A program made the position numbers and the translations under genes. Below, piece after piece: positions 1 to 64,000 of a stretch of 64,000 nt of DNA. Numbering within the stretch: the first letter of the stretch is position 1; each line of letters starts with the position of its first letter. Source of the stretch: Malacoraja senta. Lineage: Eukaryota. Below the pieces are notes generated by a model, which saw nothing but the letters and a program-made list of their open reading frames with translations, was not told the origin of the DNA and did not search any database. The stretch covers positions 434,001 to 498,000 of the forward strand of contig CM075999.1 of NCBI GenBank assembly GCA_038087875.1, written 5' to 3'.

Positions 1-68
1 GTGTGCGGACTTGAAGGGCCGAGATGGCCTGTTTCCGTGCTGTTATGGTTATATGGTTATATGGTTAT
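1..68 (+). mobile_element. 3' tail of a CR1-type LINE or LINE-derived SINE
   Basis: GAAGGGCCGAGATGGCCTGTTTCCGTGCTG followed by an 8-mer tail (ATGGTTAT)x3; absent from the homologous introns of later units. Confidence 0.65.
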
Positions 69-452
69 GTGCTGGAGTAACTCAGCCGGTCAGGCAGAAT
101 CACTGGAGAACATGAATTTGTCACGTTTCAAGTCGGGACCCTCCTCCAGACTGATTGTGGAGTGGTGCGGGGAGGCAGTACAAAGCACGTCAGTTAATAG
201 GTGAACACAGGTGAGGTAGAGTATTGAAACACAGAAGAATGGACAGAAGCCAGAGACTAGAAAACATAAGGTGTGAGAGAAAAGGATTGAAGAGGTTGCA
301 AATTTTAAGCAAGAGGTAGGAATGCAGATGGAGGGCAAGGGGGAGGAGTTTAATAGGTGCGTGCCCAGGTGTTGTTGTGGTTGGTGGGTTTTTAAAGGTT
401 GCCTAAACTTGAAGATTTCAAGTTCTACCTGTATTTCTCTGTTTGTTTTCAG

Positions 453-2146
453 ATTTCAATGCGCAGCCCAATAACAATGGTGAGTTTATATCAAATGCAT
501 CAAACAATTGGATCACGTTACATTTGTTCTTCTCCATCTGTTGCTTAAACTGTGTAGAATTCCAGTAATGGGAAACAGTTTTTAAACTATTTGAAAATGT
601 TGGTACTTTAAACATGCTAAATTGCTTACTCTATTTCCACACTTCCAGTTCCAATCGAGGAAACAAATCCCATTAAATACAACGTGACTTTCATTGTTGA
701 CAACCTGTCTATAGAAGAAATTCAAGCAAACCCTTCAGAAACAGCAACCATGATTGCAATTGCGGTGAGAGAGTTTACCAATTAGTTTTCTGCTGATATA
801 TTCCTTCATTGTCCCCTTTTCATGTCTCATTCTAACACCATTTTTCTTGCCCTCAGCTCACAGACCTGTTTGAGAACAGCAATATCAATGCAACATTCTT
901 ACAATGTGATGCAAAATCATTCAGGTGAACTCACAATAACTTTCCGATTAAATCATGAAAATTGCATTCCATTGTCTCCAAATTTTTAAAGCATAGTGAT
1001 TCCACAGGGAGCAGTTGATTGGCAAATGCTTGCTGAAAATCCAGAGATTAAAAGACAAAAGGTTCAATATAGGGAGTTAGGCATAGAAGTCAAATTAATA
1101 ATGAAGCCAGAGGAAGCAAAGTGGAATGGGGGAATGGGGAGTGGGGAGAGATGGAGGGGAAAGGGAAAATGGGTGCACATTCAGCTGTAGCACAGGGAAG
1201 AGTGGGGGGAAATTGGGGGGGAGAGGGGGGGCATTTGTAGGTTGAAACGTTAAATTGAACAACTCATTGTTCATACAGTTACTTTGTAGGTTGTCACGTA
1301 GAATTATTCACATTGTTAGGCTCCAAACCTACACATCAGTTTATAAGTAAGAAAGAACTGCAGTTGCTGGAAAAATCGAAGGTAGACACAAAATGCTGGA
1401 GTAACGCAGCAGGTGAGGCAGCATCTCTAGAAAGAAGGAATGGGTGACGTTTCGGGCCGAAACCCTTCGAAGGGTCTTGACCTAAAATGTCACCCATTCC
1501 TTCTCTCCAGAGATACTGCCTCACCCGCTGAGTTACTCCAGCATTTTATGTCTACATATAATTATGAGGTGCTTTTCCTCCAGCTTAAATGTGGTTCCCC
1601 TCTGGCTATCGATGAGGCTCGACACAGACACGTCGTTATGGGAATGGGAAGGTTTGGGAGTTAAAATGTTTTGCAACCGGGAAATCCAGCAGACCTTTGT
1701 TGACCCTGCACCTGTTCGGAAATAATCTGTCACCTGGACGATGCTTAGCCTTGCTGATGTAAAGGAGACCACATCTAGAGCAGCAAATACAGGAGATGGG
1801 TTCAAAGACTGGTGCGTGAAATCCAAGAATGAGGGGAACTCTATCCTTGGTCAGCGTGGGTGAGGGGGATGCAAGAGCAGCCAATCAGCCACAGCAACAT
1901 TTCAGGTGTGCTCTTTCTAACATTGCTACTCCTTTGCACGAAATTATTTTTATAAATGTCATTTGCTTTTTTGCAGAGATGTAACGCACCAGTGCACCAG
2001 AGTGACAACTGATTGTTCATTCCAAAACGTGTCCACCATGGAACCCATCAAGCGAGAAGTGGTTTATGAAGTTATTAGAGTGAAGACCCATAACATTAAT
2101 GCACTGGAACAATTTGCATTGCAAAGTGACAGCCTCTATGTAGAAG
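453..2146 (+). CDS. SEA repeat 1 (type X, divergent variant)
   Basis: Exons 453-479, 649-764 (distal AG only), 857-924, 1977-2146; DFNAQPNNN-VPIEETNPIKYNVTFIVDNLSIEEIQANPSETATMIAIA-LTDLFENSNINATFLQCDAKSFR-DVTHQCTRVTTDC...SLYVE. Confidence 0.85.
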
Positions 2147-5100
2147 GTACTTATCAAAATAATCCTCAATCTTTTTCTATACATTCTACTTCACGCTATA
2201 TACTGTAGATGTTGACGGAGTCAAGTCCTTTGGTAATTACATATTCAGATCCGGGAGGATCATGTATGATGTCCGATGGGCTTTGGGAAAGTGAATCTTA
2301 AAGTCATTCATTAAAGTCATCCTCACACACAGGAGGGAGAAATAGATGCAAATCCAGTTGGGGCACATGAACCGGAGGTGGGGAAGGGTGCGATTTGATC
2401 GAGGTTACTTAAAATTGGAAAACTCAAAGTTCATCCTGTTGGTGTAAACTGCCTATGTTTGTTTCTTTGCTTCCAGGTTACACTGTGCCACCCGTTGTCA
2501 TTGGTGAGTTTGGGCTTCCATTGAATTGTTTCGGGTTTCTTCGGTTATTCACTGCTTTCATGACACATCCAGCACCCATATTCTGCAAGAATATTTGTTG
2601 AAAGTCGTGAAATGATGCCTTGCCCTTTGCTCACAAATACAATCTTGATTGAGAAATTAATGAATTGAAAACTTTCCTTGCTGTTCGCAAGTTTTTTTTT
2701 AACAAAATCAATTTTGATACCGATTTCTCTGCCAAAGCTAGATACAATCCACAAATTTTCCAGTCGACATCTTGTGCTAAATTTCACTCAAATGTATCAA
2801 ACAATTGCCTCAGATCACATTTGTTCTTTTTGATCTGTTGCTAAGCTGCAACAAATTCCATTATAGGGAAACAGTTGTTAAACTATTGAAATATCGTGGT
2901 ACTTGCAGCATGCTAAATTACTTCCTCTATTTCCACAGTTCCAGTCAAGGAATCAAAACCCACTACTTACAACGTGACGTTCATTGTTGACAGTCTGTCT
3001 ACTGAAGAAATTCAAGCCAACCCCTCACAAACAGCAACCATGATTGCATCTGAGGTGAGAGAGTTTACAAGTTAGTTTAATGATGATGTTTTACTTCAAC
3101 GTACCCTTTATATTTCTCATTCTGACTCAATTATTGTTACTGCCTTCAGCTCACCGACCTGTTCGAAAATAGCAGTATCAATGCTACATTCTGGAGATGT
3201 GTTGTGGAATCCTTCAGGTAACTCAAAATAACTTTCCTATTAAATGATAAATACCGGATCCTTTAATTTCCAATTGTTAACGCTTAATAATTCCACTTTG
3301 CAAACGCATGAATCTCATAAGTAAATTTCCCACAAATATCATGTAGAATAAATTCTACCAGAAAAAGACACAATGTATTGGAGTCTCCTGGTGAGTCACG
3401 CAGCAAATCTGTAAACCCTGGCGAGGCACAGTTTTAGGTCAGGCCTTCCTCCAGACTTCGCAGTAGGGATGAGAAAGCTGGAAGAGGGGCGTGAAAGGGG
3501 TGACAAAGTGTAGCAAGTGATAAGAGGATGCAGGTGAGAGGGGTGAGAGATTTGATTGACAAATGGTTGAACAAAATCCGGAGATGAAAAGAGAAGAGGT
3601 TTAATAGAGACAGAAAGCTTTGAAGAGGCATAAGATATAAAGCTGGATGAAGGAAGAAAGTGGAAGGGGAGAACTAAAGGGTGGGATGCCGAGAGGAAAG
3701 GAAGAAATGGGTACACATAGGGTGGAGACGCCAGGTGTAGCCATGTGCGGAAGTGGCGTCAAAGGACGAGAAGCCGAAGCAAAGAAGTGGAAGCCAAATA
3801 ACCGAATGGAAACAAAGCCGAAATGTCAAATAGCCGAAAGCATACGTGGCTGAAACGCCAACTAACCAAAAGGATGGGACGCCTAAAAGCAAACTAACCG
3901 AAAGGGCGGGACGCCTAAAAGCCAACTAACCAAAAGGCTGCATCGCCTTAAAGCAAACTCACAGAATGGCCACTCCGCCGAAACACCACCTACCCGAAAG
4001 GCTGCGTCGCCTACAAGCCAATGAACTGAATGCCGCTCAACAGAAAAGTCAAATAATGGACATGACGTTGATGGGGAACGGGACCTGTCAGCGATTGGTC
4101 CAGACCCCCGCATCCATCGCATCACTGGCAGGTGGAGAAGGAGGGTCAGGGTCAATTAACCACACAAGCCATAGGTGAGTGGGCAATCTGAACCCAAGCA
4201 CCAAGTTGAAAGCGGCCGAATGTGCGCATCCCTCGGGTCAGACCCCACTCTCCTACGCGCACAGCCGCCCTCCGCCTCGTCTCCCCTGTGCACCCGACCC
4301 ACAGCCCGTCACAGTGCATCCGCACGGGGGAAACGAGGCGGAGGGCGGCCGTGGCCGTGGTAGAATGGGGGTTGTTCTGAGCGATACGCAACTCCAGTTG
4401 CTTACAACTTGGTGCTTGGGTTCAGATTGCCCAGTCACCTGTGGCTTGTGTGGGAAAATGACCCCCACCATCCCGTCTCCACCGGACAGTGATGTGATGG
4501 ACGCTGGGGTCTGGACCAATCGCTGACAAGTCCCGCCCTCCGGCAACATCATGTCCGTTATTTGACTTTTCTGTTGAGCGGCATTCGGTTGGTTGGCTTG
4601 TAGGTGACGCAGCCTTTCGGGTAGGTGGCGTTTCGGTAGAGCGGCATTCGGTGAGTTTGCTTTCAGGCGACGCAGCCTTTCGTTTAGTTGGATTTTAGGC
4701 GTCCCACCCTTTCGGTTAGTTTGCTTTTAGGTATCCCACCCTTTCGGTTAGTTGCCATTTCGGCTTCGTACGCTTTCGGCTATTTGGCGTTTCGGCTTTA
4801 TTTCCATTCGGTTATTTGGCTTCCACTTCTTTGCTTCGGCTTCTCGTTCTTCGACGCCACATCCGGGTACCAGGTACCAGAACATATGAGGTCGTGTTCT
4901 TCCAGTTTGAGTGTGGCCTCACTCTGGCAATGGATGAGGCCCAGGACAGACAGTTCGGTTTGGGAATGGGAAGGGGAGGTAAATTGTTTTTGAACCGGGA
5001 TTTCCAGCAGACATTGGCCAACTCTGCACGTGTTCGCCTAAAAAGTTACCTAGAAACTGTTTGGTCTTTCTGAGGTTTAGGACACCAGATACGGTGGAGC

Positions 5101-8100
5101 AAATGCAGTAGGTGGTGTTAGTGACTGGTGGGGTGTAAACTACGGATGGGGGGAACTCTATCTTTGCTCTGGACCAATACACCTGGACCATTTCCGACCA
5201 CTCAAATACACCTGGACCATTTCCGACCACTCAAATACACCTGGACCATTTCCGACCCTCCTCTCTATCTTTGCTCTGTCTGGGTGAGGGTGGTGTAAGA
5301 ACAGATCCCTCACTTGGGTGAGGGATCCATCTGAGAGCCAAGGCTAATCTACATTTACACTAGAAAGAGGCATCTTGGATGTCCTGGAATGGGAAGTCAC
5401 ATCGTGGTTGAAGATGGGGCTGAGACGGACAAATTAAGAGTCAGATTTCTCTAACCATTGCTTAGACACCAGTAATGAGCCACGGCAACATTTCAGCTGT
5501 GCTCTTGCTGGCACTGCAACCAACTTTGCACTAAATTATTTTACACTTATCACAAATCACTTTTGATATTTCGCAGAGAGGAAATGGTTAACAACGCCAA
5601 AGTGACAGCTAAATGTTCATTCCAAAACGTGTCCACCATGGAACCCATCAACCGAGAAAAGATTTACGCTGTATTTAGCGAGAAGACCAATGACATTTCC
5701 GCAATGGGGCCATACGTACTGCAAAGATACAGTCTCTATGTAAACGGTACTTATCAAAATTTCCTCGGTGTTTCTCTTCATATTGTACTTGTTCAATCTA
5801 TGGTAACTATTAATTTATAATCACGTTCTTTGGTATATACATATTTAGATCGGGGACAACCAGGTATGATATCCTATGGGATCTGACAAAGCAAAATCAT
5901 TCACAGTCTTGCTCTTCAGAGCCTGCCTTTGCACAAACACACTGCCACATTAGTATGACCCACTCACAAAAGGGTTTTCTTCCTTATAAATATTCAAGGA
6001 GCAGGTAAAAAAAACTCCTCCATTAAAAGGTTACATGCTTTTTTAGAAGAAACAGTGCTAGAGTAACTCAGTGGATCAGGCAGCATCACTGGAGAACGTG
6101 AATGGGTGACATTTCAGCCCGAAGTCCTTCTTCAGACTGATTGTGGGGTGGTGGGGGGAGAAGAAAGCTGTAAGAGAAGGGAGGCAGTACAAAGCATGTC
6201 AGTTAATAGGTGGACACGGGTGAGGTCGAGTTTAGATACGCAGAAGGTTGGACAAAGGGTAAAGATGAAAAAACATAAAGTGTGAGGGAAAAGGACTGAA
6301 GAGTTGCAAATTTGAAGTCAGAAAAAGGAACGTATATGGAGGACAAGGGGGAGGATGTTAATAGGTGTGTGCCCAGGTGGGACACAGTGTTGTTGTGGTT
6401 GGTGGGTTTTTAAAGTTTGCCTAAACTTGAAGATTTAAAGTTCTACCTCTATTTCTCTGTTTGTTTTCAGATTTCAATGTACAGCCCAATGTCAATGGTG
6501 AGTTTATATCAAATGCATCAAATAATTGACTCACGTTACATTTGTTCTTCTCCATCTGTTACTTAAACTGTAGAAATCCTGTCCTGGGAAACAGTTTTTA
6601 AATTATTTGAAAATCGTGGTACTCACACCATGCTAAATTGCTTACTCTACTTCCACAGTTCCAGTTCCAATCGAAGTAACAAAACCCATTAAATACAACG
6701 TGACTTTCATTGTTGACAATCTGCCTATTGAAGAAATTCAAGCAAAACCTTTAGAAACAGCAACCATGATTGCAAATAAGGTGAGAGAGTTTACCAATTA
6801 GTGTTCTGCTGATTTGTACATATTCATCCATTTTTATGTCTCATTCTAACACAATTTTTCTTGCCCTCAGCTCACAGACCTGTTTGAGAGCAGCAGTATC
6901 AATGCAACATTCTTAAAATGTGCCGTGAAATCATTCAGGTAACTTAAATCATGAAAATTGCATTCCTTTATCTCCAAATTGTTAATGCACAGTGATTCCA
7001 AATGGTAAAGATGATAATCTCATGAACACATTTCCTACAAATATCAATGCAAAGTCAATATAAATTCTAATACAAAAAGACATGATGTGCTGGATCATCT
7101 CAGCGGGTCAGTCGGCAAATCAGGAGAACATAGCTTGGCAGAGTTTTGGGTCGGGCCCTTCTTGAGACTGATTGCAGTACGGGGTGAGAAAGCTGCAAGA
7201 GAGGTGGAAAGGGAATGACACAGTGTGGCAAGTGATAGGAGGATACAAGTGATGGGGAGGGAGCAGTTGATTGGCAAATGCTTGCTGAAAATCCAGAGAT
7301 GAAAAGACAAAAGGTTCAATATAGGGAGTTCGGCATGGAAGTCAAAATAATTATGAAGCCAGAGGAAGCAAAGTGGAATGGGAGAATGGGGAGTGGGGAG
7401 GGATGGAGGGGAGTGGGAAAATGGGTGCACATTCAGCTGTAGCGCAGGGAAGAGTGGGGAGAAATTGGGGGGGAGAGGGGGGGCATTTGTAGGTTAAAAC
7501 GTTAAATTGAACAACTCAATGTTCATATAGTTACTTTGTAGGTTGTCACGTAGAATTATTCACATTGTTAGGCTCCAAACCTACACATCAGATTATGAGT
7601 AAGAAAGAACTGCAGATGCTGGTAAAATCGAAGGTAGATACAAAATGCTGGAGTAACGCAGCAGGTGAGGCAGCATCTCTAGAGAGAAGGAATGGGTGAC
7701 GTTTCAGGCCGAAACCCTTCAAAGGGTCTCGACCCAAGATGTCACCCATTCCTTCTCTCCAGAGATACTGCCTGTTGAGTTACTCCAGCATTTTGTGTCT
7801 ACATCTAATTATGAGGTGCTTTTCCTCCAGCTTAAATGTGGTTCCCCTCCGGCTATCGATGAGGCTCGACACAGACATGTCGTTATGGGAATGGGAAGGG
7901 GAGTTAAAATGTTTTGCAACCGGGAAATCGAGCAGACCTTGGTCAACCCTGCACCTGTTCGGAAAAAGAATGTCACCTAGACGATGTTTGGACTTGCCGC
8001 TGTAAAGGAGACCACATCTAGAGCAGCAAATACAGGAGATGGGTTTAGAGACTGGTGTGTGAAATCTAAGAATGAGGGGAGCTTTATCCTTCGTCAGCGT

Positions 8101-11100
8101 GGGTGAGGGGGATGCAAGAGCAGCCAATCAGCCACAGCAACATTTCAGCTGTGCTCTTTCTAACATTGCAACTACTTTGCACTAAATTCGTTTTATAAAT
8201 GTCTTTTGCTTTTTTGCAGAGAGGTAACGCACCAGAGCACCAGAGTGACAGCTGATTGTTCATTCCAAAACGTGTCCACCATGGAACCCATCAAGCGAGA
8301 AGTGGTTTATGAAGTAATTAGAGTGAAGACCCATAATATTACCGCACTGGGACAATTCCCATTGCAAAGTGACAGCTGCTATGTAGAAGGTACTTATCAA
8401 AATAATCCTCAATCTTTTTCTATATATTCTACTTCACGCTATATACTGTAGATGTTGAAGGAGTCAAGTCCTTTGGTAATTGCATATTCAGATCCGGGAG
8501 GATCAGGTATGATGTCCGACGGGCTTTGGGAAAGTGAATCTTAAAGTCATTCATTAAAGTCATCCTCACACACAGGAGGGAGAAATAGATGGGAATCCAG
8601 TTGGGGCACAGGAGAGGGACGTGGGGTGGGTGCGATTTGTTTGAGGTTACTTAAAATTGGAAAACTCAAAGTTCATCCTGTTGGTGTAAACTGCCTATGT
8701 TTGTTTCTTTGCTTCCAGGTTACACTGTGCCACCCGTTGTCATTGGTGAGTTTGGGCTTCCATTGAATTGTTTCGGGTTTCTTTGGTTATTCACTGCTTT
8801 CATGACACAGCCAGCACCCATATTCTGCAAGAATATTTGTTGAAACTCATGAAATGATGCCTTGCCCTTTGCTCACAAATACAATCTTGATTGAGAAATG
8901 AATTAATTGAAAACTTTCCTTGCTGTCGCAAGTTTTTTTTTAACAAAATCAATTTTGATACCGATTTCTCAGCCAAAGCTAGATACAATCCACCAATTTT
9001 CCAGTCGACATCTTGTGCTAAATTTCACTCAAATGTATCAAACAATTGCCTCAGATCACATTTGTTCTTTTTGATCTGTTGCTAAGCTGCAACAAATTCC
9101 ATTACAGGGAAACAGTTGTTAAACTATTGAAATATCGTGGTACTTGCAGCATGCTAAATTACTTCCTCTATTTCCACAATTCCAGTCAAGGAATCAAAAC
9201 CCACTACTTACAACGTGACGTTCATTGTTGACAGTCTGTCTATTGAAGAAATTCAAGCCAACCCCTCACAAACAGCAACCATGATTGCATCTGAGGTGAG
9301 AGAGTTTACAAGTTAGTTTACTGATGATGTTTTACTTCATAGTACCCTTTATATTTCTCATTCTGACTCAATTATTGTTACTGCCTTCAGCTCACCGACC
9401 TGTTCGAAAATAGCAGTATCAATGCTACATTCTGGAGATGTGTTGTGGAATCCTTCAGGTAACTCAAAATAACATTCCTATTAAATGATAAATACCGGAT
9501 CCTTTAATTTCCAATTGTTAACGCTTAATAATTCCACTTTGCAAACGCATGAATCTCATAAGTAAATTTCCCACAAATATCATGTAGAATAAATTCTACC
9601 AGAAAAAGACACAATGTATTGGAGTCTCCTGGTGAGTCACGCAGCAAATCTGTAAAACCTGGCGAGGCACAGTTTTAGGTCAGGCCTTCCTCCAGACTTC
9701 GCAGTAGGGATGAGAAAGCTGGAAGAGGGGCGTGAAAGGGGTGACAAAGTGTAGCAAGTGATAAGAGGATTCAGGTGAGAGGGGTGGGGGATTTGATTGA
9801 CAAATGGTTGAACAAAATCCGGAGATGAAAAATAAGAGGTTTAATAGAGACAGAAAGCTTTGAAGAGGCATAAGATATAAAGCTGGATGAAGGAAGAAAG
9901 TGGAAGGGGAGAACTAAAGGGTGGGATGCGGAGAGGAAAGGAAGAAATGGGTACACCTAGGGTGGAGACGCCAGGTGTAGCCGTGTGCGGAAGTGGCGTC
10001 AAAGGACGAGAAGCCGAAGCAAAGAAGTGGAAGCCAAATAACCGAATGGAAATGAAGCCGAAATGCCAAATAGCCGAAAGCATACAAAGCTGAAACGCCA
10101 ACTAACCAAAAGGATGGGACGCCTAAAAGCAAACTAACCGAAAGGGCGGGACGCCTAAAAGCCAACTAACCAAAAGGCTGCATCGCCTTAAAGCAAACTC
10201 ACAGAATGGCCGCTCCGCCGAAACACCACCTACCCGAAAGGCTGCGTCGCCTACAAGCCAACGAACTGAATGCCGCTCAACAGAAAAGTCAAATAATGGA
10301 CATGACGTTGATGGGGGACGGGACCTGTCAGCGATTGGTCCAGACCCCCACATCCATCACATCACTGGCTGGTGGAGAAAGAGTGTGTGGGTCAATTAAC
10401 CACACAAGCCATAGGTGAGTGGGCAATCTGAACCCAAGCACCAAGTCGAAAGCGGCCGAATGTGCGCATCCCTCGGGTCAGCCCCCACTCTCCTACGCGC
10501 ACAGCCGCCCTCCGCCTCGTCTCCCCTGTGCACCCGACCCCGCAGCCCGTCACAGTGCAGCCGCACGGGGGAAACGAGGCGGAGGGCGGCCGTGGCCGTG
10601 GTATTGTGGCGGTTGTTCTGAGCGATGCGCAACTCTGGTTGCTTACAACTTGGTGCTTGGGTTCAGATTGCCCAGTCACCTATGGCTTGTGTGGGAAAAT
10701 GACCCCCACCCTCCCATCTCCACCGGCCAGTGATGTGATGGACGCTGGGGTCTGGACCAATCGCTGACAAGTCCCGCCCTCCAGCAACATCATGTCCGTT
10801 ATTTGACTTTTCTGTTGAGCGGCATTCGGTTGGTTGGCTTGTAGGTGACGCAGCCTTTCGGGTAGGTGGCGTTTCGGTAGAGCGGCATTCAGTGAGTTTG
10901 CTTTCAGGCGACGCAGCCTTTCATTTAGTTGGATTTTAGGCGTCCCACCCTTTCGGTTAGTTTGCTTTTAGGTATCCCACCCTTTCGGTTAGTTGCCATT
11001 TCGGCTTCGTACGCTTTCGGCTATTTGGTGTTTCGGCTTTATTTCCATTCGGTTATTTGGCTTCCACTTCTTTGCTTCGGCTTCTCGTTCTTCGACGCCG

Positions 11101-14100
11101 CATCCGGGTACCAGGTACCAGAACATATGAGGTCGTGTTCTTCCAGTTTGAGTGTGGCCTCACTCTGGCAATGGATGAGGCCCAGGACAGACAGTTCGGT
11201 TTGGGAATGGAAAGGGGAGGTAAATTGTATTTGAACCGGGATTTCCAGCAGACATTGGCCAACTCTGCACGTGTTCGCCTAAAAAGTTACCTAGAAACTG
11301 TTTGGTCTTTCTGAGGTTTAGGACACCACATACGGTGGAGCAAATGCAGTAGGTGGTGTTAGTGACTGGTGGGGTGTAAACTACGGATGGGGGGAACTCT
11401 ATCTTTGCTCTGTCTGGGTGAGGGTGGTGTAAGAGCAGGTCCCTCACTTGGGTGAGGGATCCATCTGAGAGCCAAGGCTAATCTACATTTACACTAGAAA
11501 GAGGCATCTTGGATGTCCTGGAATGGGAAGTCACATCGTGGTTGAAGATGGGGCGGAGACGGACAAATTAAGAGTCAGATTTCTCTAACCATTGCTTAGA
11601 CACCAGTAATGAGCCACGGCAACATTTCAGCTGTGCTCTTGCTGGCACTGCAAACAACTTTGCACTAAATTATTTTACACTTATCACAAATCACTTTTGA
11701 TATTTCGCAGAGAGGAAATGGTTAACAACGTCAAAGTGACAGCTAAATGTTCATTCCAAAACGTGTCCACCATGGAACCCATCAACCGAGAAAAGATTTA
11801 CGCTGTATTTAGCGAGAAGACCAATGACATTTCCGCAATGGGGCCATACGTACTGCAAAGATACAGTCTCTATGTAAACGGTACTTATCAAAATCTCCTC
11901 GGTGTTCCTCTTCATATTGTACTTGTTCAATCTACAATAACTATTGATTTATAATCATGTTCTTTGGTATATACATATTTAGATCGGGGACAACCAGGTA
12001 TGATATCCTATGGGATCTGACAAAGCAAAATCATTCACAGTCTTGCTCTTCAGAGCCTGCCTTTGCACAAACACACTGCCACATTAGTATGACCCACTCA
12101 CAAAAGGGTTTTCTTCCTTATAAATATTCAAGGAGCAGGTAAAAAAAACTCCTCCATTAAAAGGTTACATGCTTTTTTAGAAGAAACAAAGTGCTAGAGT
12201 AACTCAGTGGGTCAGGCAGCATCACTGGAGAACGTGAATGGGTGACATTTCAGCCCGAGGTCCTTCTTCAGACTGATTGTGGGGTGGTGGGGGGAGAAGA
12301 AAGCTGTAAGAGAAGGGAGGCAGTACAAAGCATGTCAGTTAATAGGTGCACACGGGTGAGGTCGAGTTTAGATACGCAGAAGGTGGACAAAGGGTAGAGA
12401 TGAAAAAACATAAAGTGTGAGGGAAAAGGACTGAAGAGTTGCAAATTTGAAGTCAGAAAAAGGAACGTATATGGAGGACAAGGGGGAGGATGTTAATAGG
12501 TGTGTGCCCAGGTGGGACACAGTGTTGTTGTGGTTGGTGGGTTTTTAAAGTTTGCCTAAACTTGAACATTTAAAGTTCTACCTATATTTCTCTGTTTTCA
12601 GATTTCAATGTACAGCCCAATGTCAATGGTGAGTTTATATCAAATGCATCAAATAATTGACTCACGTTACATTTGTTCTTCTCCATCTGTTACTTAAACT
12701 GTAGAAATCCAGTCCTGGGAAACAGTTTAAAAATTATTTGAAAATTGTGGTACTCACACCATGCTAAATTGCTTACACTATTTCCACAGTTCCAGTTCCA
12801 ATCGAAGTAACAAAACCCATTAAATACAACGTGACTTTCATTGTTGACAATCTGCCTATTGAAGAAATTCAAGCAAAACCTTTAGAAACAGCAACCATGA
12901 TTGCAAATAAGGTGAGAGAGTTTACCCATTAGTGTTCTGCTGATATGGTACTTATTCATCCCCTTTTTAATGTCTCATTCTAACACAATTTTTCTTGCCC
13001 TCAGCTCACAGACCTGTTTGAGAGCAGCAGCATCAATGCAACATTCATAAAATGTGCCGTGAAATCATTCAGGTAACTTACAATATCTTTCTGATTAAAT
13101 CATGAAAATTGCATTCCTTTATCTCCAAATTGTTAATGCACAGTGATTCCAAATGGTAAAGATGATAATCTCATGAACACATTTCCTACAAATATCAGTG
13201 CAAAGTCAATATAAATTCTAATACAAAAATAAACGATGTGCTGGATCATCTCAGCAGGTCAGGCGGCAAATCAGGAGAACATAGCTTGGCAGAGTTTTGG
13301 TTCAGGCCCTTCTTGAGACTGATTGCAGTACGGGGAGAGAAAGCTGCAAGAGAGGTGGAAAGGGAATGACACAGTGTGGCAAGTGATAGGAGGATACAAG
13401 TGATGGGGAGGGAGCAGTTGATTGGCAAATGCTTGCTGAAAATCCAGAGATGAAAAGACAAAAGGTTCAATATAGGGAGTTAGGCATGGAAGTCAAAATA
13501 ATTATGAAGCCAGAGGAAGCAAAGTGGAATGGGAGAATGGGGAGTGGGGAGGGATGGAGGGGAGAGGGAAAATGGGTGCACATTCAGCTGTAGCGCAGGG
13601 AAGAGTGGGGAGAAATTGGGGGGGAGAGGGGGGGCATTTGTAGGTTAAAACGTTAAATTGAACAACTCATTGTTCATATAGTTACTTTGTAGGTTGTCAT
13701 GTAGAATTATTCACATTGTTAGGCTCCAAACCTACACATCAGATTATGAGTAAGAAAGAACTGCAGATGCTGGTAAAATCGAAGGTAGATACAAAATGCT
13801 GGAGTGACGCAGCAGGTGAGGCAGCATCTCTAGAGAGAAGGAATGGGTGACGTTTCAGGCCGAAACCCTTCGAAGAGTCTCGACCCAAGATGTCACCCAT
13901 TCCTTCTCTCCAGAGATACTGCCTCACCCGCTGAGTTACTCCAGCATTTTGTGTCTACATCTAATTATGAGGTGCTTTCCTCCAGCTTAAATGTGGTTCC
14001 CCTCTGGCTATCGATGAGGCTCGACACAGACACGTCATTATGGGAATGGGAAGGTTTGGGAGTTAAAATGTTTTGCAACCGGGAAATCGAGCAGACCTTG

Positions 14101-17100
14101 GTCAACGCTGCACCTGTTCGGAAAAAGAATGTCACCTAGACGATGTTTGGACTTACCGCTGTAAAGGAGACCACATCTAGAGCAGCAAATACAGGAGATG
14201 GGTTTAGAGACTGGTGTGTGAAATCTAAGAATGAGGGGTACTTTATCCTTGGTCACCGTGGGTGAGGGGGATGCAAGAGCAGCCAATCAGCCACAGCAAC
14301 ATTTCAGCTGTGCTCTTTCTAACATTGCAACTACTTTGCACTAAATTCGTTTTATAAATGTCTTTTGCTTTTTTGCAGAGAGGTAACGCACCAGAGCACC
14401 AGAGTGACAGCTGATTGTTCATTCCAAAACGTGTCCACCATGGAACCCATCAAGCGAGAAGTGGTTTATGAAGTAATTAGAGTGAAGACCCATAATATTA
14501 CCGCACTGGGACAATTCCCATTGCAAAGTGACAGCTGCTATGTAGAAGGTACTTATCAAAATAATCCTCAATCTTTTTCTATATATTCTACTTCACGCTA
14601 TATACTGTAGATGTTGACAGAGTCAAGTCCTTTGGTAATTGCATATTCAGATCCGGGAGGATCAGGTATGATGTCCGACGGGCTTTGGGAAAGTGAATCT
14701 TAAAGTCATTCATTAAAGTCATCCTCACACACAGGAGGGAGAAATAGATGCGAATCCAGTTGGGGCACAGGAGAGGGACGTGGGGTGGGGTGCGATTTGT
14801 TCGAGGTTACTTAAAATTGGAAAACTCAAAGTTCATCCTGTTGGTGTAAACTGCCTATGTTTGTTTCTTTGCTTCCAGGTTACACTGTGCCACCCGTTGT
14901 CATTGGTGAGTTTGGGCTTCCATTGAATTGTTTCGGGTTTCTTTGGTTATTCACTGCTTTCATGACACAGCCAGCACCCATATTCTGCAAGAATATTTGT
15001 TGAAACTCATGAAATGATGCCTTGCCCTTTGCTCACAAATACAATCTTGATTGAGAAATGAATTAATTGAAAACTTTCCTTGCTGTCGCAAGTTTTTTTT
15101 TAACAAAATCAATTTTGATACCGATTTCTCAGCCAAAGCTAGATACAATCCACCAATTTTCCAGTCGACATCTTGTGCTAAATTTCACTCAAATGTATCA
15201 AACAATTGCCTCAGATCACATTTGTTCTTTTTGATCTGTTGCTAAGCTGCAACAAATTCCATTACAGGGAAACAGTTGTTAAACTATTGAAATATCGTGG
15301 TACTTGCAGCATGCTAAATTACTTCCTCTATTTCCACAATTCCAGTCAAGGAATCAAAACCCACTACTTACAACGTGACGTTCATTGTTGACAGTCTGTC
15401 TATTGAAGAAATTCAAGCCAACCCCTCACAAACAGCAACCATGATTGCATCTGAGGTGAGAGAGTTTACAAGTTAGTTTACTGATGATGTTTTACTTCAT
15501 AGTACCCTTTATATTTCTCATTCTGACTCAATTATTGTTACTGCCTTCAGCTCACCGACCTGTTCGAAAATAGCAGTATCAATGCTACATTCTGGAGATG
15601 TGTTGTGGAATCCTTCAGGTAACTCAAAATAACATTCCTATTAAATGATAAATACCGGATCCTTTAATTTCCAATTGTTAACGCTTAATAATTCCACTTT
15701 GCAAACGCATGAATCTCATAAGTAAATTTCCCACAAATATCATGTAGAATAAATTCTACCAGAAAAAGACACAATGTATTGGAGTCTCCTGGTGAGTCAC
15801 GCAGCAAATCTGTAAAACCTGGCGAGGCACAGTTTTAGGTCAGGCCTTCCTCCAGACTTCGCAGTAGGGATGAGAAAGCTGGAAGAGGGGCGTGAAAGGG
15901 GTGACAAAGTGTAGCAAGTGATAAGAGGATTCAGGTGAGAGGGGTGGGGGATTTGATTGACAAATGGTTGAACAAAATCCGGAGATGAAAAATAAGAGGT
16001 TTAATAGAGACAGAAAGCTTTGAAGAGGCATAAGATATAAAGCTGGATGAAGGAAGAAAGTGGAAGGGGAGAACTAAAGGGTGGGATGCGGAGAGGAAAG
16101 GAAGAAATGGGTACACCTAGGGTGGAGACGCCAGGTGTAGCCGTGTGCGGAAGTGGCGTCAAAGGACGAGAAGCCGAAGCAAAGAAGTGGAAGCCAAATA
16201 ACCGAATGGAAATGAAGCCGAAATGCCAAATAGCCGAAAGCATACAAAGCTGAAACGCCAACTAACCAAAAGGATGGGACGCCTAAAAGCAAACTAACCG
16301 AAAGGGCGGGACGCCTAAAAGCCAACTAACCAAAAGGCTGCATCGCCTTAAAGCAAACTCACAGAATGTCCGCTACGCCAAAACACCACCTACCCGAAAG
16401 GCTGCGTCGCCTACAAGCCAACGAACTGAATGCCGCTCAACAGAAAAGTCAAATAATGGACATGACGTTGATGGGGGACGGGACCTGTCAGCGATTGGTC
16501 CAGACCCCCACATCCATCACATCACTGGCTGGTGGAGAAAGAGTGTGTGGGTCAATTAACCACACAAGCCATAGGTGAGTGGGCAATCTGAACCCAAGCA
16601 CCAAGTCGAAAGCGGCCGAATGTGCGCATCCCTCGGGTCAGCCCCCACTCTCCTACGCGCACAGCCGCCCTCCGCCTCGTCTCCCCTGTGCACCCGACCC
16701 CGCAGCCCGTCACAGTGCAGCCGCACGGGGGAAACGAGGCGGAGGGCGGCCGTGGCCGTGGTATTGTGGCGGTTGTTCTGAGCGATGCGCAACTCTGGTT
16801 GCTTACAACTTGGTGCTTGGGTTCAGATTGCCCAGTCACCTATGGCTTGTGTGGGAAAATGACCCCCACCCTCCCATCTCCACCGGCCAGTGATGTGATG
16901 GACGCTGGGGTCTGGACCAATCGCTGACAAGTCCCGCCCTCCAGCAACATCATGTCCGTTATTTGACTTTTCTGTTGAGCGGCATTCGGTTGGTTGGCTT
17001 GTAGGTGACGCAGCCTTTCGGGTAGGTGGCGTTTCGGTAGAGCGGCATTCAGTGAGTTTGCTTTCAGGCGACGCAGCCTTTCATTTAGTTGGATTTTAGG

Positions 17101-20100
17101 CGTCCCACCCTTTCGGTTAGTTTGCTTTTAGGTATCCCACCCTTTCGGTTAGTTGCCATTTCGGCTTCGTACGCTTTCGGCTATTTGGTGTTTCGGCTTT
17201 ATTTCCATTCGGTTATTTGGCTTCCACTTCTTTGCTTCGGCTTCTCGTTCTTCGACGCCGCATCCGGGTACCAGGTACCAGAACATATGAGGTCGTGTTC
17301 TTCCAGTTTGAGTGTGGCCTCACTCTGGCAATGGATGAGGCCCAGGACAGACAGTTCGGTTTGGGAATGGAAAGGGGAGGTAAATTGTATTTGAACCGGG
17401 ATTTCCAGCAGACATTGGCCAACTCTGCACGTGTTCGCCTAAAAAGTTACCTAGAAACTGTTTGGTCTTTCTGAGGTTTAGGACACCACATACGGTGGAG
17501 CAAATGCAGTAGGTGGTGTTAGTGACTGGTGGGGTGTAAACTACGGATGGGGGGAACTCTATCTTTGCTCTGTCTGGGTGAGGGTGGTGTAAGAGCAGGT
17601 CCCTCACTTGGGTGAGGGATCCATCTGAGAGCCAAGGCTAATCTACATTTACACTAGAAAGAGGCATCTTGGATGTCCTGGAATGGGAAGTCACATCGTG
17701 GTTGAAGATGGGGCGGAGACGGACAAATTAAGAGTCAGATTTCTCTAACCATTGCTTAGACACCAGTAATGAGCCACGGCAACATTTCAGCTGTGCTCTT
17801 GCTGGCACTGCAAACAACTTTGCACTAAATTATTTTACACTTATCACAAATCACTTTTGATATTTCGCAGAGAGGAAATGGTTAACAACGTCAAAGTGAC
17901 AGCTAAATGTTCATTCCAAAACGTGTCCACCATGGAACCCATCAACCGAGAAAAGATTTACGCTGTATTTAGCGAGAAGACCAATGACATTTCCGCAATG
18001 GGGCCATACGTACTGCAAAGATACAGTCTCTATGTAAACGGTACTTATCAAAATCTCCTCGGTGTTCCTCTTCATATTGTACTTGTTCAATCTACAATAA
18101 CTATTGATTTATAATCATGTTCTTTGGTATATACATATTTAGATCGGGGACAACCAGGTATGATATCCTATGGGATCTGACAAAGCAAAATCATTCACAG
18201 TCTTGCTCTTCAGAGCCTGCCTTTGCACAAACACACTGCCACATTAGTATGACCCACTCACAAAAGGGTTTTCTTCCTTATAAATATTCAAGGAGCAGGT
18301 AAAAAAAACTCCTCCATTAAAAGGTTACATGCTTTTTTAGAAGAAACAAAGTGCTAGAGTAACTCAGTGGGTCAGGCAGCATCACTGGAGAACGTGAATG
18401 GGTGACATTTCAGCCCGAGGTCCTTCTTCAGACTGATTGTGGGGTGGTGGGGGGAGAAGAAAGCTGTAAGAGAAGGGAGGCAGTACAAAGCATGTCAGTT
18501 AATAGGTGCACACGGGTGAGGTCGAGTTTAGATACGCAGAAGGTGGACAAAGGGTAGAGATGAAAAAACATAAAGTGTGAGGGAAAAGGACTGAAGAGTT
18601 GCAAATTTGAAGTCAGAAAAAGGAACGTATATGGAGGACAAGGGGGAGGATGTTAATAGGTGTGTGCCCAGGTGGGACACAGTGTTGTTGTGGTTGGTGG
18701 GTTTTTAAAGTTTGCCTAAACTTGAACATTTAAAGTTCTACCTATATTTCTCTGTTTGTTTTCAGATTTCAATGTACAGCCCAATGTCAATGGTGAGTTT
18801 ATATCAAATGCATCAAATAATTGACTCACGTTACATTTGTTCTTCTCCATCTGTTACTTAAACTGTAGAAATCCAGTCCTGGGAAACAGTTTAAAAATTA
18901 TTTGAAAATTGTGGTACTCACACCATGCTAAATTGCTTACACTATTTCCACAGTTCCAGTTCCAATCGAAGTAACAAAACCCATTAAATACAACGTGACT
19001 TTCATTGTTGACAATCTGCCTATTGAAGAAATTCAAGCAAAACCTTTAGAAACAGCAACCATGATTGCAAATAAGGTGAGAGAGTTTACCCATTAGTGTT
19101 CTGCTGATATGGTACTTATTCATCCCCTTTTTAATGTCTCATTCTAACACAATTTTTCTTGCCCTCAGCTCACAGACCTGTTTGAGAGCAGCAGCATCAA
19201 TGCAACATTCATAAAATGTGCCGTGAAATCATTCAGGTAACTTACAATATCTTTCTGATTAAATCATGAAAATTGCATTCCTTTATCTCCAAATTGTTAA
19301 TGCACAGTGATTCCAAATGGTAAAGATGATAATCTCATGAACACATTTCCTACAAATATCAGTGCAAAGTCAATATAAATTCTAATACAAAAATAAACGA
19401 TGTGCTGGATCATCTCAGCAGGTCAGGCGGCAAATCAGGAGAACATAGCTTGGCAGAGTTTTGGTTCAGGCCCTTCTTGAGACTGATTGCAGTACGGGGA
19501 GAGAAAGCTGCAAGAGAGGTGGAAAGGGAATGACACAGTGTGGCAAGTGATAGGAGGATACAAGTGATGGGGAGGGAGCAGTTGATTGGCAAATGCTTGC
19601 TGAAAATCCAGAGATGAAAAGACAAAAGGTTCAATATAGGGAGTTAGGCATGGAAGTCAAAATAATTATGAAGCCAGAGGAAGCAAAGTGGAATGGGAGA
19701 ATGGGGAGTGGGGAGGGATGGAGGGGAGAGGGAAAATGGGTGCACATTCAGCTGTAGCGCAGGGAAGAGTGGGGAGAAATTGGGGGGGAGAGGGGGGGCA
19801 TTTGTAGGTTAAAACGTTAAATTGAACAACTCATTGTTCATATAGTTACTTTGTAGGTTGTCATGTAGAATTATTCACATTGTTAGGCTCCAAACCTACA
19901 CATCAGATTATGAGTAAGAAAGAACTGCAGATGCTGGTAAAATCGAAGGTAGATACAAAATGCTGGAGTGACGCAGCAGGTGAGGCAGCATCTCTAGAGA
20001 GAAGGAATGGGTGACGTTTCAGGCCGAAACCCTTCGAAGAGTCTCGACCCAAGATGTCACCCATTCCTTCTCTCCAGAGATACTGCCTCACCCGCTGAGT

Positions 20101-23100
20101 TACTCCAGCATTTTGTGTCTACATCTAATTATGAGGTGCTTTCCTCCAGCTTAAATGTGGTTCCCCTCTGGCTATCGATGAGGCTCGACACAGACACGTC
20201 ATTATGGGAATGGGAAGGTTTGGGAGTTAAAATGTTTTGCAACCGGGAAATCGAGCAGACCTTGGTCAACGCTGCACCTGTTCGGAAAAAGAATGTCACC
20301 TAGACGATGTTTGGACTTACCGCTGTAAAGGAGACCACATCTAGAGCAGCAAATACAGGAGATGGGTTTAGAGACTGGTGTGTGAAATCTAAGAATGAGG
20401 GGTACTTTATCCTTGGTCACCGTGGGTGAGGGGGATGCAAGAGCAGCCAATCAGCCACAGCAACATTTCAGCTGTGCTCTTTCTAACATTGCAACTACTT
20501 TGCACTAAATTCGTTTTATAAATGTCTTTTGCTTTTTTGCAGAGAGGTAACGCACCAGAGCACCAGAGTGACAGCTGATTGTTCATTCCAAAACGTGTCC
20601 ACCATGGAACCCATCAAGCGAGAAGTGGTTTATGAAGTAATTAGAGTGAAGACCCATAATATTACCGCACTGGGACAATTCCCATTGCAAAGTGACAGCT
20701 GCTATGTAGAAGGTACTTATCAAAATAATCCTCAATCTTTTTCTATATATTCTACTTCACGCTATATACTGTAGATGTTGACAGAGTCAAGTCCTTTGGT
20801 AATTACATATTCAGATCCGGGAGGATCAGGTATGATGTCCGACGGGCTTTGGGAAAGTGAATCTTAAAGTCATTCATTAAAGTCATCCTCACACACAGGA
20901 GGGAGAAATAGATGCGAATCCAGTTGGGGCACAGGAGAGGGACGTGGGGTGGGGTGCGATTTGTTCGAGGTTACTTAAAATTGGAAAACTCAAAGTTCAT
21001 CCTGTTGGTGTAAACTGCCTATGTTTCTTTCTTTGCTTCCAGGTTACACTGTGCCACCCGTTGTCATTGGTGAGTTTGGGCTTCCATTGAATTGTTTCGG
21101 GTTTCTTTGGTTATTCACTGCTTTCATGACACATCCAGCACCCATATTCTGCAAGAATATTTGTTGAAACTCATGAAATGATGCCTTGCCCTTTGCTCAC
21201 AAATACAATCTTGATTGAGAAATGAATGAATTGAAAACTTTCCTTGCTGTTCGCAAGTTTTATTTGAACAAAAGCAATTTTGATACCGATTTCTCAGCCA
21301 AAGCTAGATACAATGCACAAATTTTCCAGTCGACATCTTGTGCTAAATTTCACTCAAATGTATCAAACAATTGCCTCAGATCACATATGTTCTTTTTGAT
21401 CTGTTGCTAAACTGCAACAAATTCCATTATAGGGAAACAGTTGTTAAACTATTGAAATATCGTGGTACTTGCAGCATGCTAAATTACTTCCTCTATTTCC
21501 ACAATTCCAGTCAAGGAATCAAAACCCACTACTTACAACGTGACGTTCATTGTTGACAGTCTGTCTATTGAAGAAATTCAAGCCAACCCCTCACAAACAG
21601 CAACCATGATTGCATCTGAGGTGAGAGAGTTTACAAGTTAGTTTATTGATGATGTTTTACTTCATCGTACCCTTTATATTTCTCATTCTGACTCAATTAT
21701 TGTTACTGCCTTCAGCTCACCGACCTGTTCGAAAATAGCAGTATCAATGCTACATTCTGGAGATGTGTTGTGGAATCCTTCAGGTAACTCAAAATAACAT
21801 TCCTATTAAATGATAAATACCGGATCCTTTAATTTCCAATTGTTAACGCTTAATAATTCCAATTTGCAAACGCATGAATTTCATAAGTAAATTTCCCACA
21901 AATATCATGTAGAATAAATTCTACCAGAAAAAGACACAATGTATTGGAGTCTCCTGGTGAGTCACGCAGCAAATCTGTAAAACCTGGCGAGGCACAGTTT
22001 TAGGTCAGGCCTTCCTCCAGACTTCGCAGTAGGGATGAGAAAGCTGGAAGAGGGGCGTGAAAGGGGTGACAAAGTGTAGCAAGTGATAAGAGGATTCAGG
22101 TGAGAGGGGTGGGGGATTTGATTGACAAATGGTTGAACAAAATCCGGAGATGAAAAATAAGAGGTTTAATAGAGACAGAAAGCTTTGAAGAGGCATAAGA
22201 TATAAAGCTGGATGAAGGAAGAAAGTGGAAGGGGAGAATTAAAGGGTGGGATGCGGAGAGGAAAGGAAGAAATGGGTACACCTAGGGTGGAGACGCCAGG
22301 TGTAGCCGTGTGCGGAAGTGGCATCAAAGGACGAGAAGCCGAAGCAAAGAAGTGGAAGCCAAATAACCGAATGGAAACAAAGCCGAAATGCCAAATAGCC
22401 GAAAGCGTACGAAGCTGCAACGCCAACTAACCAAAAGGATGGGACGCCTAAAAGCAAACTAACCGAAAGGGCGGGACGCCTAAAAGCCAACTAACCAAAA
22501 GGCTGCATCGCCTTAAAGCAAACTCACAGAATGGCCGCTCCGCCGAAACACCACCTACCCGAAAGGCTGCGTCGCCTACAAGCCAACGAACTGAATGCCG
22601 CTCAACATAAAAGTCAAATAATGGACATGACGTTGATGGGGGACGGGACCTGTCAGCGATTGGTCCAGACCCCCGCATCCATCACATCACTGGCCGGTGG
22701 GGAAGGAGGGTGAGGGTCAATTAACCACACAAGCCATAGGTGAGTGGGCAATCTGAACCCAAGCACCAAGTTGAAAGCGGTCGAATGTGCGCATCCCTCG
22801 GGTCAGCCCCCACTCTCCTATGCGCACAGCCGCCCTCCGCCTCGTGTCCCCTGTGCACCCGACCCACAGCCCGTCACAGTGCGGCCGCACGGGGGAAACG
22901 AGGCGGAGGGCGGCCGTGGCCGTGGTATTGTGGGGGTTGTTCTGAGCGATGCGCAGCTCTGGTTGCTTACAACTTGGTGCTTGGGTTCAGATTGCCCAGT
23001 CACCTATGGCTTGTGTGGGAAAATGACCCCCACCCTCCCGTCTCCACCGGCCAGTGATGTGATGGACGCTGGGGTCTGGACCAATCGCTGACAAGTCCCG

Positions 23101-26100
23101 CCCTCCGGCAAAATCATGTCCGTTATTTGACTTTTCTGTTGAGCGGCATTCGGTTGGTTGGCTTGTAGGCGACGCAGCCTTTCGGGTAGGTGGCGTTTCG
23201 GTAGAGCGGCATTCGGTGAGTTTGCTTTCGGTTAGTTGCCATTTCGGCTTTGTACGCTTTCGGCTATTTGGGGTTTTGGCTTTATTTCATTTCGGTTATT
23301 TGGCTTCCACTTCTTTGCTTCGGCTTCTCGTTCTTCGATGCCACATCCGGGTACCAGGTACCAGAACATATGAGGTCATGTTCTTCCAGTTTGAGTGTGG
23401 CCTCACTCTGGCAATGGATGAGGCCCAGGACAGACAGTTCGGTTTGGGAATGGGAAGGGGAGGTAAATTGTTTTTGAACCGGGATTTCCAGCAGACATTG
23501 GACAACTCTGCACGTGTTCGCCTAAAAAGTTACCTAGAAACTGTTTGGTCTTTCTGAGGTTTAGGACACCACATACGGTGGAGCAAATGCAGTAGGTGGT
23601 GTTAGTGACTGGTGGGGTGTAAACTACGGATGGGGGGAACTCTATCTTTGCTCTGTCTGGGTGAGGGTGGTGTAAGAGCAGGTCCCTCACTTGGGTGAGG
23701 GATCCATCTGAGAGCCAAGGCTAATCTACATTTACACTAGAAAGAGGCATCTTGGATGTCCTGGATGGGGAATCACATCGTGGTTGAAGATGGGGCGGAG
23801 ACGGATAAATTAAGAGTCAGATTTCTCTAACCATTGCTTAGACACCAGTAATGAGCCACGGCAACATTTCAGCTGTGCTCTTGCTGGCACTGCAAACAAC
23901 TTTGCACTAAATTATTTTACACTTATCACAAATCACTTTTGATATTTCGCAGAGAGGAAATGGTTAACAACGTCAAAGTGACAGCTAAATGTTCATTCCA
24001 AAACGTGTCCACCATGGAACCCATCAACCGAGAAATGATTTACGCTGTATTTAGCGAGAAGACCAATGACATTTCCGCAATGGGGCCATACGTACTGCAA
24101 AGATACAGTCTCTATGTAAACGGTACTTATCAAAATTTCCTCGGTGTTTCTCTTCATATTGTACTTGTTCAATCTACGGTAACTATTGATTTATAATCAT
24201 GTTCTATGGTATATACATAATTAGATTGGGGACAACCAGGTATGATATCCTATGGGATCTGATAAAGCAAAATCATTCACAGTCTTGCTCTTCAGAGCCT
24301 GCCTTTGCACAAACACACTGCCACATTAGTATGACCCACTCACAAAAGGGTTTTCTTCCTTATAAATATTCAAGGAGCAGGTAAAAAAAACTCCTCCATT
24401 AAAAGGTTACATGCTTTTTTAGAAGAAACAAAGTGCTAGAGTAACTCAGTGGGTCAGGCAGCATCACTGGAGAAAGTGAATGGGTGACATTTCAGCCCGA
24501 GGTCCTTCTTCAGACTGATTGTGGGGTGGTGGGGGGAGAAGAAAGCTGTAAGAGAAGGGAGGCAGTACAAAGCATGTCAGTTAATAGGTGCACACGGGTG
24601 AGGTCGAGTTTAGATACGCAGAAGGTGGACAAAGGGTAGAGATGAAAAAACATAAAGTGTGAGGGAAAAGGACTGAAGAGTTGCAAATTTGAAGTCAGAA
24701 AAAGGAATGTATATGGAGGACAAGGGGGAGGATGTTAATAGGTGTGTGTCCAGGTGGGACACAGTGTTGTTGTGGTTGGTGGTTTTTTAAAGTTTGCCTA
24801 AACTTTAACATTTAAAGTTCTACCTATATTTCTCTGTTTGTTTTCAGATTTCAATGTACAGCCCAATGTCAATGGTGAGTTTATATCAAATGCATCAAAT
24901 AATTGACTCACGTTACATTTGTTCTTCTCCATCTGTTACTTAAACTGTAGAAATCCAGTCCTGGGAAACAGTTTAAAAATTATTTGAAAATCGTGGTACT
25001 CACACCATGCTAAATTGCTTACTCTATTTCCACAGTTCCAGTTCCAATCGAAGTAACAAAACCCATTAAATACAATGTGACTTTCATTGTTGACAATCTG
25101 CCTATTGAAGAAATTCAAGCAAAACCTTTAGAAACAGCAACCATGATTGCAAATAAGGTGAGAGAGTTTACCCATTAGTGTTCTGCTGATATGGTACTTA
25201 TTCATCCCCTTTTTAATGTCTCATTCTAACACAATTTTTCTTGCCCTCAGCTCACAGACCTGTTTGAGAGCAGCAGCATCAATGCAACATTCATAAAATG
25301 TGCCGTGAAATCATTCAGGTAACTTACAATATCTTTCTGATTAAATCATGAAAATTGCATTCCTTTATCTCCAAATTGTGAATGCACAGTGATTCCAAAT
25401 GGTAAACATGATAATCTCATGAACACATTTCCTACAAATATCAGTGCAAAGTCAATATAAATTCTAATACAAAAAGAAACGATGAGATGGATCATCTCAG
25501 CGGGTCAGTCGGCAAATCAGGAGAACATAGCTTGGAAGAGTTTTGGGTCGGGCCCTTCTTGAGACTGATTGCAGTACGGGATGAGAAAGCTGCAAGAGAG
25601 GTGGAAAGGGAATGACACAGTGTGGCAAGTGATAGGAGGATACAAGTGATGGGGAGGGAGCAGTTGATTGGCAAATGCTTGCTGAAAATCCAGAGATGAA
25701 AAGACAAAAGGTTCAATATAGGGAGTTAGGCATGGAAGTCAAAATAATTATGAAGCCAGAGGAAGCAAAGTGGAATGGGAGAATGGGGAGTGGGGATGGA
25801 GGGGAGAGGGAAAATGGGTGCACATTCAGCTGTAGCGCAGGGAAGAGTGGGGAGAAATTGGGGGGGAGAGGGGGGGCATTTGTAGGTTAAAACGTTAAAT
25901 TGAACAACTCAATGTTCATATAGTTACTTTGTAGGTTGTCACATAGAATTATTCACATTGTTAGGCTCCAAACCTACACATCAGATTATGACTAAGAAAG
26001 AACTGCAGATGCTGGTAAAATCGAAGGTAGATACAAAATGCTGGAGTAACGCAGCAGGTGAGGCAGCATCTCTAGAGAGAAGGAATGGGTGACGTTTCAG

Positions 26101-29100
26101 GCCGAAACCCTTCGAAGGGTCTCGACCCAAGATGTCACCCATTCCTTCTCTCCAGAGATACTGCCTCACCCGCTGAGTTACTCCAGCATTTTGTGTCTAC
26201 ATCTAATTATGAGGTGCTTTTCCTCCAGCTTAAATGTGGTTCCCCTCTGGCTATCGATGAGGCTCGACACAGACACGTCGTTATGGGAATGGGTAGGTTT
26301 GGGAGTATAAATGTTTTGCAACTGGGAAATCGAGCAGACCTTGGTCAACCCTGCACCTGTTCGGAAAAAGAATGTCACCTAGACGATGTTTGGACTTGCC
26401 GCTGTAAAGGAGACCACATCTAGAGCAGCAAATACAGGAGATGGGTTTAGGGACTGGTGTGTGAAATCTAAGAATGAGGGGAACTTTATCCTTGGTCAGC
26501 GTGGGTGAGGGGGATGCAAGAGCAGCCAATCAGCCACAGCAACATTTCAGCTGTGCTCTTTCTAACATTGCAACTACTTTGCACTAAATTCGTTTTATAA
26601 ATGTCTTTTGCTTTTTTGCAGAGAGGTCATGGCTAACAGTACCAGAGTGACAGCTGATTGTACATTCCAAAATGTATCCACCATGGAACCCATCAAGCAA
26701 GAAGTGGTTTATGATGTATTTAGAGAGAGGACCCATAACATTACTGCACTGGGACAATATCCATTGCAAAGCGACAGCCTCCATGTAGAAGGTACTTATC
26801 AAAATAATCCTCAATTTTTTTCTATGTATTCTTTTACATGCAATCTACCGTAGATGTTGACGGAGTCAAGTCCTTTGGTAATTACATATTCAGATCCGGG
26901 AGGATCAGGTATGATGTCCGATGGGCTTTGGGAAAGTGAATCTTGAAGTCATTCATGAAAGTCATCCTGACTAACAGGAGGGAGAAATAGGCACGAGTCC
27001 AGTTGGGTCACCGGAGAGGGAGGTGGGGTGGGGTGCGATTTGTCCGAGGATACTTAAAATTGGAAAACTCAAAATTCATACTGTTGGTTGTAAACTGTCT
27101 TTGTTTGTTTCTTTGCTTCCAGGTTACACAATGCAGCCCATTGTCATTGGTGAGTTTGGGCTTCCATTGAATTGTTTCGGGTTTCTTTGGTTATTCACTG
27201 CTTTCATGACTCATCCAGCACCCATATTCTGCAAGAATATTCGTAGAAACTCGTAAAATGATACCTTGCCCTTTGCTTACAAATACAATCTTGATTGAGA
27301 AATGAATGAATTGAAAACTTTCCTTGCTGTTCGCAAGGTATTTTTTAACAAAAGCAATTTTGATACTGATTTCTCTGCCAAAGCTAGATACAATCCACCA
27401 ATTTTCCAGTCGACTTCTTGTGCAGAATTTCACTCAAATGTATCAAACAATTGCCTCAGATCACATTTGTTTTTTTGAGGTGATGCTCATCTGCGTCAAA
27501 TTCCATTACAGGGAAACAGTTGTTAAACTATTGAAATATCGTGGTACTTGCAGCATGCTAAATTACTTCCTCTATTTCCACAGTTCCAGTCGACGAATCA
27601 AATCCCACTACTTACAACGTGATGTTCATTGTTGACAGTCTGTCTATTGAAGAAATTCAAGACAACCCCTTACAAACAGCAACCATGATTGCATCTGAGG
27701 TGAGAGAGTTTACAAGTTAGTTTACTGATGATGTTTTACTTCATCGTACCCTTTTTATTTCTCATTCTGACTCAATTATTGTTACTGCCTTCAGCTCACC
27801 GACCTGTTCGAAAATAGCAGTATCAGTGCTACATTCTTGACATGTGTTGTGGAATCCTTCAGGTAACTCAAAATAACTTTCCTATTAAATGATAAAAAAA
27901 CGCATCCTTTAATTTCCAATTGTCAACGCTCAATAATTCCAATTTGCAAACGCATTAAACTCATAAGCAAATTTCCCACAAATATCACGTAGAATTAATA
28001 TAAATTCTACCAGAAAAAAGCACAATGTACTGGAGTCTCCTGGAGATTCAGGCAGCAAATCTGTAAACCCTGGCGAGGCAAAGTTTTGTAGTAGGGGGGT
28101 CCAGTCGTCAGTTTTTTGGTGACCTGTTACGACTATGACAGTCGCCGGCAGTCGCCGAAAATATCGCTTAAGTGGGACAGGCCCATATTGCTCTAAGCTA
28201 CTCCTCGGAATATGAGGTGCTGTTCCTCCAGTTTAAGTGTGGCCTCACTCTGGAAATGGATGAGGCCCAGGACAGACAGTTCGGTTTGGGAAAGGAAAGG
28301 GGAGTTAAAATGTTTTTGAACCGGGATTTCCAGCAGACCTTGGCCGACTGCACGGGTTCGGCGAAAAAGTCACCTAGACACTGTTTGGTCTTGCTAACGT
28401 ATAGGACAACACATAAGGTGCATCAAATGCAGTAGCTGGTGTTAGTGTAAACTAAGGATGGGGTGTAAACTAAGGATGAGGGGAACTCTATCCTTGCTCC
28501 GTCTGGGTGAGAGTGATGTGAGAGCAGATCTAGAGGAGATTCGGGTAAGGGATCCATCTAAAACAGCCAAGGCTAATCTACAGTTACATTAGAAAGATTA
28601 CATCTTGGATGTCCTAGAATGGGAAGTCACATCGTGGGTGAAGATGGGGCGGAGACGGACAAATTGAGTCGTATTGCTCTGAACATTGCTTAGACACCAG
28701 TAATGAGCCACGGCAACATTTCAGCTGTGCTCTTGCTGGCACTTCAAACATCTTTGCACTAAATTATTTTGCACTAAATGTCTTTTGCTTTTTCGCAGAG
28801 AGGAAATGGTTAACAGCTCCAGAGTGACAGCTAAATGTTCATTCCAAAACGTGTCCACCATGGAACCCATCAACCGAGAAGATGTTTATGATGTATTTAG
28901 GGAGAAGACCGATGACATTTCCTCACTGGGGCCATACGAACTGCAAAGCTACAGCCTCTATGTAGACGGTACTTATCAAAATATTCCTTGGTATTTCTCT
29001 TCATATTGTATTTGTGCAATCTACGGTAACTATTGATTTATAGTCAAGTTCCTTGGTATTTACATATTTAGATCAGGAACAACCAGGCATGATATCCTAT

Positions 29101-32100
29101 AGGATCTGAGAAAGCAAACCTTAAAATCATTCACAGTCTTGGTCTTCGGAGCCTGCCTTTGCACAAACACACTGCCTCATAGGTATGACCCACTCTCAAA
29201 AGGGTTTTCTTCCTGATAAATGTTCAATGAGAGGTAAAAAAAATACCACATTAAAAAGTTACATGCTTTTTTAGAAGAATTAAAGTGCTAGAGTAACTCA
29301 GCGGGTCAGGCAGCATCACTGGAGAACGTGAATGGGTGACATTTCAGCCCGAGATCCTTCTTCAGACTGATTGTGGGGTGGTGGGGGGAGAAGAAAGCTG
29401 GAAGAGAAGGGAGGCAGTACAAAGCAAGTCATTAATAGATGAAAACAGGTGAAGTAGAGTTTGGATACACAGAACGTTGGACAAAGGCCAGAGACAAAAA
29501 AACATAAGCGGTCAGGGAAAAGGATTGTAGAGATGCAAATTTGAAGCCAGAAAAACGAATGTAGATGGAGGGCAAGAGGAAGGAGTTTCATTGGTGCATG
29601 CCCAGGTGTTGTTGTGGTTGATGGTTTTTTATAGGTTGCCTAAACTTGAACATTTAAAGTTCTACCTATATTTCTCTGTTTGTTTTCAGATTTCAATGTA
29701 CAGCCCAACGTCAATGGTGAGTTTGTATCAAATGCATCAAACAATTGGCACATGTTACATTTGTTCTTCTCCATCTATTGCATAAACTTTGTAGAAATCC
29801 AGTCCTGGGAAACAATTTTTAAACTCTTTGAAAATCGTGGTACTCACAACATGCTAAATTGCTTACTCTATTTCCACAGTTCCAGTTCCAATCGAGGTAA
29901 CAAATCCCATTGAATACAACGTGACTTTCATTGTTGACAATCTGTCTATTGAAGAAATTCAAGCAAACCCTTCAGAAACAGAAACCATGATTGCAAATAA
30001 GGTGAGAGAGTTTACCAATTAGTTTTCTGCTGATATGGTACTTATTTGTCCCCTTTTTATGTCTCATTCTAACACCATTTTTCTTGCCCTCAGCTCACAG
30101 ACCTGTTTGAGAACAGCAGTATCAATGCAACATTCTTAAAATGTGCTGTGAAATCATTCAGGTAACTTACAATATCTTTCTGTTTAAATCATGAAAATTG
30201 CATTCCTTTGTCACCAAATTGTTAATGCACAGTGATTCCAAATGGTAAAGATGATATTCCCATAAACACATTTCCTACAAATATCAGTGCAAAGTCAATA
30301 TAAATTCTAACAGAAAAAGACACGATGCAGAGAGACAGATGAACTCTGTCTTCAACCCTTGCAGCTGGCTGGTGATCATAGCAAGGGTAGGTGCCGGGAT
30401 TCACCAGGAGGTGAAATGTGTGGGAAGGAATGGCAGATGTTGGTTTACACCGAAGATAGACACAAAATGCTGGAGTAACTCAGTGGGACAGGCAGCATCT
30501 CTGGAAAGAAGGATAGAAGGATGGGAAACATCTCCCATTCCTTCTATTCGGAGATGCTGCCTGTCCCGCTTCTATCTTCAGGATTCACCAGTAACCAGGC
30601 TTGAGTCGACCAAATAAGATAAAAAATCTTTCAACTGAAGTCACTATTACAGTAATGGCGATTTCAGGAAAAAGAGCAATCTTCACAAAAGAAGTGAGAT
30701 ACTGACCACAACGGGGTATTGATTGGGGACGATCAGCCATGATCACAATGAATGGCGGTGCTGGCTAGAAGGGCCGAATGGCCTCCTCCTTCACCTATTT
30801 TCTATGTTTCTATGTTTCTATGATGTGCTCGAGTATCTCAGCGGGTCCGTCGGCATATCTGGAGAACATGGCTTGGCGGAGTTTTGGGTTGGGCCCTTCT
30901 CAGACTGATTGCAGTCGGGGTGAGAAAGCTGCAAGAGAGGTGGAAAGGGGATGACAACGTGTGGCAAGTGATGCGAGGATATGTGATGGGGAGGGTGCAG
31001 TTGATTGGCAAATGGTTGCTGAAATCTCCAGAGATGAAAAGATAAAAGGTTCAATACAGGGAATTAGGCATAGAAGTCAAATTAATTATGAAAGTTGAGG
31101 AAGCATAGTGGAAGGGGAGAATGGAGGGAGGGGACGGGTGGAAGGGAAAGCGGAAAATGGGTGCATATTCAGGTGTAGCACAGGGAAGAGTCGGGGAAAT
31201 TGATGGGGAAGGGGGGCATTTGTAGGTTGACACGTAAAATTGAACAACTCATTTTTCATACAGTTAGTTTGTAGGTCACGTAAAATTATTCATATTGTTA
31301 GGCTCCAAACATACACATCATATTATGAGGTGCTTTTCCTCCAGCTTAAATGTGGTCTCTTACTGGCTATCGATCAGGCTCGACACAGACACGTTGATAT
31401 GGGAATGGGAAGGGTAGTTAAAATGTTTTGCAACCGGGAAACCCAGCAGACCTTGGTCGACCCTGCACCTGTGCGGAAATAAATGGTCACCTAGATGATG
31501 CTGGGATATAAAGGAGACCACATCTAGAGCAGCAAATGCAGGAGATGGGTTTAGAGACTGGTCTGTGACTTTTAAGAATGAGGGGCACTCTCTCCTGGGT
31601 CAGTCTGGGTGAAGGGGATGCAAGAGCAGAAATATAGGAGACGTGGGTGAGGGATCCATCTGAGACAGCACAGGGTAATCCACGTCTACTAAAAAAAGGA
31701 CATATCAGATGCCTAGAATGGGAAAGCATCATCAAATCAGATGCGACGGAGATGAATAAACTGAGTATTGGATTTCTCTGACAATTACTTCTACCGCTGT
31801 AAAAAGCCACAGCAACATTTCAGGTGTGCTCTTTCTAACATTGCAACTACTTTGCACTAAATTCTTTTTATAAATGTCTTTTACTTTTTTGCAGAGAGGT
31901 CATGGCTAACAGCACCAGAGTGACAGCTGATTGTTCATTCCAAAATGTATCCACCATGGAACCCATCAAGCAAGAAGTGGTTTATGATGTATTTAGAGAG
32001 AGGACCCATAACATTACTGCACTGGGACAATATCCATTGCAAAGCGACAGCCTCCATGTAGAAGGTACTTATCAAAATAATCCTCAATTTTTTTGTATGT

Positions 32101-35100
32101 ATTCTTTTACATGCAATCTACCGTAGATGTTGACGGAGTCACGTCCTTTGGTAATTACATATTCAGATCCGGGAGAATCAGGTATGATATCCGATGGGCT
32201 TTGGGAAAGTCAATCTTGAAGTCATTCATGAAAGTCATCCTGACTAACAGGAGGGAGAAATAGGCACGAGTCCAGTTGGGTCACCGGAGAGGGAGGTGGG
32301 GTGGGGTGCGATTTGTTCGAGGATACTTAAAATTGGAAAACTCAAAGTTCATACTGTTGAATGTAAACTGTCTTTGTTTGTTTCTTTGCTTCCAGGTTAC
32401 ACAATGCAGCCCGTTGTCATTGGTGAGTTTGGGCTTCCATTGAATTGTTTCGGGTTTCTTTGTTTATTCACTGCTTTCATGACTGATCCAGCACCCATAT
32501 TCTGCAAGAATATTCGTTGAAACTCGTGAAATGATGCCTTGCCCTTTGCTCACAAATACAATCTTGATTGAGAAATGAATGAATTGAAAACTTTCCTTGC
32601 TGTTCGCAAGGTATTTTTTAACAAAAGCAATTTTGATACCGATTTCTCTGCCAAAGCTAGATACAATCCACAAATTTTCCAGTCGACATCTTGTGCAGAA
32701 TTTCACTCAAATGTATCAAACAATTGCCTCAGATCACATTTGTTTTTTTGTGGTGTTGCTCAACTGCGTCAAATTCCATTACAGGGAAACAGTTGTTAAA
32801 CTATTGAAATATCGTGGTACTTGCAGCATGCTAAATTACTTCCTCTATTTCCACAGTTCCAGTCGAGGAATCAAATCCCACTACTTACAACGTGATGTTC
32901 ATTGTTGACAGTCTGTCTATTGAAGAAATTCAAGACAACCCCTTACAAACAGCAACCATGATTGCATCTGAGGTGAGAGAGTTTACAAGTTAGTTTACTG
33001 ATGATGTTTTACTTCATCGTACCCTTTTTATTTCTCATTCTGACTCAATTATTGTTACTGCCTTCAGCTCACCGACCTGTTCGAAAATAGCAGTATCAAT
33101 ACTACATTCTTGACATGTGTTGTGGAATCCTTCAGGTAACTCAAAATAACTTTCCTATTAAATGATAAAAAAAACCATCCTTTAATTTCCAATTGTTAAC
33201 GCTCAATAATTCCAATTTGCAAACGCATTAAACTCATAAGTAAATTTCCCACAAATATCACGTAGAATTAATATAAATTCTACCAGAAAAAAGCACATTG
33301 TACTGGAGTCTCCTGGTGAGTCAGGCAGCAAATCTGTAAACCCTGGCGAGGCAAAGTTTTGTAGTAGGGGGGTCCAGTCGTCAGTTTTTTGGTGACCTGT
33401 TACGACTATGACAGTCGCCGGCAGTCGCCGAAAATATCGCTTAAGTGGGACAGGCCCATATTGCTCTAAGCTACTCCTCGGAATATGAGGTGCTGTTCCT
33501 CCAGTTTAAGTGTGGCCTCACTCTGGAAATGGATGAGGCCCAGGACAGGCAGTTCGGTTTGGGAAAGGAAAGGGGAGTTAAATTGTTTTTGAACCGGGAT
33601 TTCCAGCAGACCTTGGCCGACTGCATGGGTTCGGCGAAAAAGTCACCTAGACACTGTTTGGTCTTGCTAACGTATAGGACACCACATAAGGTGCATCAAA
33701 TGCAGTAGCTGGTGTTAGTGACAGGTGGGGTGTAAACTAAGGATGAGGGGAACTCTATCCTTTCTCCGTCTGGGTGAGAGTGATGTGAGAGCAGATCTAG
33801 AGGAGATTCGGGTAAGGGATCCATCTAAAACAGCCAAGGCTAATCTACTGTTACATTAGAAAGATTACATCTTGGATGTCCTAGAATGGGAAGTCACATC
33901 ATGGGTGAAGATGGGGCGGAGACGGACAAATTGAGTCGGATTGCTCCGAACATTGCTTAGACACCAGTAATGAGCCACGGCAACATTTCAGCTGTGCTCT
34001 TGCTGGCACTTCAAACATCTTTGCACTAAATTATTTTGCACTAAATGTCTTTTGCTTTTTCGCAGAGAGGAAATGGTTAACAGCACCAGAGTGACAGCTA
34101 AATGTTCATTCCAAAACGTGTCCACCATGGAACCCATCAACCGAGAAGATGTTTATGATGTATTTAGGGAGAAGACCGATGACATTTCCTCACTGGGGCC
34201 ATACGAACTGCAAAGCTACAGCCTCTATGTAGACGGTACTTATCAAAATATTCCTTGGTATTTCTCTTCATATTGTATTTGTGCAATCTACGGTAACTAT
34301 TGATTTATAGTCAAGTTCCTTGGTATTTACATATTTAGATCAGGAACAACCAGGCATGATATCCTATAGGATCTGAGAAAGCAAACCTTAAAATCATTCA
34401 CAGTCTTGCTCTTCGGAGCCTGCCTTTGCACAAACACACTGCCTCATTGGTATGACCCACTCTCAAAAGCGTTTTCTTCCTGATAAATGTTCAAGGAGAG
34501 GTAAAAAAAATACCCCATTAAAAAGTTACATGCTTTTTTAGAAGAATTAAAGTGCTAGAGTAACTCAGCGGGTCAGGCAGCATCACTGGAGAACGTGAAT
34601 GGGTGACATTTCAGCCCGAGATCCTTCTTCAGACTGATTGTGGGGTGGTGGGGGGAGAAGAAAGCTGGAAGAGAAGGGCGGCAGTACAAAGCAAGTCATT
34701 AATAGGTGAACACACGTGAAGTAGAGTTTGGATACACAGAAGGTTGGACAAAGGGTAGAGACAAAAAAAACATAAGGGGTCAGGGAAAAGGATTGTAGAG
34801 ATGCAAATTTGAAGCCAGAAAAAGGAATGTAGATGGAGGGCAAGGGGGAGGAGTTTCATCGGTGCGTGCCCAGGTGTTGTTGTGGTTGATGGGTTTTTAA
34901 AGGTTGCCTAAACTTGAACATTTAAAGGTCTACCTATATTTCTCTGTTTGTTTTCAGATTTCAATGTACAGCCCAATGTCAATGGTGAGTTTGTATCAAA
35001 TGCATCAAACAATTGGCACATGTTACATTTGTTCTTCTCCATCTATTGTATAAACTTTGTAGAAATCCAGTCCTGGGAAACAATTTTTAAACTCTTTGAA

Positions 35101-38100
35101 AATCGTGGTACTCACAACATGCTAAATTGCTTATTCTATTTCCACAGTTCCAGTTCCAATCGAGGTAACAAATCCCATTGAATACAACGTGACTTTCATT
35201 GTTGACAATCTGTCTATTGACGAAATTCAAGCAAACCCTTCAGAAACAGAAACCATGATTGCAAATGAGGTGAGAGAGTTTACCAATTAGTTTTCTGCTG
35301 ATATGGTACTTATTTGTCCCCTTTTTATGTCTCATTCTAACACCATTTTTCTTGCCCTCAGCTCACAGACCTGTTTGAGAACAGCAGTATCAATGCAACA
35401 TTCTTAAAATGTGCTGTGAAATCATTCAGGTAACTTACAATATCTTTCTGATTAAATCATGAAAATTGCATTCCTTTGTCTCCAAATTGTTAATGCACAG
35501 TGATTCCAAATGGTAAAATGATATTCCCATAAACACATTTTCTACAAATATCAGTGCAAAGTCAATATAAATTCTAACAGAAAAAGACACAATGCAGAGA
35601 GACAGATGAACTCTGTCTTCAACCCTTGCAGCTGGCTGGTGATCATAGCAAGGGTAGGTGCCGGGATTCACCAGGAGGTGAAATGTGTGGGAAGGAATGG
35701 CAGATGTTGGTTTACACCGAAGATAGACACAAAATGCTGGAGTAACTCAGTGGGACAGGCAGCATCTCTGGAAAGAAGGATAGAAGGATGGGAAACATCT
35801 CCCATTCCTTCTATTCGGAGATGCTGCCTGTCCCGCTTCTATCTTCAGGATTCACCAGTAACGAGGCTTGAGTCAACCAAATAAGATAAAAAATCTTTCA
35901 ACTGAAGTCACGATTACAGTAATGGCGATTTCAGGGAAAAGAGCAATCTTCACAAAAGAAGTGAGATACTGACCACAACGGGTTATTAATTGGGGACGAT
36001 CAGCCATGATCACAATGAATGGCGGTGCTGGCTAGAAGGGCCGAATGGCCTCCTCCTTCACCTATTTTCTATGTTTCTATGTTTCTATGATGTGCTCGAG
36101 TATCTCAGCGGGTCCGTCGGCATATCTGGAGAACATGGCTTGGCAGAGTTTTGGGTTGGGCCCTTCTCAGACTGATTGCAGTCGGGGTGAGAAAGCTGCA
36201 AGAGAGGTGGAAAGGGGATGACAACGTGTGGCAAGTGATGCGAGGATATAAGTGATGGGGAGGGTGCAGTTGATTGGCAAATGGTTGCTGAAATCTCCAG
36301 AGATGAAAAGACAAAAGGTTCAATACAGGGAATTAGGCGTAGAAGTCAAATTAATTATGAAAGTTGATGAAGCATAGTGGAAGGGGAGAATGGAGGGAGG
36401 GGACGGGTGGAAGGGAAAGCAGAAAATGGGTGCATATTCAGGTGTAGCACAGGGAAGAGTCGGGGGAAATTGATGGGGAAGGGGGGCATTTGTAGGTTGA
36501 CACGTAAAATTGAACAACTCATTTTTCATACAGTTAGTTTGTAGGTCACGTAAAATTATTCATTTTGTTAGGCTCCAAACATACACATCAGATTATGAGG
36601 TGCTTTTCCTCCAGCTTAAATGTGGTCTCCCACTGGCTATCGATCAGGCTCGACACAGACACGTCGATATGGGAATGGGAAGGGGAGTTAAAATCTTTTG
36701 CAACCGGGAAACCCAGCAGACCTTGGTCGACCCTGCACCTGTGCGGAAAAAAATGGTCACCTAGACGATGCTGGGACTTGCCGATATAAAGGAGACCACA
36801 TCTAGAGCAGCAAATGCAGGAGATGGGTTTTGAGACTGGTGTGTGAATTTTAAGAATGAGGGGCACTCTCTCCTGGGTCAGTCTGGGTGAAGGGGATGCA
36901 AGAGCAGAAATATAGGAGACGTGGGTGAGGGATCCATCTGATACAGCACAGGGTAATCCACGTCTACTAAAAAAAGGACAAATCAGATGCCTAGAATGGG
37001 AAAGCATCATGGAATCAGATGCGACGGAGATGAATAAACTGAGTATTGGATTTCTCTGACAATTACTTCTACCGCTGTAAAAAGCCACAGCAACATTTCA
37101 GATGTGCTCTTTCTAACATTGCAACTACTTTGCACTAAATTATTTTTATAAATGTCTTTTGCTTTTTTGCAGAGAGGTCATGGCTAACAGCACCAGAGTG
37201 ACAGCTGATTGTTCATTCCAAAATGTATCCACCATGGAACCCATCAAGCAAGAAGTGGTTTATGATGTATTTAGAGAGAGGACCCATAACATTACTGCAC
37301 TGGGACAATATCCATTGCAAAGCGACAGCCTCCATGTAGAAGGTACTTATCAAAATAATCCTCAATTTTTTTCTATGTATTCTTTTACATGCAATCTACC
37401 GTAGATGTTGACGGAGTCACGTCCTTTGATAATTACATATTCAGATCCGGGAGGATCAGGTATGATGTCCGATGGGCTTTGGGAAAGTGAATCTTGAAGT
37501 CATTCATGAAAGTCATCCTGACTAACAGGAGGGAGAAATAGGCGCGAGTCCAGTTGGGTCACTGGAGAGGGAGGTGGGGTGGGGTGCGATTTGTCCGAGG
37601 ATACCTAAAATTGGAAAACTCAAAGTTCATACTGTTGAATGTAAACTGTCTTTGTTTGTTTCTTTGCTTCCAGGTTACACAATGCAGCCCGTTGTCATTG
37701 GTGAGTTTGGGCTTCCATTGAATTGTTTCGGGTTTCTTTGTTTATTCACTGCTTTCATGACTGATCCAGCACCCATATTCTGCAAGAATATTCGTTGAAA
37801 CTCGTGAAATGATGCCTTGCCCTTTGCTCACAAATACAATCTTGATTGAGAAATGAATGAATTGAAAACTTTCCTTGCTGTTCGCAAGGTATTTTTTAAC
37901 AAAAGCAATTTTGATACCGATTTCTCTGCCAAAGCTAGATACAATCCACAAATTTTCCAGTCGACATCTTGTGCAGAATTTCACTCAAATGTATCAAACA
38001 ATTGCCTCAGATCACATTTGTTTTTTTGTGGTGTTGCTCAACTGCGTCAAATTCCATTACAGGGAAACAGTTGTTAAACTATTGAAATATCGTGGTACTT

Positions 38101-41100
38101 GCAGCATGCTAAATTACTTCCTCTATTTCCACAGTTCCAGTCGAGGAATCAAATCCCACTACTTACAACGTGATGTTCATTGTTGACAGTCTGTCTATTG
38201 AAGAAATTCAAGACAACCCCTTACAAACAGCAACCATGATTACATCTGAGGTGAGAGAGTTTACAAGTTAGTTTACTGATGATGTTTTACTTCATCGTAC
38301 CCTTTTTATTTCTCATTCTGACTCAATTATTGTTACTGCCTTCAGCTCACCGACCTGTTCGAAAATAGCAGTATCAATACTACATTCTTGACATGTGTTG
38401 TGGAATCCTTCAGGTAACTCAAAATAACTTTCCTATTAAATGATAAAAAAAACCATCCTTTAATTTCCAATTGTTAACGCTCAATAATTCCAATTTGCAA
38501 ACGCATTAAACTCATAAGCAAATTTCCCACAAATATCACGTAGAATTAATATAAATTCTACCAGAAAAAAGCACCATGTACTGGAGTCTCCTGGTGAGTC
38601 AGGCAGCAAATCTGTAAACCCTGGCGAGGCAAAGTTTTGTAGTAGGGGGGTCCAGTCGTCAGTTTTTTGGTGACCTGCTACGACTATGACAGTCGCCGGC
38701 AGTCGCCGAAAATATCGCTTAAGTGGGACAGGCCCATATTGCTCTAAGCTACTCCTCGGAATATGAGGTGCTGTTCCTCCAGTTTAAGTGTGGCCTCACT
38801 CTGGAAATGGATGAGGCCCAGGACAGACAGTTCGGTTTGGGAAAGGAAAGGGGAGTTAAATTGTTTTTGAACCGGGATTTCCAGCAGACCTTGGCCGATT
38901 AGACGGGTTCGGCGAAAAAGTCACCAAGACACTGTTTGGTCTTGCTAACATATAGGACAACACATAAGGTGCATCAAATGCAGTAGCTGGTGTTAGTGAC
39001 AGGTGGGGTGTAAACTAAGGATGAGGGGAACTCTATCCTTGCTCCGTCTGGGTGAGAGTGATGTGAGAGCAGATCTAGAGGAGATTCGGGTAAGGGATCC
39101 ATATAAAACAGCCAAGGCTAATCTACTGTTACATTAGAAAGATTACATCTTGGATGTCCTAGAATGGGAAGTCACATCGTGGGTGAAGATGGGGCAGAGA
39201 CGGACAAATTGAGTCGGATTGCTCTGAACATTGCTTAGACACCAGTAATGAGCCACGGCAACATTTCAGCTGTGCTCTTGCTGGCACTTCAAACATCTTT
39301 GCACTAAATTATTTTGCACTAAATGTCTTTTGCTTTTTCGCAGAGAGGAAATGGTTAACAGCACCAGAGTGACAGCTAAATGTTCATTCCAAAACGTGTC
39401 CACCATGGAACCCATCAACCGAGAAGATGTTTATGATGTATTTAGGGAGAAGACCGATGACATTTCCTCACTGGGGCCATACGAACTGCAAAGCTACAGC
39501 CTCTATGTAGACGGTACTTGTCAAAATATTCCTTGGTGTTTCTCTTCATATTGTATTTGTGCAATCTACGGTAACTATTGATTTATAGTCAAGTTCCTTG
39601 GTATTTACATATTTAGATCAGGAACAACCAGGCATGATATCCTATAGGATCTGAGAAAGCAAACATTAAAATCAGTCACAGTCTTGCTCTTCGGAGCCTG
39701 CCTTTGCACAAACACACTGCCTCATTGGTATGACCTACTCTCAAAAGGGTTTACTTCCTGATAAATGTTCAAGGAGAGGTAAAAAAAATACCCCATTAAA
39801 AAGTTACATGCTTTTTTAGAAGAATTATTGTGCTAGTGTAACTCACGGATAAGGCAGCATCACTGGAGAACGTGAATGGGTGACATTTCAGCCCGAGATC
39901 CTTCTTCAGACTGATTGTGCGGTGGAGGGGGGAGAAGAAAGCTGGAAGAGAAGGGAGGCAGTACAAAGCAAGTCATTAATAGGTGAACACAGGTGAAGTA
40001 GAGTTTGGATACACAGAAGGTTGGACAAAGGCCAGAGACGAAAAAACATAAGGGGTCAGGGAAAAGGATTGTAGAGATGCAAATTTGAAGCCAGAAAAAG
40101 GAATGTAGATGGAGGGCAAGGGGAAGGAGTTTCATCGTGCGTGCCCAGGTGTTGTTGTGGTTGATGGGTTTTTAAAGGTTGCCTAAACTTGAACATTTAA
40201 AGTTCTACCTATATTTCTCTGTTTGTTTTCAGATTTCAATGTACAGCCCAATGTCAATGGTGAGTTTTTATCAAATGCATCAAACAATTGGCACATGTTA
40301 CATTTGTTCTTCTCCATCTATTGTATAAACTTTGTAGAAATCCAGTCCTGGGAAACAGTTTTTAAACTCTTTGAAAATCGTGGTACTCACAACATGCTAA
40401 ATTGCTTACTCTATTTCCACAGTTCCAGTTCCAATCGAGGTAACAAATCCCATTGAATACAACGTGACTTTCATTGTTGACAATCTGTCTATTGAAGAAA
40501 TTCAAGCAAACCCTTCAGAAACAGAAACCATGATTGCAAATGAGGTGAGAGAGATTACCAATTAGTTTACTGCTGATATGGTACTTATTTGTCCCCTTTT
40601 TATGTCTCATTCTAACACCATTTTTCTTGCCCTCAGCTCACAGACCTGTTTGAGAACAGCAGTATCAATGCAACATTCTTAAAATGTGCTGTGAAATCAT
40701 TCAGGTAACTTACAATATCTTTCTGATTAAATCATGAAAATTGCATTCCTTTGTCTCCAAATTGTTAATGCACAGTGATTCCAAATGGTAAAGATGATAT
40801 TCCCATAAACACATTTCCTACAAATATCAGTGCAAAGTCAATATAAATTCTAACAGAAAAAGACACGATGCAGAAAGACAGATGAACTCTGTCTTCAACC
40901 CTTGCAGCTGGCTGGTGATCATAGCAAGGGTAGGTGCCGGGATTCACCAGGAGGTGAAATGTGTGGGAAGGAATGGCAGATGTTGGTTTACACCGAAGAT
41001 AGACACAAAATGCTGGAGTAACTCAGTGGGACAGGCAGCATCTCTGGAAAGTAAGGATAGAAGGATGGGAAACATCTCCCATTCCTTCTATTCGGAGATG

Positions 41101-44100
41101 CTGCCTGTCCCGCTTCTATCTTCAGGATTCACCAGTAACCAGGCTTGAGTCGACCAAATAAGATAAAAAATCTTTCAACTGGTCACTATTACAGTAATGG
41201 CGATTTCAGGGAAAAGAGCAATCTTCACAAAAGAAGTGAGATACTGACCACAACGGGTTATTGATTGGGGACGATCAGCCGTGATCACAATGAATGGCGG
41301 TGCTGGCTAGAAGGGCCGAATGGCCTCCTCCTTCACCTATTTTCTATGTTTCTATGTTTCTATGATGTGCTCGAGTATCTCAGCGGGTCCGTCGGCATAT
41401 CTGGAGAACATGGCTTGGCAGAGTTTTGGGTTGGGCCCTTCTCAGACTGATTGCAGTCGGGGTGAGAAAGCTGCAAGAGAGGTGGAAAGGGGATGACAAC
41501 GTGTGGCAAGTGATGCGAGGATATAAGTGATGGGGAGGGTGCAGTTGATTGGCAAATGGTTGCTGAAATCTCCAGAGATGAAAAGACAAAAGGTTCAATA
41601 CAGGGAATTAGGCGTAGAAGTCAAATTAATTATGAAAGTTGAGGAAGCATAGTGGAAGGGGAGAATGGAGGGAGGGGACGGGTGGAAGGGAAAGCGGAAA
41701 ATGGGTGCATATTCAGGTGTAGCACAGGGAAGAGTCAGGGAAATTGATGGGGAAGGGGGGCATTTGTAGGTTGACATGTAAAATTGAACAACTCATTTTT
41801 CATACAGTTAGTTTGTAGGTCACGTAAAATTATTCATATTGTTAGGCTCCAAACATACACATCAGATTATGAGGTGCTTTTCCTCCAGCTTAAATGTGGT
41901 CTCCCACTGGCTATCGATCAGGCTCGACACAGACACGTCGACATGGGAATGGGAAGGGGAGTTAAAATCTTTTGCAACCGGGAAACCCAGCAGACCTTGG
42001 TCGACCCTGCACCTGTGCGGAAAAAAATGGTCACCTAGACGATGCTGGGACTTGCCGATATAAAGGAGACCACATCTAGAGCAGCAAATGCAGGAGATGG
42101 GTTTAGAGACTGGTGTGTGAATTTTAAGAATGAGGGGCACTCTCTCCTGGGTCAGTCTGGGTGAAGGGGATGCAAGAGCAGAAATATAGGAGACGTGGGT
42201 GAGGGATCCATCTGAGACAGCACAGGGTAATCCACATCTACTAAAAAAAGGACAAATCAGATGCCTAGAATGGGAAAGCATCATGGAATCAGATGCGACG
42301 GAGATGAATAAACTGAGTATTGGATTTCTCTGACAATTACTTCTACCGCTGTAAAAAGCCACAGCAACATTTCAGGTGTGCTCTTTCTAACATTGCAACT
42401 ACTTTGCACTAATTTCTTTTGATAAATGTCTTTTGCTTTTTTGCAGAGAGGTCATGGCTAACAGTACCAGAGTGACAGCTGATTGTTCATTCCAAAATAT
42501 ATCCACCATGGAACCCATCAAGCAAGAAGTGGTTTATGATGTATTTAGAGAGAGGACCCATAACATTACTGCACTGGGACAATATCCATTGCAAAGCGAC
42601 AGCCTCCATGTAGAAGGTACTTATCAAAATAATCCTCAATTTTTTTCTATGTATTCTTTTACATGCAATCTACCGTAGATGTTGATGGAGTCAAGTCCTT
42701 TGGTAATTACATATTCAGATCCGGGAGGATCAGGTATGATGTCCGATGGGCTTTGGGAAAGTGAATCTTGAAGTCATTCATGAAAGTCATCCTGACTAAC
42801 AGGAGGGAGAAATAGGCACGAGTCCAGTTGGGTCACCGGAGAGGGAGGTGGGGTGGGGTGCGATTTGTTCGAGGATACTTAAAATTGGAAAACTCAAAGT
42901 TCATACTGTTGGTTGTAAACTGTCTTTGTTTGTTTCTTTGCTTCCAGGTTACACAATGCAGCCCGTTGTCATTGGTGAGTTTGGTCTTCCATTGAATTGT
43001 TTCGGGTTTCTTTGGTTATTCACTGCTTTCATGACTCATCCAGCACCCATATTCTGCAAGAATATTCGTTGAAACTCGTGAAATGATGCCTTGCCCTTTG
43101 CTCACAAATACAATCTTGATTGAGAAATGAATGAATTGAAAACTTTCCTTGCTGTTCGCAAGGTATTTTTTAACAAAATCAATTTTGATACCGATTTCTC
43201 TGCCAAAGCTAGATACAATCCACAAATTTTCCAGTCGACATCTTGTGCAGAATTTCACTCAATTGTATCAAACAATTGCCTCAGATCACATTTGTTTTTT
43301 TGTGGTGTTGCTCAACTGCGTCAAATTCAATTACAGGGAAACAGTTGTTAAACTATTGAAATATCGTGGTACTTGCAGCATGCTAAATTACTTCCTCTAT
43401 TTCCACAGTTCCAGTCGAGGAATCAAATCCCACTACCTACAACGTGATGTTCATTGTTGACAGTCTGTCTATTGAAGAAATTCAAGACAACCCCTTACAA
43501 ACAGCAACCATGATTGCATCTGAGGTGAGAGAGTTTACAAGTTAGTTTACTGATGATGTTTTACTTCATCGTACCCTTTTTATTTCTCATTCTGACTCAA
43601 TTGTTGTTACTGCCTTCAGCTCACCGACCTGTTCGAAAATAGCAGTATCAATACTACATTCTTGACATGTGTTGTGGAATCCTTCAGGTAACTCAAAATA
43701 ACTTTCCTATTAAATGATAAAAAAAACATCCTTTAATTTCCAATTGTTAACGCTCAATAATTCCAATTTGCAAACGCATTAAACTCATAAGCAAATTTCC
43801 CACAAATATCACGTAGAATTAATATAAATTCTACCAGAAAAAAGCGCATTGTACTGGTGTCTCCTGGTGAGTTAGGCAGCAAATCTGTAAACCCTGGCGA
43901 GGCAAAGTTTTGTAGTAGGGGGGTCCAGTCGTCAGTTTTTTGGTGACCTGCTACGACTATGACAGTCGCCGACAGTCGCCGAAAATATCGCTTAAGTGGG
44001 ACAGGCCCATATTGCTCTAAGCTACTCCTCGGAATATGAGGTGCTGTTCCTCCAGTTTAAGTGTGGCCTCACTCTGGAAATGGATGAGGCCCAGGACAGG

Positions 44101-47100
44101 CAGTTCGGTTTGGGAAAGGAAAGGGGAGTTAAATTGTTTTTGAACTGGGATTTCCAGCAGACCTTGGCCGACTGCACGGGTTCGGCGAAAAAGTCACCTA
44201 GACACTGTTTGGTCTTGCTAACGTATAGGACACCACATAAGGTGCATCAAATGCAGTAGCTGGTGTTAGTGACAGGTGCGGTGTAAACTAAGGATGAGGG
44301 GAACTCTATCCTTGCTCCGTCTGGGTGAGAGTGATGTGAGAGCAGATCTAGAGGAGATTCGGGTAAGGGATCCATATAAAACAGCCAAGGCTAATCTACA
44401 GTTACATTAGAAAGATTACATCTTGGATGTCCTAGAATGGGAAGTCACATCATGGGTGAAGATGGGGCGGAGACGGACATATTGAGTCGGATTGCTCTGA
44501 ACATTGCTTAGACACCAGTAATGAGCCACGGCAACATTTCAGCTGTGCTCTTGCTAGCACTTCAAACATCTTTGCACTAAATTATTTTGCACTAAATGTC
44601 TTTTGCTTTATCGCAGAGAGGAAATGGTTAACAGCACCAGAGTGACAGCTAAATGTTCATTCCAAAACGTGTCCACCATGGAACCCATCAACCGAGAAGA
44701 TGTTTATGATGTATTTAGGGAGAAGACCGATGACATTTCCTCACTGGGGCCATACGAACTGCAAAGCTACAGCCTCTATGTAGACGGTACTTATCAAAAT
44801 ATTCCTTGGTGTTACTCTTCATATTGTATTTGTGCAATCTACGGTAACTATTGATTTATAGTCAAGTTCCTTGGTATTTACATATTTAGATCAGGAACAA
44901 CCAGGCATGATATCCTATAGGATCTGAGAAAGCAAACCTTAAAATCATTCACAGTCTTGCTCTTCGGAGCCTGCCTTTGCACAAACACACTGCCTCATTG
45001 GTATGACCCACTCTCAAAAGGGTTTTCTTCCTGATAAATGTTCAAGGAGAGGTAAAAAAAATACCCCATTAAAAAGTTACATTCTTTTTTTAGAAGAATT
45101 AAAGTGCTAGTGTAACTCAGCGGGTCAGGCAGCATCACTGGAGAACGTGAATGGGTGACATTTCAGCCTGAGATCCTTCTTCAGACTGATTGTGGGGTGG
45201 TAGGGGGAGAAGAAAGCTGGAAGAGAAGGGAGGCAGTACAAAGCAAGTCATTAATAGGTGAACACAGGTGAAGTAGAGTTTGGATACACAGAAGGTTGGA
45301 CAAAGGCCAGTGACGAAAAAACATAAGGGGTCAGGGAAAAGGATTGTAGAGATGCAAATTTGAAGCCAGAAAAAGGAATGTAGATGGAGGGCAAGGGGAA
45401 GGGTGCGTGCCCAGGTGTTGTTGTGGTTGATGGGTTTTTAAAGGTTGCCTAAACTTGAACATTTAAAGTTCTACCTATATTTCTCTGTTTGTTTTCAGAT
45501 TTCAATGTACAGCCCAATGTCAATGGTGAGTTTGTATCAAATGCATCAAACAATTGGCACATGTTACATTTGTTCTTCTCCATCTATTGTATAAACTTTG
45601 TAGAAATCCAGTCCTGGGAAACAGTTTTTAAACTCTTTGAAAATCGTGGTACTCACAACATGCTAAATTGCTTACTCTATTTCCACAGTTCCAGTTCCAA
45701 TCGAGGTAACAAATCCCATTGAATACAACGTGACTTTCATTGTTGACAATCTGTCTATTGAAGAAATTCAAGCAAACCCTTCAGAAACAGAAACCATGAT
45801 TGCAAATGAGGTGAGAGAGTTTACCAATTAGTTTTCTGCTGATATGGTACTTATTTGTCCCCTTTTTATGTCTCATTCTAACACCATTTTTCTTGCCCTC
45901 AGCTCACAGACCTGTTTGAGAACAGCAGTATCAATGCAACATTCTTAAAATGTGCTGTGAAATCATTCAGGTAACTTACAATATCTTTCTGATTAATCAT
46001 GAAAATTGCATTCCTTTGTCTCCAAATTGTTAATGCACAGTGATTCCAAATGGTAAAGATGATATTCCCATAAACACATTTCCTACAAATATCAGTGCAA
46101 AGTCAATATAAATTCTAACAGAAAAAGACACGATGCAGAGAGACAGATGAACTCTGTCTTCAACCCTTGCAGCTGGCTGGTGATCATAGCAAGGGTAGGT
46201 GCCAGGATTCACCAGGAGGTGAAATGTGTGGGAAGGAATGGCAGATGTTAGTTTACACCGAAGATAGACACAAAATGCTGGAGTAACTCAGTGGGACAGG
46301 CAGCATCTCTGGAAAGAAGGATAGAAGGATGGGAAACATCTCCCATTCCTTCTATTCGGAGATGCTGCCTGTCCCGCTTCTATCTTCAGGATTCACCAGT
46401 AACCAGGCTTGAGTCGACCGAATAAGATAAAAAATCTTTCAACTGAAGTCACTATTACAGTAATGGCGATTTCAGGGAAAAGAGCAATCTTCACAAAAGA
46501 AGTGAGATACTGACCACAACGGGTTATTGATTGGGGACGATCAGCCATGATCACAATGAATGGCGGTGCTGGCTAGAAGGGCCGAATGGCTTCCTCCTTC
46601 ACCTATTTTCTATGTTTCTATGTTTCTATGATGTGCTCGAGTATCTCAGCGGGTCCGTCGGCATATCTGGAGAACATGGCTTGGCAGTTTTGGGTTGGGC
46701 CCTTCTCAGACTGATTGCAGTCGGGGTGAGAAAGCTGCAAGAGAGGTGGAAAGGGGATGACAACGTGTGGCAAGTGATGCGAGGATATAAGTGATGGGGT
46801 GGGTGCAGTTGATTGGCAAATGGTTGCTGAAATCTCGAGAGATGAAAAGACAAAAGGTTCAATACAGGGAATTAGGCGTAGAAGTCAAATTAATTATGAA
46901 AGTTGAGGAAGCATAGTGGAAGGGGAGAATGGAGGGAGGAGACAGGTGGAAGGGAAAGCGGAAAATGGGTGCATATTCAGGTGTAGCACAGGGAAGAGTC
47001 GGGGAAATTGATGGGGAAGGGGGGCATTTGTAGGTTGACACGTAAAATTGAACAACTCATTTTTCATACAGTTAGTTTGTAGGTCACGTAAAATTATTCA

Positions 47101-50100
47101 TATTGTTAGGCTCCAAACATACACATCAGATTATGAGGTGCTTTTCCTCCAGCTTAAATGTGGTCTCCCACTGGCTATCGATCAGGCTCAACACAGACAC
47201 GTCGATATGGGAATGGGAAGGGGAGTTAAAATGTTTTGCAACCGGGAAACCCAGCAGACCTTGGTCGACCCTGCACCTGTGCGGAAAAAAATGTTCACCT
47301 AGACGATGCTGGGATATAAAGGAGACCACATCTAGAGCAGCAAATGCAGGAGATGGGTTTAGAGACTGGTGTGTGAATTTTAAGAATGAGGGGCACTCTC
47401 TCCTGGGTCTGTCTGGGTGAAGGGGATGCAAGAGCAGAAATATAGGAGACGTGGGTGAGGGATCCATCTGAGACAGCACAGGGTAATCCACGTCTACTAA
47501 AAAAAGGACATATCAGATGCATAGAATGGGAAAGCATCATGGAATCAGATGCGACGGAGATGAATAAACTGAGTATTGGATTTCTCTGACAATTACTTCT
47601 ACCGCTGTAAAAAGCCACAGCAACATTTCAGGTGTGCTCTTTCTAACATTGCAACTACTTTGCACTAAATTATTTTTATAAATGTCTTTTGCTTTTTTGC
47701 AGAGAGGTCATGGCTAACAGCACCAGAGTGACAGCTGATTGTTCATTCCAAAATGTATCCACCATGGAACCCATCAAGCAAGAAGTGGTTTATGATGTAT
47801 TTAGAGAGAGGACCCATAACATTACTGCACTGGGACAATATCCATTGCAAAGCGACAGCCTCCATGTAGAAGGTACTTATCAAAATAATCCTCAATTTTT
47901 TTCTATGTATTCTTTTACATGCAATCTACCGTAGATGTTGACGGAGTCACGTCCTTTGGTAATTACATATTCAGATCCGGGAGGATCAGGTATGATGTCC
48001 GATGGGCTTTGGGAAAGTGAATCTTGAAGTCATTCATGAAAGTCATCCTGACTAACAGGAGGGAGAAATAGGCACGAGTCCAGTTGGGTCACCGGAGAGG
48101 GAGGTGGGGTGGGGTGCGATTTGTCCGAGGATACCTAAAATTGGAAAACTCAAAGTTCATACTGTTGGTTGTAAACTGTCTTTGTTTGTTTCTTTGCTTC
48201 CAGGTTACACAATGCAGCCCGTTGTCATTGGTGAGTTTGGGCTTCCATTGAATTGTTTCGGGTTTCTTTGTTTATTCACTGCTTTCATGACTCATCCAGC
48301 ACCCATATTCTGCAAGAATATTCGTTGAAACTCGTGAAATGATGCCTTGCCCTTTGCTCACAAATACAATCTTGATTGAGAAATGAATGAATTGAAAACT
48401 TTCCTTGCTGTTCGCAAGGTATTTTTTAACAAAAGCAATTTTGATACCGATTTCTCTGCCAAAGCTAGATACAATCCACAAATTTTCCAGTCGACATCTT
48501 GTGCAGAATTTCGCTCAAATGTATCAAACAATTGCCTCAGATCACATTTGTTTTTTTGAGGTGTTGCTCAACTGCGTCAAATTCCATTACAGGGAAACAG
48601 TTGTTAAACTATTGAAATATCGTGGTACTTGCAGCATGCTAAATTACTTCCTCTATTTCCACAGTTCCAGTCGAGGAATCAAATCCCACTACTTACAACG
48701 TGATGTTCATTGTTGACAGTCTGTCTATTGAAGAAATTCAAGACAACCCCTCACAAACAGCAACCATGATTGCATCTGAGGTGAGAGAGTTTACAAGTTA
48801 GTTTACTGATGATGTTTTACTTCATCGTACCCTTTTTATTTCTCATTCTGACTCAATTATTGTTACTGCCTTCAGCTCACCGACCTGTTCGAAAATAGCA
48901 GTATCAACACTACATTCTTGACATGTGTTGTGGAATCCTTCAGGTAACTCAAAATAACTTTCCTATTAAATGATAAAAAACCCATCCTTTAATTTCCAAT
49001 TGTTAACGCTCAATAATTCCAATTTGCAAACGCATTAAACTCATAAGTAAATTTCCCACAAATATCACGTAGAATTAATATAAATTCTACCAGAAAAAAG
49101 CACATTGTACTGGAGTCTCCTGGTGAGTCAGGCAGCAAATCTGTAAACCCTGGCGAGGCAAAGTTTTGTAGTAGGGGGGTCCAGTCGTCAGTTTTTTGGT
49201 GACCTGCTACGACTATGACAGTCGCCGGCAGTCGCCGAAAATATCGCTTAAGTGGGACAGGCCCATATTGCTCTAAGCTACTCCTCGAAATATGAGGTGC
49301 TGTTCCTCCAGTTTAAGTGTGGCCTCACTCTGGAAATGGATGAGGCCCAGGACAGGCAGTTCGGTTTGGGAAAGGAAAGGGGAGTTAAATTGTTTTTGAA
49401 CTGGGATTTCCAGCAGACCTTGGCCGACTGCACGGGTTCGGCGAAAAAGTCACCTAGACACTGTTTGGTCTTGCTAACGTATAGGACACCACATAAGGTG
49501 CATCAAATGCAGTAGCTGGTGTTAGTGACAGGTGCGGTGTAAACTAAGGATGAGGGGAACTCTATCCTTGCTCCGTCTGGGTGAGAGTGATGTGAGAGCA
49601 GATCTAGAGGAGATTCGGGTAAGGGATCCATATAAAACAGCCAAGGCTAATCTACAGTTACATTAGAAAGATTACATCTTGGATGTCCTAGAATGGGAAG
49701 TCACATCATGGGTGAAGATGGGGCGGAGACGGACAAATTGAGTCGGATAGCTCCGAACATTGCTTAGACACCAGTAATGAGCCACGGCAACATTTCAGCT
49801 GTGCTCTTGCTAGCACTTCAAACATCTTTGCACTAAATTATTTTGCACTAAATGTCTTTTGCTTTATCGCAGAGAGGAAATGGTTAACAGCACCAGAGTG
49901 ACAGCTAAATGTTCATTCCAAAACGTGTCCACCATGGAACCCATCAACCGAGAAGATGTTTATGATGTATTTAGGGAGAAGACCGATGACATTTCCTCAC
50001 TGGGGCCATACGAACTGCAAAGCTACAGCCTCTATGTAGACGGTACTTATCAAAATATTCCTTGGTGTTACTCTTCATATTGTATTTGTGCAATCTACGG

Positions 50101-53100
50101 TAACTATTGATTTATAGTCAAGTTCCTTGGTATTTACATATTTAGATCAGGAACAACCAGGCATGATATCCTATAGGATCTGAGAAAGCAAACCTTAAAA
50201 TCATTCACAGTCTTGCTCTTCGGAGCCTGCCTTTGCACAATCACACTGCCTCATTGGTATGACCCACTCTCAAAAGGGTTTTCTTCCTGATAAATGTTCA
50301 AGGAAAGGTAAAAAAAATACCCCATTAAAAAGTTACATTCTTTTTTTAGAAGAATTAAAGTGCTAGAGTAACTCAGCGGGTCAGGCAGCATCACTGGAGA
50401 ACGTGAATGGGTGACATTTCAGCCTGAGATCCTTCTTCAGACTGATTGTGGGGTGGTGGGGGGAGAAGAAAGCTGGAAGAGAAGGGAGGCAGTACAAAGC
50501 AAGTCATTAATAGGTGAACACAGGTGAAGTAGAGTTTGGATACACAGAAGGTTGGACAAAGGCCAGTGACGAAAAAACATAAGGGGTCAGGGAAAAGGAT
50601 TGTAGAGATGCAAATTTGAAGCCAGAAAAAGGAATGTAGATGGAGGGCAAGGGGAAGGAGTTTCATCGGTGCGTGCCCAGGTGTTGTTGTGGTTGATGGG
50701 TTTTTAAAGGTTGCCTAAACTTGAACATTTAAAGTTCTACCTATATTTCTCTGTTTGTTTTCAGATTTCAATGTACAGCCCAATGTCAATGGTGAGTTTG
50801 TATCAAATGCATCAAACAATTGGCACATGTTACATTTGTTCTTCTCCATCTATTGTATAAACTTTGTAGAAATCCAGTCCTGGGAAACAGTTTTTAAACT
50901 CTTTGAAAATCGTGGTACTCACAACATGCTAAATTGCTTACTCTATTTCCACAGTTCCAGTTCCAATCGAGGTAACAAATCCCATTGAATACAACGTGAC
51001 TTTCATTGTTGACAATCTGTCTATTGAAGAAATTCAAGCAAACCCTTCAGAAACAGAAACCATGATTGCAAATGAGGTGAGAGAGTTTACCAATTAGTTT
51101 TCTGCTGATATGGTACTTATTTGTCCCCTTTTTATGTCTCATTCTATCACCATTTTTCTTGCCCTCAGCTCACAGACTTGTTTGAGAACAGCAGTATCAA
51201 TGCAACATTCTTAAAATGTGCTGTGAAATCATTCAGGTAACTTACAATATCTTTCTGATTAATCATGAAAATTGCATTCCTTTGTCTCCAAATTGTTAAT
51301 GCACAGTGATTCCAAATGGTAAAGATGATATTCCCATAAACACATTTCCTACAAATATCAGTGCAAAGTCAATATAAATTCTAACAGAAAAAGACACGAT
51401 GCAGAGAGACAGATGAACTCTGTCTTCAACCCTTGCAGCTGGCTGGTGATCATAGCAAGGGTAGGTGCCGGGATTCACCAGGAGGTGAAATGTGTGGGAA
51501 GGAATGGCAGATGTTAGTTTACACCGAAGATAGACACAAAATGCTGGAGTAACTCAGTGGGACAGGCAGCATCTCTGGAAAGAAGGATAGAAGGATGGGA
51601 AACATCTCCCATTCCTTCTATTCGGAGATGCTGCCTGTCCCGCTTCTATCTTCAGGATTCACCAGTAACCAGGCTTGAGTCGACCGAATAAGATAAAAAA
51701 TCTTTCAACTGAAGTCACTATTACAGTAATGGCGATTTCAGGGAAAAGAGCAATCTTCACAAAAGAAGTGAGATACTGACCACAACGGGTTATTGATTGG
51801 GGACGATCAGCCATGATCACAATGAATGGCGGTGCTGGCTAGAAGGGCCGAATGGCTTCCTCCTTCACCTATTTTCTATGATTCTATGTTTCTATGATGT
51901 GCTCGAGTATCTCAGCGGGTCCGTCGGCATATCTGGAGAACATGGCTTGGCAGAGTTTTGGGTTGGGCCCTTCTCAGACTGATTGCAGTCGGGGTGAGAA
52001 AGCTGCAAGAGAGGTGGAAAGGGGATGACAACGTGTGGCAAGTGATGCGAGGATATAAGTGATGGGGTGGGTGCAGTTGATTGGCAAATGGTTGCTGAAA
52101 TCTCCAGAGATGAAAAGACAAAAGGTTCAATACAGGGAATTAGGCGTAGAAGTCAAATTAATTATGAAATTTGAGGAAGCATAGTGGAAGGGGAGAATGG
52201 AGGGAGGAGACGGGTGGAAGGGAAAGCGGAAAATGGGTGCATATTCAGGTGTAGCACAGGGAAGAGTCGGGGAAATTGATGGGGAAGGGAGGGCATTTGT
52301 AGGTTGACACGTAAAATTGAACAACTCATTTTTCATACAGTTAGTTTGTAGGTCACGTAAAATTATTCATATTGTTAGGCTCCAAACATACACATCAGAT
52401 TATGAGGTGCTTTTCCTCCAGCTTAAATGTGGTCTCCCACTGGCTATCGATCAGGCTCGACACAGACACGTCGATATGGGAATGGGAAGGGGAGTTAAAA
52501 TGTTTTGCAACCAGGAAACCCAGCAGACCTTGGTCGACCCTGCACCTGTGCGGAAAAAAATGTTCACCTAGACGATGCTGGGATATAAAGGAGACCACAT
52601 CTAGAGCAGCAAATGCAGGAGATGGGTTTAGAGACTGGTGTGTGAATTTTAAGAATGAGGGGCACTCTCTCCTGGGTCTGTCTGGGTGAAGGGGATGCAA
52701 GAGCAGAAATATAGGAGACGTGGGTGAGGGATCCATCTGAGACAGCACAGGGTAATCCACGTCTACTAAAAAAAGGACATATCAGATGCATAGAATGGGA
52801 AAGCATCATGGAATCAGATGCGACGGAGATGAATAAACTGAGTATTGGATTTCTCTGACAATTACTTCTACCGCTGTAAAAAGCCACAGCAACATTTCAG
52901 GTGTGCTCTTTCTAACATTGCAACTACTTTGCACTAAATTATTTTTATAAATGTCTTTTGCTTTTTTGCAGAGAGGTCATGGCTAACAGCACCAGAGTGA
53001 CAGCTGATTGTTCATTCCAAAATGTATCCACCATGGAACCCATCAAGCAAGAAGTGGTTTATGATGTATTTAGAGAGAGGACCCATAACATTACTGCACT

Positions 53101-56100
53101 GGGACAATATCCATTGCAAAGCGACAGCCTCCATGTAGAAGGTACTTATCAAAATAATCCTCAATTTTTTTCTATGTATTCTTTTACATGCAATCTACCG
53201 TAGATGTTGACGGAGTCACGTCCTTTGGTAATTACATATTCAGATCCGGGAGGATCAGGTATGATGTCCGATGGGCTTTGGGAAAGTGAATCTTGAAGTC
53301 ATTCATGAAAGTCATCCTGACTAACAGGAGGGAGAAATAGGCGCGAGTCCAGTTGGGTCACCGGAGAGGGAGGTGGGGTGGGGTGCGATTTGTCCGAGGA
53401 TACCTAAAATTGGAAAACTCAAAGTTCATACTGTTGAATGTAAACTGTCTTTGTTTGTTTCTTTGCTTCCAGGTTACACTGTGCCACCCGTTGTCATTGG
53501 TGAGTTTGGGCTTCCATTGAATTGTTTCGGGTTTCTTTGTTTATTCACTGCTTTCATGACTCATCCAGCACCCATATTCTGCAAGAATATTCGTTGAAAC
53601 TCGTGAAATGATGCCTTGCCCTTTGCTCACAAATACAATCTTGATTGAGAAATGAATGAATTGAAAACTTTCCTTGCTGTTCGCAAGGTATTTTTTAACA
53701 AAAGCAATTTTGATACCGATTTCTCTGCCAAAGCTAGATACAATCCACAAATTTTCCAGTCGACATCTTGTGCAGAATTTCGCTCAAATGTATCAAACAA
53801 TTGCCTCAGATCACATTTGTTTTTTTGAGGTGTTGCTCAACTGCGTCAAATTCCATTACAGGGAAACAGTTGTTAAACTATTGAAATATCGTGGTACTTG
53901 CAGCATGCTAAATTACTTCCTCTATTTCCACAGTTCCAGTCGAGGAATCAAATCCCACTACTTACAACGTGATGTTCATTGTTGACAGTCTGTCTATTGA
54001 AGAAATTCAAGACAACCCCTCACAAACAGCAACCATGATTGCATCTGAGGTGAGAGAGTTTACAAGTTAGTTTACTGATGATGTTTTACTTCATCGTACC
54101 CTTTTTATTTCTCATTCTGACTCAATTATTGTTACTGCCTTCAGCTCACCGACCTGTTCGAAAATAGCAGTATCAACACTACATTCTTGACATGTGTTGT
54201 GGAATCCTTCAGGTAACTCAAAATAACTTTCCTATTAAATGATAAAAAAACCATCCTTTAATTTCCAATTGTTAACGCTCAATAATTCCAATTTGCAAAC
54301 GCATTAAACTCATAAGTAAATTTCCCACAAATATCACGTAGAATTAATATAAATTCTACCAGAAAAAAGCACATTGTACTGGAGTCTCCTGGTGAGTCAG
54401 GCAGCAAATCTGTAAACCCTGGCGAGGCAAAGTTTTGTAGTAGGGGGGTCCAGTCGTCAGTTTTTTGGTGACCTGTTACGACTATGACAGTCGCCGGCAG
54501 TCGCCGAAAATATCGCTTAAGTGGGACAGGCCCATATTGCTCTAAGCTACTCCTCGGAATATGAGGTGCTGTTCCTCCAGTTTAAGTGTGGCCTCACTCT
54601 GGAAATGGATGAGGCCCAGGACAGGCAGTTCGGTTTGGGAAAGGAAAGGGGAGTTAAATTGTTTTTGAACCGGGATTTCCAGCAGACCTTGGCCGACTGC
54701 ATGGGTTCGGCGAAAAAGTCACCTAGACACTGTTTGGTCTTGCTAACGTATAGGACACCACATAAGGTGCATCAAATGCAGTAGCTGGTGTTAGTGACAG
54801 GTGGGGTGTAAACTAAGGATGAGGGGAACTCTATCCTTTCTCCGTCTGGGTGAGAGTGATGTGAGAGCAGATCTAGAGGAGATTCGGGTAAGGGATCCAT
54901 CTAAAACAGCCAAGGCTAATCTACTGTTACATTAGAAAGATTACATCTTGGATGTCCTAGAATGGGAAGTCACATCATGGGTGAAGATGGGGCGGAGACG
55001 GACAAATTGAGTCGGATTGCTCCGAACATTGCTTAGACACCAGTAATGAGCCACGGCAACATTTCAGCTGTGCTCTTGCTGGCACTTCAAACATCTTTGC
55101 ACTAAATTATTTTGCACTAAATGTCTTTTGCTTTTTCGCAGAGAGGAAATGGTTAACAGCACCAGAGTGACAGCTAAATGTTCATTCCAAAACGTGTCCA
55201 CCATGGAACCCATCAACCGAGAAGATGTTTATGATGTATTTAGGGAGAAGACCGATGACATTTCCTCACTGGGGCCATACGAACTGCAAAGCTACAGCCT
55301 CTATGTAGACGGTACTTATCAAAATATTCCTTGGTATTTCTCTTCATATTGTATTTGTGCAATCTACGGTAACTATTGATTTATAGTCAAGTTCCTTGGT
55401 ATTTACATATTTAGATCAGGAACAACCAGGCATGATATCCTATAGGATCTGAGAAAGCAAACCTTAAAATCATTCACAGTCTTGCTCTTCGGAGCCTGCC
55501 TTTGCACAAACACACTGCCTCATTGGTATGACCCACTCTCAAAAGCGTTTTCTTCCTGATAAATGTTCAAGGAGAGGTAAAAAAAATACCCCATTAAAAA
55601 GTTACATGCTTTTTTAGAAGAATTAAAGTGCTAGAGTAACTCAGCGGGTCAGGCAGCATCACTGGAGAACGTGAATGGGTGACATTTCAGCCCGAGATCC
55701 TTCTTCAGACTGATTGTGGGGTGGTGGGGGGAGAAGAAAGCTGGAAGAGAAGGGCGGCAGTACAAAGCAAGTCATTAATAGGTGAACACACGTGAAGTAG
55801 AGTTTGGATACACAGAAGGTTGGACAAAGGGTAGAGACAAAAAAAACATAAGGGGTCAGGGAAAAGGATTGTAGAGATGCAAATTTGAAGCCAGAAAAAG
55901 GAATGTAGATGGAGGGCAAGGGGGAGGAGTTTCATCGGTGCGTGCCCAGGTGTTGTTGTGGTTGATGGGTTTTTAAAGGTTGCCTAAACTTGAACATTTA
56001 AAGGTCTACCTATATTTCTCTGTTTGTTTTCAGATTTCAATGTACAGCCCAATGTCAATGGTGAGTTTGTATCAAATGCATCAAACAATTGGCACATGTT

Positions 56101-59100
56101 ACATTTGTTCTTCTCCATCTATTGTATAAACTTTGTAGAAATCCAGTCCTGGGAAACAATTTTTAAACTCTTTGAAAATCGTGGTACTCACAACATGCTA
56201 AATTGCTTATTCTATTTCCACAGTTCCAGTTCCAATCGAGGTAACAAATCCCATTGAATACAACGTGACTTTCATTGTTGACAATCTGTCTATTGACGAA
56301 ATTCAAGCAAACCCTTCAGAAACAGAAACCATGATTGCAAATGAGGTGAGAGAGTTTACCAATTAGTTTTCTGCTGATATGGTACTTATTTGTCCCCTTT
56401 TTATGTCTCATTCTAACACCATTTTTCTTGCCCTCAGCTCACAGACCTGTTTGAGAACAGCAGTATCAATGCAACATTCTTAAAATGTGCTGTGAAATCA
56501 TTCAGGTAACTTACAATATCTTTCTGATTAAATCATGAAAATTGCATTCCTTTGTCTCCAAATTGTTAATGCACAGTGATTCCAAATGGTAAAATGATAT
56601 TCCCATAAACACATTTTCTACAAATATCAGTGCAAAGTCAATATAAATTCTAACAGAAAAAGACACAATGCAGAGAGACAGATGAACTCTGTCTTCAACC
56701 CTTGCAGCTGGCTGGTGATCATAGCAAGGGTAGGTGCCGGGATTCACCAGGAGGTGAAATGTGTGGGAAGGAATGGCAGATGTTGGTTTACACCGAAGAT
56801 AGACACAAAATGCTGGAGTAACTCAGTGGGACAGGCAGCATCTCTGGAAAGAAGGATAGAAGGATGGGAAACATCTCCCATTCCTTCTATTCGGAGATGC
56901 TGCCTGTCCCGCTTCTATCTTCAGGATTCACCAGTAACGAGGCTTGAGTCAACCAAATAAGATAAAAAATCTTTCAACTGAAGTCACGATTACAGTAATG
57001 GCGATTTCAGGGAAAAGAGCAATCTTCACAAAAGAAGTGAGATACTGACCACAACGGGTTATTAATTGGGGACGATCAGCCATGATCACAATGAATGGCG
57101 GTGCTGGCTAGAAGGGCCGAATGGCCTCCTCCTTCACCTATTTTCTATGTTTCTATGTTTCTATGATGTGCTCGAGTATCTCAGCGGGTCCGTCGGCATA
57201 TCTGGAGAACATGGCTTGGCAGAGTTTTGGGTTGGGCCCTTCTCAGACTGATTGCAGTCGGGGTGAGAAAGCTGCAAGAGAGGTGGAAAGGGGATGACAA
57301 CGTGTGGCAAGTGATGCGAGGATATAAGTGATGGGGAGGGTGCAGTTGATTGGCAAATGGTTGCTGAAATCTCCAGAGATGAAAAGACAAAAGGTTCAAT
57401 ACAGGGAATTAGGCGTAGAAGTCAAATTAATTATGAAAGTTGATGAAGCATAGTGGAAGGGGAGAATGGAGGGAGGGGACGGGTGGAAGGGAAAGCAGAA
57501 AATGGGTGCATATTCAGGTGTAGCACAGGGAAGAGTCGGGGGAAATTGATGGGGAAGGGGGGCATTTGTAGGTTGACACGTAAAATTGAACAACTCATTT
57601 TTCATACAGTTAGTTTGTAGGTCACGTAAAATTATTCATTTTGTTAGGCTCCAAACATACACATCAGATTATGAGGTGCTTTTCCTCCAGCTTAAATGTG
57701 GTCTCCCACTGGCTATCGATCAGGCTCGACACAGACACGTCGATATGGGAATGGGAAGGGGAGTTAAAATCTTTTGCAACCGGGAAACCCAGCAGACCTT
57801 GGTCGACCCTGCACCTGTGCGGAAAAAAATGGTCACCTAGACGATGCTGGGACTTGCCGATATAAAGGAGACCACATCTAGAGCAGCAAATGCAGGAGAT
57901 GGGTTTTGAGACTGGTGTGTGAATTTTAAGAATGAGGGGCACTCTCTCCTGGGTCAGTCTGGGTGAAGGGGATGCAAGAGCAGAAATATAGGAGACGTGG
58001 GTGAGGGATCCATCTGATACAGCACAGGGTAATCCACGTCTACTAAAAAAAGGACAAATCAGATGCCTAGAATGGGAAAGCATCATGGAATCAGATGCGA
58101 CGGAGATGAATAAACTGAGTATTGGATTTCTCTGACAATTACTTCTACCGCTGTAAAAAGCCACAGCAACATTTCAGATGTGCTCTTTCTAACATTGCAA
58201 CTACTTTGCACTAAATTATTTTTATAAATGTCTTTTGCTTTTTTGCAGAGAGGTCATGGCTAACAGCACCAGAGTGACAGCTGATTGTTCATTCCAAAAT
58301 GTATCCACCATGGAACCCATCAAGCAAGAAGTGGTTTATGATGTATTTAGAGAGAGGACCCATAACATTACTGCACTGGGACAATATCCATTGCAAAGCG
58401 ACAGCCTCCATGTAGAAGGTACTTATCAAAATAATCCTCAATTTTTTTCTATGTATTCTTTTACATGCAATCTACCGTAGATGTTGACGGAGTCACGTCC
58501 TTTGATAATTACATATTCAGATCCGGGAGGATCAGGTATGATGTCCGATGGGCTTTGGGAAAGTGAATCTTGAAGTCATTCATGAAAGTCATCCTGACTA
58601 ACAGGAGGGAGAAATAGGCACGAGTCCAGTTGGGTCACCGGAGAGGGAGGTGGGGTGGGGTGCGATTTGTCCGAGGATACCTAAAATTGGAAAACTCAAA
58701 GTTCATACTGTTGAATGTAAACTGTCTTTGTTTGTTTCTTTGCTTCCAGGTTACACAATGCAGCCCGTTGTCATTGGTGAGTTTGGGCTTCCATTGAATT
58801 GTTTCGGGTTTCTTTGTTTATTCACTGCTTTCATGACTCATCCAGCACCCATATTCTGCAAGAATATTCGTTGAAACTCGTGAAATGATGCCTTGCCCTT
58901 TGCTCACAAATACAATCTTGATTGAGAAATGAATGAATTGAAAACTTTCCTTGCTGTTCGCAAGGTATTTTTTAACAAAAGCAATTTTGATACCGATTTC
59001 TCTGCCAAAGCTAGATACAATCCACAAATTTTCCAGTCGACATCTTGTGCAGAATTTCACTCAAATGTATCAAACAATTGCCTCAGATCACATTTGTTTT

Positions 59101-62100
59101 TTTGTGGTGTTGCTCAACTGCGTCAAATTCCATTACAGGGAAACAGTTGTTAAACTATTGAAATATCGTGGTACTTGCAGCATGCTAAATTACTTCCTCT
59201 ATTTCCACAGTTCCAGTCGAGGAATCAAATCCCACTACTTACAACGTGATGTTCATTGTTGACAGTCTGTCTATTGAAGAAATTCAAGACAACCCCTTAC
59301 AAACAGCAACCATGATTGCATCTGAGGTGAGAGAGTTTACAAGTTAGTTTACTGATGATGTTTTACTTCATCGTACCCTTTTTATTTCTCATTCTGACTC
59401 AATTATTGTTACTGCCTTCAGCTCACCGACCTGTTCGAAAATAGCAGTATCAATACTACATTCTTGACATGTGTTGTGGAATCCTTCAGGTAACTCAAAA
59501 TAACTTTCCTATTAAATGATAAAAAAAACCATCCTTTAATTTCCAATTGTTAACGCTCAATAATTCCAATTTGCAAACGCATTAAACTCATAAGCAAATT
59601 TCCCACAAATATCACGTAGAATTAATATAAATTCTACCAGAAAAAAGCACCATGTACTGGAGTCTCCTGGTGAGTCAGGCAGCAAATCTGTAAACCCTGG
59701 CGAGGCAAAGTTTTGTAGTAGGGGGGTCCAGTCGTCAGTTTTTTGGTGACCTGCTACGACTATGACAGTCGCCGGCAGTCGCCGAAAATATCGCTTAAGT
59801 GGGACAGGCCCATATTGCTCTAAGCTACTCCTCGGAATATGAGGTGCTGTTCCTCCAGTTTAAGTGTGGCCTCACTCTGGAAATGGATGAGGCCCAGGAC
59901 AGACAGTTCGGTTTGGGAAAGGAAAGGGGAGTTAAATTGTTTTTGAACCGGGATTTCCAGCAGACCTTGGCCGATTAGACGGGTTCGGCGAAAAAGTCAC
60001 CAAGACACTGTTTGGTCTTGCTAACATATAGGACAACACATAAGGTGCATCAAATGCAGTAGCTGGTGTTAGTGACAGGTGGGGTGTAAACTAAGGATGA
60101 GGGGAACTCTATCCTTGCTCCGTCTGGGTGAGAGTGATGTGAGAGCAGATCTAGAGGAGATTCGGGTAAGGGATCCATATAAAACAGCCAAGGCTAATCT
60201 ACTGTTACATTAGAAAGATTACATCTTGGATGTCCTAGAATGGGAAGTCACATCGTGGGTGAAGATGGGGCAGAGACGGACAAATTGAGTCGGATTGCTC
60301 TGAACATTGCTTAGACACCAGTAATGAGCCACGGCAACATTTCAGCTGTGCTCTTGCTGGCACTTCAAACATCTTTGCACTAAATTATTTTGCACTAAAT
60401 GTCTTTTGCTTTTTCGCAGAGAGGAAATGGTTAACAGCACCAGAGTGACAGCTAAATGTTCATTCCAAAACGTGTCCACCATGGAACCCATCAACCGAGA
60501 AGATGTTTATGATGTATTTAGGGAGAAGACCGATGACATTTCCTCACTGGGGCCATACGAACTGCAAAGCTACAGCCTCTATGTAGACGGTACTTGTCAA
60601 AATATTCCTTGGTGTTTCTCTTCATATTGTATTTGTGCAATCTACGGTAACTATTGATTTATAGTCAAGTTCCTTGGTATTTACATATTTAGATCAGGAA
60701 CAACCAGGCATGATATCCTATAGGATCTGAGAAAGCAAACATTAAAATCAGTCACAGTCTTGCTCTTCGGAGCCTGCCTTTGCACAAACACACTGCCTCA
60801 TTGGTATGACCTACTCTCAAAAGGGTTTACTTCCTGATAAATGTTCAAGGAGAGGTAAAAAAAATACCCCATTAAAAAGTTACATGCTTTTTTAGAAGAA
60901 TTATTGTGCTAGTGTAACTCACGGATAAGGCAGCATCACTGGAGAACGTGAATGGGTGACATTTCAGCCCGAGATCCTTCTTCAGACTGATTGTGCGGTG
61001 GAGGGGGGAGAAGAAAGCTGGAAGAGAAGGGAGGCAGTACAAAGCAAGTCATTAATAGGTGAACACAGGTGAAGTAGAGTTTGGATACACAGAAGGTTGG
61101 ACAAAGGCCAGAGACGAAAAAACATAAGGGGTCAGGGAAAAGGATTGTAGAGATGCAAATTTGAAGCCAGAAAAAGGAATGTAGATGGAGGGCAAGGGGA
61201 AGGAGTTTCATCGTGCGTGCCCAGGTGTTGTTGTGGTTGATGGGTTTTTAAAGGTTGCCTAAACTTGAACATTTAAAGTTCTACCTATATTTCTCTGTTT
61301 GTTTTCAGATTTCAATGTACAGCCCAATGTCAATGGTGAGTTTTTATCAAATGCATCAAACAATTGGCACATGTTACATTTGTTCTTCTCCATCTATTGT
61401 ATAAACTTTGTAGAAATCCAGTCCTGGGAAACAGTTTTTAAACTCTTTGAAAATCGTGGTACTCACAACATGCTAAATTGCTTACTCTATTTCCACAGTT
61501 CCAGTTCCAATCGAGGTAACAAATCCCATTGAATACAACGTGACTTTCATTGTTGACAATCTGTCTATTGAAGAAATTCAAGCAAACCCTTCAGAAACAG
61601 AAACCATGATTGCAAATGAGGTGAGAGAGATTACCAATTAGTTTACTGCTGATATGGTACTTATTTGTCCCCTTTTTATGTCTCATTCTAACACCATTTT
61701 TCTTGCCCTCAGCTCACAGACCTGTTTGAGAACAGCAGTATCAATGCAACATTCTTAAAATGTGCTGTGAAATCATTCAGGTAACTTACAATATCTTTCT
61801 GATTAAATCATGAAAATTGCATTCCTTTGTCTCCAAATTGTTAATGCACAGTGATTCCAAATGGTAAAGATGATATTCCCATAAACACATTTCCTACAAA
61901 TATCAGTGCAAAGTCAATATAAATTCTAACAGAAAAAGACACGATGCAGAAAGACAGATGAACTCTGTCTTCAACCCTTGCAGCTGGCTGGTGATCATAG
62001 CAAGGGTAGGTGCCGGGATTCACCAGGAGGTGAAATGTGTGGGAAGGAATGGCAGATGTTGGTTTACACCGAAGATAGACACAAAATGCTGGAGTAACTC

Positions 62101-63692
62101 AGTGGGACAGGCAGCATCTCTGGAAAGTAAGGATAGAAGGATGGGAAACATCTCCCATTCCTTCTATTCGGAGATGCTGCCTGTCCCGCTTCTATCTTCA
62201 GGATTCACCAGTAACCAGGCTTGAGTCGACCAAATAAGATAAAAAATCTTTCAACTGGTCACTATTACAGTAATGGCGATTTCAGGGAAAAGAGCAATCT
62301 TCACAAAAGAAGTGAGATACTGACCACAACGGGTTATTGATTGGGGACGATCAGCCGTGATCACAATGAATGGCGGTGCTGGCTAGAAGGGCCGAATGGC
62401 CTCCTCCTTCACCTATTTTCTATGTTTCTATGTTTCTATGATGTGCTCGAGTATCTCAGCGGGTCCGTCGGCATATCTGGAGAACATGGCTTGGCAGAGT
62501 TTTGGGTTGGGCCCTTCTCAGACTGATTGCAGTCGGGGTGAGAAAGCTGCAAGAGAGGTGGAAAGGGGATGACAACGTGTGGCAAGTGATGCGAGGATAT
62601 AAGTGATGGGGAGGGTGCAGTTGATTGGCAAATGGTTGCTGAAATCTCCAGAGATGAAAAGACAAAAGGTTCAATACAGGGAATTAGGCGTAGAAGTCAA
62701 ATTAATTATGAAAGTTGAGGAAGCATAGTGGAAGGGGAGAATGGAGGGAGGGGACGGGTGGAAGGGAAAGCGGAAAATGGGTGCATATTCAGGTGTAGCA
62801 CAGGGAAGAGTCAGGGAAATTGATGGGGAAGGGGGGCATTTGTAGGTTGACATGTAAAATTGAACAACTCATTTTTCATACAGTTAGTTTGTAGGTCACG
62901 TAAAATTATTCATATTGTTAGGCTCCAAACATACACATCAGATTATGAGGTGCTTTTCCTCCAGCTTAAATGTGGTCTCCCACTGGCTATCGATCAGGCT
63001 CGACACAGACACGTCGACATGGGAATGGGAAGGGGAGTTAAAATGTTTTGCAACCGGGAAACCCAGCAGACCTTGGTCGACCCTGCACCTGTGCGGAAAA
63101 AAATGGTCACCTAGACGATGCTGGGACTTGCCGATATAAAGGAGACCACATCTAGAGCAGCAAATGCAGGAGATGGGTTTAGAGACTGGTGTGTGAATTT
63201 TAAGAATGAGGGGCACTCTCTCCTGGGTCAGTCTGGGTGAAGGGGATGCAAGAGCAGAAATATAGGAGACGTGGGTGAGGGATCCATCTGAGACAGCACA
63301 GGGTAATCCACATCTACTAAAAAAAGGACAAATCAGATGCCTAGAATGGGAAAGCATCATGGAATCAGATGCGACGGAGATGAATAAACTGAGTATTGGA
63401 TTTCTCTGACAATTACTTCTACCGCTGTAAAAAGCCACAGCAACATTTCAGGTGTGCTCTTTCTAACATTGCAACTACTTTGCACTAATTTCTTTTGATA
63501 AATGTCTTTTGCTTTTTTGCAGAGAGGTCATGGCTAACAGTACCAGAGTGACAGCTGATTGTTCATTCCAAAATATATCCACCATGGAACCCATCAAGCA
63601 AGAAGTGGTTTATGATGTATTTAGAGAGAGGACCCATAACATTACTGCACTGGGACAATATCCATTGCAAAGCGACAGCCTCCATGTAGAAG
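453..63692 (+). CDS. MUC16-like: Internal part of a giant tandem SEA-domain (MUC16-like) glycoprotein gene: 92 exons, 23 SEA repeats, ~2,937 aa, open at both ends
   Basis: Repeated GT-AG exons of 27/110-122/68/170 nt with compatible phases splice into one frame. Translation such as YNVTFIVDNL...LTDLFENSSINATFLKCAVKSFR...C...INREKIYAVFSEKTNDISAMGPYVLQRYSLYVN resembles the MUC16 SEA repeat as I recall it (FTLNFTITNL...LKPLFKNTSVGPLYSGCRLTLLR...C...LNREQLYWELSKLTNDIEELGPYTLDRNSLYVNG), including the Cys pair. Orthology is not proven. Confidence 0.88.
1348..1553. mobile_element. Inverted (palindromic) Penelope-like terminal fragment, copy 1
   Basis: ~85-bp arms centred on ACCCTTC|GAAGGGT (1468/1469), inserted in the GIY-YIG relic. 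Confidence 0.75.
2477..5746 (+). CDS. SEA repeat 2 (type Y, family 1)
   Basis: Exons 2477-2503, 2939-3054, 3150-3217, 5577-5746; GYTVPPVVI-VPVKESKPTTYNVTFIVDSL...-LTDLFENSSINATFWRCVVESFR-EEMVNNAKVTAKC...SLYVN. Confidence 0.87.
3748..4865. mobile_element. 1.1-kb foldback (long-palindrome, non-autonomous DNA-transposon-like) element, copy 1
   Basis: The left end CGGAAGTGGCGTCAAAGGACGAGAAGCCGAAGC is the near reverse complement of the right end GCTTCGGCTTCTCGTTCTTCGACGCCACATCCG. The arms pair for ~460 bp, with an inner stem at ~4264-4291/4322-4349. Subterminal CCGAA-rich short repeats; no transposase; no clear TSD. Confidence 0.8.
4884..5440 (-). mobile_element. Paralogous Penelope-like GIY-YIG relic in the Y intron (representative)
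   Basis: TATGAGGT..TTC.TCCAGTTT.AGTGTGGCCTCACTCTGG...GGGAATGGGAAGGGGAG aligns with the X-intron relic; the minus frame gives TYCICSTV. Its terminal part is at ~3377-3730. Present in all 11 Y introns, e.g. 28190-28670. Confidence 0.8.
5172..5262 (+). repeat. 29-bp minisatellite x3 inserted with a 16-bp target duplication
   Basis: Unit AAATACACCTGGACCATTTCCGACCACTC (anchors at 5181, 5210, 5239); flanked by CTCTATCTTTGCTCTG at 5156-5171 and 5263-5278; absent from the other units. Confidence 0.9.
6055..6445 (-). mobile_element. Penelope-like 3' terminal fragment with a hammerhead-like core, in the intron before each X micro-exon (representative)
   Basis: GTGCT(A/G)GAGTAACTCAG..GTCAGGCAGCATC..TGGAGAAC...GTGACATTTC...CCTTCTTCAGACTG. 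Also near 69-425, 12190, 18350, 24433, 29285, 34552, 39830, 45104, 50360, 55628 and 60906. Confidence 0.7.
6471..8389 (+). CDS. SEA repeat 3 (X, family 1)
   Basis: Exons 6471-6497, 6659-6780, 6871-6938, 8220-8389. Confidence 0.87.
7600..7800. mobile_element. Inverted Penelope-like terminal fragment, copy 2
   Basis: Flanked by ACATCAGATTATGAG (7585-7599) and ACATCTAATTATGAG (7801-7815), a TSD-like duplication; family 2 shows the empty site. Confidence 0.75.
8719..11880 (+). CDS. SEA repeat 4 (Y, family 1)
   Basis: Exons 8719-8745, 9186-9295 (distal AG only), 9391-9458, 11711-11880. Confidence 0.85.
9988..11106. mobile_element. Foldback element, copy 2
   Basis: Homologous position and sequence to copy 1. 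Confidence 0.8.
12602..14548 (+). CDS. SEA repeat 5 (X, family 1)
   Basis: Exons 12602-12628, 12790-12911, 13005-13072, 14379-14548. Confidence 0.87.
13751..13956. mobile_element. Inverted Penelope-like terminal fragment, copy 3
   Basis: Same structure as copies 1-2. Confidence 0.75.
14879..18040 (+). CDS. SEA repeat 6 (Y, family 1)
   Basis: Exons 14879-14905, 15346-15455 (distal AG only), 15551-15618, 17871-18040. Confidence 0.85.
16148..17266. mobile_element. Foldback element, copy 3
   Basis: Nearly identical to copy 2 (offset 6160). Confidence 0.8.
18766..20712 (+). CDS. SEA repeat 7 (X, family 1)
   Basis: Exons 18766-18792, 18954-19075, 19169-19236, 20543-20712. Confidence 0.87.
19915..20120. 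mobile_element. Inverted Penelope-like terminal fragment, copy 4
   Basis: Same structure as copies 1-2. Confidence 0.75.
21043..24122 (+). CDS. SEA repeat 8 (Y, family 1)
   Basis: Exons 21043-21069, 21511-21620 (distal AG only), 21716-21783, 23953-24122. Confidence 0.85.
22313..23349. mobile_element. Foldback element, copy 4 (81-bp deletion in the right arm)
   Basis: 1037 bp versus 1118 bp; deletion at ~23229 between CTTTC microhomologies. Confidence 0.8.
24848..26791 (+). CDS. SEA repeat 9 (X, family 1/family 2 chimera)
   Basis: Exons 24848-24874, 25036-25157, 25251-25318 (family 1 sequence) and 26622-26791 (family 2 sequence, EVMANSTRV...). Confidence 0.87.
25993..26198. mobile_element. 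Inverted Penelope-like terminal fragment, copy 5
   Basis: Same structure as copies 1-2. Confidence 0.75.
27123..28968 (+). CDS. SEA repeat 10 (Y, family 2)
   Basis: Exons 27123-27149, 27584-27699, 27795-27862, 28799-28968. Confidence 0.87.
28090..28184. mobile_element. Truncated end of a PIF/Harbinger-like MITE (family 2 Y introns)
   Basis: Ends AAGTGGGACAGGCCC (reverse complement GGGCCTGTCCCACTT) with internal GTCGCC repeats; other copies end at 33457, 38735, 44008, 49264, 54533 and 59811. The superfamily call is from memory of the terminal motif. Confidence 0.55.
29690..32064 (+). CDS. SEA repeat 11 (X, family 2)
   Basis: Exons 29690-29716, 29880-30001, 30094-30161, 31895-32064. Confidence 0.87.
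30328..30822 (+). mobile_element. Composite ~495-bp insertion in family 2 X introns: unknown 5' part, Penelope-like end with a small hairpin, CR1-type 3' tail
   Basis: Ends GAAGGGCCGAATGGCCTCCTCC...(TTTCTATG)x3; family 1 shows the empty site ACATGATGTGCTGG. Other copies start near 35595, 40871, 46137, 51402, 56671 and 61947. Confidence 0.7.
32396..34235 (+). CDS. SEA repeat 12 (Y, family 2)
   Basis: Exons 32396-32422, 32857-32972, 33068-33135, 34066-34235. Confidence 0.87.
34958..37342 (+). CDS. SEA repeat 13 (X, family 2)
   Basis: Exons 34958-34984, 35148-35269, 35362-35429, 37173-37342. Confidence 0.87.
36090..37040 (-). mobile_element. Degenerate 5'-truncated Penelope-like retroelement (GIY-YIG endonuclease C-terminus plus 3' terminal region); representative X-intron copy
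   Basis: Minus ORF 36588-37088 contains ISCICCSRCGLLYIGKSQHRLGDHFFPHRCRVDQG...PVAKDFNSPSHS...KLEEKHLI, a CxxC-LYIG GIY-YIG pattern with catalytic-region decay. The relic is in every X intron, near 1.0-1.9, 7.1-8.1, 13.2-14.3, 19.4-20.4, 25.5-26.5, 30.8-31.8, 41.4-42.3, 46.6-47.6, 51.9-52.8, 57.2-58.1 and 62.4-63.4 kb. Confidence 0.85.
37674..39513 (+). CDS. SEA repeat 14 (Y, family 2)
   Basis: Exons 37674-37700, 38135-38250, 38346-38413, 39344-39513. Confidence 0.87.
40233..42616 (+). CDS. SEA repeat 15 (X, family 2)
   Basis: Exons 40233-40259, 40423-40544, 40637-40704, 42447-42616. Confidence 0.87.
42948..44786 (+). CDS. SEA repeat 16 (Y, family 2)
   Basis: Exons 42948-42974, 43409-43524, 43620-43687, 44617-44786. 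Confidence 0.87.
45499..47872 (+). CDS. SEA repeat 17 (X, family 2)
   Basis: Exons 45499-45525, 45689-45810, 45903-45970, 47703-47872. Confidence 0.87.
48204..50042 (+). CDS. SEA repeat 18 (Y, family 2)
   Basis: Exons 48204-48230, 48665-48780, 48876-48943, 49873-50042. Confidence 0.87.
50765..53141 (+). CDS. SEA repeat 19 (X, family 2)
   Basis: Exons 50765-50791, 50955-51076, 51169-51236, 52972-53141. Confidence 0.87.
53473..55311 (+). CDS. SEA repeat 20 (Y, family 2, with a family 1-type micro-exon)
   Basis: Exons 53473-53499, 53934-54049, 54145-54212, 55142-55311. Confidence 0.87.
56034..58418 (+). CDS. SEA repeat 21 (X, family 2)
   Basis: Exons 56034-56060, 56224-56345, 56438-56505, 58249-58418. 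Confidence 0.87.
58750..60589 (+). CDS. SEA repeat 22 (Y, family 2)
   Basis: Exons 58750-58776, 59211-59326, 59422-59489, 60420-60589. Confidence 0.87.
61309..63692 (+). CDS. SEA repeat 23 (X, family 2)
   Basis: Exons 61309-61335, 61499-61620, 61713-61780, 63523-63692; the next micro-exon is expected just beyond the window end. Confidence 0.87.
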
Positions 63693-64000
63693 GTACTTAT
63701 CAAAATAATCCTCAATTTTTTTCTATGTATTCTTTTACATGCAATCTACCGTAGATGTTGATGGAGTCAAGTCCTTTGGTAATTACATATTCAGATCCGG
63801 GAGGATCAGGTATGATGTCCGATGGGCTTTGGGAAAGTGAATCTTGAAGTCATTCATGAAAGTCATCCTGACTAACAGGAGGGAGAAATAGGCACGAGTC
63901 CAGTTGGGTCACCGGAGAGGGAGGTGGGGTGGGGTGCGATTTGTTCGAGGATACTTAAAATTGGAAAACTCAAAGTTCATACTGTTGGTTGTAAACTGTC

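What the first reader, a model, noticed from the sequence alone, without database searches (positions are those of the whole stretch)
453..63692. Hidden giant 'SEA-only' MUC16-like protein: at least 23 SEA domains in strict X-Y alternation with no PTS spacers
Seen: 92 exons with intact splice sites and frame encode 127-129 aa repeats, each joined by a 27-nt micro-exon (GYT[VP/MQ]PVVI or DFNVQPNVN) plus a short Pro/Val stretch. Known: human MUC16 repeats are 156 aa, with a Ser/Thr-rich spacer and a Cys-bounded loop. Its LKPLF...LLR and ...SLYVNG segments match the 68-nt and 170-nt exons here; the latter is one codon shorter, giving 18 rather than 19 residues between the Cys. Inference: this is a non-mammalian MUC16-type gene that independently expanded a heterodimeric SEA unit into a beads-on-a-string rod of ~3,000 aa or more. 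It would rely on N-glycans rather than O-glycans in this region. Automated annotation could easily mask it as a satellite.
Basis: partly seen in the sequence, partly recalled or inferred. Interest (0 to 1): 0.85.

Follow-up and report, generated by a model that had tools for sequence, protein, structure and literature searches.

The report
Skate MUC16-like SEA-domain repeat array
The whole 64-kb window is the middle of a skate gene related to the human surface mucin MUC16 (CA125), built from 23 intact copies of one small folded domain; the description is accurate, but the gene family is already labelled "mucin-16-like" in related rays and sharks, so this is a clear example of a known kind.

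Summary
The window carries 23 four-exon units (27 + 116 or 110 + 68 + 170 nt). All 92 exons have AG/GT borders, share one frame and contain no stop, giving 2,915 aa. The DFN-type and GYT-type micro-exons alternate strictly.

The units are MUC16-type SEA domains. Four results support this: PDB profile hits only to MUC16 SEA, a profile of rodent MUC16 repeats that hits all 23 units, Pfam SEA on 85-91% identical skate orthologues, and an AlphaFold model whose best structural matches are MUC16 SEA. The 68-nt and 170/173-nt exons and their phases are the same in Anolis mucin-16.

The protein is neither "SEA-only" nor unknown. Orthologous models in Amblyraja, Leucoraja, Pristis and Hemitrygon are named mucin-16-like. 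They add a signal peptide, an N-terminal PTS region, and a transmembrane segment and tail that resemble mammalian MUC16.

The X-Y alternation reflects a two-unit block amplified in this genome (6.1-kb and 5.27-kb block families). It is not a conserved heterodimer, because relatives amplified one-, two- or four-to-five-unit blocks. Short, Ser/Thr-poor linkers are real, but all ray copies of this gene share them and bichirs have similarly compact repeats.

In Leucoraja the annotation does under-call the array. Verdict: new member of a known kind, of modest interest.

The parts
453..5746 (+). Block H0 (family I): unit 0 (X) + unit 1 (Y)
   Evidence: Exons 453-479, 649-764, 857-924, 1977-2146; 2477-2503, 2939-3054, 3150-3217, 5577-5746
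6471..11880 (+). Block H1 (family I): units 2 (X), 3 (Y)
   Evidence: Exons 6471-6497, 6665-6780, 6871-6938, 8220-8389; 8719-8745, 9186-9295 (110 nt, shifted acceptor), 9391-9458, 11711-11880
12602..18040 (+). Block H2 (family I): units 4, 5
   Evidence: Exons 12602-12628, 12796-12911, 13005-13072, 14379-14548; 14879-14905, 15346-15455 (110 nt), 15551-15618, 17871-18040
18766..24122 (+). Block H3 (family I): units 6, 7
   Evidence: Exons 18766-18792, 18960-19075, 19169-19236, 20543-20712; 21043-21069, 21511-21620 (110 nt), 21716-21783, 23953-24122
24848..28968 (+). Block H4 (hybrid of families I and II, 4.84 kb): units 8, 9
   Evidence: Exons 24848-24874, 25042-25157, 25251-25318, 26622-26791; 27123-27149, 27584-27699, 27795-27862, 28799-28968; 92% identical to family I, 95% to family II
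29690..34235 (+). Block H5 (family II, 5.27 kb): units 10, 11
   Evidence: Exons 29690-29716, 29886-30001, 30094-30161, 31895-32064; 32396-32422, 32857-32972, 33068-33135, 34066-34235
34958..39513 (+). Block H6 (family II): units 12, 13
   Evidence: Exons 34958-34984, 35154-35269, 35362-35429, 37173-37342; 37674-37700, 38135-38250, 38346-38413, 39344-39513
40233..44786 (+). Block H7 (family II): units 14, 15
   Evidence: Exons 40233-40259, 40429-40544, 40637-40704, 42447-42616; 42948-42974, 43409-43524, 43620-43687, 44617-44786
45499..50042 (+). Block H8 (family II): units 16, 17
   Evidence: Exons 45499-45525, 45695-45810, 45903-45970, 47703-47872; 48204-48230, 48665-48780, 48876-48943, 49873-50042
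50765..55311 (+). Block H9 (family II): units 18, 19
   Evidence: Exons 50765-50791, 50961-51076, 51169-51236, 52972-53141; 53473-53499, 53934-54049, 54145-54212, 55142-55311
56034..60589 (+). Block H10 (family II): units 20, 21
   Evidence: Exons 56034-56060, 56230-56345, 56438-56505, 58249-58418; 58750-58776, 59211-59326, 59422-59489, 60420-60589; 99.9% identical to H6
61309..63692 (+). First half of block H11 (family II): unit 22 (X); array runs off the window
   Evidence: Exons 61309-61335, 61505-61620, 61713-61780, 63523-63692

Best explanation
The window is an internal stretch of a skate orthologue of the elasmobranch 'mucin-16-like' gene, here called paralogue A. This is a type I membrane glycoprotein of the MUC16 family. 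Each 125-127-aa unit has a 17-19-residue linker rich in Val, Pro and Asn (the 27-nt micro-exon plus the start of the next exon) followed by a SEA domain of about 108 residues with one conserved Cys pair. The 23 units would form a long chain of independently folded, heavily N-glycosylated domains (113 N-x-S/T sites; 7 per X unit and 4 per Y unit in block family II). This chain would lie between an N-terminal O-glycosylated PTS region and a membrane anchor; both of those are seen only in orthologues, outside this window. The array grew by unequal crossing-over of a two-unit genomic block, which produced the X-Y alternation. Two block families exist (about 6.1 kb, four copies; 5.27 kb, at least six and a half copies) with one hybrid block at their junction. 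Shown: exon structure, SEA/MUC16 homology, fold, block structure, and selection against frame-breaking indels. Inferred: expression, glycosylation, membrane anchoring in this genome, and a barrier or glycocalyx role on epithelia by analogy with MUC16.
For: Exon model. MUC16-type SEA: the exon-C profile hits only MUC16 SEA chains among solved structures (8vm1 1.5e-6, 8gkl, 7sa9, 1ivz). An exhaustive search of 1.84 billion proteins gives 115 hits, and all 20 whose names were looked up are mucin-16, MUC16 or mucin-16-like; nearly all named hits of the two word-index searches are too. A profile of Chinchilla and Dipodomys MUC16 repeats hits all 23 spliced units at 47-56 bits. Pfam SEA is found 23 times in Amblyraja XP_032902719.1, whose units are 76-91% identical to the window's (85-91% for most). 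An AF2 model of the Leucoraja X-Y pair (about 87% identical to block family II) gives two beta-alpha-beta-beta-alpha-beta domains, and the top five Foldseek matches are MUC16 SEA, TM 0.72-0.75 for four of them. In Anolis mucin-16 the 68-nt phase-0 exon and the 173-nt exon ending in phase 1 sit at the same positions. Orthologue architecture and the shared TM/tail motif (LP[FY]WAII......G[IY]Y[YF][SP]HLD) run from skate to mammal. Block families. Exons have 0 indel runs against 14, 19 and 42 in introns, with about 2.4, 2.6 and 5.2 expected in exons.
Against: No transcript data could be consulted. Constraint on amino-acid sequence is weak: dN/dS is 0.4-1.8 between paralogous units, 0.77 pooled, and 0.62 against the Leucoraja block. 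Many copies are so recent (98-99.9% identical) that intact frames in them prove little. Pfam SEA could not be run on the window's own spliced units, because a spliced sequence has no reference; single exons give no Pfam hit. The signal peptide, PTS, TM and tail are seen only in other species. Copy number in so uniform an array may be mis-assembled.
Confidence: 0.85

Rival explanations
1. The array is a recently amplified, no longer expressed (or only partly used) segment: dead exon copies preserved only because they are young.
For: dN/dS is near 0.6-0.8, and above 1 for Y units. Exon and intron substitution levels are similar. Block copies are 98-99.9% identical. The NCBI models in Leucoraja use only 3.5 of about 19 units in one gene span.
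Against: There are no stops, frameshifts or lost splice sites in 92 exons, even across the 10% divergence between block families and the 24-34% synonymous divergence between X and Y. Exons carry no indels while introns carry many. The one lost acceptor is replaced in frame. The same 127-aa design persists in Pristis, Hemitrygon and Mobula at 46-56% identity.
Confidence: 0.08
2. X and Y form an obligate structural or functional heterodimeric module, so the alternation is selected.
For: Alternation is perfect over 23 units. X and Y differ consistently, in the linker micro-exon and in 7 versus 4 N-glycan sites. X-type units have counterparts in Amblyraja and Leucoraja, so the X type predates the species split; Y-type (GYT-linker) units are also present in both species.
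Against: Alternation follows directly from amplifying a two-unit DNA block whose introns are equally conserved. The Amblyraja model has runs of up to nine DFN-type units. Leucoraja amplified a 2.23-kb single unit, Pristis a 4-5-unit block, and Hemitrygon one unit. AF2 gives no confident inter-domain packing: linker pLDDT is below 50 and pTM is 0.48.
Confidence: 0.05
3. The repeat belongs to another SEA-bearing family (agrin, perlecan, IMPG, UMODL1, MUC1/3/12/13/17), not MUC16.
For: No outgroup SEA families were placed in the tree. The Pfam SEA score per unit in the closest orthologue is modest, about 24 bits.
Against: Only MUC16 chains are hit among all solved SEA structures. Every database relative whose name was looked up is called mucin-16 or MUC16, as are nearly all. 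Intron positions and phases are shared with Anolis mucin-16. The TM and tail motifs are shared with mammalian MUC16.
Confidence: 0.02

Closest known systems
Skate and ray 'mucin-16-like' gene models, paralogue A (Amblyraja radiata XP_032902719.1; Leucoraja erinacea XP_055514215/514607/514609/514610; Pristis pectinata XP_051893943.1; Hemitrygon akajei; Mobula hypostoma)
   Same: Same unit (127-129 aa), the same DFN/GYT-type linkers in the skates, the same Cys pair, and 85-91% best-unit identity to the skates for most units (76-77% for the family I Y units). The DNA, introns included, is 88-91% identical to the Leucoraja locus.
   Different: This window has a strict two-unit block amplified at least 11.5 times; the relatives amplified other block sizes. 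No protein from the window's own genome turned up in the collections searched.
Mammalian MUC16 / CA125
   Same: A tandem SEA array, a conserved Cys loop, the closing SLYVNG-type motif, and the repeat exon structure (shown for Anolis mucin-16). Orthologues share the PTS N-terminus, the TM and the YY.HLD tail.
   Different: The period is 127 aa against 154-156. Linker Ser+Thr is 13% against 33-36%. The Cys loop is one residue shorter. Identity is about 25-30%. The window alone holds 23 units, against the 19 repeats of the revised human model (PMC10829539).
Elasmobranch MUC16-like paralogue B (Amblyraja XP_032902718.1, Chiloscyllium XP models)
   Same: The same family and overall architecture. 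It is probably adjacent to paralogue A in Amblyraja: same 34.66-Mb contig and consecutive accession numbers; adjacency was not checked directly.
   Different: Period 140-142 aa, with a Thr-rich mini-PTS linker of the GYNEPSPTTTISPIQTTTP type and stronger Pfam SEA scores. Its units form a separate clade.
Bichir MUC16-like proteins (Polypterus, Erpetoichthys)
   Same: A compact SEA array with a 124-aa period, so short spacers are not unique to rays.
   Different: A separate clade, with linker Ser+Thr at 25%.

Membership tests
SEA domain (Pfam PF01390) | Significant match to the SEA profile | tested here: met
   Indirect for the window: Pfam SEA is found 23 times in P0116 (543 bits), 7 times in P0004 and 3 times in P0012. 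These units are 76-91% identical to the window's. Direct test: a profile of rodent MUC16 SEA repeats hits all 23 spliced units at 47-56 bits. Single exons alone give no Pfam hit.
SEA domain (Pfam PF01390) | Alpha/beta sandwich fold (beta-alpha-beta-beta-alpha-beta) | tested here: met
   AF2 model of the Leucoraja orthologous X-Y pair, domains at pLDDT 80-91. The Foldseek top five are MUC16 SEA, four with TM 0.72-0.75 (8vm1, a fusion chain, 0.53) and rmsd 2.4-4.1 A. The model is of an orthologue, not of the window's own sequence.
SEA domain (Pfam PF01390) | G/SVVV autoproteolysis site (present only in some SEA domains) | tested here: not met
   No GSVVV-like motif in any of the 23 units. A GSVKV/GSVIV motif occurs only in the membrane-proximal SEA of orthologues. 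It is not required for family membership.
MUC16 | Many tandem SEA domains in one polypeptide | tested here: met
   23 in-frame units in the window.
MUC16 | Repeat-specific sequence signature (Cys loop, closing SLYVNG-type motif), nearest to MUC16 rather than to other SEA families | tested here: met
   No explicit outgroup tree was made.
MUC16 | Repeat exon structure (68-nt phase-0 exon ending two bases into a codon, then a roughly 170-nt exon ending in phase 1) | tested here: met
   Anolis carolinensis mucin-16 locus L002: exons of 68 nt and 173 nt with the same borders. Human sequence was not consulted.
MUC16 | Ser/Thr/Pro-rich O-glycosylated spacer inside every repeat | tested here: not met
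   The linker is 17-19 aa, with V 21%, P 16%, N 12%, T 10% and S 3%. Ser+Thr is 0.13 against 0.33-0.36 in mammals.
MUC16 | N-terminal PTS mucin domain, single TM, and a short tail with the conserved motif | not testable with these tools
   These lie outside the window. They are present in orthologues P0019, P0116, P0131 (signal + PTS) and P0118, P0001, P0131 (TM + tail), and are shared with mammals, Anolis and lungfish.
MUC16 | Conserved synteny with the tetrapod MUC16 locus | not tested
   The window holds only the array, and no flanking genes were available.

The most novel reading that the evidence does not exclude
Rays and skates carry a second MUC16 gene (paralogue A) that has replaced the O-glycosylated spacers of its repeats with short Val/Pro linkers. 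It builds its stalk from dozens of N-glycosylated SEA domains, more than the 19 repeats of the revised human model. The array is re-amplified independently in each species from blocks of different size. Because whole units are frame-neutral, unit skipping may tune stalk length: the Pristis isoform models differ by exactly 127 aa.
Probability: 0.35. Interest if true: 0.45.

Novelty: new member of a known kind. Interest (0 to 1): 0.3.

Why it matters
The window gives a clean, fully intact example of how a MUC16-type stalk grows, by unequal crossing-over of multi-exon blocks. It also shows that the Ser/Thr-rich spacer of mammalian CA125 repeats is not a fixed feature of the family: repeat periods range from 110 to 157 aa across vertebrates. 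Practically, gene models in such arrays are badly under-called: in Leucoraja one 41-kb gene span with about 19 intact units is modelled as 443 aa. Mucin inventories of cartilaginous fishes drawn from automated annotation will therefore underestimate these proteins. None of this changes current understanding of mucins.

Tried and rejected
- Pfam on single exons by reference gave no SEA hit because the pieces are too short. I did not type the spliced 127-aa units into any tool, so a direct Pfam scan and a direct fold of the window's own units were not run. I used orthologue proteins by id and local profiles instead.
- The Amblyraja locus DNA could not be fetched because the gene range is 127 kb. 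I therefore cannot rule out that the window is an unmodelled part of that genome. The window does not coincide with the Leucoraja stretch fetched (L001), which it matches at only 88-91%.
- No protein from the window's own genome appeared in two database searches, so its annotation status is unknown.
- Literature searches found no paper on MUC16 in cartilaginous fishes. The 2016 mucin survey (PMC4948705) does not treat MUC16.
- A recurring 166-aa minus-strand ORF in X-unit introns has no Pfam match.
- timed out and was redone. One search did nothing.
- A heterodimer reading of X-Y was considered and rejected.

Full report
**What is in the window.** The sequence is eukaryotic, about 42-46% GC, with no N. 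A search for AG + 27 nt + GT read in phase 1 finds 23 micro-exons between 453 and 61335. They alternate without exception between DFN(A/V)QPN(N/V)N and GYT(VP/MQ)P(V/I)VI. Between successive micro-exons, a template-guided search finds one exon of 116 nt (110 nt in units 3, 5 and 7), one of 68 nt and one of 170 nt.

All 92 exons have AG/GT borders, and every 170-nt exon ends in the G that starts the next codon. The joined product is 8,745 nt = 2,915 aa without a stop. In units 3, 5 and 7 the usual acceptor has mutated from AG to AA, and the next AG 6 nt downstream keeps the frame. Units are therefore 125-127 aa, not 127-129. The first exon lies 452 nt from the window start and the last ends 308 nt before its end, so the array very probably continues on both sides.

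**Genomic organisation.** The DNA repeat is a two-unit block.
- Blocks H0-H3 are 6.0-6.2 kb long and 96-99% identical to each other (family I).
- Blocks H5-H10 are 5.27 kb long and 98-99.9% identical (family II).
- The two families are about 89.5% identical to each other.
- H4 (4.84 kb) is a hybrid: 92% identical to family I and 95% to family II.

The strict X-Y alternation is therefore what amplifying a two-unit block produces.

Exons and introns have diverged by similar amounts: variable sites are 1.8% versus 3.3%, 5.1% versus 4.8%, and 8.6% versus 10.4% in the three alignments. Indels differ sharply. Exons carry none, while introns carry 14, 19 and 42 indel runs, with about 2.4, 2.6 and 5.2 expected in exons at equal density. 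dN/dS is high: 0.4-1.8 between paralogous units, 0.77 pooled, and 0.62 against the orthologous Leucoraja block at dS 0.106. The reading frame is protected, but the amino-acid sequence is only weakly constrained.

**What the units are.**
- Single exons are too short for Pfam.
- A profile of the 56-aa exon-C product hits only MUC16 SEA chains among all solved structures: 8vm1 at 1.5e-6, 8gkl, 7sa9, and weakly 1ivz.
- The same profile, run against 1.84 billion representative proteins, finds 115 proteins. Most have many matched stretches.
- All 20 hits whose names were looked up are mucin-16, MUC16 or mucin-16-like, from skates, rays, sharks, bichirs, lungfish, a turtle, a lizard and rodents. Nearly all named hits of the two word-index searches are as well.
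- A profile built only from Chinchilla and Dipodomys MUC16 repeats hits each of the 23 spliced window units at 47-56 bits over profile positions 23-112.
- Pfam SEA is found 23 times in Amblyraja radiata XP_032902719.1 (P0116) and in the Leucoraja models. Their units are 76-91% identical to the window's.
- An AlphaFold2 model of the Leucoraja X-Y pair (P0117:166-421, about 87% identical to family II, 98-row alignment) gives two beta-alpha-beta-beta-alpha-beta domains at pLDDT 80-91. They are joined by linkers below pLDDT 50, and pTM is 0.48.
- The five best Foldseek matches in the PDB are MUC16 SEA domains, four with TM 0.72-0.75 and sequence identity 26-30% across the five. SEA domains of membrane proteases follow.
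- In the Anolis mucin-16 locus (L002) the homologous repeat exons are 68 nt and 173 nt, with the same borders and phases.

**The whole gene, from orthologues.**
- Leucoraja erinacea has four consecutive models on one chromosome; the gene table of locus L001 shows the first three side by side.
  - P0019 carries a signal peptide, a PTS region and three SEA units.
  - P0012 and P0004 contain only SEA units, and both end in intron read-through.
  - P0118 carries SEA units, a GSV.V-type unit, a TM segment and a tail.
- Amblyraja P0116 has the same signal peptide, more than 400 aa of PTS, and 23 SEA units. A further SEA-bearing model follows it.
- Pristis and Hemitrygon models run through to the same TM and tail.
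- The TM start (LP[FY]WAII) and the tail end (G[IY]Y[YF][SP]HLD) recur in rodent, Anolis and lungfish MUC16.

The protein family is thus a membrane mucin with a PTS head, not a SEA-only protein. The window is its repeat core.

A second paralogue is probably adjacent in Amblyraja (P0002; same contig, consecutive accession). It has 140-aa repeats with a Thr-rich linker. In a FastTree of 171 units, all skate A units form one clade (62 rows, support 99) and all ray A units form a clade of 89 (99). That clade is joined by shark A units (92). Paralogue B units and bony-vertebrate units lie apart. Repeats thus group by lineage, as expected from independent expansion or homogenisation.

**Is the design unusual?** Repeat periods across the family form a continuum from 110 to 157 aa:

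| Lineage | Period (aa) | Linker Ser+Thr |
|---|---|---|
| Bichirs | 124 | 25% |
| Ray paralogue A | 127-129 | 10-16% |
| Lungfish, turtle | 137 | about 25% |
| Paralogue B | 140-142 | about 30% |
| Mammals | 154-156 | 33-36% |

The window's linkers are V/P/N-rich with two or three Thr each. The units carry 113 N-glycosylation sequons in all. The Ser/Thr-poor linker is real, but all ray copies share it.

Strict X-Y alternation is not shared:
- The Amblyraja model has runs of up to nine DFN-type units.
- Leucoraja amplified a 2.23-kb single unit about 15 times.
- Pristis shows a 4-5-unit block.
- Mobula shows a two-unit block of its own.
- Hemitrygon shows a single repeated unit.

Together with the flexible-linker model, this argues against a selected heterodimeric module.

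**Annotation and literature.** The family is recognised by NCBI's pipeline in many elasmobranchs, so it is not hidden as a kind. In Leucoraja the 41-kb span of the 443-aa model contains about 19 intact units, of which 3.5 are used. No protein of the window's own genome appeared in the collections searched. The window differs from the Leucoraja stretch by 9-12% at the DNA level. It is a skate genome, according to earlier scan notes and these relatives; the species was not determined. I found no paper on MUC16 of cartilaginous fishes. Chicken Muc16 with PTS plus at least four SEA domains is in PMC1552070, and the 19-repeat human model is in PMC10829539.

**Verdict.** This is a new member of a known kind, of modest interest.

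Noticed in passing
window 3748-4865 (and the equivalent intron of units 3, 5, 7): A roughly 1.1-kb foldback palindrome (arms 221 nt at 90% and 173 nt at 87% complementary, nested). It lies in the intron between the 68-nt and 170-nt exons of family I Y units and accounts for much of the extra length of family I blocks. It contains the 64-nt tandem repeats seen at 10092-10278 and 16253-16437.
   Followed up: partly
window 1376-1556: A short hairpin-forming interspersed element (a ...gctggagtaac.cagc... motif on both arms) inside an X-unit intron. A partial copy lies at 70-130. It looks like a common elasmobranch SINE/MITE-type repeat.
   Followed up: no
window 36588-37088, 41862-42362, 57664-58164, 62938-63438 (minus strand): A recurring 166-aa open frame in the long intron of family II X units. 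It has no Pfam match and is probably chance or a decayed element.
   Followed up: partly
window 34958-40232 versus 56034-61308: Blocks H6 and H10 are 99.9% identical, while their neighbours are 98-99% identical. This points to very recent gene conversion or duplication, or to an assembly effect.
   Followed up: no
L001 (Leucoraja erinacea CM054035.1:12612582-12673959), 18600-50000: About 15 near-identical 2.23-kb single SEA units with intact reading frames lie inside the span of the 443-aa gene model and are not part of it. Models P0012 and P0004 end in intron read-through (...GTYQNI...).
   Followed up: partly
Pristis pectinata isoform models: Isoform lengths of 3440, 3567, 3694 and 3821 aa differ by exactly 127 aa, one unit. 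This is either real unit skipping or an artefact of aligning reads to repeats.
   Followed up: no
window units 0, 2, 4, 6: Extra unpaired Cys residues: position 77 in unit 0, and position 124 (DSCYVE) in units 2, 4 and 6.
   Followed up: no
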